From Perkinsela sp. CCAP 1560/9 (lineage: Eukaryota; Protista; Euglenozoa: Kinetoplastea), in contig CBFFSA010000003.1 in the NCBI GenBank assembly GCA_965644495.1, positions 1,116,001 to 1,180,000 of the forward strand: DNA of 64,000 bases. Reading direction: 5' to 3'. Of the stretch, positions 1-64,000 are shown in pieces (within the stretch, counting starts at the first letter, position 1; each line of letters starts with the position of its first letter). The translations under genes and the position numbers were made by a program. The notes beneath the pieces were generated by a model. The model searched no databases. It saw nothing but the letters and a program-made list of their open reading frames with translations, and was not told the DNA's origin.

Positions 1-187
1 TTTTTTTTGCGTATACCGCGTGTCTTGTCCATTCACTTGAACCCTGCATGCGGAGCATTATGAGGCTGGAGAAATTTTCTTTACCCTTTTTGCAAAGAAA
101 GGCTATTATACCTAGGGACACTTAAAGGGCTGAAACTGAGTAAAACAAACTCAGACAAATTTTGTGACGCCTTATTGGACACTTTCG

Positions 188-649
188 TCAGATTCTTCGA
201 TTTTTTCGATATTTTAGGTAGTTTCCTTATAAATATACAAAAATAATGTATATTATAACAATGGCATTATACACACATACAATAACAAGGCTCTACACTT
301 TTCACCGTTTACTTTTGTGTTTTCCTGCAACCGATCCTAGAGATGGTCCTAGAGATGGTCCTCAGCCTAGTAGTCTCCGACCATAAAAGGATGCGACTCT
401 CAAGCTTCCTTTGATTTACAGGGGGTGGCGCAAAAATATGGGGGGCGTCAAAATTCTTATAAATTGTCCAATTTTGGAAAGTAGCACCGCATTCGAGAGC
501 TCTCGCGGAGATATCCACATGTACGTGTCACCTGATACTGCGTTTCCCGTCTTTTTAATTTTTTAATTTCGGGACAAAAAAAAACGTTTTTGGAACTTGC
601 AATTTTCTTCAGATTCTTCGATTTTTTCGATATTTTAGGTAGTTTCCTT
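188..649 (+). repeat. 41-bp exact direct repeat (188-228 and 609-649)
   Basis: TCAGATTCTTCGATTTTTTCGATATTTTAGGTAGTTTCCTT occurs twice, once outside and once inside the MITE. Confidence 0.9.
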
Positions 650-1186
650 CTATTTGTTTACCTTTCCGCCTCGCTATCTCGCAGAAACAGGATTAATCCA
701 ATAGCAAGGGTGTACAGCACCGTGATCGGAATTGTTACAGAACTCGGGGACAGCTTAAAGTCACCCACCACATACTAAGGAAGTGCGAAGAAAATATTTG
801 TGGGATAACTGATGCCCACAAAAGCTCATTATTCCCCACAAATCGGTCAGAGTTGCGATCGGCGATCGCATATGGGATTGAATTGTTGAAAGGAGAACAG
901 AAAAAATCATTTTTAGACACTTTAAGGACAGTTCCAACTCGTATTAAGATTTCGTTAACAAAAAAATGGAGGACATTGTGGATATTAAATGAGGTATTTT
1001 TCAAATTTTGAAACTTGCAATTGGTGTTTTCAGCCCCTTTGGCATAGGGACCTACCCTCCTGAATACGGGAAACGCATTATCAGGTGACACGTATATCAG
1101 CGAGAGCTCTCGAATGCGGTACTACTTTTCAAAATTGGACAAGTTATAAAAATTTTGACCCCCCCATATTTTCGTGCCATCTCCTG
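419..1186. mobile_element. Non-autonomous DNA transposon (MITE), Tc1/mariner-like, ~110-120 bp imperfect TIRs, TA target duplication
   Basis: 419-537 (CAGGGGGTGGCG...GTGTCACCTGATA) is the near reverse complement of ~1079-1186 (TATCAGGTGACAC...GCCATCTCCTG). TA lies at 417-418 and 1187-1188. No transposase ORF inside. Confidence 0.85.
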
Positions 1187-1757
1187 TATGTGGAGAAGGA
1201 AGCGAAGTTCCCAGGAAGCACCCTTGAGAAGGCCGAAGAGCAAAAAGTGAATCAGCACGAAGAAATGGCTTCATCTCGCAGTAGGAATTTTTTTCCTTTG
1301 GTCTCTCTAGATATTGTACTGCTCTATCAAATCGCTATAGTATTGTAGCGTCTTACAGAAGAGTACATCTTTATGTAAAATATTATTACGAAATTTAGGC
1401 ACATTCCTTTCTAACGGGCACATAACTCAATGAAGAAAAACACTTTGCTTGGAAAATACTTTGCATGACACGAGATCCTTCACCTCCTTACCTCCCTTTC
1501 ACCCTCCTTCGCTTGTCACTTTCCTTCAATAACAGGTAACCTGAACTTAGAAAGCAAAGAAAAGGTCTCGAAGAAAATGGAAGTTCTACTCTACCGAATT
1601 TTTGGATTATCAGAAAAAAAACGTTTTTGAAAGTTTTATAGTAAAAAAATTCCTAAAACTTTAAAGTAACTTTCATCCCTTGAAACTCAAACTAGTCTAA
1701 AGTACAGTATTATATTTAATTACGGTATTATTTAATTACGCTTTTAAGGTTATTTTC

Positions 1758-2068
1758 GGCTAAAATTAATCTTAATTAAATTAACCGTAATATAATCCAC
1801 TCGTAAATTAATAATATTTTTTCCTTTTAAAAAAAAAGGTGTGAACCCCCCCTAGGAATTTTTGAACACACTTGAACAAATTTTTTTTCAACACACTTTT
1901 TGAGGAACTTTTAAGCACCCAAGCCATTGGATTCGTCTGTGATCATTTTACAAAGGTTTGTGTTTCGTATTAAAGTGAGGTCGATGGTGATAGACATGAA
2001 AGAAAAGTATTTTTTTCGGGGCTAAAAATAATCTTAATTAAAAATAACCGTAATATAATCCACTCGTA
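1758..2068 (+). repeat. ~48-bp near-identical direct repeat (1758-1805, 2020-2068)
   Basis: GGCTAAAAwTAATCTTAATTAAA...TAACCGTAATATAATCCACTCGTA occurs twice. Confidence 0.85.
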
Positions 2069-2130
2069 TTTGAATACTTCACTGTAACAATAATCATTCT
2101 TTTTTAAAAGTTCAAAGTTATTAATTGATG

Positions 2131-2211
2131 TCAGTGTTATTGTTTGTACACATTGTGACCTTTCGGCATTCTGCAGAGAGGGTAAGATCGCCCGGTCGTG
2201 GTTATCATCAG
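2131..2211 (-). ncRNA. Candidate box C/D snoRNA
   Basis: The minus strand reads CTGATGA...CTGA over ~80 nt, on the coding strand in an intergenic region. It contains TGTGTACAAA, antisense to conserved SSU UUUGUACACA, but this is not adjacent to a D box. Confidence 0.4.
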
Positions 2212-2768
2212 GTAAGAAAGGTGCATGCATTTCATTATTTCCTATTGGTCATGCTTCTAACGGACCGTCCGGACTAAAAAAAATAATTTTTGGCTACTCT
2301 TTTTAATATTTCTATGTTGGCCAATAGTGGCCAATAGAAATGGCCTTGTTGGCCATTTCTATACCTCGTAATACTCGTATAACCTCTTAATATTCCAAAT
2401 GGGAACATTAACCCGAACAGTGGTTTATATTGACCTGAATTAAGTAAACGGGTGGACGGAGATTCACTTTACGTAACTATTTTTATGACTGATAAAATCC
2501 AGTAGCAGTTCAAGTCAAATACGGAACAAAAACGTGCAATTTCATGAGCCTTTGCAGCATCTTATCCGTATGCAACTCACAATGTTTGGTTCCTGGCTTA
2601 ATTGGAGGTAGTAGTTGCAAAAAAAATTATCTACGTCTAATAATGTAGGAATGAGAAGGCGTTTAAGGATAGAAATGTCCGAGCTTGCGAGCGAACGTAA
2701 ATAGTACGATAAGGCGTAAGAGTACATCCCAGCGAGTGTAAACAAATAAAATCTAAAATAAACATGGA

Positions 2769-3140
2769 TTACAATGGCTCAATGTAAAGAACGTTGTTAC
2801 CGCGTATCAGCATACTAGGGGTGACACCCATCTCATCAAGTTTCGTCCGTTTTGTATTTTTGACCGAGCTGAGACGGTTTGCGGATTCTTGAAGGACGAT
2901 TTCATTCGCGGCTCTTCTAATAACCGATTCTACTGTGACGTGTTCTAGTGCAACATTTAAATGATCATCCACGGAACGTACCGTGCCCCGAAGAACAGGA
3001 ACTGGTTCTTCCCCCGCTGAATGAGTCAATCTACTGCAACGTTTCCTCCACTCGACTGTAAGGGGAAGTGGCAATCCGTGTACAGTGCGAACAAGCACTG
3101 TACACCCCACAAGCGAGGAGCCTAACGCGTTTGAAGACAT
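2769..3140 (-). CDS. Sm/LSm-fold protein, LSm6/SmF-like
   Basis: Sm1 motif LRGTVRSVDDHLNVALE and Sm2 motif MLIRGNNVLYI. Confidence 0.8.
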   Translation of the reverse strand: MSSNALGSSLVGCTVLVRTVHGLPLPLTVEWRKRCSRLTHSAGEEPVPVLRGTVRSVDDHLNVALEHVTVESVIRRAANEIVLQESANRLSSVKNTKRTKLDEMGVTPSMLIRGNNVLYIEPL

Positions 3141-3355
3141 TCTTAATAATTAGAATAAATTGCGCCCCAAAAAATACTTTAGTATGTAACAATGAATGAT
3201 CTAGATAACTTTGCATCGAATTATTATTCTTCATTATCAACGTTATCATGAAAACAAGAGGAAATATTACATTCTGTATATTATGTTTTATGTTTAATTT
3301 TGAAGAAGCGTGTAAAGGAACACAAGCGTCATACTTGTCACCATAATCCTTTGTT

Positions 3356-4039
3356 CTATTCACTTCCGTGCGCTACGACCACCCCAGATGACAACAAGGG
3401 AGCTGCATCCTCATAGGTAAGTGAGAGACATTTTCCGGGATAGATTTGCAACGTACGCCCGGTGACGGCGGAGACACCCACAAATGTCTTCTTACCTGTG
3501 AGCACTACATAGCGCTGTACTCCGGGAATGTGTCCACTCGCACACATACGAAGATCCAAGTTACCGAGGGCTGTCATGTACGATACCATAAGATTTCCAT
3601 AGTTACGTAGAAATTGTCCCTCTGAGGGGTTGAGCAGGTCATGGGGTATAGCTCCCCGAGCAGAGGGCTCGGAGGATGATACAGGTGAGGATGGCGCCTC
3701 TTGTGAGATTGCACCATGGGTGTGCTCGTCTTTACCCAGCATACCCCACCACGAGGCTGTTACGTGGTCCAGACGAGACTTCAGGTAGGAGCAGAGACAT
3801 CGCTTGTCATGGAGAGCCTGAGCCCGGAGTATTCGTAACCGCGTGGCATAGAATGGGTCCCTCACATTAATGTGGGGGTTGCCCAAGTCACGTTCATGCA
3901 TAGACCACAATGCTTGAATTCCCTGTGCGATTGCATTTACACTCGAGTCGTCAAACACGGTAAACTCCTGACGCCCACCTCGAGCTTGCAGACCGCTCGC
4001 ACGGTGTACTAAAGGCTGGGCTGCGCCATCTTCATACAT
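3356..4039 (-). CDS. PSF1: GINS complex subunit Psf1
   Basis: LHDKRCLCSYLKSRLDHVTASWW and LNPSEGQFLRNYGNLMVSYM match Psf1 motifs. First ATG is at 4039; the track uses a TTG at 4069. Confidence 0.8.
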   Translation of the reverse strand: MYEDGAAQPLVHRASGLQARGGRQEFTVFDDSSVNAIAQGIQALWSMHERDLGNPHINVRDPFYATRLRILRAQALHDKRCLCSYLKSRLDHVTASWWGMLGKDEHTHGAISQEAPSSPVSSSEPSARGAIPHDLLNPSEGQFLRNYGNLMVSYMTALGNLDLRMCASGHIPGVQRYVVLTGKKTFVGVSAVTGRTLQIYPGKCLSLTYEDAAPLLSSGVVVAHGSE

Positions 4040-4308
4040 GAATAACGGATATATTGAAAAGCCATACAAAAACTTTGTCTTATTTTTTTATCGCGTAGCG
4101 AAACTGCCCTGCTACCGAAAATTTCTAGGTTTTCGTTGTTCGAAAGTTAATGAGAAATGTATTGAATAACATGAAAAAAGTGCACATGAGAAATATTCTA
4201 GTTAGGGTAATTTGAATACGGCATTACGTATTCATCGAGCCTAGCCATGATCGAGCATAGTTCATGCAATGACGCTTTTAAAGCCACTTTGTTCTCCCTT
4301 ATTCTTCT

Positions 4309-6288
4309 TTATTTTCCTGGCACGTGCATATATTCGTCCAATACAGAAGGGCCATAGTCTCCATAATCAGGAAGATAGCCCCTGGCCAGTGACTCAAGAG
4401 ACATCCCCCCTAGCGATCGATAAAGCGCATCGTAGCCTTCATGCGGTAGCGAAATGCCTAGACTACACGCTTCAATGAAGAGCGCGTACCCCGCGGTACT
4501 GTCCATTCGAGCACAGTTTAGAAGAGCCACATAGTGTTGCGCGTTGACTTGCGAGGAACAGACATACTTTTGTCTTACATTAAGTGCAGTCTGGAGATCG
4601 GGAAAGGGACGCAAAGAGGAATAGAGACGAAGCATGAGTAAACTGAGTTTGGAAACCTGTTGAGGTGAAAATAAGGTGGAACATACTACGTGCTCTTGGG
4701 GCGCAACATGACGTAAGAATAGCGCTTCAGCCTCCGTAGTTCGGCGGTGCAATACATAAACGTGAAGAAGCGAATACAGCACAGGAAAGCGTAGAAACCG
4801 GCTATGATCCTGCTTGGAATCTTCTTGACTATGACTCTCACCCTCAGTTTTCTCCCTCAAACTTACTTTATCCAAATGCTCATTCTGAATTTTAGAATAA
4901 ACTACTTGAGTTGCATCTTCGGGAGTGAGGGAAGAAAGTAGTGTAAGAATAATTGACCAAGATGAGCATAAAAACTCTCTTTGCGACATGCTAGCATTTA
5001 TTTTCGATATCAAAGCGCTCCGAAATCCACCATCTGCAGAAGTACCTACGGCGTGTAACGCGGCTGCATAGGCTGAAAGAGTGGGACGGAATTCGCACGA
5101 TTGCAGCTCGTGAATGCGCCCTGGGAATAGCTGAAACCAAAGCTGAACAATATTTTTATTGTCGAATAAACTATCGTGAGGTTTGCGCGCCCCACACCAC
5201 AAGCAAAGTAAAGCAGAAACATCACTATGAAATATTTCACGTTCGCTGTGCACCGATGCCGCTTTTGAACCCGCAGAAGAAATACTCTTGATTCCTTCTG
5301 TTTTGTTGCAAGTAATGGAGCCATTACCTGTTTCATTCTTCTCTGTTCGAATTGGCTGTAACCATTCTAAATATTTCCGTACCCAAAACCAAAACGTCTC
5401 GTAATTTCGCGTATCATGCTCAATTTCGGTCCACAGAGCAAAATAACACAACCAAACCTTATGTGTTGCGAAATCACTCTGCAGCGCGTCATGGAGAAGT
5501 TGCGTAGCTCCTCTAAGAACTCTCTTCTGGTGCGCACGCGATGTCTCCTGAATTCGCTTGTAATGTCCGGAAAGAGGTGTTTTTCGCGTCGAATCAGTTT
5601 TTGGTCCTTTAAAAGTATTTAACGATACACTTTCCGACCCTGCTAAACTACAGAGGGCTACGAACGATACTTCGATGAGTCGTGAGTAAAGATCATGGCG
5701 TACCTTTCCATCCAGGTCCTTGTCCAGAATTACATTGTTCAGGAATTCACCTCGTAAAAATTCTATCTTAGCGAAAATAGATTCAACGTGCTCAGCACCA
5801 AGCAGCTCAAGAAAAGAATATCGTACATTGGGTAAGGAAGATGTGAGGAAAGAAAAAAGGCTTCCGGCACGCGACCCATCTTCTCCTTTCTCAATCAATG
5901 CGTATGGCTCGCTAGTTTTGCTTTGCAAAGAACTTATATAGTTTTGAATCAATCGACGATGTGGTTGAAAAATAGAATACCAGTGATATAGCGTGGGCGA
6001 ACATTGATCTGTTCGATCGGGATTACTGTAGCGCTCTGTATCTGAAGAGAACCACGGCATTATCATATCTAAAAAAGATAACGATTTTCTATGTGATGTG
6101 ATCTCAGTAGTCCGTAAATTTGTTGAATTATGTGCAGTGCAGGGCCTATATCTTTTACCAACTTCGATAGCAGAACCTTCCGATTCGTTGGACGTGTGTG
6201 CTTGGCGTCTTTGTGCAAGACATTTCCTTCCTGCATACATACACAAGCTTGTCACCCGAATCGAAGATTTATAGCGTGCTCGAAACAT
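4309..6288 (-). CDS. Hypothetical helical protein, probably mitochondrial (possibly PPR-like)
   Basis: Long ORF with a basic Arg/Ser-rich N-terminus and degenerate helical-repeat-like C-terminal segments. First ATG is at 6288. Confidence 0.55.
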   Translation of the reverse strand: MFRARYKSSIRVTSLCMYAGRKCLAQRRQAHTSNESEGSAIEVGKRYRPCTAHNSTNLRTTEITSHRKSLSFLDMIMPWFSSDTERYSNPDRTDQCSPTLYHWYSIFQPHRRLIQNYISSLQSKTSEPYALIEKGEDGSRAGSLFSFLTSSLPNVRYSFLELLGAEHVESIFAKIEFLRGEFLNNVILDKDLDGKVRHDLYSRLIEVSFVALCSLAGSESVSLNTFKGPKTDSTRKTPLSGHYKRIQETSRAHQKRVLRGATQLLHDALQSDFATHKVWLCYFALWTEIEHDTRNYETFWFWVRKYLEWLQPIRTEKNETGNGSITCNKTEGIKSISSAGSKAASVHSEREIFHSDVSALLCLWCGARKPHDSLFDNKNIVQLWFQLFPGRIHELQSCEFRPTLSAYAAALHAVGTSADGGFRSALISKINASMSQREFLCSSWSIILTLLSSLTPEDATQVVYSKIQNEHLDKVSLREKTEGESHSQEDSKQDHSRFLRFPVLYSLLHVYVLHRRTTEAEALFLRHVAPQEHVVCSTLFSPQQVSKLSLLMLRLYSSLRPFPDLQTALNVRQKYVCSSQVNAQHYVALLNCARMDSTAGYALFIEACSLGISLPHEGYDALYRSLGGMSLESLARGYLPDYGDYGPSVLDEYMHVPGK

Positions 6289-6537
6289 CAAAAGGCAAGA
6301 CCTTTTACTCAACTAGCTCATAGGATCCTATAAAAACGTCTAACGATTTAAGAGAATGAATATTCGCGAATAAGAAGTGAAGCCTACAATCTTATACGAA
6401 TAGGTTCAATTGCACACTAAATAGTTATGTAACTATGTAAATAGTTATGTAACTATGGTAAAATCATGATGGATTACACCGCGAAATTAATTACGTCAGG
6501 CTCTGTGCTAAAAAACACATTTTTTTAGTTTTACCCT

Positions 6538-7821
6538 TTAAGATCGGACATTCCGCTCCCATTTCTTACAAATCCGTTGGTCATTACTACGTAGTATTTC
6601 GAAAGGATGAGGCATGCATCGTAAAATGTGATCCAAACAATGGAACTCCGCCATATTGCGCCCACTGCCCATGGCATCATCGTTTCGACCTAAATGAATT
6701 CCCACCGGAACAAGTGTTGGAGGAGAAGTGCGCATCAAAAATGCTAATCCGCCAGACGCCCCGGGCTTTGTTTCTGCACCGTCAACGTAAAATGACATGG
6801 TCTGTGTGTGAAAACCACGAAGAGTCCCGGAAGTGTAGCAAAGGACAAGTTCCTTCCCATCGAAGAGCTCTGTATCGTAACTTTCAGGAGTTGACGCTGG
6901 AAGACTTTTACCTAACCTCTGAGACTGTTTGCCACGTTTTCTTATCGTAGTCCCAATATCGATTCCCAGGTCAACTTTCTGCGGGGCACTATGGGGCAAG
7001 CATACCTGTGCGCTTGGTTGTAGCCATAATATGAGAATCTGGTCATTATCTTCCAACGTAATGCCCTCTTGAATTCTAAGGAAGCGAAAACCACGAATCA
7101 AAGACCTGTCGTTTGTTTTATCAGCTCGGTAATCAGAATTTGCACTATCTGTCATTGTTGACTCGTCTTTTTGTGTTCTTTCCGTTCGATGAACAGGAGT
7201 CTCATAAATGAGTGCGGCGTCAATCAACCCGTGGAATGGACGTATATTTGAATTGATTTTTGTAACATGACGTACTGGTTGATCACTCATTTCTGATCCG
7301 CTTTTTTGGCGACTGCAACTCAACTTTCGCGACCCTTTTTCTCTAGGTAAATGCAGTTCTATTCCTCCTATTACACATTTAGAGATCACATGTCTCGGAG
7401 TAAGATAGGTGTACGGCCCTACAGCTACTGCAGTTCCACACCATTCATTTCTATACCACACACCGCGTAGTACATTATGCAGTTGTGATACATACAGACT
7501 AAGAACAAGTTGCCTTAAGTCACCTACCGGGCTTCGCCAATCTTTGCATGGTATCTCGACGAAACACAGATTTTCGCTTTTTGACCTCTTCAATTTCTCT
7601 TCGTGCGATAGCTCCCGGGTATCATCGTCGGGCGTTTCTGGAGTTGCAGGTTGCGTCTCACGAGAAGACAAAAATCTTTCAGATTTCGGCCAATTGGTTG
7701 CCTTCTGGCGCATAAGTCTATAGAAGGAACTTTCAGGTGCAATCGATAGCTCAGAACCGCGTGGTCTCGTCACCTCTTGTCTAGTCGCATGATGCGACGT
7801 AAGATATCGATCATAATTCAT
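6538..7821 (-). CDS. Trypsin-like (PA clan) serine peptidase domain protein
   Basis: GTAVAVG...LTPRHV (His), IDAAL (Asp), TKPGASGG (Ser) and VGIHLG occur in canonical order. Confidence 0.7.
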   Translation of the reverse strand: MNYDRYLTSHHATRQEVTRPRGSELSIAPESSFYRLMRQKATNWPKSERFLSSRETQPATPETPDDDTRELSHEEKLKRSKSENLCFVEIPCKDWRSPVGDLRQLVLSLYVSQLHNVLRGVWYRNEWCGTAVAVGPYTYLTPRHVISKCVIGGIELHLPREKGSRKLSCSRQKSGSEMSDQPVRHVTKINSNIRPFHGLIDAALIYETPVHRTERTQKDESTMTDSANSDYRADKTNDRSLIRGFRFLRIQEGITLEDNDQILILWLQPSAQVCLPHSAPQKVDLGIDIGTTIRKRGKQSQRLGKSLPASTPESYDTELFDGKELVLCYTSGTLRGFHTQTMSFYVDGAETKPGASGGLAFLMRTSPPTLVPVGIHLGRNDDAMGSGRNMAEFHCLDHILRCMPHPFEILRSNDQRICKKWERNVRS

Positions 7822-8087
7822 GCCAATAGAATTTTCACCTCATGTGCCTACCTATAGGAAGTCTTTAGATCAGATCTCTATCTATTCGATTTTATATACA
7901 TGTACATGTATGATCAGTCTGTTTTTTTGCGATTTCATTTCGATGATTTTATATAGTTCTATATTTTATAATAACTGCGGTAATTGTACCCGTGACAAAA
8001 TCTTTGAGATATTCCGGTTAGCCTCCCTCCACTCGACAGTGTTAAAGCTGCAAAGCTGTGATACACACTACCGCAACACTGCAAATG

Positions 8088-9413
8088 TCAATAGTCAGGA
8101 AAGTCTTCGTCCACTTCTTCTCTCCATCTATGTAGGCCTCCTACAACGTGAACCACATTTGCAACTCCGTTGGCAGCTAAAAATGTCACAGCGTGACTTG
8201 ATGCAACGCCTCGACGACATATCAAGTAAATATTGTGTTTCTTTACACTATTGGGATGATGAGAAGCATTACTATTAGATTTATCATTTTTTAGTAGCGC
8301 AGTGTTATAAACGTCTAAAGAGCAGGGTTGTTCAGAAAGTGACCTCACCTGTGCCACAAAGGACTCATTTTTTAAAAACGGTACATTGCTAACCACAAAA
8401 TTTGGCCATTTAATTGAACACATACTAAACTGCACCTCGGGTCGGACATCGACAACCACAATCTTCGGAGTAGTATTCGCCGCACGTTCGACCAACTCCA
8501 AAGGGCGCACACAGTTATCTGACGCAAGACACGCGGGGCGCTCACACACGTAGTCCTCACCATAATACGCAAAAACCGGAACCCCCCTCTCCCCCTTCCC
8601 TCTCCGTCTCCCCTCCCCACATCCCCCACAACCCCCCCGCCTCTCCCTCAACCTCACCGTCCGCATCGTCCCCAACCTCGCATTCCAATACACCATCCGC
8701 CCCGACAACACCTCCCCCCTCCCCCACCCCGCCGCCACCTTCACCACCTCCCCCGCCTGTACCGCCCCCATCACCCCCGGCACCACCCCCAGTACCCCCA
8801 CCTCCCCACACCCCTCCACAGCCCCTCCCCCCGCCGGTGGGGGCTCCGGGAACACACACCGGTAGCACGGCCCCCCGGCGTAGTGAAACACCGTGACGTG
8901 GCCCTCCCACCGCAGCGCGGACCCACTCACCAGGGGCTTCCCCAGCCACCCGCAGGCGTCGTTGAGCAAGTACCGGCTCCCCACGTTATCCGTGCAGTCA
9001 CAGATAATGTCGTAGGGCCGCAGGAGGGGTAACACATTGGAGGGATCAACGGCCACGGGGTACTCGTGCAGGGGTACCGTGGGGTTGAGCCGACGACAGG
9101 CCAGGGCCGCGGATTGGACTTTGGACATTTGTAGGTTTTCTGTGCTGTGGATGACCTGACGCTGGAGGTTGGAGAGCTCAACGGTGTCGGGGTCGACGAT
9201 GCCGAGGGAGGCGGCGCCCCCGGCCGCGAGGTAGAGCAGACAGGTACTGCCGAGACCTCCGGCCCCGACGACGAGGATGTGGGTGCGGAGGACGGAGGAT
9301 ACGCCGGAGGGCCCGAGCTCGGGGAGAAGGGCGTGACGGCTGTAGCGTTGGATCTCGGGGGCGGTGAGGTGGGGGGAGTGGAGGGAAGGGGAGATGGGGG
9401 GAGGGGTGGACAT
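8088..9413 (-). CDS. UBA4: Adenylyltransferase/sulfurtransferase MOCS3/UBA4 (MoeB + rhodanese)
   Basis: RYSRH, GAGGLG, SNLQRQ, DCTDN, PCYRC and the rhodanese motif CRRG. Confidence 0.95.
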   Translation of the reverse strand: MSTPPPISPSLHSPHLTAPEIQRYSRHALLPELGPSGVSSVLRTHILVVGAGGLGSTCLLYLAAGGAASLGIVDPDTVELSNLQRQVIHSTENLQMSKVQSAALACRRLNPTVPLHEYPVAVDPSNVLPLLRPYDIICDCTDNVGSRYLLNDACGWLGKPLVSGSALRWEGHVTVFHYAGGPCYRCVFPEPPPAGGGAVEGCGEVGVLGVVPGVMGAVQAGEVVKVAAGWGRGEVLSGRMVYWNARLGTMRTVRLRERRGGCGGCGEGRRRGKGERGVPVFAYYGEDYVCERPACLASDNCVRPLELVERAANTTPKIVVVDVRPEVQFSMCSIKWPNFVVSNVPFLKNESFVAQVRSLSEQPCSLDVYNTALLKNDKSNSNASHHPNSVKKHNIYLICRRGVASSHAVTFLAANGVANVVHVVGGLHRWREEVDEDFPDY

Positions 9414-9849
9414 TAGAGTGTGTTGTACATCATGATGAGGGAGGGAGGGGGGGAGAAGAGAATTGTAGATGGAAGGTAGAAAAAGATGGATTGAGTAAAA
9501 AGGATGAGGGGAGGAGCAAGATTAAAGGAAGAAAACTCCAGGGCAAATGAAGAAATGGATAAAAGGTCATTAGTTAATTACGCGTAAATTGATTCTTCTT
9601 TAAATTAATGATTTAAAATTTAAATGTCTTAATTTCTCTATTTTTGGATTTAGGATTTTCGTACGCATGGCTAGTAGCATTCACATACGCACTGTGAAAT
9701 CATTTAGTAAAAAATTAGACTCCTTCAAGTAAAACTGTATGCTAAAAATAAAGGAGAAAAATAAATCTGTTGCACTTCTTGAATATAAATCACTAGCAGA
9801 GTTTACGAGTCAATCCGATGAATACTCGACTTTCTCCAATTCCTACTTT

Positions 9850-12800
9850 TCAACTAAGGAAGCCTTCGAGAGATTGTCCAGTGGACTTTTGAACACTGCG
9901 GAGTAGTTGTCGAGCTTGTGTTACAACGAGAGGATCCGATTGCTCCATTATATTTGTAATTGGATTTAGAAGATCGCGGAGAAGAACGCCCATTTCTTCG
10001 CCGACAAATTGGTAGATATTATCAACAACACGCAGCACAGTTCGCTGAACGGCGATCCTGCACAAATCCCTCAGTGAAGGAGAAAATGTCTGATATTCTT
10101 GTACGCTATTGGAGGCTATTTTCAAAAGACTATTCTGAAGCTCACGCCATATCTCGGCTTTGCCGTGTCCCGAACAAAGTGCCATCTGATCCAGCGCGGG
10201 AACTATGTGTTCCGATAATTCCGTGGAAAACCCATTCTCAAGCTTTCGCAGGAATCGTAATTTCACGCTGTCATGTGGCACCCCTTTCAGATACTTCAAA
10301 ATAAAGCTAAGATGCCATGCAGGATTCATAATATGGTGAATCAACGCTGTGCTAAGGTCGGAATGTAGTTCTGGGTTTGTATCTGCAAGATATTCTCCTC
10401 CGCTCTCCGTTTGCGACAAGCGACGTAGAATTTGGGCGCAAGAAATAACACACTGTAATGCAAGATATACACTTTGATAGTGGGACTGAGAAAAGAAAGC
10501 CATCTGTGAACGAATATCCTCATCTTCTGACTCGATAAGGGCCCTTTTTCTTTTTTGATCGCTTGATTTCAAAGAAAAGAGATCCGAGATACATGACCAT
10601 AGCCAGCTATTCTCAATCTGTGTCGACTTAAGAAATGATGAAATTGTTTGCAAGTAGGGCACCAGAAACGTTGTGGAAACATCCTGAAATTTCTGTAGAA
10701 TGGCATATATGAGATCTAATCCCATTTGGACACGTCTTAAATTCGCTACAGTAAATTCGTGTTGTTGCTCACTCATTACTGTGTCACCTACCCCGGAAGA
10801 TACTGCTGCACTATTCGTATCTCTTGCACCAGGTTCTGATCGACGATCAAGCGCGAAACAGTGCATGATGAGCGTTTCGCGTAGAAAAGCCTCGTTATGC
10901 AGAGCAGTACCTTTGGCCATTGTGGCGACAAAAGCATTTATAAGACTCTGCTTGAGTTTCGAGTACATACTATTCGAAATTTTGACACACTCTTCAAACT
11001 CCAAGTCGCTTATGGGCATGCTTGCCGCGATTTGTATTACACTATGGAATAGTGGTTGAACAAGATTGGTTAACTTGAGAGATGTTACAGTTTCGGAATC
11101 CGATTTCTCAATGGTTTGCTTTAGTAGGGAAATAAGAAATATGGCTTGATGAAGATGACAATTTTCGATAGAGACAGTATTGTCCCCTTTGGAGAATAGC
11201 GCAAGTATGATGTGCAAAGAACGAACAATACTTTTCAAAAGAATTCGACTTTCAAGCCGCTGAACTAATTTGAAAAAGTCGTGACGCTCTTTTACTATAG
11301 TTGAATCATCATGATAAGCTCCAAATGACTGAAAAACAAGAAGTGGGCATATGCTACGCTCGCTTGCTAAAATCGCTGTGTTGAATGCATATGATCCAGT
11401 AATGTTAAGAGCAAGACTACATGCCTGCGCCAGTTCGACATTAATTGCACACAGATCACAAAGCTCCACGGATGAAAATATTTTCAGATAAGCTCTAGTA
11501 AGTTTTAAGCGAAGAGGGTCCCTGGTATTAGCTAGAATAGAAGCACTTGTTAACATTAAAGATGAAAGAAGCGGAATGTAGCACTTTCGAAATTTGATTT
11601 TTGTATCCTGAGAAATCAAATCTTGAACCGCGGTTAGCATGTCAGTTGTTACATTACTTGTCCGAGTAATTTCCAATGTGGATGGCGCGACAGATGGCTC
11701 GCATTTTTCAGAAAAAGTGTAAAAGGCCTTCTCTAAAAGGGATAACACGCGCAGTGCTAACTCTGGGAAAGCGTCAACTTCGGTTTTGTCCACGGCTTTT
11801 CCGATGGATTCATTTAGTTTCGCGTGTACAACACTAATTAATTCCCAAAACGCATTTTCAGTGGTGGAAGTCCATATTTCTTTCTCATTTATCGCTCCGT
11901 TACTGTCCTCTCCATTAAGTTCAGATTGCTTGGGTTGCATGGCAAGAGACAAAAGATTGAATGCTGACTCATGAAGCTCAGGATCAAATCGATTCATCAT
12001 AATACTCGACGCTTCAAAAATTGCGGACAATGAACATATCGCAAGAATTGTTTGACTTAGTGTTGTAGAATGAATACCCATTAGTGGTAACGCACGTGTT
12101 GTGGAAAGATAAAGCATCTTCATGCTATTCACGGTTAATTGATTTTGTAGTGGTAGAAGAGACCGAAGGCACGTTACTGTGAAATAAACGACTTCTTCTG
12201 ATTTGCGATCAACAAGACCAATTTCTTTTTTATGCAGCTTGGGGGTGACAGTGTACTCAGTGCTTGTTTTAGATATCCCTGAAGCAAGCACAAGCAAGTC
12301 AAGAATCGAAGAGTATATTTCGGTCTGAACAGATGGATCGTACTTCGCGAGAAAATTCTTTAAGACAGTATCAGTCATATTGTCAGGGTATTGCAGATGT
12401 AAAATCAGTAGGTGCGAAAAGAAGTTCACAAGATTACGACTAGAGATGCACGCAGGACTTATCCAGCCGTGCTCACTGGATAATATGTAGTTCACGTTTT
12501 CAACTGGCAGATTCCCTTGTGAACAAAGACATAAGATGTCTTTCAAGTGAGAAATAGCGCACGAAAGATCTAGAGAGATATGATCATCATACTCATTCTC
12601 TGTGGCATCATTTTCTTGCACAGTGCGGATAAATTCAAGACGTTTATGCGTTGCTTGAACCACTTCGCTAAACAAGCTCGAATTTATTGAAAGAAGCCCA
12701 ATCTTTGATATAATTGAGAAACTATCTTTGGGCCACATACTCCCGAACGCACACCGACCGAACACACGAACTTCCAAAGTTGTCACTTGAATATCTTCAA

Positions 12801-15800
12801 CAATTTCATGTCTTTTCGGCTCTACGAGAAAGCGTTGCAAATCTTTCAGAAGATGTTCCGATACCAATTGCATAAGACCGCAAACTGCGCCGCGGGCTGG
12901 ACAAAGCTGATTGCTTCTCGAAGTATCAGTTAGGGCCCCATCCCAGTGGGAAGACAGCAAAGCACACAAAAAATGAAGTCCATCACAAACAGATTTACCA
13001 CGATCAAGAGAGTGAAGTAGACGAATAAGCCAAGAACAAAAAAGTTTTTCCAAGATTGTGTTGTACTTGACGTAGAGTAAGAAGGATCCTCGAGTCATTT
13101 TCTGACGCAAATCATGAAGCCAATGACTTTCGTTGAATGGCGAGGCTTCAGCGGAAGCTTCACCAGACATTTTAAACAACAGTTGCAGTAATGGCTCAAG
13201 ACTAGCTTCTGATGCCTCTAACACCTTTTTATCGGTCTGGAGCTGATGCTCGAGAAAAAAATACATAAATGTTGCAACGAGGAAGTCAAAAGAAAACGTT
13301 TCGCCAGTAGTTGTGTTTGCTTCATCTGAGTCTTGCTCGTTCCATTCATTTAGCACCTGCGCAGCATCGAGCACCGTATTGGAGGTGTAATCAATTGCAC
13401 ACAGCATGAAGAACATCAAACAACTATTCCGATGTTTTCGCAACCCTTTCCTGCTTACATCATACAAGAGTTTATTCGACATGTGTCCCTCTGACACAGG
13501 ATTAAGAAAGGGAAGTAGATCACGTTGGCCTGAAAAGCTCGCCCTTACTGTAGCACAAATAGATTTCATTGTTTCGGCGAGATTGCTTAGCTCAGTCCTA
13601 TTTGCAGCATTAGTTTTTTCAATGCGAAATAACAAAAGCTTCAGAAAACAAGAAAACCCACTGGAAAGCATAATTGAATCAACGTCATCATTCAAAATTT
13701 TGTCTCCAGCGCTAACGGTGGGATTTAAGCCATACGCATATTTCGTAAGAAGGATTTTCAATGCAGCAACGCTCGACTTTGAAAAAGAACTGTCTTCAAC
13801 GAAAGAAAGTCGAGAAGCTTTCGAAACTACCTTATAAAACTCCGGTTGCGTTTGTAATCGATAAAGAGCTACAAAGGTTGGTACAGCGTACTCAATGTTC
13901 AAGTAAATAGGTCCTGTTTTATTCGGCTCTTGGTCAAGAACATAGCTCAGACCCAACATAACAGCGCGTATTTCACGTGCTTGCGTTAGAACATCGGACA
14001 AAAAACAAGTCGCTTTCCCAGGGATGTTCAAGGGACAACTACCTTTGCCGGATATCCACATGCTTTCAGTGGAAAAATTGGAGTGCCAAACAAGAGCCAA
14101 ATAATCAAAAACCATTAAATTTTCCTTTCGAGATATATCTTTGCTTATCCCGATGTGAATCATGTGCAAGAGCAAATATACGGAGTTCTGATAAAGCCGC
14201 ACAGCATAAGATTTTGCACTGTGGCTTCTTGCGCCGTAAGTTATGCATCGGAGTAGGCCAACAGATAAGTCCGGCTCCACCCGAATTTCATGTGGATTTA
14301 AACTTGTAAGTTGAGAAAATCCACGTCGTAGAAACGAAAGGAGACACTCGAACTGTTTTTGAAAATCCGGAACGTTTGTCATTAAGGCAGTCGCCAACAA
14401 TATTAAGGCTAGAAGCACATTGTTTGAGCACATTTCTTGCTCTTGATTCGAAGTAACGGCTTCTTGGACAACCTCTTGCAAATTCTTGAGGATTCCAGTG
14501 GACACCCAAGATTTTTCTATTGATAGAGCTTGTAGCAGATGTGAACTGAAATAATTCAATGAGTCAAGATCAAGCCGAGAAGCGAAAATTTCATTTTTCG
14601 TATCAGCTTTTGTTGCTAGCAAAGAATCTTTCCACTTGATTGCATTGATCCGAAGTGCGAGAAGGAGCTTCTGGGTCCTGATTCTATCGCAATTTTCTGA
14701 TTCTGATTTCGAAAATGAATTCTTGCTAATCTCTGCAAGTACAGATTCCATTGTTGCTAGCAAAGAGCACCACGGTTCTTCCGTCGTTGAGACCACATCG
14801 CTCTCTACTTGACTCAGACAACATGAAAGACCTTTCAATACCTTGTCAACATTCTCAACATCGGGACCATTGTTCAAAATTGCAGTCAGAATGCTTTTGA
14901 TTTCAATCAAAAGCTTAGCCATGAACCCTGCGCCATCTTCGTCGTCGAAGCTCAAGTACATAAAATTAACAAGCAATGATAAAGCCACATCACGTTGCGA
15001 GTCGTTTGCAGCAGTTTTCCACTTTTGCATTATAACGCTCACCGAAGCTAAACGCAAGTCCCAGTTTGGATGCTCTAATACCCAAATTAAAGGAATTTTA
15101 GCGGACTCTTGTGAAATACTAGCGTACCGAGGATCATCCCCAAAAGCATGGGACAAGGCATTGGCAATTGATAGAGCTTTTTCCAATGAAATTTCTTTAA
15201 ACGCTTTTGACACGAATGCGTCAAACACTGTAGTGTTCCTTGCACGCAAGGTCTTCAACAAATTGATATAGGCAGGGTTTTGAGGTGGCATGTCACAAAC
15301 TGGCTCACTTGCTTCTAGCAAGCTTATGGTGTTATGTAAAAGAGTGACCGTCATTATATGTGCAGGTTCCTCACTTTCTACTGTATCTAGTCGAAGAATA
15401 CCAACGCGAAGAAAATACATCAACACAGTAGAAGTTGTTGTATCCGTCAGAGATGAGTATTGTAACACCGTTTTTAGTACTCTGTAAAACTTCGCTCTCA
15501 GAGCTTCGTGCTGCATTACATTGTGAAAGAGGAACACACTAAATACTGAACCGGATGCCGGAGTGGAGGCAGACCACGGAATATCTTTCCAAAAGTTTTG
15601 CGCCCACGACGCAGCAGTCGGATTAACTCTCGCTGAAACCAAGCTGAGAAGCGTGCCGAAATATAAGCAAACACTATTTTTTTGTTCTTCCATTCTTGTG
15701 CCGTATTCGGCTATACGTTCCATTGATTCACAAATCGAACGACAGCTATCTTCAAATACATCGTTGTTCAGGCTAACTATTTGATTTACTGCAATCATAA

Positions 15801-16560
15801 TTAATAGCGCGGCACTTGACAGTTCGTAATGCTCACCCTGTATACCAGTGTAGACTAACGGTAACATAATGCGTAAAAGTCGTTCATTGGGATCGCGTTC
15901 ACACAGCATAATAGAAATCTCTGTCCAGAAAACAGTGGCGCTTTTGCCCAATGCATTATGCTGTAAGGAATCGCGAATCATGCGATTGACAAACAGTAGA
16001 GCACCCTCATTTTTATTTATGTGTTCTATGAGGGACCGTTGCGGGACTGGCGTGCCAGTTCGGGCATTTTTTTCCAAGAAGCCCCACAATGGTATCGAGC
16101 GCAGAGGTAAGAGCTGTATTAAACGAGCAAACAGAATATGCTGCGAATAAGGCAGCGCACACCGCAACAGATCTTCAGTGTTGTATTTATGCGCGTCAAA
16201 GATTCGAATTATATACTCGAGAACGTAACTCACCGGTGTTTTCAGGAAGTGTTGCGAACACATTACAAGCAGTGAACGAAGGTTATTATTAATAACGTTC
16301 TCAATTTCTGTGGAAAGAACTGACCGGTCAACCTGAATCGAGTCTGCGGTAAATAAGATGCTTTCGTACCGCGCAAAGCGGCGATCAAGTTCTGTGAGAC
16401 CTCGTAGACCACGAATTCCAATATCATGTATTTGTTCAGGTGACATGGCCGAGGCGTCGTTGTCAGCAAAAAGAAATGAAGCACAGCGTCTCAAAGGTTT
16501 TGCCTTATTGGGGAGGGAACCCCCCATAGAGAGGAGCTGCTTTTGTAAATCCGTGGTCAT
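9850..16560 (-). CDS. UTP10: U3 snoRNP protein UTP10/HEATR1
   Basis: N-terminal MTTDLQKQL, ASFLF, LEYIIRIF and LPY; a HEAT-like body; C-terminal EQSDPLV...GQSLEGFL. ATG at 16560. Confidence 0.88.
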   Translation of the reverse strand: MTTDLQKQLLSMGGSLPNKAKPLRRCASFLFADNDASAMSPEQIHDIGIRGLRGLTELDRRFARYESILFTADSIQVDRSVLSTEIENVINNNLRSLLVMCSQHFLKTPVSYVLEYIIRIFDAHKYNTEDLLRCALPYSQHILFARLIQLLPLRSIPLWGFLEKNARTGTPVPQRSLIEHINKNEGALLFVNRMIRDSLQHNALGKSATVFWTEISIMLCERDPNERLLRIMLPLVYTGIQGEHYELSSAALLIMIAVNQIVSLNNDVFEDSCRSICESMERIAEYGTRMEEQKNSVCLYFGTLLSLVSARVNPTAASWAQNFWKDIPWSASTPASGSVFSVFLFHNVMQHEALRAKFYRVLKTVLQYSSLTDTTTSTVLMYFLRVGILRLDTVESEEPAHIMTVTLLHNTISLLEASEPVCDMPPQNPAYINLLKTLRARNTTVFDAFVSKAFKEISLEKALSIANALSHAFGDDPRYASISQESAKIPLIWVLEHPNWDLRLASVSVIMQKWKTAANDSQRDVALSLLVNFMYLSFDDEDGAGFMAKLLIEIKSILTAILNNGPDVENVDKVLKGLSCCLSQVESDVVSTTEEPWCSLLATMESVLAEISKNSFSKSESENCDRIRTQKLLLALRINAIKWKDSLLATKADTKNEIFASRLDLDSLNYFSSHLLQALSIEKSWVSTGILKNLQEVVQEAVTSNQEQEMCSNNVLLALILLATALMTNVPDFQKQFECLLSFLRRGFSQLTSLNPHEIRVEPDLSVGLLRCITYGARSHSAKSYAVRLYQNSVYLLLHMIHIGISKDISRKENLMVFDYLALVWHSNFSTESMWISGKGSCPLNIPGKATCFLSDVLTQAREIRAVMLGLSYVLDQEPNKTGPIYLNIEYAVPTFVALYRLQTQPEFYKVVSKASRLSFVEDSSFSKSSVAALKILLTKYAYGLNPTVSAGDKILNDDVDSIMLSSGFSCFLKLLLFRIEKTNAANRTELSNLAETMKSICATVRASFSGQRDLLPFLNPVSEGHMSNKLLYDVSRKGLRKHRNSCLMFFMLCAIDYTSNTVLDAAQVLNEWNEQDSDEANTTTGETFSFDFLVATFMYFFLEHQLQTDKKVLEASEASLEPLLQLLFKMSGEASAEASPFNESHWLHDLRQKMTRGSFLLYVKYNTILEKLFCSWLIRLLHSLDRGKSVCDGLHFLCALLSSHWDGALTDTSRSNQLCPARGAVCGLMQLVSEHLLKDLQRFLVEPKRHEIVEDIQVTTLEVRVFGRCAFGSMWPKDSFSIISKIGLLSINSSLFSEVVQATHKRLEFIRTVQENDATENEYDDHISLDLSCAISHLKDILCLCSQGNLPVENVNYILSSEHGWISPACISSRNLVNFFSHLLILHLQYPDNMTDTVLKNFLAKYDPSVQTEIYSSILDLLVLASGISKTSTEYTVTPKLHKKEIGLVDRKSEEVVYFTVTCLRSLLPLQNQLTVNSMKMLYLSTTRALPLMGIHSTTLSQTILAICSLSAIFEASSIMMNRFDPELHESAFNLLSLAMQPKQSELNGEDSNGAINEKEIWTSTTENAFWELISVVHAKLNESIGKAVDKTEVDAFPELALRVLSLLEKAFYTFSEKCEPSVAPSTLEITRTSNVTTDMLTAVQDLISQDTKIKFRKCYIPLLSSLMLTSASILANTRDPLRLKLTRAYLKIFSSVELCDLCAINVELAQACSLALNITGSYAFNTAILASERSICPLLVFQSFGAYHDDSTIVKERHDFFKLVQRLESRILLKSIVRSLHIILALFSKGDNTVSIENCHLHQAIFLISLLKQTIEKSDSETVTSLKLTNLVQPLFHSVIQIAASMPISDLEFEECVKISNSMYSKLKQSLINAFVATMAKGTALHNEAFLRETLIMHCFALDRRSEPGARDTNSAAVSSGVGDTVMSEQQHEFTVANLRRVQMGLDLIYAILQKFQDVSTTFLVPYLQTISSFLKSTQIENSWLWSCISDLFSLKSSDQKRKRALIESEDEDIRSQMAFFSQSHYQSVYLALQCVISCAQILRRLSQTESGGEYLADTNPELHSDLSTALIHHIMNPAWHLSFILKYLKGVPHDSVKLRFLRKLENGFSTELSEHIVPALDQMALCSGHGKAEIWRELQNSLLKIASNSVQEYQTFSPSLRDLCRIAVQRTVLRVVDNIYQFVGEEMGVLLRDLLNPITNIMEQSDPLVVTQARQLLRSVQKSTGQSLEGFLS

Positions 16561-16708
16561 GGTCCAACACACGCAATAGGAATAAATAAATAATTTCTAT
16601 ACAGCAACAATAAAGGTGAAGATGTATTTAAGATTTTTAATTCTATATTAAATTAAATTCTATATTATATTTTGACCCCCCGCTCCTACCTATTTAAGAT
16701 AGGCTTTA

Positions 16709-17794
16709 TTGACGGATAACACTATGGATAATCTATTTAAGGATAAAATCGACTTTTCCACATCGCCGTGGTACCAAATCGGGAAAGGCTCCCTCACATC
16801 AGCATCAGCTGGCGATTATCGCCAAAAAGAACGCGGAAATCTCTTCAATCTGGGACATAAAGATGGAGTGCCCTCAGACCTCACAGGAGGTCGAGGAACA
16901 TCGCCCAGCGAGCACCGCCAGGGCTTTTGAGGCCGACTTCTCCAGGGCACAAGACGACATTATTTCTCAATGGTTCACCTTACTCTGCCAGGACACTAGG
17001 CGGGAACATAGGGAAAATTAATCGAGGATAGGGCACATCTGTGCCACGCATGCGGGCTAGTTTTCATGGACCAGCGAATGATTACGGAACACAAATTCGT
17101 CCACGAGCACGCGGCGGCCCGTGCAACCGCCCACATTCTCGAGGAGCATAACGCGTGGCTGGGCGAGTTTCAGCGAATCGCTCATTTAAACGGACCTTAT
17201 GCAGGGCCCCCGGAGAGCGGGAACATCGTAGACCCGCCACCGCCTCCTAAGGCTGACACCCCTCCTATACGGCCACTGTTGTGGGGAGCACACGGCTCAT
17301 CGGCGAAGCCCCTTCCCGTCCCCCTGCCTCTCTCCCTCCCGAACTGAGGGAAGAGGAATGGGTCAGGGTAAACCTGAATCTGGGGCCCCTCGTCATGGGT
17401 CGTATCCTGGTTGTGGTGCCCCCCGGATGCCTCTTCGTGGTCTGGTGCACGTAATGGGCCTCATGTTCGGGGTCTCGCCGGACCGCGTGTGTCTCACCAA
17501 CGAACTTGGAGGCCCCTGGAGACGAACGAGGACTTGGGCGCCTCGGCCGACATGTGGGCAACCCTGCTGGTCCCTCACAATGACTTGCATCCTTCCATCA
17601 TGTAAGGGTGTTCGACCGATGGCTCATGCATCAGAACGGATGCCCCGATTCCCGCGCAGAATATCCCTTTCTTCCTGTTTCGCTCGCTCGCTTTAGCACA
17701 CCGCCTCGCATGTGCCTGGACCCTGTTTGAGGTTGACGCCGGGTCAGTGTGCTGGTGCATCCTCTGAGGGGTTATTTGTCTGAGGGGTTATTTG
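16709..17794 (+). pseudogene. Degenerate antisense reading frame with C2H2 zinc finger; probable retroelement relic
   Basis: ORFs 16709-16930 and 17066-17347 are in the same frame, separated by stops. CHACGLVFMDQRMITEHKFVH (starting 17042) fits C-x2-C-x12-H-x3-H. The region is GC-richer than its flanks. Confidence 0.55.
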
Positions 17795-18057
17795 CCGACT
17801 CCGTGCCACTCCGCGGTTATACCATGCAGCAATGAACCATTCAAAGCTTCAAAAACAAACTTCGTACAAAGATACGAAGCACGACTAAACTCAAGGGAAA
17901 TAATAAGCATGGTACTACTGAGCACTAGGCACATTGTCATAGTTTCGAAACATTGCGACATCCACAATTCAGCATTCTACTTCATACCAATGCGAATGCA
18001 TTCATGCCAATCTACATGCATCATAGTACTTATCAATCCCAGTCTGATGCAGTAATG

Positions 18058-19077
18058 TTAAGGTTCCGTCTCACTGGCCCTCCAGCTAGCCACAGTCTCC
18101 CATTCTCCTGATTCTGGATCCTCTTTGAGACACACGATCCTTTGGTCTTGTAACGTAACACTTAGAATAGTTCCGACGTTAGACCACGCCACTCGTAGGG
18201 CAGCTCCCGGAACTTCTCTTCCCTCAGAAAGAACAGTTTTATCCGCTAATTCCGGACAATTTATTGACCTTTGCGTCCAACGAGAATCATTTGCGTACTG
18301 CATCCATATTCTAACTCCACTTACACCCGCAAGAGCGATGTAGCTGCACGGCAGCCCTACGTTGGGGGCCCATGCGACGTCTAACCAAGGAGCCCATCCT
18401 AAATTTTGTTCATCTCTCAGCTCATGATCGATCAACCACTGTGCATTCGATGCGTTTCCTTTCCAGATTCGCGCGCACGACTCGTTGCCACATGAGACGA
18501 AACACGCTGGAACAACTAGAGAGGCATCAATGCCGCTGGATAGTAGGCCATCGCTCGTGCTTGGTTTCAGTGGTAAGGAGTGCAACCGATTTGGTGGCAT
18601 ATCGGGAGACCACGATAAAGAAGTACAGCCATCTTCGTGAGCCATAAAACTTGACTGCAGCCATCTATTGTTTTTATCATATCGCACAACATTTATCTCA
18701 CCAGAAGTAAAGGAAATCGCAAGAAGCGTACCAAACCCTTGTGGAGCCCAACTAACGCATGTGGCTGGTCCATTTGATAGGGGGAAAGACATGTCAATGG
18801 ACCAAGTTGTGCTACCAGAACCGGTATTCTCCCTGTACAAAAAGAATTGGTCGGAACAAGCGGCAATGAAATGAATTTTCAAAGATCGGTGATAATACCA
18901 CTCCATGCACGTGACATGTGGTTCTCCTGAGCGAGTTAATATGCTTTGCTGCAAGAGATTTTGGTTCCTGGATTTATACTCGATATCGAGCAAACATACG
19001 TGCAGGCTGCCATCGGAATAAGCGACAGCAACTCGCTTACGAAAGGGGTCAGGCGCAAATTCGCACACGCTATACAT
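18058..19077 (-). CDS. SEC13: SEC13-like WD40 protein
   Basis: AHEDGCTSLSWSP, DVAWAPNVGLPCSYIA and RVAWSNVGTILSV...ESGEWE match Sec13 blades. Confidence 0.8.
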   Translation of the reverse strand: MYSVCEFAPDPFRKRVAVAYSDGSLHVCLLDIEYKSRNQNLLQQSILTRSGEPHVTCMEWYYHRSLKIHFIAACSDQFFLYRENTGSGSTTWSIDMSFPLSNGPATCVSWAPQGFGTLLAISFTSGEINVVRYDKNNRWLQSSFMAHEDGCTSLSWSPDMPPNRLHSLPLKPSTSDGLLSSGIDASLVVPACFVSCGNESCARIWKGNASNAQWLIDHELRDEQNLGWAPWLDVAWAPNVGLPCSYIALAGVSGVRIWMQYANDSRWTQRSINCPELADKTVLSEGREVPGAALRVAWSNVGTILSVTLQDQRIVCLKEDPESGEWETVASWRASETEP

Positions 19078-19543
19078 GTAAAAATAAAGTTATGCGTGGA
19101 AATTAATTTTGTAAGGTATTTTTATGTTACATACACTTCTGTTCTACTGTTAAAAGGTCGAATGTTTAAATCGTAGCGTCTCGTAATTTGTGTCTATCCT
19201 TTCTAGCTAAATCACGCAAGGATTATAGTTCCTAGTACCGTGCTATGATCAGGGTTCGACTTTCCGGTGGAATATGCTGATTCGGGAGAACTTCTCAGAA
19301 GAGGAAGCCAGTTATCTCTTGGCCATTAAGGAAAAAACTGAAAATGTTTTTAGGGTGGGCAAAAAAAAGGCGGGGTTTTCGATGAAAATTTTAAGGTCTC
19401 GGAAGAAAAAATTAATGATTTTTAATGTTTTGGCCATTTGTTTTGACTGCCAAAAGTCAATGGAGCTACCATTTTTTTTGGCTCGCAGCTCTCGTAATCG
19501 ACTGGGAAGACTGTTTAAAGTATCGATTACTGATCTTTTTTTA

Positions 19544-20604
19544 CTGTGCCCCCCCCACTTATAGTGCCGCGGTTTTCGACCAAACGGCACTATAAGTGGG
19601 GGGGGTAGCATGTTTCAGGTCGAGGGTGAAAATTTTTCCACCCTCAAAAAAAAAAAGCGCGCCGCTCTTCTTTCTATTACTGTGACCCCCCCCTTATACT
19701 TCGCCCATTTTGAGCAGTAACGAAGTATAAAGGGGGGGTCTGAATTTTTTCCCCGCTGTAAAAAGAAAGCCGCCCCGCTTCGCGGCGCAGCTCATCCAGT
19801 TTTCCTGTCTTTCCTTTTATACATATATAACCTTCCATTTCTAGAAGGAAAGGTATAGAATGTTCTTGTTTTTTCTAAAACCTTTAGAAAAATTACGAAA
19901 AAATTACGAAAAAATCGTCCCCCCTTCAGGGGGGGGAACACAAAAAACGAAGTATAAAAGGGGGGTCTGACCAGCGAAGTATAAAGGGGGGGTCACAGTA
20001 TGTAGTTTTGAGTGCCTAAGCGCTGTAAATCGTGTTTATGCTCCAGTGCTGCGCATGTGCAATCGTGTGATGGGATGTTCAGGGGGGTGCAATAATGCGC
20101 AAAAGATGTCTGGATGAGTAATGTGTGGCAGAACACGGTGAAATAATTCCATGAAGTACGTGACTCGATTCTAGAGATCCGAAAGAGAAATCTACAAACT
20201 GTAAACCCGAATGCCCCCTAACACTCATGGCGCGTTTACAGAGCAGGGCGACATTTCGCCTTCCCCGGACAGTCTGGCCCAGCTCCTTGAGAGGGGCTAG
20301 CTGCGTACACTATACGCAGTCCAATGTCCTGCGTGGAAGGGCCACGAGTGTGCGCTTTGTCCGGCGCCTCGTTTTCGTGAGAACCAGCAGTCATGGAATG
20401 TATGAAGGGAACTAATAATAAAGTCTCAATGATTTCCATAAATGAAAATGTTAGAAATTTACAATATATTTACTCCACCTTTTTGGTCAAAAAAGAATTG
20501 GTCAATTTTTTTTTCGGACATTTTTTTCCAAAACGGCACTATAAGTGGGGGGGTACCCCGCGGCACTATAAGTGTCGGGGGGGCATAAGTGGGGGGGGGC
20601 ATAG
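19544..20604. mobile_element. Outer MITE (TIR CTGTGCCCCCCCCACTTAT), TA-flanked
   Basis: TA|CTGTGCCCCCCCCACTTATAGTGCC ... ATAAGTGGGGGGGGGCATAG|TA, with four GGCACTATAAGTG subterminal motifs. Confidence 0.8.
19680..19998. mobile_element. Inner nested MITE (TIR CTGTGACCCCCCC...TATACTTCG), TA-flanked
   Basis: TA|CTGTGACCCCCCCCTTATACTTCG ... CGAAGTATAAAGGGGGGGTCACAG|TA, with four CGAAGTATAA motifs. Confidence 0.88.
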
Positions 20605-20819
20605 TATTTTTTTATTTCTGCTTACCTGGCCTCGTTCAATAGATATTCCGTTGGCTTAACAATGTCGATCTTTAACTGAGACCGAGCTTTGGGGCGAAGG
20701 TTCGCATGGGTGTAATCATCCACGTTTTGCGCTGTCTTACGCAAAAATCTAACTTCAGAAGTTTTTATTTCCTTGGCCATAAGAAAGGGGGTATCACAGT
20801 ATCATTCTGGTCCGGAAAT

Positions 20820-23800
20820 TCATATGTCATAACGCAATACACTTCGCTGAAACTTTGCGAGATTTAGTCTAATTTTTGAAGGAAGCACCACAGGGCAATA
20901 TACTATATATTCGGTAAAACCTGTGTTATTTATAGTTGCTTCAGAGGATTCTTTCGAATGAGCGTCAATATCAGTGCTCTGCCTCGCAGAGGCTGATTTT
21001 TCAGGACACAATAAGCTATCTTCTTGACCGTCGGCATATTCATACGCATGTTTTACGGGTACGTCAGTAGCGTAAAGTGTGCATTGAAGTTCGTCCAAAA
21101 TATAGTGGAAGAGAGATTCGCATGCCTTTAAGCGGTTATCCGAGGAAAATCTTTTGTTACGTGAGATATGCGACTCACTAGAGGATAGAGGATAGAATCT
21201 AGAAAATTCGTTTACTAAATATTCTTCGATGGTCTTCATATGAGCGACGAATGTGCTTTCCAGATCCATTTTTGTACATGTATCTTGAGAAGATGCCTTA
21301 CCTGGAAGAATGCGACAACATAAGCGAGGAACGAATTGTGTATACAGGAATTCGGCGGCTCTTTGCATAGTTATATTATCGAAAAGTGTGTGGAGAATGG
21401 ACGCCCCCATTTCGTCTGGCACTGTCACAAACTTGTCTTCCGATATATCACCGTGTTTAATATCTCCCGTCTTCATATATTCAGAACGCTCAATATTTGA
21501 TAAACAATTCGTATAAGATGCCTCATCGTACCATTGAAAAACATCATTATTGATGCTCGATTCAGACATTTTCCGATGTTTTGAAGCCCCAGGGTACGGC
21601 TGAGCAATATGTTTTAAGTGGTGACAATTGATTAAGTTTCTCGAGGCGTTTCGCATAATTTGTATAATAGCTTCAGAATTCTGATTCTCTCGGTAAAGTT
21701 TCCGCTGGTACATAAGAGCCGCAAGTTCCTCTGTTGATGAAAGGCATAGCTGCAGCACTACATGGCGGCTCCCAACCGTGATTGAAACACCACGTGCTTT
21801 TGAAAAAGAAGTGTTCAGAAGCATACTGATATTTCCACCGCACGATATAGCAAGAAGACGAATCAAAGTACTGCTCACCGGCAATGCATGGGCAGAGTTT
21901 ACAAGTTTCCGGTTGTTGAGCAGCACGCTTTTGTCTGCAAATACTAAAATGGGTTCCAACGGGGCCTTTTCTTTCTTCACTGAACCCAGCAAAGATCTAT
22001 GAGATATCGTTGTCTGGTTGGCCTCAGAAAGTGAACGCCACGTGATTTGATGCAAATACTCAATCTTGTTGATTTCAAGTTCCGTCGTGGTACGATTACC
22101 CGCAGCTGCAGACGTAAAACATTTCGTTTCAGGGTCCGTTACATTCGTATTACCTGTGACAGTCAGTCTTTTATCTTGCTCTTGTAATAATGAAACCTGC
22201 ATGGAATTCGATTCATTCAGTGCCAAATCCAGACTCTGTGCGAGTTTGCTCTTTTTTGCAAGGGACTTTTCTATTTTCTCTGCTTTTATAGTTTTTGTGT
22301 CGAATAGTAAGCTGCGCGATACAGCCAACTGATTAAGATAGGTGACTCCATCATTAGCTTGGCTTACTAATTTATTCTCAGAAGCGTCGAAATTCTTGGT
22401 TTTAAAACATGAAATTTTCTCATGGGTAGTTTCCAAATGTTTTGCACCACTACTGAACTCTACTACAAAGCATTTCATCTTAGGAAAAAATCCCGCTTTG
22501 CTGACAATTGTTTCACGACAGAAAGGTAAACGCTTGACTATCAAAGCGTGAAGCTCATTTTCTTGTAGAGTAATATCGCCCAGAGTTTTGTAAGTGCAGA
22601 CTGCGGAATTGTGATCAAAGTCGTTTACATCCAGGAGACTTTTAATTTTTTGATGATTTCCCACTGCGCGTAACGCATAACTTGAGTGGCCTATAAGTAT
22701 GGAATGCGGATTCAATGCCAAGCTGCAGAGATAAATGGTGCAAAATGTTGCTAGGGCAGACGATGAGAGATTTAAAAGGGCGTAAAGTTCGCTAGGGGCC
22801 TCAGGGTACCGTTTTGGGAACAGAATACTTTTTCGCAATAAATCAAATGATGAAATATGGAGACGAGTTACGTCGCATAAGCGAACAAGTAAGTGCCTGA
22901 GTCTTTGCTCTATAGCCAAGATTTTTACTCTACTCAGCGCGTACTTTTTCAAAAACGTAGGATCTTGATGCCTGATCCACTGTCTCATTATCTCAACGTG
23001 CAGCAAATTATCTGAAAAGCAATTGCCTATGATTTTCGCTTTTCCTCTTAGATACCTCTCCTTCGTTTTACCTATCTTGCTATATAGACGAACCTGGCTG
23101 TTCTTATTTCTAGGTGTGTCATGAATATCTGTAGCAATCGTGTCGAGTGCACACGTTAATAAGGCAAGTACAACAATTTCTGGATCACCCATTCGTAGGG
23201 AAAGATGAAGTAGCTTTGACAACTCAATGCTTAGACGTAAACCATGTGATATCATTCCGATGTCACTGACTTGAATAATACTATCCACTTCGTCATTCTT
23301 TTTTTCCGAGATGACGACAGATATGATGCCAGATGATTTTAGATCTGATAGTGCGGCTTGTACGGCATGGGATGATAACGCAAGTGGTGGCAACCTACAA
23401 TTTTTGAGCAAATGAGAAGTTCGGCGCCAATAAGGATCCATACAAACGAGTTGAAGAATTATATCACGATTTGATGTGCGAGTGTGCTCCGCCATACCAT
23501 AATCTGGTAAATCACAATAGAACGCTTCGGAAAACAGATGTAGCACATAACCATTTTGCGTGCGACCAACACGTCCCCGCCGTTGTAATATGCTTGACTT
23601 TGAGCACCATTCTAAGACAAGTTTTTTCTCCGCAAACCCATTGCAATGTCCTGTCGCTTGAGTAACTCGATGGCATCCATAGTCAAGAACCAGTCCGACG
23701 TTTGCAAGTGTCAGTGAAGTTTCGCCCAATTCTGTAGACAACCAAACCGTGTTTTCTCCGCATTCTTTCACGGCCTCACTTTCATCGCCTGAAAATTCTG

Positions 23801-24827
23801 CATCAGACTCAGAAGAAAGGGTTTCCTTACATAGAAGTTGTATTTTCCAATTCGCACACTGATCTTTACTAACCCGACGCAGAAAATCTTGAAACATGAG
23901 AATTTCTTGGTGACCAGGTAAAAAGACCAGCACGGAATTCGTCCTTCCTTTATGCAAAGCTGCCCACTCCGCTATGACACGACATCCAATAGTGTAATCA
24001 TCAAGCAGGGTCGGTACTGTACGATTGACGGACTTCAAAATGCGAAGTAATGGCGCCGAAACCCAGTCGAAGTGGCAGTTATCACTAAACGCGGTACGTA
24101 CTATGAAACCAGATGGTATTGAAGAACTGCCCTCTGGCAATGAAAGATCCAAATTTAATATGGCGCTTGCGTTTAAAAAGTACCGCGTAGAGTAATATTC
24201 CGCATCCAGTGTTGCGGATATGAATATAACTCTCCCATCATATTCTTGATTCTGAAGCCACATAGTCAACAGGTCAAAATCTAACGACCGTTCGTGGGCC
24301 TCGTCAAATATAATGTGGGTAGGAGAAACAACAACACTTCTCATACCGTGCATGAAAAAATATCGAGCGGCGTAGCCCGTCGTTGCATAGATAACTTCAG
24401 AGTGCGCACTGTACTGGGCATCACTGGACAGCGCAAGTCCCACTTTGTCTCCTATGGGGCTATCAAAGAGAACACTAGACTGTCCTGCAACATTTTGACA
24501 AGCAAGACGTGTGGGCTGTAGTACCCATATCCGCTTTTTCCTGTTTTCTGATGAAGAAATCAAACTCTGCTCGGTAGCCAAGTAGTATGGAATAGCAGTG
24601 CTCTTTCCACAACCCGCCTTTCCTGTAATTATGCTAATTCGATGCTCGGCTACATGGGCTCGAATTCTTTCCCTTAGGGGATGTATCTGTATTCTTGACA
24701 GCAGTTGTTCTCGATACTTGTTAGGTGGACGCGAAGCTACAGGCATGGAGCATCGCAGGCAAGGTGTAACGGAAAAGCTCTGTGACAAGCGTTCTCTTAA
24801 CGGAGGTGTATAGTGGAAAACTCTCAT
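20820..24827 (-). CDS. DEAH-box RNA helicase
   Basis: GKAGCGKST, DEAH, SAT, VLVFLPG and QRRGRVGR. Confidence 0.9.
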   Translation of the reverse strand: MRVFHYTPPLRERLSQSFSVTPCLRCSMPVASRPPNKYREQLLSRIQIHPLRERIRAHVAEHRISIITGKAGCGKSTAIPYYLATEQSLISSSENRKKRIWVLQPTRLACQNVAGQSSVLFDSPIGDKVGLALSSDAQYSAHSEVIYATTGYAARYFFMHGMRSVVVSPTHIIFDEAHERSLDFDLLTMWLQNQEYDGRVIFISATLDAEYYSTRYFLNASAILNLDLSLPEGSSSIPSGFIVRTAFSDNCHFDWVSAPLLRILKSVNRTVPTLLDDYTIGCRVIAEWAALHKGRTNSVLVFLPGHQEILMFQDFLRRVSKDQCANWKIQLLCKETLSSESDAEFSGDESEAVKECGENTVWLSTELGETSLTLANVGLVLDYGCHRVTQATGHCNGFAEKKLVLEWCSKSSILQRRGRVGRTQNGYVLHLFSEAFYCDLPDYGMAEHTRTSNRDIILQLVCMDPYWRRTSHLLKNCRLPPLALSSHAVQAALSDLKSSGIISVVISEKKNDEVDSIIQVSDIGMISHGLRLSIELSKLLHLSLRMGDPEIVVLALLTCALDTIATDIHDTPRNKNSQVRLYSKIGKTKERYLRGKAKIIGNCFSDNLLHVEIMRQWIRHQDPTFLKKYALSRVKILAIEQRLRHLLVRLCDVTRLHISSFDLLRKSILFPKRYPEAPSELYALLNLSSSALATFCTIYLCSLALNPHSILIGHSSYALRAVGNHQKIKSLLDVNDFDHNSAVCTYKTLGDITLQENELHALIVKRLPFCRETIVSKAGFFPKMKCFVVEFSSGAKHLETTHEKISCFKTKNFDASENKLVSQANDGVTYLNQLAVSRSLLFDTKTIKAEKIEKSLAKKSKLAQSLDLALNESNSMQVSLLQEQDKRLTVTGNTNVTDPETKCFTSAAAGNRTTTELEINKIEYLHQITWRSLSEANQTTISHRSLLGSVKKEKAPLEPILVFADKSVLLNNRKLVNSAHALPVSSTLIRLLAISCGGNISMLLNTSFSKARGVSITVGSRHVVLQLCLSSTEELAALMYQRKLYRENQNSEAIIQIMRNASRNLINCHHLKHIAQPYPGASKHRKMSESSINNDVFQWYDEASYTNCLSNIERSEYMKTGDIKHGDISEDKFVTVPDEMGASILHTLFDNITMQRAAEFLYTQFVPRLCCRILPGKASSQDTCTKMDLESTFVAHMKTIEEYLVNEFSRFYPLSSSESHISRNKRFSSDNRLKACESLFHYILDELQCTLYATDVPVKHAYEYADGQEDSLLCPEKSASARQSTDIDAHSKESSEATINNTGFTEYIVYCPVVLPSKIRLNLAKFQRSVLRYDI

Positions 24828-25193
24828 TCTACCGAGGCTACGGATTATTCTTCATTTACCACGCAGAAACATCGAAATGAATCATGTACTTGCACAAGAT
24901 AAATAGATTTCAAGATTTAATGCATGCTTGCGTATAAAGAGATACAGGAAATTCTAACATTAAATAGCTGATTTCCCTAGACTAGGGGAAATTAGGCTAT
25001 TTTAGCAGTAGCGAAAACTTTATATGCACAACATAAACTCTGCTGGAAAAGATCGCTCAGAATGTCACGCCCAATGATGTTTCTGCCTGCGTGCCACAAA
25101 GATATGTCACTCAGGTGTTGACTATTACTCTAACGGTCTTGTGATTTACACAAGACTTTAATAGACTATTGCTGTGAAAAAAGGAAGTTTCTA

Positions 25194-28100
25194 CTATCTA
25201 AATTTGCTGCGGAACTGATTTCGTTTGATAACAAGCACTATAAATAGGGTCAATGCTATGGGCACCACAACATAAATCCAGGTAGGAAACTTATATTCCG
25301 CCGCGGGAGATGTTTCGAAACAAGATGAACCCTTAGCAGTATGCTGATTAAGAGCGTATATGAGCTGGAGAGAATCATTCTGCCACCTCACACCCTCTAT
25401 TTCTGAAATTTTGGAGTACACAAACCAAGGGGTTGCCTGATTGGCTCTCATAATGACATTGGTAGAATTTACAACAAGGTATGCATCATCTTCGCGCGGA
25501 TGATGCGCAGACCACAATTCTGTAACCACCCCTTCCGGGTCCCAGTAATAAACTGATAGCGTCAAAGAATTGTGCACAAATATGCACTTGTCGGAGTATA
25601 CTGCTGTGTTAACGTACAGAACTTCTCCTGGCAACAGTCTGTCTTGAAAAAGGGTGATCGGCGTAGGTTGTTTTGCCAAGTACGGAGGTCTTTCATACTC
25701 ATTGGATTTTCTCAGTCCAGTGTCCTTGAGGTGTTGTTGCCACACAGGGGTAATAAATGGAAGAGATCTATACAAAGCCAATGTAGCGTTTGGGTGCAAC
25801 AACAAAAATTTTCCACTCTGAAGTGAATTTAATGAGGTGCCGTGATTCCCACCTTGAACAATGATACAAGATTCCGAGGAACGAATGTAGAGATTTTCGT
25901 TGCCGCGAACCGAATATTTATTAGTGGATAATTCGTTTATGTTGCACGATACTGATCCGCTGCGCATCGTAGCACCGTGCCGGAAAGAATTTCCTGCTTC
26001 AATGAGATCAACACTAGACCCTGCCCTCATTTCTATGACAGGGCAACACCAATCGAACCGATGAAGAGTAATTCTATCATCCAGAACCTGGATTCGTATT
26101 TCGTCCCCCAATGCACATGAAGCACGCAGTATGGTTTCTGAGATTCGTTTCAAAATGAGAAAGCCATTATCAGCATACGAAACGCCGTAGACACCCTGAT
26201 GCTCACAACTCTTGGAGTACTGCGAGAGTTGCAAACTAAGGTAGGCCGTACCTGCATCGAACAAGACTTGCACCTCGCATGAACAATACACGGAATTACA
26301 GAGCCCTATGTATCGTAAACCTTCTTCTGCGTATCCCTTTTCTAGTTGGCCGTTTTTCTGCTCTTTTGCGATAGACTCGCCCGTAGGCCTTAACTTTTCG
26401 GAACTCGGCAGCAATAGAGCAGACACATTTGGTGCATTAGTTTGACTGTTTTCATTGGTCCAATTTCCCCAGCATATCGTACGCGGTCTGATGAGTCGCG
26501 CAACGTAATTGTAAATAGGATGCAGCAATACATCATCCTGATGCAATGTACGAGATCCCGCTTTGACACTAATCCGACCTCCCACCACTACGTACATCTT
26601 GGCTTTCATCTCCGTTCTAGAACACTCTGCTGATGTATTGAGACGAAAAATATTCGCCACAGCTGCTGCTCCTGCAACCATAAGAGGCCCACCTATCCTA
26701 TTGACCATCAGAGTCACTTGGGGTTGTAGCAGCATTACTACTACTCCCGTCACAATCGGACTCGGATTCGGCTTCACCCAAGGATAGACCATAAAGAGCC
26801 ACTCATCGCTGATTGACTGCTTCTGAAGCATGCAACGATGGGTTAATGTGCATTGTTGCAACCCAGGCAAATACCGAAATGCAACGCACGATCTACCGCG
26901 AGCATCGCATAATGCTGAACATTCTCGTATTGTAAGGTCATTATAAGTTCTTCCTGCGTATTGCTCACATTTTTTCCCAATGCGATAGCTGTAATTTTCT
27001 GGCACAAGGTCGCCGTAAGATGCGGAAAGACTCCTCATACCAGAACTGGAGCTATACTGAAGACCTGCTCGTATAGATCCAATATACCCAGCGGTAAAGC
27101 CAATATTTGCTTGTGTGTTTAGACGACTTAGAAATTTAAGATCGAGACGCAAACTGGGCATAATTTCGAAAGGAACACCACCTATGTCAATATACACAGG
27201 AACGAACTGCTGTTCTAAAAGTTTTTTGGTGAGGAATTTCTTATATACCTTGACATGAATTTTGGGTACTATACCTAAAAGCATTGTCGCTTCCAAGACA
27301 ATTTCGAGATTTTTTACTTCATGCTCGACAACCTCTAACTCGAAGCGCATGATGGGATGTATTTGAAAAAAGCACTCTATGCACAGCATTCGAGGAATCA
27401 ATGGCTCATCCCAAAATATTTGAGACGGCAAAGGTACGTTCCACACGTTTGGGTTCGCAACATTCCGACTTTGTATATTGGCGAAAGGCATTATGCTTCT
27501 CGAAGGCATTATCATTTCCTGCAATGAGTCAAGTGCTGCGCGCGCCCGTGACATAACTTGGTCGAGCAAGCCAAATTCGGGATCGGAACTGCCGAATTCA
27601 GGAATATCTGATTCCTCTGCTGTCAGTGCCTCAAAGTGCAATGGTTTTCGTTCGAGTTTAGCTTTCCCCTTTCTCGAAAAGGGTACTTTAGGAGGATGGT
27701 GTGCGGAAATAATATCGGTGGAAAAGTGAACCTTTGCGTCTCGAAACATCTCATGCGATTTCAAACCCACTCCTTCAAAATATACCCATGTAGTATTGAG
27801 TGGCAATACGCTCACAATTTTTAACAAAATACCGAGTCCGGTGCCTTCGCATCTACACTTGCGGTTGGAGCTAAGAACGGTTCCTGGGGCAACGCAAAAC
27901 AAAAACTCGTGCATAGATTGTGGGGTTTCAAATGCGGCAGTAATTCTTGTTGGAGTTGTACAAATCAAACGCGTGATGCCTTGTAGTTCGACATGTCGTT
28001 TTGTTGACCTAGTAACGTTGTAGCGTAGATGTGCGTGAGAATTTGTTTTGCTGCAATTATGTGTAAACGAATGATGTAAAAAGCGTTCCTCCTCCGAATG

Positions 28101-28235
28101 AGCCTTATGAAATCCAGTCAGTCGCTCAATTGGATGGATCGGATGAGAACCAAAGTTTTCATCTTGAGACTCAGCAGAAAAGACAACGACACGAATGAAA
28201 CAAAAGATCAGTATGTATCTCATTTCTGTGTGCAT
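25194..28235 (-). CDS. Type I membrane/surface protein with PAN/apple domain and B-lectin-like repeats
   Basis: Signal peptide MRYILIFCFIRVVVFSA; PAN cysteine pattern ECSALCDARGRSCVAFRY...QQCTL; C-terminal TM WIYVVVPIALTLFIVLVI followed by a basic tail. ATG at 28235 or 28223. Confidence 0.65.
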   Translation of the reverse strand: MHTEMRYILIFCFIRVVVFSAESQDENFGSHPIHPIERLTGFHKAHSEEERFLHHSFTHNCSKTNSHAHLRYNVTRSTKRHVELQGITRLICTTPTRITAAFETPQSMHEFLFCVAPGTVLSSNRKCRCEGTGLGILLKIVSVLPLNTTWVYFEGVGLKSHEMFRDAKVHFSTDIISAHHPPKVPFSRKGKAKLERKPLHFEALTAEESDIPEFGSSDPEFGLLDQVMSRARAALDSLQEMIMPSRSIMPFANIQSRNVANPNVWNVPLPSQIFWDEPLIPRMLCIECFFQIHPIMRFELEVVEHEVKNLEIVLEATMLLGIVPKIHVKVYKKFLTKKLLEQQFVPVYIDIGGVPFEIMPSLRLDLKFLSRLNTQANIGFTAGYIGSIRAGLQYSSSSGMRSLSASYGDLVPENYSYRIGKKCEQYAGRTYNDLTIRECSALCDARGRSCVAFRYLPGLQQCTLTHRCMLQKQSISDEWLFMVYPWVKPNPSPIVTGVVVMLLQPQVTLMVNRIGGPLMVAGAAAVANIFRLNTSAECSRTEMKAKMYVVVGGRISVKAGSRTLHQDDVLLHPIYNYVARLIRPRTICWGNWTNENSQTNAPNVSALLLPSSEKLRPTGESIAKEQKNGQLEKGYAEEGLRYIGLCNSVYCSCEVQVLFDAGTAYLSLQLSQYSKSCEHQGVYGVSYADNGFLILKRISETILRASCALGDEIRIQVLDDRITLHRFDWCCPVIEMRAGSSVDLIEAGNSFRHGATMRSGSVSCNINELSTNKYSVRGNENLYIRSSESCIIVQGGNHGTSLNSLQSGKFLLLHPNATLALYRSLPFITPVWQQHLKDTGLRKSNEYERPPYLAKQPTPITLFQDRLLPGEVLYVNTAVYSDKCIFVHNSLTLSVYYWDPEGVVTELWSAHHPREDDAYLVVNSTNVIMRANQATPWFVYSKISEIEGVRWQNDSLQLIYALNQHTAKGSSCFETSPAAEYKFPTWIYVVVPIALTLFIVLVIKRNQFRSKFR

Positions 28236-28603
28236 GAAGTTTGCATTCCTGGGCAAAAGCTCCACAAAAAAGTCGCAGTCGACACACTTCAGGCCTCAAA
28301 TCTCTGTGAACCAGAGAACAAAGTTTGCCACCGAATTGTGTACGATTGTAGCCTCTAACTTCAACTTTCGTGTGGTCAATAGCAATTTCTAAAAAAGTAT
28401 GAACTAAAGGACTTTGTATTACAGTGTAGAGAAAGTTAGACATGCATTTGGTCAATAGACATAAAGGAATGTCGCTATATTTTTTCTGGAGCCCGTAATT
28501 TTGAGAACCTTCTTTAGCATTTGATAGATGGTGACCTAAAATAATAAACGGTTGCAGTGTGTGCTAGAAGTTGGTTAAGAAAAAAGGATCATTCACACAT
28601 TCT

Positions 28604-30385
28604 TCATTTTATTTCACGGTTCTCATCGGCGTTTTTTTCTAACACACTACTGACGCCCCTCCCGTTTTCCTCCTCACGTTCATTGTACTCGTCTTCACCA
28701 TCTTCATTTTCAAGCTCATCTAAGGGACGCAAATTGATGAGTGGATTGTCGGAAGAGGAGTCCAACACAAACCATTCAGGCCAAGCCTTTAGAAAATCTA
28801 GGAAAGTATCATATCCCTCTTCTTTAATGCCATTTCGCGTATCAACAGATATGCATTTGGCAAGATCATTTAGCGATATCCCAGGTTTTCCTTTCTCTGG
28901 AACATGTCCTGCAACAGCGCTGGCAAGGGGATCATCTTCCTCTCCGTCATATTCCGCATCATAATTTTCCGTGTCCTCTTCATCATCCCATACAGTTTCC
29001 TCATTCGCAGGCCTGGGCTGCAAATATTTTTTCTTTCTCTTGGGTGTTTCGGGTGCTATTGGCAATGAAGATACCTTTTCCGAAATTGACTCTGCAACAG
29101 GAGTTGAGGGGGGGAACTTTACTGTATATTCTTCCCGTTTCTTTTTCGCTGGATCCTCATTTAAGCCAGGAACAGGTTTAGCACCCCTTGCAACCTTTAT
29201 TGTGCTCAAACCTTCAGTATACACAAAGTGCTCCTTCCGCTTCCTTAGAAACTCGCGCAAGCCACCTTCTTCGAATGAAAGTTGGCGTCGAACTTTAGAA
29301 TCAAGCTTCAATAATATTTCATCGTATTCCATTGCTTTTGAATCTTCTGGGAGTATTTTCCAAACTTCTTTTTGTATTGTATCTGCGCGAACTAGACAAA
29401 GACGTCTCGACATCGTCAAGGCTTCTCTACCGGAATATATTTTTTTCGCAACCTCAACAAACCTATCTGCCGTAACCAATTCGAATGCACTGCAAGGTTC
29501 CGTGGGTATCATCAGCTGTTCTAATTCGTGACGCTTCCCCTCAAAGGAAGTCTCCAGGTCACTTTCCTTTTGTCTTTTGCATTCTGGATCCGTTATTTCC
29601 TCATCCGATACAAGGCTTCGAATTAGAACAGAAAAACTGTCCTCATCTTCTCGGATAACCTCGAATAATCCTTCATACATGGAACATAACGTGGTGAGTG
29701 AGTAACCCCGAGCGACAACCTCCCGACGAAGCCCGATTGGCAGTCGCTCCATGGACTCCCCTTCGGATAATCCGGTCCGAGACGGGAGAGCGAGAGCAAC
29801 CACCCCCATCAACTCTCTATCCTCCTGAAACTCATGAAACATATGAGGGGTGAACCCATCCTCTGGTCTCTTCTTATCGATCCTACGTACCACGAGTGCG
29901 TTCTCGTCAATACAATGCGCCAATTCAAAAATCTCCGGATATTTCGTAAGAAAAATAAACCGACTGGTGCGCATGGCGAGAAACAAGTCCCCAGGGAGCT
30001 GTCGTGCAACCGCACGTAGGGGGACGTAAAAATGGGGAATGTACGGCAGCACACAGGAGCACAGCTCATCGTCGTCGGCTAACGTACGAGGCTGGTTACT
30101 TGCCATGAGCTCCGGATCAGGTGGATTGGAATCTAACCAAAATTTGCGGCAAACGCGATCTTCACGCACCACACAGTCGGATAAACTGTGGAGGATTTCG
30201 TTCAATATACCAGGGTTGACAATACTCCTGAGATGGGGAGCAAGGATGAATGATACGTGACTGACAGTCGACCAGCCTTCGGAAGGAACATATCTACGAA
30301 TATCTCGCATTAGTGCAGATTCTTTGCCCACGATGCGTTGATATAAGGGCAATTTAGCTCGAAACACACAACGAGAGTACCACAT
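28604..30385 (-). CDS. Putative mitochondrial nucleic-acid-binding protein with repeated winged-helix (OST-HTH/LOTUS-like) modules
   Basis: Presequence-like MWYSRCVFRAK and repeated module ends FLTKYPEIFEL, GGLREFLRKRKEHF and FLDFLKAWPEWFVL. Confidence 0.5.
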   Translation of the reverse strand: MWYSRCVFRAKLPLYQRIVGKESALMRDIRRYVPSEGWSTVSHVSFILAPHLRSIVNPGILNEILHSLSDCVVREDRVCRKFWLDSNPPDPELMASNQPRTLADDDELCSCVLPYIPHFYVPLRAVARQLPGDLFLAMRTSRFIFLTKYPEIFELAHCIDENALVVRRIDKKRPEDGFTPHMFHEFQEDRELMGVVALALPSRTGLSEGESMERLPIGLRREVVARGYSLTTLCSMYEGLFEVIREDEDSFSVLIRSLVSDEEITDPECKRQKESDLETSFEGKRHELEQLMIPTEPCSAFELVTADRFVEVAKKIYSGREALTMSRRLCLVRADTIQKEVWKILPEDSKAMEYDEILLKLDSKVRRQLSFEEGGLREFLRKRKEHFVYTEGLSTIKVARGAKPVPGLNEDPAKKKREEYTVKFPPSTPVAESISEKVSSLPIAPETPKRKKKYLQPRPANEETVWDDEEDTENYDAEYDGEEDDPLASAVAGHVPEKGKPGISLNDLAKCISVDTRNGIKEEGYDTFLDFLKAWPEWFVLDSSSDNPLINLRPLDELENEDGEDEYNEREEENGRGVSSVLEKNADENREIK

Positions 30386-30673
30386 TCCGTTCAAGGAGCT
30401 CTAGTTCTGCATAGAATTTGCATGCGTTCGTAATGCTTCGATGTTATTTAGAAATTCCTTGAAATAGTAGTTAAAATTTAACTGTCGATCAAAATAGGAA
30501 AAAGAGTGCGAATACAAAGACAAAACAGAACATGTGAACAACTAATTATCTTGCACATGGGTGAACACTGTTCAACACTGGGAGTGGTAGACATGATTTC
30601 CTTTTATGGCTGCATTTCAACAAACATTGTGCGTTTCGAATAAGTTATTGTTCGAATAAGTTACATGATTCAC

Positions 30674-33600
30674 TTACTCGGGAGTCGGAAAATTTGTTTC
30701 GTCCAATGCATTAGTGTCGGCAACATCACATGCTGTAGCCATTGATGAAGCGGCTGAGTACCTAGACGGGCTGGAATCATCATCTACACTTGTTGCACTC
30801 GTTTCCGCCCGGATATTTAACGCAGTATTTGTCGTATTATGTAACTGAGGTGTTAGTGCAAGTTCTGAAGCCACTTCTGTCGCGCTTACTAATACTATTG
30901 GCCGTTTTAAGGGAACTTTGCGTGTCCCATCTTCAGGTGACAGACGAGTGTTCAAATTTACAGGGACTGGAGAAATAGACTCACGTGGGTTCTTCCTGGC
31001 AATTTGTTTACTATGCGCCACAGAGGCGCCATCGGCACGACTCGGTGAAACCTGCACATGCTTCTCTGGCACTTGTTTTGAGGAGCTTACCGCGGGGCAC
31101 GGAGTGACTCCCCCTTTCATTGCTACAGGTGATATAATTCGCTGTCCCGTTTCATAGTGAGGAGGTGCAGGAATTTTTCGCGCACTTGTTTTCGATGTAT
31201 CACTTGAAACAGACTGAACAGAAAAGCGAGAAGGAGGCGTTATTAATGAAATCTCTCTCGCCGGTGTGAAAGTCTCACAGACTCGAGTACTGTTATCTCC
31301 AATGTTGCTCGAATGCCCGCTGGAGGCGATGTGAGCGGGTGGAGTGCCACTTGTCGGAGCATACGAGGCGGTTAGATCAGCCCCAAGGCGAGAACGGGAA
31401 TGGTTCGTTGAACTATCAATTGATTGCTGCGGAGCCATGATGAAAGAAAATCCTGCCGGTTGCGTGGCTATATTATTTCGTGTAGGAGTTACGTCCTTAG
31501 CTATTGATAAATGAGCTTGTGTCGATTCATATTTCCTCCCACTGGTCTGAGTTGAATCATCATCTGAGGCGTCGATGATTTGATTTTTTGGGAAAGGCCG
31601 AGCGCGGACAACGGTGACAGTCTGAGATCCTAAAAGTTCGAGTTCGGCCTCCGTTACGTCTGCATCGCAATCCTTTAACCACTTGGCGCGGAAGCCTCGG
31701 ACAAGCTCAAGAAAGGGTCGCCCATATTTTTTCAGCTTGATTTTCCCAAATCCTTGAACATTGCCTATTTCTTCCACTGTTGGACCATGATCATTAAATA
31801 TTAAGTCAGCAAGTTCATCCAGCGCAGGATTGCTAAGAAGATTGTATTCACGAATATTTTCCTCCAGTGCAACGTCGCGCCGGAGGTCTGCAAGTTGGGC
31901 TCGCAGATTCTGTCTCAGCTGCTGCATCTGCTCCAAGTACAAAGTGTTTGAAGTGCTATTCCCCGCAGTAGTGTACTTGTTGAGTTCCGTTGTATTTTCG
32001 AAGTCTTTGGAAAGCTCTACGGGACGAAATGACTTAGCGCGTGTCTCGAAATTCAACGTATTGGAACGGTCGTTCGAATCAGATACAAGAGGACGCTTGT
32101 TTTCTCGAGCTCCACGTTTTACACTAAGGCTTTCACCTGAGCCTGATGCAGGAACAGGTGGTACTTTTTTCTGTCCCCCCTTTCTTTGAGGTATCACACA
32201 CTTTCGAGTAAATTCGACATTTCTTAATGCTGAAGCACCTAACTTGTGTATCGAATTTCCCGTTGAGCTAAGTGAAAGCAAAGTTGATACCACATCAAAT
32301 CCTCCGGGGACTTTCTGTGCCAAAAGCTCTTCCGTAACGTACTCCCAAGTAACCAAGTTTTGGATAATTTGATCAATCCACTCAACTTTTTGGTCGGAAC
32401 CCAATCCGAAAGCTTCTGTATTGTGGCGCCCTGATGCTTTAATATCCCTGATTTTCTTGGCATTCACTTTTCCTACGCCCGACTCAGTTCCTCGGTAAGC
32501 CGAAGTCAATTGCCGAGCAGTGCAATTTCCGAGAAGCCCCAATATGTGTATGAGCCGTGAAACGTGTGGTGCAACAGGCACGTGCTCCACCTTCCACCCT
32601 TCCTTCACTTTCGAGTCACAAACGTCACATCTCAAGTTCTCGGTGTCTGTGAGGCAGAACCATGCGTCGTTCACAACTTCTCCGAAAAAATCAAGCTGTT
32701 GTTTGCGACGACAGACAGCGTCTTCTGTGACGAAGGTTATCATGTGATGCAGTTGTTTTTGATAAAATTTAGCCATTGCAGATGTCGTGTTTGATATTGC
32801 TATTAGCCTTTCAAGTCTAGATTTACTGCTTGGTGAGTAAAATAAAATACAGTCGCTTGGCTTCATGTCTCTACCTGCCCTCCCGCTTTCTTGATAGAAA
32901 CCCTCCATTGATTTCGGCATCATAGCGTGTATGACAAAGCGTACATCCGGTTTGTTTATCCCCATTCCAAACGCAATCGTAGCACAAATGACATGTATTT
33001 TTCCTCGGGTCCAATCTTCCTGGGCTGCTACCTTGCCAGAGCTAGCTGCGTGATAGTGTCCGGCATTTATACCTTTGCTTCGCAGATCTTGGGCCATTTT
33101 CTCTGTATCCTTTTGCGATAAACAGTAGACTATTCCACATTGCCCTTTGTACTTGCTTAAAATGAGAGAGGCAACATCATCTTCTTTCTTCGCCTTATGA
33201 ATGATCTGATAGCGCAAATTTGGTCGATTAAAGCTTCCACGAAAAACTTTCGCATTAGGAATGTGTAGCAGCGTAAGAACATCTTCCAATACCATACTTG
33301 TCGCAGTAGCAGTCAACGCCATTAAAGGGCAGTTTGGGAACAAATCTTTCAACATGCCTAGCTTCTTGTAATCCGGACGAAAGTCATGTCCCCATTGCGA
33401 AATACAATGTGCCTCATCGATAACTATACGATGTAGTTTTCCTTTCCGGTATAATGCCTGCAGTTTATTTATTAGATTGTCACTTCGACCAAACATTTCG
33501 GGTGTCGTGTAGACAAGAACATGATACGTGTGCTCTTCATCTTCGTATCCTCCACGCTCCCACTTTCCCCATTCCTCATAAATCTTCTTCTTCACCGTGT

Positions 33601-34870
33601 CTTTCGCTTGTCCCGTTAATGCGGCAGCGTTGACATTCATAGTTCGAAGACCGTCCACTTGATCTTGAATAAGGGAAACAAGCGGGGATATCACGATGGT
33701 TACGCCTCTTGAAGCACCGACCAAGGTTGGAAGTTGGTAGCACAGACTTTTACCACCGCCCGTAGGCAGCAGCACAAAAGCATCTTTCCCACTCAATGTT
33801 GCGTTAATCGCCTCTTCCTGTAGTGGACGAAATTTGTGCAGCCCGAATATGTCGCGGAGTAGGCCATGTACTTCCTGAGTCCATGGGCAGTGAACGAATT
33901 CGTTAGATTCATGCTGAGAGCTATTGGTGGTTTTTGAGCTTTTGTTCACATTTTCGTGATGTTTGTTTTCTATCAGTGTCCCGGATGTCTTGTTTAAGGA
34001 AGATTCGCAACGTTCTGGTAAGGTTACATTCTCCCAACTAAACGCATCTCGGACTCTTTGTTGAATGAGTGGGTTGGTAGAATTCCAATTGGTTCCATTT
34101 CTGACACTATTATGGCTTGAATTAGATTCGGGTGCCAATCCACTGCATTCAGACTTTTGTTCATGGGATTCGTAACGTGATGAATTTAATTCTTGCAATT
34201 GACACATGAGAGCTTCGTGTTTTTTATTTTCTTGATCTATTTCATAATCTATCCGACTTATTTCATTCTCCAGGGCCGTCCATTCATTTCCCGCTCCATG
34301 TGAAAGATCTGTCGATGCTTTTCTCATGAAAAGTTGCGCTTTTTCAGCGTGCAGCTGTGATATTTTGGTCAAGACCTGCTGTACTTCATACTTGACTGCG
34401 ACGGCAGAAGTAGAGACAGTATGACTGTCGTGGCCTTCGATGCTATTTTTTTGAACATAGGGTTTGTTCCATTTCGTCGAACTGTTCAGAGCAGGATTTG
34501 GGTAGGGCGTTGACACCTTTTCCGATTTATTCACAGAGGGAACAGTATGTGCATCATCGATATGAGTTTTCGTACTTTTGTGCCGGGCTATACACTCCTT
34601 TTTCTTTTCGTAATATGCCTCAAAGGATAGGATATCTTCCTGTTTAAGATCGGGCCAGCAAAGATTGGGATCTAACTGATCGTTAGACATTATCTTTTTG
34701 TTTTCCTCGGCTCGGCCTCTCTGAATAGTATTCGTAAGTGGATAAAGAAATTTTTCTTCACTCGTTCGCAATTCTACATCGTCGAATGCACTACAGCTTT
34801 TTCTGTCAACTGCATCTGGTGCGTCCCTCTTCTCTAAGAATTTCAAAGCGGCGACAAAGTTATTTTGCAT
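30674..34870 (-). CDS. RecQ family DNA helicase (BLM/Sgs1-like, with RQC and HRDC)
   Basis: PTGGGKSLCYQLP, DEAHCISQWGHDFRPDY, AFGMGINKPDVR, QESGRAGRD, CRR Zn motif and HRDC-like GFGKIKLKKYG. Confidence 0.95.
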   Translation of the reverse strand: MQNNFVAALKFLEKRDAPDAVDRKSCSAFDDVELRTSEEKFLYPLTNTIQRGRAEENKKIMSNDQLDPNLCWPDLKQEDILSFEAYYEKKKECIARHKSTKTHIDDAHTVPSVNKSEKVSTPYPNPALNSSTKWNKPYVQKNSIEGHDSHTVSTSAVAVKYEVQQVLTKISQLHAEKAQLFMRKASTDLSHGAGNEWTALENEISRIDYEIDQENKKHEALMCQLQELNSSRYESHEQKSECSGLAPESNSSHNSVRNGTNWNSTNPLIQQRVRDAFSWENVTLPERCESSLNKTSGTLIENKHHENVNKSSKTTNSSQHESNEFVHCPWTQEVHGLLRDIFGLHKFRPLQEEAINATLSGKDAFVLLPTGGGKSLCYQLPTLVGASRGVTIVISPLVSLIQDQVDGLRTMNVNAAALTGQAKDTVKKKIYEEWGKWERGGYEDEEHTYHVLVYTTPEMFGRSDNLINKLQALYRKGKLHRIVIDEAHCISQWGHDFRPDYKKLGMLKDLFPNCPLMALTATATSMVLEDVLTLLHIPNAKVFRGSFNRPNLRYQIIHKAKKEDDVASLILSKYKGQCGIVYCLSQKDTEKMAQDLRSKGINAGHYHAASSGKVAAQEDWTRGKIHVICATIAFGMGINKPDVRFVIHAMMPKSMEGFYQESGRAGRDMKPSDCILFYSPSSKSRLERLIAISNTTSAMAKFYQKQLHHMITFVTEDAVCRRKQQLDFFGEVVNDAWFCLTDTENLRCDVCDSKVKEGWKVEHVPVAPHVSRLIHILGLLGNCTARQLTSAYRGTESGVGKVNAKKIRDIKASGRHNTEAFGLGSDQKVEWIDQIIQNLVTWEYVTEELLAQKVPGGFDVVSTLLSLSSTGNSIHKLGASALRNVEFTRKCVIPQRKGGQKKVPPVPASGSGESLSVKRGARENKRPLVSDSNDRSNTLNFETRAKSFRPVELSKDFENTTELNKYTTAGNSTSNTLYLEQMQQLRQNLRAQLADLRRDVALEENIREYNLLSNPALDELADLIFNDHGPTVEEIGNVQGFGKIKLKKYGRPFLELVRGFRAKWLKDCDADVTEAELELLGSQTVTVVRARPFPKNQIIDASDDDSTQTSGRKYESTQAHLSIAKDVTPTRNNIATQPAGFSFIMAPQQSIDSSTNHSRSRLGADLTASYAPTSGTPPAHIASSGHSSNIGDNSTRVCETFTPAREISLITPPSRFSVQSVSSDTSKTSARKIPAPPHYETGQRIISPVAMKGGVTPCPAVSSSKQVPEKHVQVSPSRADGASVAHSKQIARKNPRESISPVPVNLNTRLSPEDGTRKVPLKRPIVLVSATEVASELALTPQLHNTTNTALNIRAETSATSVDDDSSPSRYSAASSMATACDVADTNALDETNFPTPE

Positions 34871-35202
34871 CAAAAGGAAGAAAATAATGCATACAATCGT
34901 ACTACAGTAGAACTACTGTACAACTATACAATACTTGAACGTAAAGTAGATATTTAACGCTTGTTGAGATATTTTGAGGTTTAAACCGAATATGATTTTT
35001 AATGATGATACTCAACGGCCTTCGATACCTTTTTTCCATACTACATTGCATACGCCACCTATGCGGATATGGTTCATGGTAACTGTGGTAACGATCGCAC
35101 AACACAAATAAAAAGGTTTCTTGAAACGTTTCTAATGTTATCGAGCTCCTGAGTAATTTTCGTCCTCTTTTCAAAACAGAGATCTTCGAAGATGCCGTTT
35201 GC

Positions 35203-38200
35203 TTAGCGTCTTTCCCTCTTGGAGGCTGTGCTGCTAGCTACAGGGTTCGATACTTCGCTCTTGTCAATATCTGATATCTTACTAGTTCTTTTTTTGACTC
35301 TCGTTTTTCCTCCCATGTACGAATATTCCTCACTCATATTTTTCGTTTCCACGGCATACGTGGGAACACGCTTCTGGTACTGCAGGCACTCCTCAATGTG
35401 CATAGCACGAATTTCTTGCAAGGTGTCTCCAGCGATGTGTTTTATAGTAGAACGGACGTAATCCAAGTGCTTTTCACAATGCTCTAATTCTGTACTCTTG
35501 TCAGACAAAACGGAGACAAACGCAAGATTTTCTTGCTGTGCGTACTCGTCCTTAAATATTTCAATTTTCTCGCGCAAGCTCAAATGTATAGAATGTAAGC
35601 ATTCACAAATTGGGTCAAACGAAAGCAATGTATGTAATTTTTTCGCTCTGTTCTTTTCTCCTTTGGTGTACAGACCAGCTGGTTGATCATATTCATCTTG
35701 TTTTTCAGCGAGTGCTTCCTGTTCTGAAGTTGGAACGCTTATTTTGGATAAACATTCTGCCGTCGAGCGGAATCGCAGAAGAAAGTCGTACTGATGCGTG
35801 GGAGCGCTAAACAATCTTCGAAAGACTTTCGTACTTAACAAAATTTCGTGTGCTTGATTGTAGCCAAGTTGATTCATGTAGGCGAATATACTTCGCAGAG
35901 CAGATCTACATATTCTGACGCAACGGAGCATTATTCTTGGTTCCAGATTCAGTGTGAATGGAGAGTCTTCACTGTAATTAGTGACTATATGGACGCATCG
36001 ATCATTTGACAGTTTTCTTTGCGATGTTTTATGTTCAGATGCATTGATTATGTAGCGGCATGTATCCCATCGAAAGGATGCTACAGAAAATAATGTTGAC
36101 AGAATACCTCGAAGAAAGCTTCGTGGCAAGCATCTATTCGGCAAATCAAACTGTTCGGCGGAGGGAAAGTATTGAGACGCGACAAATAGTTCGATAGTTT
36201 CATCAGAAATATATGGCTGGAGAAGTTGCGCTGAAAAAAACCTTTTTAAAAACTGTATTACTAGAGAGGCCGTGGGATGAGTTGTAGTCAAAAGTTTTAT
36301 CTCCTTATGATGTTGCGGCAAATGCAAGAAGTCACGCTCCATGTTGGCAGCATCAGTTGGCCCATCTTCCAAGCGTAAAAGCTGGATCAGCCTCGGATAA
36401 AATAATTGAACACGAAATACGAAGCCAACAACTACCACGTTGACATGGTTGTCCCCCACATTGCATACCATGCCATATCTTTTTCGTAAAATGTTGGCCA
36501 GTTCAAGATGCAGAGAAGACAACACGCAGCTGCACGCTTTTGCGTGGTCGGGCCACATACTATGCTTTCCTAGGGTTACTACAACTGAAATAATGGATGG
36601 TTTTCCACGCTGAGTTAGGTTTTCGTCGACATCAAAATCTTTCGATTCCTTTACATGGATCAGATATTTATGTGGACGCGGTGCCCACACTGCACAGTTT
36701 CGCAGAGAAGCGTGTGTTGCATCGACACCTTCTATACTTACTGGAAATCCAGAGTCAGATACTGACTCTATACACCCTTTTAATTTGTTAAAACTTACTA
36801 ATAAAAGTTGGTTTAATTTGGCCTGGGCCTCGATTGTTTTTCGCTTTGGAACAGAGGTTTCCTTCCCTTCTGTTTGGAACGTCCACATCGTTTCGTCATT
36901 AGGACTCGATCTCAAAATAATTTCGCGATCAACATCAAACCCATAAACGAGTTGTGGAGGTATACCCCGATGGCGCTCCCACACGTCTTGCACAATTTGT
37001 AAGAATATTTCCTCAATACTTCCCGAGGAAAATACTCGAGCTGCACGAATCACACCGTCCGAAAACTGGCGATGATCAGTATTTGGCCCCCAGAAAGACT
37101 TGAAGGATTCTATCTCATCACGCTCTTCAATTGTTGGACCCTTTACCACTCGAGATCCAATGATCGGACTGTCTTGCAGCTGCAGTCCAAATACTACAGT
37201 CCAGTAAGGCTCTTGAGAGTTCTTGCTTCGCATTTGTTCGTTCGATAAAAATATTTTCCAACTATGCCACTTAATTCTGTCTTTGAACGCCACATCTAAT
37301 AGTTCTCCAAGACCGAGGACAAACTCGCTCATCGGCACAGAAGGTGATGGGGTCTTTAAGAGTTTGATCCCCAAAAATAAATCGTGAGCCATCCAAAATT
37401 GGTCTATTTTCCGAGTAACGGAAAGAAAAGAATCGGTAACCTCATTCAGAGTCTCTTTTGGTTGAAGCATTTTCATTATTACGCGAACGATTTCTAGTAA
37501 AAGCTGGAAAGAGTTCTTCCCAAAACGAAACGCAGGATTGTAATTGGCGATCGGCTTTCTGCATAAGAGTTTCTGCTCTTCACCGACATTACCACTCGTC
37601 GTCAGATGTTTAATCGCATGTTCTACATTCTCAGCACTGTCCAAGCTATGCAAAAACTGGTAGACAATTTCTTTTTTCGATCTTTCCGAAATGTTAAAGT
37701 TACGCGTAAAGCTACAGAGTAATTCAGTGATAATGGTTGATGTGATTTCGGGAGTGACAGTAAACTTTGCAAACGTTTCCTTTATATCTGTAAGAATTGT
37801 GACTAAAATAGGATGCTGTTTCAAGATTGCGTGTGCCTTCGCCAATTGCGACTCCATAGTAGCATCTTCCGCTATAATTTTCCAGTAGAAAGAATCTCGA
37901 TGTTTACTCAACAGTCGATTTTGAATAGTTAGATTATTCAGGGGCCCTCGCACAATGTTTTGAGAAGCTGCTGGATGAATCCGAATAGCAAAATTTCGCT
38001 CAGGTAAATTGCTTGCTATCCACACCACTTCGACACATGTCTTTTCGGCATGTGCAAGGCATACCTGCACGTGACAACCGTTTTTATCACTGCCGTTGCT
38101 TTGGTCCAAGTGACAGCGGAGTCTATCCCGTAACCAAGACACATATAGGGAGCGACAAGTAAGGTAACGGTGCTTGCATAGGTCTTCTTTAGAACAAAAG

Positions 38201-38388
38201 CACTCAGGCATGTACGCGACAAGGTCAACATTTCGACGTGAAGGACAAATGGTTCGCAAAATAAAACTTCCTATGACTGCAACACGCGTCGGGGTATTGT
38301 GGTCCGAATCTGACTTCAAGAGCGTGTCCCTAACTTGATGTATCCGGGCTTCGATACAACTGATGTAATTGGAATCATCCCACTCCAT
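35203..38388 (-). CDS. UTP22: U3 snoRNP protein UTP22/NOL6 (Nrap family)
   Basis: IGSF...VDL, KGP...FKSFWG...RQFSDGVI, SMWPD and ISDETIELFVA. Confidence 0.85.
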   Translation of the reverse strand: MEWDDSNYISCIEARIHQVRDTLLKSDSDHNTPTRVAVIGSFILRTICPSRRNVDLVAYMPECFCSKEDLCKHRYLTCRSLYVSWLRDRLRCHLDQSNGSDKNGCHVQVCLAHAEKTCVEVVWIASNLPERNFAIRIHPAASQNIVRGPLNNLTIQNRLLSKHRDSFYWKIIAEDATMESQLAKAHAILKQHPILVTILTDIKETFAKFTVTPEITSTIITELLCSFTRNFNISERSKKEIVYQFLHSLDSAENVEHAIKHLTTSGNVGEEQKLLCRKPIANYNPAFRFGKNSFQLLLEIVRVIMKMLQPKETLNEVTDSFLSVTRKIDQFWMAHDLFLGIKLLKTPSPSVPMSEFVLGLGELLDVAFKDRIKWHSWKIFLSNEQMRSKNSQEPYWTVVFGLQLQDSPIIGSRVVKGPTIEERDEIESFKSFWGPNTDHRQFSDGVIRAARVFSSGSIEEIFLQIVQDVWERHRGIPPQLVYGFDVDREIILRSSPNDETMWTFQTEGKETSVPKRKTIEAQAKLNQLLLVSFNKLKGCIESVSDSGFPVSIEGVDATHASLRNCAVWAPRPHKYLIHVKESKDFDVDENLTQRGKPSIISVVVTLGKHSMWPDHAKACSCVLSSLHLELANILRKRYGMVCNVGDNHVNVVVVGFVFRVQLFYPRLIQLLRLEDGPTDAANMERDFLHLPQHHKEIKLLTTTHPTASLVIQFLKRFFSAQLLQPYISDETIELFVASQYFPSAEQFDLPNRCLPRSFLRGILSTLFSVASFRWDTCRYIINASEHKTSQRKLSNDRCVHIVTNYSEDSPFTLNLEPRIMLRCVRICRSALRSIFAYMNQLGYNQAHEILLSTKVFRRLFSAPTHQYDFLLRFRSTAECLSKISVPTSEQEALAEKQDEYDQPAGLYTKGEKNRAKKLHTLLSFDPICECLHSIHLSLREKIEIFKDEYAQQENLAFVSVLSDKSTELEHCEKHLDYVRSTIKHIAGDTLQEIRAMHIEECLQYQKRVPTYAVETKNMSEEYSYMGGKTRVKKRTSKISDIDKSEVSNPVASSTASKRERR

Positions 38389-38731
38389 GATTTCGAAAAG
38401 AGATTCAAATTAAGCGTGGAAAGAAAACTCTAGTAAACTGGAAATTCAGTTAACACGTTTTAAGCACCCATAATGGTGTTAAGCACCAATTAGAAACAGA
38501 ATTATGTAGGTATTACATGTCAGCACCGCTCCGCCATGAAACTTGTGAACTCAAACCACATGCTTTTTTTCCTTCATAAACAGGAGTGGACACATTGACA
38601 AAAAAGTATAGAATTCCAATGTGTACATAAAGAAGAAATACGTTCTTATTTACGCACATAACCAAGCCCATTTTGTTATCTCATTGCGGGTTTACCTAAT
38701 GGCATGTTTAGTAATCGCTTAACAGTGCTTA

Positions 38732-41700
38732 TTACAACTTAGATTGTGGCCCTTTATCATTGTTTTGTTGGCGGGCCACGTGTTCTGTCTCTTCTGCAAG
38801 CGTCATCATAGCCCGCGGAAGATGAGAGATAGACGCGACTTCTAAATCTTGCTCTGAATCGCTCTTGAGACCTTCAATGTATCGAAGCTCATCGTGGTAG
38901 GTTTCGAAACGAAAAGCAACGCGAACACCAGGGACGTGAGAGCTACCTACTTGGTTTCCACGGCAGCTGCTGAGATAATAATCAGATCCTAACCATTTCT
39001 CTTTTTGCTCATGAGAAAAACCACAGTGAAGAACGGAGTATCGCGCAAGTTCACACATATCGGTAGCAGAAAGCTTAAATATTTTTGCTGCAATGGAGTA
39101 CTCCTCGATGAGCGGCTGTGACGTATGATGAAATTGTAAGGGATCATCTGTACTGAGAGACACGGCTAGACCGCGCTTGAAGAAATACGGAAAGGGATTC
39201 TTCGTGTATCGTAGGCAAATGCTGTTGTTACTTAGAGGTGAAACAGCAATAGGAATTTGTGCCAAGTAAAATAAGTATTGTAGCGGAGCGTTGGAACGTA
39301 AATTAATTCCATGGTTAATTCCCGTCGCCAGAAGGAATCCGTCTATTAAATGGTTTGATGATCCACTTTCGCCGCAATGCGGACGAAAAGAAAAGGTACC
39401 TAGACCCTTTTGCTCACGATAAGCATTGAGGCTTTGCAGGTTCGCCCAAAGATAGTACATCCAGTACCAGTACGGGGGGTTATTTTCTCGAGTCCACTGA
39501 TGTGGAAAAATTCTAATTGCCTCTCTACTTTTTCCAGGAGTGTAGTCCAGCACTGACTCATTATCCACAGAATCGAATCCTGATATGTGTTGCAGAAAAT
39601 TGTGTAGGTCAGGGTCTGATGAAACATCGATACTCACTTCCCAAAGGGGCAAAAAGATATTTTCTAACAACTCTGCAAAGCTGGTGACTTCTTGGGCTTT
39701 TCGATACTCTTGATAAATGCGGGGAATTTGAATCAGAAATCGATTACTTTTCGAACTCATTCCATGACTCATAAACCAGTGGGCCAACTTACTCCACTCA
39801 TCGCGTTTACGACCGTAGATAGATACGCGAAGCTCGGTGTACGAGAATTGATTTTTCAAATTCTTGCGAAAAACACGCTTTATAATCTCGGCGATGTAGC
39901 GGCCCCCGACAGCGTTATCCGTCTTGAGAAATAGTTTTCGTAGAGCAGGGAGACCCAAAGGGTTGTATTTAGAATTGAAGGTGTCAAACCGTTCCCAAAC
40001 GCTGCGATCTGCTTGTACGTCAAGCGCATCTACAGTTAGCGATTCCACGTCCTGTACTTGAAGTTGTTGTTGAAGTTCTGCTAAGCTTGTCGTACGGTCG
40101 TCCAGAACAATATCATCACCGTGATTGGTAAATTGTTCTTTGACGTAGTCTAACAGTTCCTTTGCTGTCATACCTGCAGCCATGTGGCAGTGTGTATCAA
40201 CCTTTATAGTATGATATAAGTCCCTGTGATCCTGACGGGTCTCCTTGATACCCTTTTCTTTCTCGAGTTCAGCGTTTAGAGCCTCATGAAGTTCGAATTT
40301 CGATAGCAATACATTTAGCCGTCTGCGACAGAGGTTCTGCAAGGAAGGATTATCAAGTATGTTTTGTATTCTGCTGAAGTCGTCATAGTACTCCGATACG
40401 AATGGTAAATGGTGAAGAAACGTGCATGTCCAAATACCTTGTACGTATCGCACTGAATTTGAAGAGTTGAATACCGATATTTTAGCATCGGCTCCTTCCA
40501 TCGAAGCATGATTTTTCGAACGAAGTCCGGAAAGTGATAATCGTGCAACTGGAGAAAAGGACAGTGTTTCGCTTAATGAGTCTTGTTTTTCACATTGAAA
40601 GGAAAAGTATTTCTTCCGAAGATCTAAGGCATGTCGCAGTAACTTGTACAGTGAAGGCGCACAAGCTTGAGAACTTCGTGTTTCTTTTGATACTTGTCGC
40701 GAAAGATCATGACGAGCAACGCTTTGACGAGGTGAAACATGAACACGTATGAAAGGTCGGGCATTTGTATCAAGAACTCTCTTAGTTTCTTCGAAACATT
40801 CTGATCGAGTATCTCCTGTAATAGCGGCCGGTTTACTACTCGAAGGTTCAGGCACTGATTGCGCGTCCTGGCACTCTGTAAGTTGATTTGTTCTTAACAA
40901 AAAGTGTTCATGGAATAAACAAGCTTTTCTAAATTCGTCTCGGCCATAGAGAATTTCGTCCAGTGCTATGTAATTTTCACAATCAGCTTTTGGATGCGTG
41001 GAATTCATGTTGCAGTGTTCCGAAAGGTGGTTCAGCATACGTATCCCAGCGTTACACATTTCAAAAACATCGATGGAGTTCACTCGTCCTGTGTTTCTAG
41101 CCGCGTCATATTCTTCCAGTAGCGCATCAATGTGATTGTAACGTTGCAATGGGTCTTCAGTACATAAAGAAAGCTGGAGCCCAGCGCTCAGCAAGTATTC
41201 CATAACAGGCTCCGCATTACTATGTCGACCGCGAAGAGACAATGTAAGATAAATTTGGTGCAAATAGAACAGGTAGCATAGCAGTGGGTGCTTTGTTAGA
41301 GTTGTTGCATGAGCAACCTGGTCACATAGTAGGTAAGACGTTGCAAGGAGCCAAACATCAACATTTTCTTCGCAGGAAAACCAGAGCTGAGGTGACGACG
41401 TACAGCGATGCAATTGGACATCTGATGACGTTGTTGCTTTGTAGGCCTTTAGAGCTTCCAAATGCACAGACATGTAAAACAGTAATACTGGTGGAGCGAC
41501 TATGCTGCCTGCTAAATATTTTCGAGGCCTGCGAAACGTATGAAGATGACCACCAGATGTTCCGGACACACTGAAAGAAACTACCTTGTCCAAGACCGGG
41601 AGAGCCCAATCCCACTCAGGGTTTCCACCATAGGACTCAAAAAAAGGCTCAAAAATATTTTGAAGCTGTGAGTGGAAGTTATCTACCTCCATAGGCACTT

Positions 41701-42607
41701 TACCACTTATTTGAATCGAGAACGTCACACTTGGACGAGATTTCGCTATGTTTAAAGCAAAGTCTATGACTGTACGCCACTCATTTCTACCTGTGCCATG
41801 AACTAAAAGTGATAAATTGAGTGAGCATGCTGGGTCTGTTTTTTCCAACAAGGCTATCACTCCTTCGGAAAGGTATGGTGAATCGTAGCGCAGCACGTGA
41901 CGCAATAAATCTTTTGATCCCTCATGTGGGCGTACTTTCTGCATGCCAAAGTCATCTAGTGTCCGCTGATGAGATTTAGCCTGCAGTAATATGCCAAGGC
42001 TTTCGGCAGATACTGTTGTGTCAGTACGAATTTTGCGACATAATGACTTCAGTTGTTCATCTGTATCCTTGTTTAGTGCTTTCGTAATAGCGCTCATAAT
42101 AGATGTCTTCGAAGCAAAACGATCGGCACGTACGCCAATATTAGCTCGGGTTGTTTGGTACCAAGGAGGACCTTTTTCGCAAACTAGAATATTTTCAACA
42201 TCAATATTTAAGGCTTTGAAAAGTACGTATTTCTGACGAAGAATGCGCAGCCGTCGTCTTGAGATAGCACGACATGGCCCATTTTGAGTCACTGAAACAA
42301 GTTGTAGCAAATGTTCATGAAAATTTTCGAATGTTTCAGCTACGATGGGATCATCAGTCAAGTTTGATGCGGTATAGGATTTTGATCTGTGTGCCACGCC
42401 GAAGCATAGTTTACTGGCTAGTTTTTTTGCCATGTGAAGAAGATTTAGACGCGAAGTGCGCCGTGCATCGTACGCTTCACTAATAAGTTGACGATGTTCC
42501 AAAGGAATGCCTCTTGTAAGCTCCACGTCTCCTGGTATCGAGATTGAAGTGTACGGATACGCTGAAGCATTCCGTTGTGCGCGATTAAGTGTTCCGTATT
42601 CTGTCAT
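38732..42607 (-). CDS. AMPD: AMP deaminase with an extra degenerate N-terminal AMPD domain
   Basis: The C-terminal domain has KVDTHCH, FNSKYNP, RPHCGE and SLSTDDPLQF. The N-terminal copy has SLCTEDPLQ...LLEEY. Confidence 0.93.
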   Translation of the reverse strand: MTEYGTLNRAQRNASAYPYTSISIPGDVELTRGIPLEHRQLISEAYDARRTSRLNLLHMAKKLASKLCFGVAHRSKSYTASNLTDDPIVAETFENFHEHLLQLVSVTQNGPCRAISRRRLRILRQKYVLFKALNIDVENILVCEKGPPWYQTTRANIGVRADRFASKTSIMSAITKALNKDTDEQLKSLCRKIRTDTTVSAESLGILLQAKSHQRTLDDFGMQKVRPHEGSKDLLRHVLRYDSPYLSEGVIALLEKTDPACSLNLSLLVHGTGRNEWRTVIDFALNIAKSRPSVTFSIQISGKVPMEVDNFHSQLQNIFEPFFESYGGNPEWDWALPVLDKVVSFSVSGTSGGHLHTFRRPRKYLAGSIVAPPVLLFYMSVHLEALKAYKATTSSDVQLHRCTSSPQLWFSCEENVDVWLLATSYLLCDQVAHATTLTKHPLLCYLFYLHQIYLTLSLRGRHSNAEPVMEYLLSAGLQLSLCTEDPLQRYNHIDALLEEYDAARNTGRVNSIDVFEMCNAGIRMLNHLSEHCNMNSTHPKADCENYIALDEILYGRDEFRKACLFHEHFLLRTNQLTECQDAQSVPEPSSSKPAAITGDTRSECFEETKRVLDTNARPFIRVHVSPRQSVARHDLSRQVSKETRSSQACAPSLYKLLRHALDLRKKYFSFQCEKQDSLSETLSFSPVARLSLSGLRSKNHASMEGADAKISVFNSSNSVRYVQGIWTCTFLHHLPFVSEYYDDFSRIQNILDNPSLQNLCRRRLNVLLSKFELHEALNAELEKEKGIKETRQDHRDLYHTIKVDTHCHMAAGMTAKELLDYVKEQFTNHGDDIVLDDRTTSLAELQQQLQVQDVESLTVDALDVQADRSVWERFDTFNSKYNPLGLPALRKLFLKTDNAVGGRYIAEIIKRVFRKNLKNQFSYTELRVSIYGRKRDEWSKLAHWFMSHGMSSKSNRFLIQIPRIYQEYRKAQEVTSFAELLENIFLPLWEVSIDVSSDPDLHNFLQHISGFDSVDNESVLDYTPGKSREAIRIFPHQWTRENNPPYWYWMYYLWANLQSLNAYREQKGLGTFSFRPHCGESGSSNHLIDGFLLATGINHGINLRSNAPLQYLFYLAQIPIAVSPLSNNSICLRYTKNPFPYFFKRGLAVSLSTDDPLQFHHTSQPLIEEYSIAAKIFKLSATDMCELARYSVLHCGFSHEQKEKWLGSDYYLSSCRGNQVGSSHVPGVRVAFRFETYHDELRYIEGLKSDSEQDLEVASISHLPRAMMTLAEETEHVARQQNNDKGPQSKL

Positions 42608-42865
42608 CGAATTTTATATACAAAAGACACGATTTATAGCAAGAGAGTACAGTAAGCAATCAGAGTAGTTATAAATTAATATCGCGTGTTTTTAATATTT
42701 TAGTAAACACTTCGCACACAAAATTAATAGTCTATATAAGTCAGTTGGTTTGTGATATGAAATGCATAGATCGCCTGAACTGCTTCAGATCAGCATCTCG
42801 CAACTGATTGTTACGAAAGTTTTCCTAAGAATTTGATTTATATAGAAAATATTGTTACAATTCCC

Positions 42866-43552
42866 TTACATGAAATCATCGAGGTCTGTCTGACGTGTAA
42901 CCTCCGAAGAATACGGATTTGCATCGGAGTATGTCACTTCACTCTTACATGACTTTTCATTACGCGGCATAACAGCTTCCGATTGGCAATCCGATAGCTT
43001 AGTCGCCTCATTGTCTGTGTAAAGCATCATTTTTCTCTCCAGTAATTGCTTCTTTAGAGCGAAAATCACGGGGGAAGATGTATTTACTGCTTGTTCCCCA
43101 TCCAACCCGGCCACTGTGACTGTTTTTATATAAGAAATCAAAAAAGCAGAAAAGTGTTTCTTAGAGGTTTCCCGAGACCGGCAAACTAGTGAAACTATAT
43201 TTTGGTGTAATCGCGCATGTTCCTCTTCAGTCCTGGGCACAATTTCGTGCAAAAGAACAACGTTTTTCTGTGAGAGAGATTGCATATCCGTCCACTTTTC
43301 AGCTAATGCTCTGCGAAGCGCTTGGGTATCCTCGCTCGCTTCCTCTGCGGAGCTCTCCTGCATAAGATCTTGGACGAGAGATGCCATTGCTCTGCTTTTT
43401 TCTTTTGCTTTCTTTTCTGCCAAATGCTTTTTTGTAAGAGAACGGTCTTCATCCTTTGATGTGGGTTCTTCGTCAAAATTCAAAAGCTCTGTCCAGTCAC
43501 TGACAAGTGTGTTACCTTCAGCAAGCTCTTCGTCATAGTAGTATGTATCCAT
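42866..43552 (-). CDS. Probable translation initiation factor eIF3j (Hcr1)
   Basis: Acidic N-terminus with a DW motif, a Lys/Glu-rich helix and C-terminal DDFM, as in eIF3j. Confidence 0.6.
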   Translation of the reverse strand: MDTYYYDEELAEGNTLVSDWTELLNFDEEPTSKDEDRSLTKKHLAEKKAKEKSRAMASLVQDLMQESSAEEASEDTQALRRALAEKWTDMQSLSQKNVVLLHEIVPRTEEEHARLHQNIVSLVCRSRETSKKHFSAFLISYIKTVTVAGLDGEQAVNTSSPVIFALKKQLLERKMMLYTDNEATKLSDCQSEAVMPRNEKSCKSEVTYSDANPYSSEVTRQTDLDDFM

Positions 43553-44234
43553 CTCGTAAAATATATTATATTATTTTCGTAATATTCTATATTCTGCAAG
43601 TTAAAGCAACATTTTCCCACAAAAAACTATAAAAGCATCTTTTTGAAAACACACCTAGCTATTTACAACGCTCAAAGATTCATACCTCAAAATAGATATC
43701 ACGCTCCGTAGCTCGATATCATGGTCTTAGTTCCTGTACATTACCTTAGTTCATCTTTCTTTCCCCGGCAACAGGCACACTCTAACGATTGGAGTGAAGA
43801 CTCCCGGGACCTTTCCGAAGAGACTAGGCGGTCGCGGTTGCCTCCATCGAGGACCGTGTCCTTAGCTGCCCGCGAGATCGGGTTCTCTGCATCTGGCGGT
43901 CGCCCAGCTCTCTGTACATCGGCTCTGTCACAGCTCTCCGTACCCGGATTACCTCCGAGACTGTAATACGGGATTATGGTTTATAACAAGTTCTAGGGTC
44001 ACGAATTTCTGGAGGGTCTAAATATTGTACCGTGAGAGTTCTTGAGTAACTCCTTCGGCACTCAATATATCTCGAAATTCTAAGATATCAAAATAAGGCT
44101 CAACATTGAATTCGAAGGGACTTACTTCCCGGATAGCAAAGCGGATAGCAAAACCTCGATCATCAGCGCCCGAATACTATCACAAGGAGCCGAAGTATCT
44201 ATCGTCAAACTCTTCTGAAGACGTGAGACCAGTG

Positions 44235-46289
44235 TCAAAATTCTGGAAAGCACGTCTCAACGTATTTCTGTGGAAGCGTTAGGTAAACATATAGAGTACG
44301 TCCGTGATTCACATATTCTATTCTAAAATATTCTGGTCGATCAAGAATGAATTTATTGATGTTACCGTATAGCGACCGGATGGCTTCACGAGCCGCAGTC
44401 GTCCATCGATTCAAAAGGCCTTTTACGCATGCGCCCTGTTTGGGTATCGAGCGATACAACAAGCGCACAAACAGTCGTTCATTGTACATTGTCGAATCAA
44501 AGTCAATGTCTTGACTGGTCGCCCCGCTAGCACGCTGAATACGGAGTACCCCAGGCCTACCTTCGGATACCGAAATATATTTAGACATGGATGATATTGT
44601 TCTCATGCAACGCAAGGGGGCGATAACTTGAGCTTCTTCGGGAAGCTTGCGAACAATAGATCGAAGATCAGACCACCCGGTCTCTGGACAAAGGTCTCTA
44701 AGCGCCTTACCTAGAATGTCTGGATTAGCGTATGTACCTCTCCCGTGAAAAAGAAGCGATTTTTTTTGACCAATAGTTACCTGCTGCACGCATCCGTCGA
44801 GCAGTTCAACGCGAGGGTCCGCTCTTCGCGTTCTTTGTACGGTTTTTGAGGAACCATCCAGCGAAAAGTGCTCATCGTACTTCCTCAAAAATTTTACGAG
44901 AACATCCTGCGAAACAGGTTCGTCAAAACAGTTTTCAAAAATTGTTTCGGGTATCTCCTCTTGTATTTCATCAGTTGTAACAGCAGTTTTCTGTTTCACG
45001 GCGAATAAATCATAAATGGCAGCGCGGAGGAGAGCCTCACGATCCTTCAATGTTTCGTCATTACGATAAAGCTTGTCGGCATCCCCTTTTCCCTCATTGC
45101 GTAGGAGTGGGCTTAGAAATACCAGACCCGCACGCGAGGTAGAGGGAGTTTGTATGACGTCACGGGAGAGCACTGTGTGACGTATGTGACGAAAAAAATC
45201 GTACTGATTTATTTTGTAGCCTGCGATGCTTTCACAAACCCCCTCTGGCATTTGAACACTCCATGTTACAATGGGATATGTAGGAATGTACTTCACCAAT
45301 TGGTTAATTGATGGATCTCGCAGCACTTTTTTGGGACTATCGCGGACGGTCGGGTTCTCATGCTTCTTTTTCAATAATTCCTGGTCCTGTCGCCTCGCCT
45401 CATGTAGTACGTCCCACAAGACCCGTGGGATGGGAATGCCATGGTCATCCAGTTCGACGTTTTCCGCCTCGCACGGGGAGGTCAAATCTATAGGAGTGCG
45501 TCGACCTCTAGGTTTAGGGACATCGGCGTCTTCATCTTCAGGATCATCTGGGAAATCTAGATCGTTTTGGGGCTGTACAGGTAGCATACAGGAGTCCTCT
45601 ACAGATTTCTCCCGACGTCGTACTACGTGACACTTGTCGTTGGAAAGCATTATTCGAGGATGTTCATTACGCATCAAGACATTCCCTAACCCGCCAAGAG
45701 AGCGGCAATCCTTTTTTTCATCGTCAGTTAGTACCTGATAAAGATCTTTTATGGATAAGAAATTATCGTCCGGAATATGGGGCAGCAAAGTGTCCCAAAA
45801 AGCTTCTGAAACAGCTTCTGATTTTGTTTTATGAAACGCCTTTGTCCGTGTTGCACTATTCTTTTCTATCGCCTTCATTGAACACAAGCGAGATATAACA
45901 GGTTCTTTGGTACACGAACGTTTTACTTTGAAAACCCCATCTGTATCACGAAAAACATCAAAAGATGTCGAATTCGTATACAAGTATGACAAGAGACTAC
46001 CTTGCATATCCGCAATAAGCACAAGAATATAATCGGGCAGGGCTGAAGCAAGGAGACGAACCGGCATAATCTGATTCTGGGGCAAATAATCAAGAACACT
46101 TAGCAGAAGTTCTTCTTGTGTACAACGATGTCGGGCGCTTCGCATAGTGGTGGTAGACTGTAATCTGCGCTGCTCTGGGCGCTTCAATGCATTTAGTGTC
46201 TGAAAAAAAATCTGGCTTCGTGAGACAAGTACTCGGTTTCTGTTCCACCCTCTTTTATAGAACACGAAGCTAGTGCGCAACAGCAACAT
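44235..46289 (-). CDS. Putative mitochondrial protein with repeated winged-helix (OST-HTH/LOTUS-like) modules
   Basis: Repeats such as GSLLSYLYTNSTSFDV, KFLRKYDEHFSL and YGNINKFILDRPEYFRI, plus an Arg-rich N-terminus. First ATG at 46289; the track uses a GTG at 46346. Confidence 0.5.
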   Translation of the reverse strand: MLLLRTSFVFYKRGWNRNRVLVSRSQIFFQTLNALKRPEQRRLQSTTTMRSARHRCTQEELLLSVLDYLPQNQIMPVRLLASALPDYILVLIADMQGSLLSYLYTNSTSFDVFRDTDGVFKVKRSCTKEPVISRLCSMKAIEKNSATRTKAFHKTKSEAVSEAFWDTLLPHIPDDNFLSIKDLYQVLTDDEKKDCRSLGGLGNVLMRNEHPRIMLSNDKCHVVRRREKSVEDSCMLPVQPQNDLDFPDDPEDEDADVPKPRGRRTPIDLTSPCEAENVELDDHGIPIPRVLWDVLHEARRQDQELLKKKHENPTVRDSPKKVLRDPSINQLVKYIPTYPIVTWSVQMPEGVCESIAGYKINQYDFFRHIRHTVLSRDVIQTPSTSRAGLVFLSPLLRNEGKGDADKLYRNDETLKDREALLRAAIYDLFAVKQKTAVTTDEIQEEIPETIFENCFDEPVSQDVLVKFLRKYDEHFSLDGSSKTVQRTRRADPRVELLDGCVQQVTIGQKKSLLFHGRGTYANPDILGKALRDLCPETGWSDLRSIVRKLPEEAQVIAPLRCMRTISSMSKYISVSEGRPGVLRIQRASGATSQDIDFDSTMYNERLFVRLLYRSIPKQGACVKGLLNRWTTAAREAIRSLYGNINKFILDRPEYFRIEYVNHGRTLYVYLTLPQKYVETCFPEF

Positions 46290-46921
46290 CCTAATGAAAA
46301 ATAAGACGAAACATAAGAGAACTACAAGTAAGGTTTTACCGTACACCGCGCAATAATATACCCCAGAATAGGAAGAGTTGACCTGACCCCCAATAAGATG
46401 TGTTAAAGCAAAGTGTTCTACAGGCTACGTGAAATACAGATTGGAAAAGATTTTTGGTGTGTAGAAGGTAGTTGCGAAAGCATCTTATCATGTTCTCACG
46501 CAAGATCCGAAAATATTCTGGACATACTTGAGGTTGAGGAAACATTATCGCCGCAAAGGATTCCCGGGAATAGCTATAGTTCATCAATTATCCACCTTAT
46601 TGAATGGATAATCGAATCATTCGCTCCACGTTTGTTTTGGCTCCACGATAAAACAGCGGGATTTTCTTTCTCCGTTTCCTTTCCAGTTCTGCTACTTGAA
46701 TAGTACTTCCAGGGGACGTGAAACCTCGCACTTACGGTCTCGTCCTGCTGAAAGCTCTACAGAAATCCTCTCTACTGCGCTCACCAAGACAAACCCTTTT
46801 GTTGAACATTTGAATGGATAGTGACAGCTTAAAATAAGCTCCACTAAACTAGTGAGCTTCTTAACAACTAGATTCAATTATAATCTTGGTATATCAAGCT
46901 AATCCAGTAATTTTTTTCTTT

Positions 46922-47962
46922 TTAAGACTCCGTACTAGACGCCGTTGTCATCGGAACGAGGTGCACCACGGAAGCCCTTTTAAGAACCACGGCAAATTTT
47001 AATTCCGGATACTTATTGCCTTCGCCCATACTTGCTGTGTGAATCGTTTCCTCATTTCGAAGCCACGTCACACAGCCATCCTGATAGTTCACCGAAACAG
47101 TGATGTGATCCCCATCCGTAAACGACTCCGCGGTTTCGATTTTCCGATGGCTCTCAAAATTCGCATACAACACCCCACTCATGTAGTACACTGCACACTG
47201 CGACAGCTGGTGAAACTCCGTACCTTGATCCACAAACAACCGCGACACCACCCCAATCCCGACATAGTCCGCTCGTTCCACATGAAACTCCTGCGTGTGC
47301 GCTCCCTCTCTCATCCACCCCTCCCCACACAAGCTCACCATGTAACTTGACCTCACTCTTTTCTTGGATTCCTCCACCCCGGGGCCGGGTACGAAGGTCC
47401 ACTCCTCGACCGGGTGTAACCCGAGCAGCGGTTTCATACTCTCCAGTCCGTAGTAGTGCACATCACAGGAGAGCAGGGCGAGCTCCTCCGGGGGCACCAC
47501 CACGGGGTAGCCCCTTAAATAGTTAAGCACGTGACGAAACGCCCTCCCGTCGCGGTCAATAAAGTAGTGACCGTTCGGGTCGGTGGGGAGGAAGGCGTCG
47601 GGGTTGCGGAACGCGAGGGCGAGTAGGCTGCCGGGTTCTTTTTGGAGCGTAAGGGTTGTGGTACGGTAGCAGGTGCCGCCGACGTTGAGGGTAAGGAAGG
47701 GGGAGGAGGAGGAAGATTCCGGATGGGAGGGTGGAGGGAGGTCGGAAAGGGAAATTGCCGCGTTGGATGACGTTTCGGAGGTGTGGGAGTGTTGAGGAGT
47801 GGCGCCGCTGTTCGAGGAGGTAAGATTGAGGAGGTTGGAATCATTTTCGAGTTGTGTGGGGCAGGAGGAGGAGGAGTCCTTGTGATGCGGTATGGGTATG
47901 GTGTCGTGCGGAGTATGGGACGAGGGTTTTACCATGCGTTCTCCCCGAATTCGCTTTCCCAT
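46922..47962 (-). CDS. KCTD-type BTB/POZ (T1) domain protein with C-terminal SPRY-like domain
   Basis: LNVGG...TTTLTL...GSLL...YFIDRDGRAFRHVLNYLR, and SPRY-like YVGIGV...FTDGDHITVSVN. Confidence 0.85.
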   Translation of the reverse strand: MGKRIRGERMVKPSSHTPHDTIPIPHHKDSSSSCPTQLENDSNLLNLTSSNSGATPQHSHTSETSSNAAISLSDLPPPSHPESSSSSPFLTLNVGGTCYRTTTLTLQKEPGSLLALAFRNPDAFLPTDPNGHYFIDRDGRAFRHVLNYLRGYPVVVPPEELALLSCDVHYYGLESMKPLLGLHPVEEWTFVPGPGVEESKKRVRSSYMVSLCGEGWMREGAHTQEFHVERADYVGIGVVSRLFVDQGTEFHQLSQCAVYYMSGVLYANFESHRKIETAESFTDGDHITVSVNYQDGCVTWLRNEETIHTASMGEGNKYPELKFAVVLKRASVVHLVPMTTASSTES

Positions 47963-48238
47963 GGAGACAATATACAAGTATTATAAAATATGTAGAGTAA
48001 AAGTTAAATCTGTATGAGTAAAGCTTTGCTTGGGGTTTATTCGGTGTGTTCTTCACAGCACCTATGGACCAAAAGTACACCGTTTAATAAAGGAGACTTT
48101 GGCTTACTGTAACCCCCCTGTTTTTACTTCACTTACCAGTTCCCGTTGTTTATGCTTCGTTTGTCAGAAATCCGGGCCGATAGCTTGACGAAATACAATC
48201 AGATAAACACTTTTTTACTAAGTGGAACAACCAAAATA

Positions 48239-48326
48239 TCAGTATAATAACGCTGTTTACTTATCATGGTGCACTCTTGCAGTGTGTATCTGAAGGTGTC
48301 CTAAGGTTCAGTGTATGTGTCATCAT
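48239..48326 (-). ncRNA. Box C/D snoRNA, U58-like guide (copy 1)
   Basis: Box C ATGATGA; 13-nt guide CCTTAGGACACCT before D' CAGA, complementary to LSU AGGUGUCCUAAGG; C'-like ATGATAA; box D CTGA. Confidence 0.85.
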
Positions 48327-48359
48327 AGTTGAAGGAAAATAGGAATGACGAATGTAATA

Positions 48360-48685
48360 CCGTATACCCCCAGTAAAGCATGTAGAATCAGTTTCGGGCC
48401 AAAGTGACCATATAATTATTTGGGCGAATGATCTTACGGGTGCACAATCTGACTCCTGACTTGGACATTCGCTTTGACTATGCGACTGTAAGTAAAATTC
48501 AAAAATTAGGAAAATGCGCCGCACGCAGTTTTCTTCTCGTTTTATGTGGTTGTTTCTGAAAATATCTTTTTTCTACCGGGGGGTCGCCCAACCACACTCA
48601 CCCCGCCCAGCAACCCTCACCCGTCCAGCCACCCCCGCCCGCTCATGTCTCCCGAATCAAATCCCTGTTACTGGGGGTATGTAGG
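48360..48685. mobile_element. Possible TA-flanked MITE between the snoRNA copies
   Basis: TA|CCGTATACCCCCAGTAA ... TTACTGGGGGTATGTAGG|TA, with a perfect 13-bp inverted core. Confidence 0.5.
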
Positions 48686-48739
48686 TAAAAAGGTTTACCT
48701 TTAATAAAACTTCTAAAGGTAAGGAAAGGACAACAAATA

Positions 48740-48827
48740 TCAGTATAATAACGCTGTTTACTTATCATGGTGCACTCTTGCAGTGTGTATCTGAAGGTGT
48801 CCTAAGGTTCAGTGTACGTGTCATCAT
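48740..48827 (-). ncRNA. Box C/D snoRNA, U58-like guide (copy 2)
   Basis: Differs from copy 1 at one position over 88 nt. The flanks diverge. Confidence 0.85.
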
Positions 48828-49072
48828 AATTGTACAAGAACGGGTAAGATGAATGCAATAAGCAACTCTCTTAGAAGGGTTTCGTTCACTATGAAGAAGT
48901 GTTTTATCAGACCACTAGATAAGAGTCCGTACAGTATACACTTAATACCCTTTGTATGCCTAACATTTGTATACTCTTAATAACGCATAAACCGTATGCC
49001 CTTAGAAATTATGCCACCAAAGTCTACCCTGTAGATTCGGGGGGAATGTTTTGTAATCCACAAAAAAGAATA

Positions 49073-49136
49073 TCAGCCATGATCAAAAAAGTCATCATAG
49101 TATGTTCAGCTGAAACACGGATGTGATAATCATCAG
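49073..49136 (-). ncRNA. Box C/D snoRNA guiding an LSU GAAACACGGA-region methylation
   Basis: TGATGA (C), guide TCCGTGTTTCA + G + CTGA (D'), ATGATGA (C'), CTGA (D). The guide is complementary to conserved LSU UGAAACACGGA. Confidence 0.82.
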
Positions 49137-49211
49137 GATGAACGAATTGTGTTGAACAGTTGGTTATACTGTACACTTACTATGACAAGTGTACGGTATA
49201 ATGAATTCTTC

Positions 49212-49316
49212 TTTTAGTCGCTTCGTTAAACGCGGTGGATGTTTTCAACTCAGAAGGCACTCATGCTGCGCGCTTCCCGTTGAAAACTATCTCCGCGTTT
49301 AACGAAGCGACTAAAA
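49212..49316. repeat. Long hairpin: ~38-bp stem (24 bp perfect), 29-nt loop
   Basis: TTTTAGTCGCTTCGTTAAACGCGG pairs with CCGCGTTTAACGAAGCGACTAAAA. Confidence 0.9.
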
Positions 49317-49919
49317 AAATATCGTGAAAAGATCATGAATAAACTATTCTTTTGGGGAGAAAATACTCGATTTTTAGGCCAAAGATGCGAAATTTTACCC
49401 CGAATTTGGGCCGTTTTTGAAGCCACACCAGTAGGGGTCGGAGGCGAATCCGACGGAAAAAACGCCATAGAATGGGAACTGAGATCCCAAACTCTCAAAA
49501 ATATGAGTGGCTGTGGATATCATCTCGCGTGATCTCGTATGATCTCATATTGGGCCTCACCCGCAGCCCCTCATATGTTTGAGGAGTCGATTTTGGAAAA
49601 TATATTATTTTTACTTTTTTTTGGTCAAAAACTTTTTTTTTGGGTGGTCCCAAAAATTTCGGAAATTTTGACCTTTTCGGATCCCTCCTGTGCGTACCAG
49701 GGGGGATCACCCCCAGGTGGGGGGTGGAAAATTATCGCCGCGGCATACTCTACCACTTCGCTGCGCCCGATTTTGAAAAGCGAAAAAAATTAAAAAACAT
49801 TCGCGACGTATGCCCCCTCCCCAGTAGTGCATCGCCTACAGGCTCACAGCGGAATTGCCCTTCTGGATGGCTCTCCTCAGTGTCATGCGAGCGAGCCAAA
49901 CAAAAACAAATTTTGTGTT

Positions 49920-50843
49920 TCAAAATTCTGTGGCTATAATCTCCCGTGTTCGCTTCAAATTGAAGAAAGTATAAGTCAGAATAAGATTCTCGACGTTGTT
50001 CATTAGAGGATCACGAAGAAAATCCTTGTGAATATAAAAGAAAACAGGCATTTCTACGAGTTCATGTGGTTTGAAACGCTGTTCCTCGAAACAGAAGCAT
50101 TGGATCTTGTTCAAGTAGCTAGTAACCTCAGGCGGCGAAATATTATACGTGGAGATTCCATGTAATGTGCGATTTGTCTTGTTATAGGCGGCGAAGAAAG
50201 CCAAACAAGGTTCGCCTACTAGAACGTTCATTGTCTTTTGCAGCGGGACAAACGCAATTGGCATTGAAAGGCCAGCATCTCCTTGGAAAAAAACTTTGAG
50301 AATTTTCTTTCGTTCTGGTGGTTTATCAATGGCCGTGAGCTTTGAATTAGAATCATTCTCTTCATCTTCCTCGCTTTGTACTCCACTTGAAAAAAATCGA
50401 GCATCGAACCCATGCCCGCCCTCACTACAGTAGATCCTATACAGCGGAACGAATAAAAATGTAAGCCCTAGGGAAAGAATCGCGACAGAAGCCAGACCGG
50501 AAAGAAAAGCAGATGTATTCGTCCGCTGTTCATCGTAATTGAAAGTCGAAGGACGCGTGAACCTGAGCTGTCGAGATTTTCCGACTGTCTCCTTTGCCTG
50601 ATCTGTAACTGCTTCTTTCGCTACAGGTACTTGGGCGGCTTTGCCTAATGAACGCTTTGTCTTGGACTTGGATGCTGCTGCAGACTCTACATTGGAGCTC
50701 CATCGACGCACACACAATACATAAGGACCATGATGAGGACTATTTCTTCGCAGTAAGTATGCCTTTAGAAATGGATGGATGTGCGATGACGAACAGACCG
50801 ATCGAGTGCATTTTTGTCGGTTAAATCGTGCAGAGACTTGCAT
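49920..50843 (-). CDS. COX11: Cytochrome c oxidase copper chaperone COX11
   Basis: VPLYRIYC and YLNKIQCFCFEEQ...MPVFFYI. Confidence 0.95.
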   Translation of the reverse strand: MQVSARFNRQKCTRSVCSSSHIHPFLKAYLLRRNSPHHGPYVLCVRRWSSNVESAAASKSKTKRSLGKAAQVPVAKEAVTDQAKETVGKSRQLRFTRPSTFNYDEQRTNTSAFLSGLASVAILSLGLTFLFVPLYRIYCSEGGHGFDARFFSSGVQSEEDEENDSNSKLTAIDKPPERKKILKVFFQGDAGLSMPIAFVPLQKTMNVLVGEPCLAFFAAYNKTNRTLHGISTYNISPPEVTSYLNKIQCFCFEEQRFKPHELVEMPVFFYIHKDFLRDPLMNNVENLILTYTFFNLKRTREIIATEF

Positions 50844-51114
50844 TTTATTAAAAATTTGATCAGCCAGACAAGATTCGCATATGATTGAGCATGGCTTGTT
50901 TAGTAACTTTTTATTGTTGATTAGGTTTTATTCGTTAACAAAGATATTAAAATGGTGACGAAGAAATAGATGGCTTAAACTTAATAAAAATTGTCCACAA
51001 TGAACACATTTTTAGAACTAAATTTCAAACAAAGTAAATGAATCCATCTAAAGTCATTCAAACTAAGAGACTCACGAGAACACGAGATTGGCACGAGGTG
51101 CTGTGCCGGGCACA

Positions 51115-51226
51115 GTGTGCTCAACAGACTATTCTTTGCTAATAGTATCATGTTCATCTGTTCACATAAGGTGTGCACAACAGACTCTTCTTTACTAATA
51201 GTACCGTGTTCATCTGTTCACATAAG
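51115..51226 (+). repeat. 56-bp tandem duplication (2 copies)
   Basis: GTGTGCwCAACAGACT...GTTCATCTGTTCACATAAG occurs twice. Confidence 0.9.
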
Positions 51227-51288
51227 GACATACTGCAACTATAACTGGAGATCACGTGCCTCCCTGCAGATACCCACACCCATAGTGA

Positions 51289-54165
51289 CTAGTTGACACC
51301 AAACATGCCACAAAGTTCTTCAAAACTTCCGTCCAAACAGTGTTGCGATAAGTTCACAAAAGACATAGACTTATTGGTCGAACCCGGTTCTTTCTGCCGT
51401 GTACCTTCTGCAGAATCGTTCTCTAGCATGTTCTGTGTATGTTGCCACTGATGTATCAGGTGTGAGATGTTAACACAACCCGAGGCCCCCTTCATTTCTT
51501 GAGGATATGAGAGATTCAGAATGTCGCTCTCTATAGAATCTTCCGCCACATACCGTGTCACGGCTAGAGGTCTTGTACGTCCGACATGACAAGCTCTTGT
51601 GAGAACGCGGTACTCAGAGAGCGGTCCGCTAGCGGAGGGCTCCATGAAAAAAATATGGTCCGCAAAGGAAAGTGATAGCCCGTACCGAAATACCTCGTGG
51701 CAACCAATCACAACGGGAGGACCTATCAGCGGCTCCAAAACATCAGTCACAGCTAGAGGACACGTTTCATCTTGTTCCTGTGATTGTTTCGAAGTCCGCC
51801 TCCGCTTTGCTTTGGATGGTCGATCAGAAACAGTTTTTCCTTCACCTGTGCCGGGTGTTGCCAACGATCGTACTCTGCGATCAATAACTTTTCCGTGTAT
51901 TAAGTTTCGCACATGCATTCTACGACGCACCGAAGAAGGTAAAATCAGTGTGGGTATATTTTTCTTAGCAAAGGCATCTGCAAGAATTGAAACGTAAGGG
52001 ACAAATTCTGTCAGAACAACAAAGCGAACCAACGATTTTTCCGTTGAGCCTCGGAGCTGTAGAATGTCGTCCACCACTCGATCGGTCTTTGAGCTACATA
52101 TCCATGATGCATCCAGGTCTAAATTGGCAATAGTAGGACCATTACAAGCGCTGCTTGGCTCCTCAGTAGGCGAACTCTGTGTCAACCCGAAATTTTGAGG
52201 AATCGCAACGGCCTCTGAATATCCGGTTCGACCCTTGCAAAACGGACATTTCGAATCGTGTCGGTTTAAAACTTGGCGGCAGCAGGCAGAGCACATTCGA
52301 TGACCACACGGAAGAAGCATACCGCGTTCATTTCTGTACTCCTCAAAGCAAATACCGCACTCCGCGGATCCCTCGCTGTTTTCCTCAGCTTCAATTTTCA
52401 AGTTTTGGACAACGTTCTTGATGAACTCTTTTGAATGACCTTTCTTACCTTTGCTTCCTCTCCCCTTTCCCGAGTGGGCCACACCAAGTTTTCGCAGAAA
52501 ATTTTCCATCACTGCTTCGTCCTGTCGTTGTCTATGAGTTTCCGCTTCTTGAAGTTGCTCAGCTCTCGACACATCTCCTAGCAACTTTCTCCTTTTTTGC
52601 AATAGGGATGATACTGCTAAACATGGATGTACAGTAGATTGACGCAGTCTCATGACCATTTCAAATACATGCGCTCGTAACATCGCATCAAATAGTAACT
52701 TTTCTCTTGCCATGGAAAATTCCCCGTGCTCATTTGCATCCATTTGTTGAAGTGTACGTTGCCTCAAACGCAGTTTCGCCGCACCAGTATTTCGCACACA
52801 TGTATAAAAGTGCTTTTGGGTCTCTTCCATGGGTAACGCTACCGACGTATAGGTAATGGATGGTTTCTCAAGTTGTGGCACCACTGGTTCATCTGTCGCC
52901 AAGCATTCCGTTCTACGCAGGGTGACTTCCTCCATGCTCGTCATAAACAGCGATATCGTATCGGGTGACCATTCAAGATCTCCCTCTGGTGGTGCGTCAA
53001 AGAGCACAGTTACCGGATGACGCAAGAAACGAAGAAGGAGCAAATTTGGTACCAAGAGAGTGGATAAAAGCGGTCTGGCACTCACGATCCATCGGTACTT
53101 CGCTTCGAGTAGAAGAATATCCTCTTTCCACTCCCGGTCTAACGTATGAACGGCATGAAACTCATCTAAAATAATACGATTCCAGAAGATGGAGAGAAAC
53201 TGCGACCTACTGGAAAGGTCATCGTTCGCTTCCCATTGGCTTCGCTTCACGTCTTTGTGTAATGCGGTGTATGTTGTCACTATGAAGTCGTACCCGCCAG
53301 CGATTTCGAAAACATTTTTCTTGGAAAGAGCCGATTTCCCTCCTGCGTGGCATAATATTCGGGGCCTGGGGAAAAGCGAGCGTTGTATTTCATAGATCCA
53401 TTGGTCCAGAAGACAGGGTAAGGTAATAATGACAGTAGAGCTGGATACCACTTTACCGTCTCGGATGTGATCACGCGACATTGACGTCCTTTCAGCGCAT
53501 AGTGCAATGACGGTTCTCATTTTTCCCATCCCATGCGGGTCCGCGAGAATACCTCCAGGGATATCAGAGTTCTCACGTGTGTGCATCCATTCCACGGCAG
53601 ATATTTGCATTGAGTGTATTGGTGCAGACAAGGACATAATTTGCGAAGATGTTGCATTACGATCAATATGTCCTTTTATTTCCGTCGTCTTTGAATATCT
53701 GGAATGCAGCTTCTCTGAAGCTTCAGACGTGTCCTTATGACCTAAGTCATGCATCCTCTTCGTTGATACCATAGAAGTGGGGATTCGTATGGCGTTTGCA
53801 TTTGCATCAATCTCGTCTTCAACTTCAAGATCGACTTCCGGCGTATCCTCAGTAGTGTGATTTGTTGTGTCGCAGTCCTCCAGATCAACATCTCCGTCCA
53901 GTGTGTTTTCTATTTCTTCAAAAGTGGTGGACACGGCTTGTTCGGTAGATGCAGGTTCCAATTCCTTCATAGAATCGTCGTGAGATGGAAGAGGAGCTGT
54001 TTCTATATCTTGAACACGTGATGCAATCTTCTCATTACTGTGCGGAGTATCTGCCTCTTCCTTCGTTATTTCGAGGTCAGCGATTTCGGTGTTCTCTTTT
54101 TTTGTTGAAATAATGGAAGTCAAGCTACGGACGTTTCCCCAGGTTATAAAATCGTCATCCTGCAT
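51289..54165 (-). CDS. SNF2 helicase-like protein with inserted C3HC4 RING (Rad5/Rad16 family), divergent motifs
   Basis: GGILADPHGMGK, WNRIILDEFH, RLRQSTVHP and RING CGICFEE...LPCGHRMCSAC...CPFC. The start is uncertain (ATG at 54204 or 54165). Confidence 0.85.
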   Translation of the reverse strand: MQDDDFITWGNVRSLTSIISTKKENTEIADLEITKEEADTPHSNEKIASRVQDIETAPLPSHDDSMKELEPASTEQAVSTTFEEIENTLDGDVDLEDCDTTNHTTEDTPEVDLEVEDEIDANANAIRIPTSMVSTKRMHDLGHKDTSEASEKLHSRYSKTTEIKGHIDRNATSSQIMSLSAPIHSMQISAVEWMHTRENSDIPGGILADPHGMGKMRTVIALCAERTSMSRDHIRDGKVVSSSTVIITLPCLLDQWIYEIQRSLFPRPRILCHAGGKSALSKKNVFEIAGGYDFIVTTYTALHKDVKRSQWEANDDLSSRSQFLSIFWNRIILDEFHAVHTLDREWKEDILLLEAKYRWIVSARPLLSTLLVPNLLLLRFLRHPVTVLFDAPPEGDLEWSPDTISLFMTSMEEVTLRRTECLATDEPVVPQLEKPSITYTSVALPMEETQKHFYTCVRNTGAAKLRLRQRTLQQMDANEHGEFSMAREKLLFDAMLRAHVFEMVMRLRQSTVHPCLAVSSLLQKRRKLLGDVSRAEQLQEAETHRQRQDEAVMENFLRKLGVAHSGKGRGSKGKKGHSKEFIKNVVQNLKIEAEENSEGSAECGICFEEYRNERGMLLPCGHRMCSACCRQVLNRHDSKCPFCKGRTGYSEAVAIPQNFGLTQSSPTEEPSSACNGPTIANLDLDASWICSSKTDRVVDDILQLRGSTEKSLVRFVVLTEFVPYVSILADAFAKKNIPTLILPSSVRRRMHVRNLIHGKVIDRRVRSLATPGTGEGKTVSDRPSKAKRRRTSKQSQEQDETCPLAVTDVLEPLIGPPVVIGCHEVFRYGLSLSFADHIFFMEPSASGPLSEYRVLTRACHVGRTRPLAVTRYVAEDSIESDILNLSYPQEMKGASGCVNISHLIHQWQHTQNMLENDSAEGTRQKEPGSTNKSMSFVNLSQHCLDGSFEELCGMFGVN

Positions 54166-54374
54166 TTCCTGAAAACATAAAAAATGTGATGTTAACAAGG
54201 TCATATGCTGCTGTGAACAAAGCATAAACGCATGTAGATGTACATGTACGCGAAATATGACCCCCCTGTGTAATAAAAATTGTCACAAAAAAGTGATTTC
54301 AGAGAAAATTTTACAGAGCCGATTAAGAGCGAGACATTGAATACATTTACATCCGAGATCTACCGACCTATGCG

Positions 54375-56027
54375 TTACCTTCGAATCTCGAGTGCCTTTT
54401 CCAAAAATTTTGCTTTTCCCACTAACTCAAAACACTCCTCGCGATACAACTTGAGCGTATTTTCTAAGAACGTGATGTGCTCAGACTTTTCGTTTTGGGA
54501 ATGGGAAGCAGCACTGCTGTTTAGCAAAATCGACTCCTTGTTCTCCGAAACAATATCTTTGTTTGGCAACACATACTCCTTTTCATCGGCTTCAGATGGT
54601 ACAAGATTTGCTGGAATAACATATGAGTCAAGATCTTGCACTGGATACTTCTTCAGATGACCAACCTGAAATTGGTTGGCATTTGGCGTATGAGTATGAG
54701 GAGCTCCGTCTGTGATTGAAAGCATAACATTGGGCAACACGTCGAAACGAGAGGTACTACACGCTCCAATTGAATTGACTGAAGATTGACTTTTTAAACG
54801 TCCAGTGATTTTCCATGTAAATATTCTACCACAACTTGTTGTGGCGTAAATGGAATTCTCGTCGAAAGCAATCTGAAGTATCCGTTCATTTTCTTTTTCA
54901 GAAGTCTGTGGAAGCAGTAAATTTTGAACACGTGATAGAACGGGGTTTATATTCACGCTTCGAGCATTAGCCGTTGTGTTGCAGAGTTTTTCCTTTTTAC
55001 GCGCTTGCGAAAAAACCAATGAAAGTGAATCTTCAACTAAAGGTTCCAGCTCCCGGTTTTCCGTAGAGCTTCCAAGAGTGAGTTTTCTTCTTTCCCAAGG
55101 TGAAACTTCTCTGGCATCTTCTTGCTGCTCAATAGCATTTAGTTCGTCGAAAAATATGTCCAAAAGGTGGATTTTTCCATCTGAAGTTAATAGTGCAATG
55201 TATTTTTCGCATTGGCTGATTTCAAGATGGGTGACAGGGGAATGAAAGCCTTCCCTGAGTAAACATTTCCCAGATAATAAATCAGCTACAGTTACCGTGC
55301 AGTCCGCCGATGCCGCGGCTAACAGTGAATTTGTGCTAGGAAAAAAGAGTACCTTGTGAACCTGAGCTCGATGATAAGAAAGTTTCTTAAATTCGTGAAT
55401 CGGCAAAGTACTTCTTTCCATTGATATCGATACATCGTTGTTTGCATCGGATTTCATAGTCACTGATAATCGTATCAAATCAGTTAGATACCAAATCTTT
55501 ATTACTCCGTCACCTCCCGAGGATGCAATATACTGATTTCGGGGACAGATATTGAGGGAAGCTATTTTTCCAAGGTGAGCGGCTATGATAGCACGCATTA
55601 AATTTCCTGTTTGCACATGCCACGAGAAAATTGTACCTTTCTCTCCAGCACCAAGTACAAATTCCTGATCATGTGAAAGAACTAAGCAAAGCACAACCTC
55701 TGTTGTAGCACAGGTCAGTATATTGGTCTTCCCTTTGGAATAATGCTTTTTCTCGTTGAATACTCCGTCGCCCCTCTTCGCTGACTCCGTATCATCTGAG
55801 CTTGATAGAGCAAACTTATGAATCTTAATACAAGGAGGATGCCGATGACATAGAAACAAGGCGTCATAACGATCAGCGTAGCAGGCAGCCGATATCGGAT
55901 CGTCTTTGTTCGTTTTCTTATTCGCATTGCGAAGAGGAATGAGACATGCTACGCAGGATAGCGCGTTGGTCTCTGTTTCAATCCACTGAGCTGTATGTGG
56001 CTCACATGATATGGCCAATAATTTCAT
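54375..56027 (-). CDS. WD40 protein, IPI3/WDR18-like
   Basis: GTIFSWHVQTGNLMR...AHLGKI...SSGGDGVIKIWYL and a C-terminal coiled coil. Confidence 0.6.
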   Translation of the reverse strand: MKLLAISCEPHTAQWIETETNALSCVACLIPLRNANKKTNKDDPISAACYADRYDALFLCHRHPPCIKIHKFALSSSDDTESAKRGDGVFNEKKHYSKGKTNILTCATTEVVLCLVLSHDQEFVLGAGEKGTIFSWHVQTGNLMRAIIAAHLGKIASLNICPRNQYIASSGGDGVIKIWYLTDLIRLSVTMKSDANNDVSISMERSTLPIHEFKKLSYHRAQVHKVLFFPSTNSLLAAASADCTVTVADLLSGKCLLREGFHSPVTHLEISQCEKYIALLTSDGKIHLLDIFFDELNAIEQQEDAREVSPWERRKLTLGSSTENRELEPLVEDSLSLVFSQARKKEKLCNTTANARSVNINPVLSRVQNLLLPQTSEKENERILQIAFDENSIYATTSCGRIFTWKITGRLKSQSSVNSIGACSTSRFDVLPNVMLSITDGAPHTHTPNANQFQVGHLKKYPVQDLDSYVIPANLVPSEADEKEYVLPNKDIVSENKESILLNSSAASHSQNEKSEHITFLENTLKLYREECFELVGKAKFLEKALEIRR

Positions 56028-56455
56028 CCTATTTCAAGATGTAGAAGCCTGACGCAAGGAATAATAAATTCATGTATCTGACGCAAATACGCAAGGTACT
56101 GGAATAATCGGCACTAAGCTCTAATAGTAAAAGGCGAATACATAACATAGAGTGTTGTCAAGCATTTGAAAAAACGCTTTGCTATAAACTACAAGCACAA
56201 CAGCAAATGTTATCTGGGGAACAACTTTCTGGGGAGGGGTTATAATTTATCCATAAAGAAATCACACTCTGACGCGTAATTAATTGCCATGTCTTTTACT
56301 AATGTCTAGTAATCTAGTAGTAAATTATGATGCAACAGTTTTCGACAATGTCGTGTAGAAAGTAATGTGGAGAAAGTGGGCCTTTTAAATGATTGAGAAT
56401 GATACAAAAAGGGGGACAACCAGCGGCTACTGATATTACTAATCGTACGCTCTCG

Positions 56456-56947
56456 TTACTTTCTCTTCCATGTCTGTATCACTGAGTCAATAAAGTTATT
56501 TTGCATTGTGGATGACCAGTTCACTAATTTCCCCTCGCGAGACACCATCTTCCGAAATTCGTCCTCACCTTTTTCTTTCAAAAACGCCACACCGTCCTCA
56601 ATTTGAGAGGATCTCGCTGTGTTTTCTAGACCATGAACACCATGCGGTGCCAAGAATGTGGAGAGTTCGCGATTCGTGTATGCTGTAAGAAGAAGCCGAT
56701 TGATTTGTCGCGTGCACAATTCTTGGTCTTTTTTAGACATATTCTGAGATACCCAGCTCTCCAAGTCAGATCTCCAATTGGTTCCAAAACTTTTCTCGAC
56801 ATAACTGAGGCGCAAGGGTACTTTATTCTTGAAAGCGGTCTCTCCAATCAGAAGATTATAGAGGACCTGACATTTTTTATTTAGATTTGATTCTGTTGCG
56901 GAGAGCTCGACAGCGGCCTGAAGCTTACGAGGTAAAAAGCGGTACAT
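56456..56947 (-). CDS. ATPTB4: Mitochondrial ATP synthase subunit ATPTB4 (Euglenozoa-specific)
   Basis: Collinear, as I recall it, with T. brucei ATPTB4: LLxGExxFKNKxP, FGxNW, RQIxR, YTxxEL, TAR, IExGVAFxKxKG, NW. Similar length. Confidence 0.8.
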   Translation of the reverse strand: MYRFLPRKLQAAVELSATESNLNKKCQVLYNLLIGETAFKNKVPLRLSYVEKSFGTNWRSDLESWVSQNMSKKDQELCTRQINRLLLTAYTNRELSTFLAPHGVHGLENTARSSQIEDGVAFLKEKGEDEFRKMVSREGKLVNWSSTMQNNFIDSVIQTWKRK

Positions 56948-57156
56948 ACGGCCTTCTTGATTTTGATAGATGATATGGATAGAAATACGTAACAGAAGGA
57001 TTTAGCAAGTAGTATAGTAAGTACAGGTCCTGTCCCTATTAGTTACACATTGTACACTCTATATATTTAACTGCACCTGTAGATACTAAAGATCCTTGAA
57101 CAAAATGACAATCAAATCACAAATGACACTACCAAGTTGAAAAAAAGAACCCACCG

Positions 57157-59793
57157 TCAAGACGTCAGATACTCTCGAAGTTCACTACTTGTTTGCTCAC
57201 GGTGTCCCATAACCAGAATCAAATCCACCGCTGAGAGGGTTTCCTTCTCCATCAACAGACCCTGCAGGGCACGAACTTGTGACTCGTGGGATTCGATCAA
57301 CGCCCGAGCCTGGTCCCGAGCCCGGGACACCCATTGCGCCACTGCCCCGTCTACGGCCCTCTCCACTACCGAGCCGTAAGGCTTTTGTACCGCAACCTGA
57401 TCCTGGCTTTCCGGATAGGAAAAGTGTCCGACCTCCCCGGGACACATCCCATACCGCACGACGCATTGGTAGGCCAGCCCGGTGGCTCGGTTCATATCCT
57501 CCGCCGCACTGGAGGAGAGCTCGGAGAGGAAATACTCTTCAGAGGCCACCCCGCCTAGCATGTCACAGATACGCTCCTCGAGCTCTGCCTGGGTTTGTAT
57601 GTACTTCTCATGAGGGAGCTTTTGATTTACACTGGTACGGTCGCCGCCATATTGTACGATAGAGACCTTACACACCGGGTCGACGTGACGAAGATGCCAG
57701 TTGACCACGGCGTGACCCGCCTCGTGGAACGCGAGGCGCTTTTTCTCACTGGGTGTCAGCACACGAGATTGTCGCTTGAGTCCGATTTGCACGCGCTCCA
57801 TTCCTTTTTGAAAGGACTCCATGTCCACTGAGGTCTTGGACTCACGGGCAGCAATAATGGCGGCCTCGTTGCAAATGTTTTTGATATCCGCCCCCGTGTT
57901 GCCTGGGGTCAGGGAGGCTAGCTTCTTCGCTGTACCATCTACAGCTTCAGCCGACCCGGCGGTAAGTTTCAGTGGTTTTAAATGCACTTTAAAGATCTCC
58001 ACGCGGTCCGGGTAGGGCGGAGGATCAATATGTACGCGCCGGTCAAACCGCCCCGGACGAAGCAACGCCTCATCTAAAATATCCACCCGGTTCGTCCCCG
58101 CAATCACCACCACCCCCGCATGCGAGTGAAACCCATCCATCTCCGACAGCAGCGCATTCACCGTGTTATCCCCCTCACTTTGTCCCATCCCTCCCTTATG
58201 CGCCATCCTTCGTGACTTTGCGAACGCATCAATCTCATCAATAAACACCACACACGGGGCCGCCTCCCTGGCCGCCACAAACAAATCCCGCACCCGGGAG
58301 GCCCCGACGCCGACAAAAATCTCCACAAACTCACTCCCGGCACAGGAGATGAAATTCACCCGGGCCTCCCCGGCGACCGCCTTCGCGAGTAACGTCTTCC
58401 CCACCCCCGGGACCCCCGATAACATAATCCCCTTCGGCACGGTCGCCCCGAGCCGGGCGAACCGCTGGGGGTGGGCCAGGAACTCCACCACCTCCCGCAC
58501 CTCGTGCTTGGGCTCCGCCATCCCGGCAATCTCCCCGAACCGGGTCCTCGGTCGCTCCTTGATGAGTTTAAAGAAGTGCTCCCCGTTGGCTTTGGTCCCC
58601 CTCGCGGGGGCCCCGAAGAGACTTAGCGGTTTGGCGCTCAGGGCGGAGCGCGCGAGGCGGAAGCGGGTGTGGAGGACCGCGAGGAGGGGGAGGAAGGCGA
58701 GAAGGAGGAGGGGGGTCCAGGGGAAGCCCACGGTGTAGCTGTAGTAGAGGGGGCGCTGGGGGTGGTGGGGGTCGGGGTGACTACTCGTGCTAGTGTGGTT
58801 GTGGTCGTGGTTCATGTTTTTATGAGTAATGTTAGTAGGAGAGGTGGGTTGAAGCCTCTGGGATGGGGAGGGTGGGGTTTGAGCTTCACCTCGAAAGGGA
58901 CGAAAAAGGGAGGAGAGGACTCCGGTGAGGGAGGAGAGTGGGGACCAGCGTGCGTTGTGGTCGACCGTGAGGGAGGGGGGACCGGAGGTGGCGAGGAGGA
59001 AACTCTCGAGGTGGGAGAGTGTGGTGAGATGGAACCGGAAATGGGAGGTTGCGGGGTGGGCGGTGTGGGGGAGGTAGACGATGGCTTCACGCTGGGTTGT
59101 GTGGACGTGGATGGAGTCCACAGGGTTGCGAGGGTCGAGGAGGTAGGAAATGCCGTCGGTCTCGGAGACCGTTCGAATGTACCCGTCGCCAAAGTAGCGC
59201 CGGTAGACGTAGTATAGCGCGTATCCCGTGATCCCACCTTGAATGAGACGAATCGCAAGCTGTCGAAAGGCCATCTTGGGGGACTCGCGGGCGAACTCAG
59301 CGAAATGATGCCATCGTCGCTGTAGCCCCTGGGGATACGCGTAGTGTTTTTCATATTCAATAATCCCCCTGGCGTCGGTCTCGGAGGCGCAGGAAAACCC
59401 GATTGGTTTTCGGGAATTTTGAGATGGAAGGATACTGGATCCCACTTCCGCCTTAGCACGGCTGTTTTCAGTGTCGTGTACAGGAACACCAGGAAAATTA
59501 AAATAGGCACCGAAAAAGGGGTGTGCCGGACGATCAGGTTGGCTAAGTGGCGCAGGAGTCACTGGCTTGGAGGGTGTGGCTGTTTTTAACTTCTCCGTGG
59601 CAGCAGGATGATCATCCGTTCCTTTCGCGTACGATGCTTTTACGACTTGTTGAATTGGTTTCGTTGTCTCGTTCAGCTGAAGTTTTTTCAAAGCCTGTTC
59701 CTTAGCCAAGTTTTGGGAACGCTCCTTTCCTGTTTTCTTTGATGGAATGTTTGTGCCGGACTTTGTTAGACCGATAAGGCATTTCCGATACAT
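57157..59793 (-). CDS. Mitochondrial m-AAA metalloprotease (FtsH/AFG3/paraplegin family)
   Basis: Two TM segments, GVPGVGKT, FIDEID, ALLRPGRFDR and HEAGH. First ATG at 59793. Confidence 0.93.
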   Translation of the reverse strand: MYRKCLIGLTKSGTNIPSKKTGKERSQNLAKEQALKKLQLNETTKPIQQVVKASYAKGTDDHPAATEKLKTATPSKPVTPAPLSQPDRPAHPFFGAYFNFPGVPVHDTENSRAKAEVGSSILPSQNSRKPIGFSCASETDARGIIEYEKHYAYPQGLQRRWHHFAEFARESPKMAFRQLAIRLIQGGITGYALYYVYRRYFGDGYIRTVSETDGISYLLDPRNPVDSIHVHTTQREAIVYLPHTAHPATSHFRFHLTTLSHLESFLLATSGPPSLTVDHNARWSPLSSLTGVLSSLFRPFRGEAQTPPSPSQRLQPTSPTNITHKNMNHDHNHTSTSSHPDPHHPQRPLYYSYTVGFPWTPLLLLAFLPLLAVLHTRFRLARSALSAKPLSLFGAPARGTKANGEHFFKLIKERPRTRFGEIAGMAEPKHEVREVVEFLAHPQRFARLGATVPKGIMLSGVPGVGKTLLAKAVAGEARVNFISCAGSEFVEIFVGVGASRVRDLFVAAREAAPCVVFIDEIDAFAKSRRMAHKGGMGQSEGDNTVNALLSEMDGFHSHAGVVVIAGTNRVDILDEALLRPGRFDRRVHIDPPPYPDRVEIFKVHLKPLKLTAGSAEAVDGTAKKLASLTPGNTGADIKNICNEAAIIAARESKTSVDMESFQKGMERVQIGLKRQSRVLTPSEKKRLAFHEAGHAVVNWHLRHVDPVCKVSIVQYGGDRTSVNQKLPHEKYIQTQAELEERICDMLGGVASEEYFLSELSSSAAEDMNRATGLAYQCVVRYGMCPGEVGHFSYPESQDQVAVQKPYGSVVERAVDGAVAQWVSRARDQARALIESHESQVRALQGLLMEKETLSAVDLILVMGHREQTSSELREYLTS

Positions 59794-59939
59794 CGGGACT
59801 AAATATAAACACGTAGGCAACTATATTTTAAGTTGGCAATACAATGCAATGGATGTAATGCCATGAAAACGTATAATACATGACTCAAAATAATAAATTT
59901 TTAAAAGAATCACATCAGAATACTGTTACGGCAGATGAT

Positions 59940-60740
59940 TTAGTCTTCGAATTCAATTATGTCGACATCATCATCATCCATAGCACTATCGCGGGACATT
60001 TTTTCGCCAAGAGTTACCTCAGAGTTACGAGGACAAGATTTAGTTTCTTCACATGAAAACGTTCCATAACCAGAAATTAGTTCTAAAAAACTGGTTGGGG
60101 ACGAATAAGTAGAAGTTGGATCAAGCGGTAGCATTAAAACTGTTGGAAACATTGCGCAGTCTTTCGTCCCTATTAAACTTCCGTAATACGTCACTGATCC
60201 AAAGTAAATCGTCGTCTCTGTAGCGTCACTTTTGTCAAAGGAGTTGTTGGTTAGGTTACGTGGTATCGACATACGCAGTTTTATTTCATACGTGGAACTT
60301 GTGGGGTGAGAAGCCGGAGTAATAATTTGTCGCTCCATATCAACGTGAACTTTTGATGCGCCTAAAGTGAATTGTATCCCTTCAAAAACGCTTTCGCCAG
60401 AGAGTTTATCAGCAGTGTTCAAACCCGGAATCATTCGGCACGAGGATTCGTCAATACGAAACGAAGAAGTATTTACTGAATTACTAACCAAAGTACAATA
60501 CAGAATAAAGTAGGACAAATTAGCGTGAGGGTCGTCCACTTTACATAAGAAGCACACCTCACTTGGCACATTGTATTTTAGATACGAATTTGTCCCTTCC
60601 ACAGTTTTCGACGCTGCGTTTGTGTCTCTAGCCCGCAATAAGAACTCCTGCAATAACGTCCCTAGTTTTGCACGATACTTTCGAGATACAGGCGCTTGTA
60701 CAGGCGCTTGTGATTTAACCATAGGTGCGCTCTTCGCCAT
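59940..60740 (-). CDS. Hypothetical protein
   Basis: 266-aa ATG ORF on the coding strand with an acidic tail. No family recognised. Confidence 0.6.
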   Translation of the reverse strand: MAKSAPMVKSQAPVQAPVSRKYRAKLGTLLQEFLLRARDTNAASKTVEGTNSYLKYNVPSEVCFLCKVDDPHANLSYFILYCTLVSNSVNTSSFRIDESSCRMIPGLNTADKLSGESVFEGIQFTLGASKVHVDMERQIITPASHPTSSTYEIKLRMSIPRNLTNNSFDKSDATETTIYFGSVTYYGSLIGTKDCAMFPTVLMLPLDPTSTYSSPTSFLELISGYGTFSCEETKSCPRNSEVTLGEKMSRDSAMDDDDVDIIEFED

Positions 60741-61107
60741 GACATATTTTACACTCTTTTATCAATAAACTTGTATTTGATTCTTTAAACGACAAAAACA
60801 AAAGCAAAGTATCAGTTCGCATAAATCAATATGCACTACTGTAATGAAATAAAGCATCAAAACTTTTCGTTTCATGCTTCATGTACAATATACATAGGAT
60901 GCCTAAAATGAATGCACGTCTACCATTTAATGTGATTCACCGAAGAACTTCTTGGGTTGTGGTGACTTCTTGGGTTCGACTTCAAGTCGAACAATTGTGA
61001 AGATTAGAATAGTTAATAAAAGGAGCTAGAAATAGAAAACAGGGGCTAGAAATGTACTGCTGATGTCGACAGGATTGATGCCGTATCAATCTAAATTTCC
61101 GCACGAT

Positions 61108-62154
61108 TTAGCGCAAACCAAGGCCAGCCAATTCTGTTTCAAGTGAATTCATACTGTTCTTTGTCTTGTGTTCAGATTGGTCAGCTTTCCCTTTTTTTCC
61201 TTTTGTTACATGGCCACTCTTTCGTGAATTCGCCAAACCAGTATCATCCGCGCCGTTTTTAGTGCAATGGTTCGTACTATGCTCATTCAAGACCTCAAGT
61301 AGACACATAAGGTCAATCGGACAGGATTTGGTCGGAAAATGGATTGAAGCGCGCTTTAAAGCATCTTGCTTACTAGTGACACCGGCTTGTACTAGGCGGC
61401 TAAACAAATCTTCCTGGATATAGGGATCAAAAACCAATAAACAGGCAAGGCCGCTTTGTGCTCCGACGTATACGGCTGAGTAAAATAAATACTTGGATTC
61501 CTTGCAAATATTTTCTACCGTCGGCTTGTGACAGAAGTCAAATACTAAACTTTTAAGGGAGCGCACAATGTCCCCCAAAATCCGCGAATCGTATAACGCC
61601 CGTATCGCTCGGAGAATATTGTACTCATCACGGCATAATTTGACCTCATGAGGATCGCACAGTTTATATTTTAATGATTTTAGTTCATGCTCTATTTCAC
61701 CCGCTGATAAGTGGGAAGTTCTCTTTTCATTTTCAAGTTTAGGACGAGTAATTCTCAAACAAATCGCTTCAGAGAGTCTAGCTAGTTGTGCATGATCGGT
61801 CTTTGTTCTTTCCTGACGCTCCTCATTCTTTCCATGCATGATTTCTCCTTTGAATAATATTTCTTGGGCTACTGCTTTCAACTCGGTAGTCCCAAAGGCT
61901 TCTTGTAGAGTGGAAAGCTTCGCGGGCTCTTGTTTCGCCGCATTAGAAAAAATCAGAGGCCGATAAAGAAGAGAATCAATATCGCATCCCTCGGGTAGTG
62001 ATTCTAACTTTTGTTTTCGATCACGTTTTTCTATTTCACTGACGGTTCTATTTTTATGCAATAAGATCTCAAATCGGTGTCCGAACTTTTTGTACCGAGC
62101 TGTTACAACCCCTTCCATGGCAGCATGCTTTTCTTTCCGTATCGCACCCTTCAT
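61108..62154 (-). CDS. SBDS/Sdo1-family ribosome maturation protein (divergent)
   Basis: ARYKKFGHRFEI and IFSNAAKQEPAK...LQEAFGTTE...EILFKGEI match the SBDS N-domain. Confidence 0.75.
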   Translation of the reverse strand: MKGAIRKEKHAAMEGVVTARYKKFGHRFEILLHKNRTVSEIEKRDRKQKLESLPEGCDIDSLLYRPLIFSNAAKQEPAKLSTLQEAFGTTELKAVAQEILFKGEIMHGKNEERQERTKTDHAQLARLSEAICLRITRPKLENEKRTSHLSAGEIEHELKSLKYKLCDPHEVKLCRDEYNILRAIRALYDSRILGDIVRSLKSLVFDFCHKPTVENICKESKYLFYSAVYVGAQSGLACLLVFDPYIQEDLFSRLVQAGVTSKQDALKRASIHFPTKSCPIDLMCLLEVLNEHSTNHCTKNGADDTGLANSRKSGHVTKGKKGKADQSEHKTKNSMNSLETELAGLGLR

Positions 62155-62411
62155 TTCTATTTGGGATATGTAGGTATTTTACTATGAGGTCAAACGATTT
62201 CTTTGGTGAAAAATTGGGGTAATTCATGAATTCATAGGTTTACCGAACGTCGCAAAAGCTTTGCATCAACGACGTAAATAACTATTTCAGAATTTCTGAT
62301 TTTTTTGTATAAATGTCGGTGCAGTGATCAACCTTTTCATGTAAAAAATAAACAATTGTAATAGTAAAACTTCAAAGCAAGATGATCCGAAATGCGTTGC
62401 TTACTCCTTGC

Positions 62412-63830
62412 TTACTTTCGGTGTGCGGCTCGCAAATTCCTGCGCTCGTTAATGTTGAATCTTGAGTAGCTAGAATTTTCGCGCAGTCGATGGCCAGCCT
62501 TCTTTTTGTAGTCTGCGCCAAGATAAGATCCACGGTCAGGATCTTGCTCGCGCATCAATTCACGTAAGTGCTGCTTGTTCCGAAGGCTCTTTGGTTTACC
62601 AAAATCCCGTAACTGGTCCTCTCTTAATGCTAATGTCTTGTTTGTCCCATGCGCACCCCACCGAGGCTTTGGAATACTGTATCGGATTCCACGTGTATTA
62701 ATACGGCGGCTCCAATTGATCCACATTTTGTGTTCCCCAGTATCTTTGTCAATGGAGTAGCTCACTTTCTTTAATGTGTTTCCTGATCCGCAACTGGGAC
62801 AAAACTGACGATCACTGTCGTGCACTATTGTATAACATGCGTGACATCTCAATACCCATGTACGAATTCTTTTAATAATACGACCATCAGTCCCAATAAC
62901 CGGAACGCCTAAGTGCATCAGTGCATTCTGCATGGAGAAATCAATTGTTAAACACGAAACGGTGGGCACATCCGCTGTGTGGATATCTTCTGCCGTAGGT
63001 ACATAAATTCGAGAATTGTCTTCGCAACTCAACTGCTTGATCCCTGAACTGTCTTGAGCAATGCGCTCCTGTAAGTTCTCGCTTGTTATCCAATCGTCAT
63101 CCTCTTTCTCGTTTTCTTCGTACTCTGCCCATTCCTCAGATGCCGAGTTTGTCTGACTTTCTATTTCGGTCTCAGAATTCTCGTCGCTGCAACATTCTTT
63201 TGACCTATTTTGCCCAACTTCACTCTTTTCCAACTCACTTTCTGTGCCATCTGCGGAATGTGAATCTTTTTCCTGCAACACGCCGGCCTCTTTGGCGAGT
63301 TGATAGGTCAGAGCCATAACTTTCAAATCTGTGCGACTGAGAGAAGAGAAATCGCCACTCTGTTTGGTGTGTGCAATGACCGTACTCACGGCGTTAGGGC
63401 CGGGGGAATGAACCTTGATCTCACAAAGAGCGTTTTGCAGTGCCTGTCGATGACGAGCATCACGTATCTCTCGTAGCACTTCCGGGACGGTGTAGATTTC
63501 ATCCGCTAATTCACTCCAGTTGGGTACACGAAGGAAGGCACCGGTGTCTAAGACAATACGCGAAGCCACAGGGCCAGTATCAGCATCTATGGGATGTATT
63601 CGCGTGTCATTACCACTTTGAAGGGCATCTACAGTAAAATTCGAATCGGATATTCTTGTTATCAGATTTTCAACGCCAGACTGCAGAGAGGAGTTCGCTG
63701 TTGATAAAACCACAGTGGGGGGTCGAAGGCTTTGAACAATGCTTTGAGATTTCTCGTCGGAATCAACTCCAGTTCCTTGCGAGGTCGGATTTTCCTTTTT
63801 CGATTCTCGCAATAGAGAGGCCCATGACAT
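62412..63830 (-). CDS. NOB1: 20S pre-rRNA endonuclease NOB1
   Basis: PIN motifs VLDTGAF, LSRTDLKVMAL, WIT and DFSMQN; Zn ribbon LRCHAC...FCPSCG; RGIRYSIPKP. Confidence 0.95.
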   Translation of the reverse strand: MSWASLLRESKKENPTSQGTGVDSDEKSQSIVQSLRPPTVVLSTANSSLQSGVENLITRISDSNFTVDALQSGNDTRIHPIDADTGPVASRIVLDTGAFLRVPNWSELADEIYTVPEVLREIRDARHRQALQNALCEIKVHSPGPNAVSTVIAHTKQSGDFSSLSRTDLKVMALTYQLAKEAGVLQEKDSHSADGTESELEKSEVGQNRSKECCSDENSETEIESQTNSASEEWAEYEENEKEDDDWITSENLQERIAQDSSGIKQLSCEDNSRIYVPTAEDIHTADVPTVSCLTIDFSMQNALMHLGVPVIGTDGRIIKRIRTWVLRCHACYTIVHDSDRQFCPSCGSGNTLKKVSYSIDKDTGEHKMWINWSRRINTRGIRYSIPKPRWGAHGTNKTLALREDQLRDFGKPKSLRNKQHLRELMREQDPDRGSYLGADYKKKAGHRLRENSSYSRFNINERRNLRAAHRK

Positions 63831-64000
63831 TAATGAAAAGGTGCAGTGTCTGCAAAAATGTCTAGGTTTGTGATCAATTAAAAGTATTGTTCTGCGAGTA
63901 AAACAAAATATAACCGTTAGCCGTGCTTAAAGATTAAGGAGATCAACTATCTTTGTAAAAGTTTCGCGTACGCGCACAAAATATATAGTGACTTATTCTT

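Follow-up and report, generated by a model that had tools for sequence, protein, structure and literature searches.

Recurrent intragenic GC-rich islands with a uniform C-to-G skew inversion in a prokinetoplastid genome

In the window (the whole stretch of 64,000 nt analyzed here, background GC content 0.44), islands were called as 300-bp windows with a GC content of at least 0.55. Three islands were identified, and they lie in three unrelated minus-strand genes (Table 1). The sequence-only reading of this DNA had described three GC-rich islands with a C-to-G flip, and this description is borne out, as the islands have GC contents of 0.57–0.61 and the skew changes sign at each pivot. In 100-bp bins, the skew runs from -0.79 to +0.89 in island 1, from -0.48 to +0.70 in island 2 and from -0.50 to +0.61 in island 3. 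Island 1 is C-rich up to ~8930 and G-rich up to ~9570, its G-rich arm overshooting the ATG by ~100–150 bp into the 5' UTR. The strong arms of island 3 span 57962–58602 (C-rich) and 58603–59273 (G-rich), and its pivot falls at about codon 400 of the FtsH-like gene. Across the three islands, third codon positions change from ~75% C to 75–93% G. The weaker look-alikes proposed near 3.6, 17.3 and 29.9 kb proved not to be islands: at the first the GC content is 0.54 and a slight trend runs from G to C, the second reaches 0.58 without a flip, and the third is not GC-rich. An Rfam search of the window returned no match.

Table 1. Coordinates of the skew-inversion islands in the window and of the genes that contain them.
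Feature	Coordinates	Strand	Description
Island 1	8372..9571	n/a	GC 0.61; pivot ~8835-9008
Island 1 host gene	8088..9413	-	MOCS3/UBA4-like, ThiF + rhodanese, 441 aa
Island 2	47105..47980	n/a	GC 0.57; pivot 47551-47576
Island 2 host gene	46922..47962	-	BTB/POZ-domain gene, 346 aa; PF02214, E = 4e-14
Island 3	57131..59464	n/a	GC-rich tract, GC 0.59; pivot 58603-58627
Island 3 host gene	57157..59793	-	FtsH-like AAA + peptidase M41, 878 aa; Pfam families from L027 gene

The effect on a host gene is most easily followed in the MOCS3/UBA4-like gene. Read along the coding strand, codons 1–80 have a C3 of 0.75 and codons 201–240 a G3 of 0.93 with a C3 of 0.00, and the final ~160 codons have normal AT-rich composition. 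The encoded protein retains its invariant residues, and variable positions have moved toward P/S/T/H in the 5' arm and toward G/V/A/E/R in the 3' arm. Of the polarised changes in the G arm of UBA4, 11 yielded G (five A>G, four T>G and two C>G), 3 yielded C and 4 yielded A/T. At conserved columns of BCS1, which is also an island gene, polarised changes were too few to be read.

Abrupt composition changes within single genes might point to a chimeric assembly, to contamination or to an artefact of sequencing, and indel differences between assemblies do cluster in the islands. We regard the chance of such an origin as negligible, because reading frames and invariant residues are uninterrupted throughout the islands and because the same sequence recurs elsewhere. 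A second assembly carries the islands (L023, L027 and L028, 99.7–99.99% identity; islands 2 and 3 in L027), and island 1 is spanned by Logan contigs of three samples (one of them a 17-kb contig at a depth of 63), which rules out the chimera considered in the sequence-only reading, on assemblies and samples that apparently come from one study, possibly with overlapping material and thus of limited independence.

Analysis of 264 kb of contiguous sequence revealed ~15 strong islands, every one of which is C-to-G. There, 1490 positions combined a left skew below -0.2, a right skew above +0.2 and a GC content of at least 0.55, while the mirror-image combination occurred at 0 positions. Similarly, where an ORF contained a C3-rich as well as a G3-rich stretch, the C3-rich one came first in 12/12 cases. 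A crude genome-wide C6...G6 count (784 vs 498) also picked up an unrelated family of hairpin repeats and was therefore replaced by a codon-periodic C...G pattern, which matched 4064 times in this polarity and 328 times in the opposite one. The polarity is thus uniform across the genome, and the random polarity that would have refuted the sequence-only reading is not seen. The density is ~1 island per 20 kb, the genome contains about a thousand islands of ~1.2 kb, and of the ORFs of at least 200 aa in the sample ~13% are strongly and ~30% detectably affected. The two arms are of similar strength even though all genes here face one way, and unidirectional transcription bias therefore does not explain the islands, which upholds another point of the earlier reading. 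Because the C-rich-then-G-rich order is identical on both strands, uniform polarity by itself cannot separate a chromosome-anchored from a gene-anchored element.

The average GC profile is triangular, with 0.69 at the pivot and 0.45 within 600–700 bp, and the mean skew is +/-0.4 (up to +/-0.9), returning to ~0 by +/-700 bp. At four-fold sites A and T drop equally, from 0.28/0.33 to about 0.11–0.14, and one S base rises in each arm (C to 0.54 or G to 0.63) with the complementary S base nearly flat. Since A and T are lost equally, the drive acts on transitions and transversions to the same extent, which is the behaviour of GC-biased gene conversion and not of deamination. An A/T skew flip is seen in some islands and averages ~0. 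All codon positions and UTRs are affected, and amino-acid usage shifts in the same direction. All pivots (15/15) are located within ORFs, at a coding fraction of 0.60; they lie mid-ORF, 260–1530 bp from the ATG, in genes among which average length is favoured (median 420 aa, P = 0.03). Many islands cover about one gene, yet arms overrun ORF ends by 100–550 bp, and one covers the entire spacer up to the next gene. Genes without islands show no gradient. The GC-rich ORFs of retroelements are free of skew. Furthermore, plus-strand G4 motifs concentrate at 0 to +800 of the pivot (25/38, with 1 at -800 to 0), and minus-strand motifs at -800 to 0 (10/18, with 0 on the other side). Inspection of the pivots by eye revealed no common motif.

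Several simpler explanations were rejected. Translational codon selection does not account for the pattern, as highly expressed tubulin has a GC3 of only 0.55–0.65 without a flip, arms enter UTRs and genes without islands are flat. A selected RNA or DNA hairpin between the arms is dismissed because the arms pair no better than versions shuffled arm by arm (z = -0.7 to -1.7), a deaminase-only model because T loss equals A loss, and CpG methylation decay because CpG observed/expected is 1.02. Breaks in flanking intergenic DNA that resect inward would leave mirror-image arms in neighbouring genes, which are absent, and no retrogene or spliced-leader relic was found within the window. Our results show that G/C has taken the place of A/T for ~600 bp to either side of ~1000 fixed points, that the new G is always on the strand running 5'->3' away from the island centre, that the pressure saturates third codon positions and shifts amino-acid usage, and that the islands are footprints of neutral mutation or fixation rather than adaptations. 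The fixed element over coding DNA proposed by the sequence-only reading therefore stands as a recurrent, strand-symmetric, DNA-level feature of fixed polarity; its identification as an origin or a promoter fares less well, for reasons given below.

Perkinsela is a deep-branching kinetoplastid (prokinetoplastid). No islands are present in four related prokinetoplastid loci (72.8 kb), which include orthologues of BCS1, and on these sequences the trait is lineage-specific. Metagenome contigs scanned for transcripts or orthologues of island genes yielded none, and exact-protein look-ups in the same effort gave no match.

The explanation we favour, tentatively and at less than even probability, is that the pivots are narrowly placed hotspots of recombination initiation (double-strand breaks) that have persisted for a long time, with GC-biased repair acting in a strand-specific manner. 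Conversion tracts would spread outward from a break at each pivot, and each side would carry a heteroduplex of a new donor-derived strand (5'->3' outward) and an old 3' tail. The default of nick-directed repair would be to strip the new strand and thereby restore the original, and a glycosylase, for instance MutY or a G/T-specific enzyme, would excise A or T opposite G, so that only G carried by the new strand could win. Under this proposed model, GC enrichment, equal A/T loss and C-to-G polarity would result from one process. The size and shape of the GC peak, which falls from its centre, match conversion tracts at a stable hotspot, and the W-to-S change covers transitions and transversions, synonymous and non-synonymous sites alike. 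The tubulin values likewise argue for this reading and against translational selection. The genome encodes SPO11, MND1 and a MutY-type protein, it is heterozygous in patches and several recombinant haplotypes occur around island 1, and lineage specificity is typical of the strength of GC-biased conversion. However, a tally of the differences in three haplotig comparisons gives a SNP density in islands (8 over 11.2 kb) that does not exceed that of the remaining sequence (42 over 49.8 kb). In its classical form, GC-biased conversion favours neither strand, whereas here C alone is gained in one arm and G alone in the other, so that the skew requires the proposed repair model. Hotspots in organisms without PRDM9 usually lie in nucleosome-free intergenic DNA, unlike the intragenic pivots, and a replication origin or divergent promoter would equally yield the same polarity. 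Among known systems, the GC-biased conversion peaks of birds, dogs and yeast, extreme in the runaway GC evolution of gerbils (PMC7403616, PMC6573468), are likewise kb-scale GC/GC3 peaks with W-to-S change at all codon positions that alter conserved proteins against selection in particular lineages; the islands differ in gaining one S base per arm with a sharp sign switch and in sitting in gene bodies, and their hotspot activity is putative. Human meiotic breaks carry strand-asymmetric C>N and A>N mutations on single-stranded 3' tails (PMC7615360). This footprint is also point-symmetric, is 1–2 kb wide and involves single-stranded DNA and translesion polymerases; as we interpret it, it predicts G-rich left and C-rich right sides, the reverse of the islands, and it consists of rare variants rather than saturated composition (PMC7615360).

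Each pivot could instead be a fixed, efficient bidirectional replication origin, which we consider somewhat unlikely. A process that moves outward from the pivot in both directions, such as occurs at origins in bacteria and humans or at divergent start sites, would be expected to give this polarity. In an origin model, the exposed lagging-strand template (5'->3' away from the origin) would be damaged, and error-prone synthesis, for example Rev1-type dCMP insertion opposite it, would convert lost bases to G on that strand. The upward C-to-G jump observed at the pivots is the universal origin polarity, the switch is sharp with arms alike in strength, and the island density is origin-like. However, the skew fades at the distance given above and does not run along the replicon, and no change in composition of such size is known to us at origins. 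Comparable C-to-G asymmetries begin at human CpG islands, where a GC-rich core occurs together with a gene-conversion signature (PMC2817419); the islands have a far larger amplitude than such origin and CpG-island skews, extend ~600–700 bp per side against tens or hundreds of kb, and lie inside coding sequence. Putative MFA-seq origins of T. cruzi, also a kinetoplastid, resemble the islands in element size, GC enrichment and coding bias (~1.08 kb, 65% GC vs 40–44%, enriched in coding sequence), but no skew flip was reported and they are concentrated in DGF-1 genes and subtelomeres (PMC7310030); this signal could partly be GC bias of sequencing. Within the same broad organism group, T. brucei SNS-seq origins (PMC13179062) and L. 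major DNAscent initiation sites (PMC12890776) are intergenic, AT-rich, of low nucleosome occupancy and depleted in coding sequence, whereas the pivots are intragenic and GC-rich at their centres. These sites share with the islands a strand-specific G4 placement around the centre, but in T. brucei, where the origins are flanked by poly-dA/dT, the arrangement is the opposite, with plus-strand G4s upstream of the centre (PMC13179062) and downstream of the pivot here. That no common pivot motif was apparent by eye also counts against origins.

Cryptic divergent transcription starts or R-loop/G4 sites, at which the displaced non-template strand would gain G in both directions, are in our view an unlikely source of the pivots. 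G accumulates on the non-template strand at mammalian CpG-island promoters and in the G-tracts of trypanosome start regions. The islands share the polarity, the CpG-island-like size and GC content (~1 kb, with G-rich non-template strands both ways) and G4 motifs nearly confined to the outgoing strand. However, the pivots lie mid-coding-sequence within long one-way gene arrays, where sense transcription alone should give unequal arms, and the equal loss of T and A is unexplained by deamination of an exposed strand. A pattern anchored to the genes themselves, whether by conversion with reverse-transcribed, end-resected mRNA or by selection on the mRNA to be rich in C in its 5' half and in G in its 3' half, is less probable again. 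The exclusive placement of pivots in ORFs, the preference for genes of average length, the frequent match of island extent to about one gene and the reverse transcriptases encoded in the genome speak for it. Against it, GC is maximal at the pivot and not at the ends, arms extend beyond the ORFs, arm-to-arm RNA pairing is at shuffle level, the window holds no spliced-leader relic, the BCS1 orthologues of the four relatives lack the pattern, and island-free genes show no gradient.

It is conceivable, though on the doubtful side, that the pivots form a previously undescribed class of intragenic fixed initiation sites (constitutive replication origins or break sites), present at ~1 per 20 kb and coupled to a strand-specific repair or synthesis process, having evolved in this prokinetoplastid lineage, that puts G in place of any base on the outgoing strand. 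In that case the sequence by itself would map ~1000 initiation sites at base-pair resolution, and the lineage would possess a novel mutator or repair bias. The strand-specific W-to-S pattern is not predicted by textbook GC-biased conversion or by replication skew, and a literature search found no published description of such a pattern; its cause could expose a new repair bias. Initiation maps normally require SPO11-oligo, SNS-seq or BrdU-nanopore experiments, and to our knowledge they are barely known in kinetoplastids other than trypanosomatids. If the pivots mark recombination or replication initiation, the genome itself would record these sites at near base-pair resolution. The islands also represent a non-adaptive force rewriting conserved proteins, which is relevant to codon-usage analysis, dN/dS estimates and phylogenetics of the lineage.

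All long ORFs of the window lie on the minus strand and its background GC content is 0.44; the genome that holds it comprises 21 Mb in 110 contigs. The sequence-only reading had described three GC-rich islands here, each turning from C-rich to G-rich at a pivot, and these were borne out (GC 0.57-0.61 against 0.44, with the sign of the skew switching at the pivots). The hosts of islands 1, 2 and 3 are mutually unrelated (a MOCS3/UBA4-like ThiF plus rhodanese protein, a BTB-domain protein and an FtsH-like AAA/M41 protease, respectively). Three weaker look-alikes are not islands: the one near 3.6 kb (GC 0.54) has a slight trend from G to C, the 1-kb GC-rich stretch near 17.3 kb (16832-17850, GC 0.58) has no skew flip, no ORF of at least 150 aa and no Rfam match, and near 29.9 kb there is no GC-rich stretch.

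Skew-flip islands and hairpin elements in the window (window positions; skew in 100-bp bins)
Feature	Positions	GC	Skew	Pivot	Description
Island 1	8372-9571	0.61	-0.79 to +0.89	~8835-9008	
Island 2	47105-47980	0.57	-0.48 to +0.70	~47551-47576	
Island 3	57131-59464	0.59	-0.50 to +0.61	~58603-58627	
Hairpin element	19549-19605				short (~50-60 bp) AT-rich palindrome
Hairpin element	19686-19738				short (~50-60 bp) AT-rich palindrome
Hairpin element	19919-19965				short (~50-60 bp) AT-rich palindrome

Islands 1-3 are also present in the second public assembly (L023, 99.68% identity over 19.4 kb; L027, 99.986% over 20.9 kb), as are five more islands from the 200 kb adjoining the window (L028, 99.9% identity). 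Island 1 is spanned by Logan contigs of three samples (one of 17 kb with depth 63), and across the islands reading frames are unbroken and invariant residues are kept. The islands are thus real and not the chimeras that had been considered, with the independence of these assemblies and contigs limited by their apparently common origin in one study; an artefact is hardly conceivable.

Between the two assemblies, a 2.2-kb patch (8300-10546) centred roughly on island 1 carries 11 SNPs and one indel, is flanked by ~3 kb and ~8 kb without differences, and shows at least three recombinant haplotypes in the Logan contigs of the three samples. It could be a conversion tract, as a single case that proves nothing. 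Inter-assembly indels are concentrated in islands (5 of 11 events within ~11 kb of island DNA, at 47536 and 9449 in the window and at window coordinates -130232, -129887 and -129859 in the adjacent L009/L010), and may be errors in G/C runs or genuine instability. The indel at 47536 falls within the coding region of the BTB gene, for which the gene call in the other assembly is just a fragment of 130 aa; in this assembly, the island gene near -130.1 kb is broken into two ORFs with 45 bp between them.

Across 264 kb of contiguous sequence (the window plus the adjacent 200 kb), 1490 positions fit the C-to-G flip criterion at GC >= 0.55, while none fit the mirror criterion. With C3, G3 and GC3 denoting fractions at third codon positions, ORFs having both a C3-rich and a G3-rich stretch were C-first in 12 of 12 cases, and G-to-C sign changes were confined to AT-rich spacers, island edges or the space between adjacent islands. 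Genome-wide, the pattern (CNN)5C N{300,330} (GNN)5G matched 4064 times, as against 328 times when read backwards, so that the uniform polarity claimed from the window holds throughout. The 54 matches in the 264 kb form 9 clusters, which scales to roughly several hundred detected clusters genome-wide and about a thousand islands overall, or one per ~20 kb. The skew-flip islands are confirmed and occur genome-wide; the literature searched yielded no account of islands like these. The C-to-G order also holds for a gene on the plus strand in another part of the genome (L026). Because "C first, then G" is identical on both strands, uniform polarity cannot separate chromosome-anchored from gene-anchored models.

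Most of the island signal lies at third codon positions. Codons 1-80 of the UBA4 gene have a C3 of 0.75, and codons 201-240 a G3 of 0.93 and a C3 of 0.00; GC3 is 0.75-0.93 in the island, 0.25-0.42 in the gene's own last 120 codons and ~0.38 in neighbouring genes. When 15 strong islands from the 264 kb were piled up, GC fell from 0.69 at the pivot to 0.45 by 600-700 bp, with C up to 0.43 on the left (G near 0.18-0.23) and G up to 0.46 on the right (C near 0.17-0.19), and A and T dropped together (AT skew ~0). At four-fold sites of the coding strand, the frequencies of A, C, G and T are 0.12, 0.54, 0.20 and 0.14 in the 5' arm, 0.11, 0.15, 0.63 and 0.12 in the 3' arm, and 0.28, 0.19, 0.20 and 0.33 in the background, which therefore indicates strand-specific replacement of A/T by G/C, transitions and transversions alike. 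Both C-to-G exchange and deamination are ruled out as causes by these frequencies. No CpG depletion was found (observed/expected 1.02).

The arms extend 100-550 bp past ORF ends into UTR or spacer DNA, and amino-acid usage tracks the bias (P, S, T and H up in the 5' arm; G, V, A and E up in the 3' arm). Changes were polarised at codon positions 1 and 2 in columns conserved among nine outgroup MOCS3 proteins, giving 11 inferred changes to G (A>G 5, T>G 4, C>G 2), 3 to C and 4 to A/T in the G arm of UBA4, and 13 to A/T, 5 to G and 3 to C in its island-free tail. Nearly all G4 motifs are on the outgoing strand, whose 5'->3' direction leads away from the pivot. No common motif was seen by eye at the pivots, and arm-to-arm pairing was no better than in arm-wise shuffles.

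ORFs contain all 15 pivots (the coding fraction is 0.60), and the host genes are biased to average-length genes (median 420 aa, P = 0.03). Further hosts encode thymidylate kinase, BCS1, a RanBP zinc-finger protein, a DnaJ protein and proteins without Pfam match, and island-free genes include the equally conserved Cox11, SNF2, RecQ and AMP deaminase. C3 and G3 are flat along island-free genes, which excludes a general gradient; tubulin, whose expression is presumably high, shows no flip at a GC3 of 0.55-0.65.

In the 200 kb flanking the window, GC-rich stretches that lack skew are retrotransposon ORFs. Two reverse-transcriptase (RVT_1) ORFs, L022:5186-8074 and L019:4970-6685, lie on the plus strand within the minus-strand gene array, in GC-rich stretches without skew flip (GC3 0.51 and 0.67); the match is strong for L022 (E = 6.6e-32) and weak, below cut-off, for L019. 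Just left of the window, the other assembly holds ~600 bp with an RVT_1 gene call (L023:19420-20012) that is absent here. The hairpin elements in the table are capped 5' by at least six consecutive C and 3' by at least six consecutive G; in the element at 19549, the stem is perfect over ~21 bp. In the whole genome, matches to C7 N{20,50} G7 numbered 478 and those to G7...C7 167, with such hairpins, differing in their stems, making up most of the matches listed. These hairpins are a dispersed repeat family in spacers, and share the rule "C first, G last" with the islands.

L029, a public transcript contig, has 99.8% identity to the genome, and its first 16 bases (L029:1-16, GTTTCTGTACCTTGTT) are not encoded at the locus. 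They resemble the final bases (3' end) of a kinetoplastid spliced leader, and the boundary would place the splice acceptor of this gene 48 nt upstream of the ATG. Beta-tubulin is 91% identical to that of Leishmania and Trypanosoma and 89% to that of Perkinsela; BCS1 is closest to Prokinetoplastina sp. PhM-4 (58%), followed by Perkinsela (52%) and trypanosomes (45-46%). We take the genome to be that of a prokinetoplastid whose close relatives are absent from sequenced genomes. In the BCS1-orthologue loci of four prokinetoplastid relatives (three ENA assemblies and one Perkinsela, 72.8 kb in total; distant, at 50-59% protein identity), no position fits the island criterion. C3 and G3 are balanced in BCS1 of all four, while here C3 of 0.62 gives way to G3 of 0.65. 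The islands are therefore an innovation of this lineage, not an ancestral trait of the genes.

The earlier proposal of a fixed, strand-symmetric chromosomal element is supported as to the class of element but not as to its being an origin or promoter. Despite one-way transcription, the arms are about equally strong, which points to a process acting on DNA and spreading from the pivot in both directions; we regard gene-anchored models as very improbable. Divergent transcription or R-loops at the pivots would fit the polarity and the G4 placement, but the mid-gene pivots, the similar arms and the loss of T make this improbable. That the pivots are replication origins is somewhat unlikely: the polarity fits, and T. 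cruzi has comparable elements within coding sequence (~1.08 kb, 65% GC; PMC7310030), but the skew ends at ~700 bp, and the mapped origins of T. brucei and L. major are AT-rich and intergenic, whereas the islands are GC-rich and in ORFs; the G4 arrangement at T. brucei origins is also opposite to that of the islands (PMC13179062, PMC12890776).

We tentatively suggest that the pivots may be long-lived recombination hotspots with GC-biased fixation. Against this, textbook GC-biased conversion is strand-symmetric, SNP density in islands is not elevated in the tally of inter-assembly differences, the gene-body location is unusual, and human break-associated mutagenesis would, on our reading of PMC7615360, give the opposite polarity. 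However, island size and peaked shape fit a hotspot, as do the equal losses of A and T, the changes at non-synonymous sites, the restriction of the islands to this lineage, the presence of SPO11, MND1 and a MutY-type gene in the genome, and its patchwise heterozygosity with several recombinant haplotypes around island 1. We further propose that, at such hotspots, default restoration would remove the newly made strand and glycosylases would take out A or T opposite G, so that only G on the outgoing new strand would win, which would give the observed polarity.
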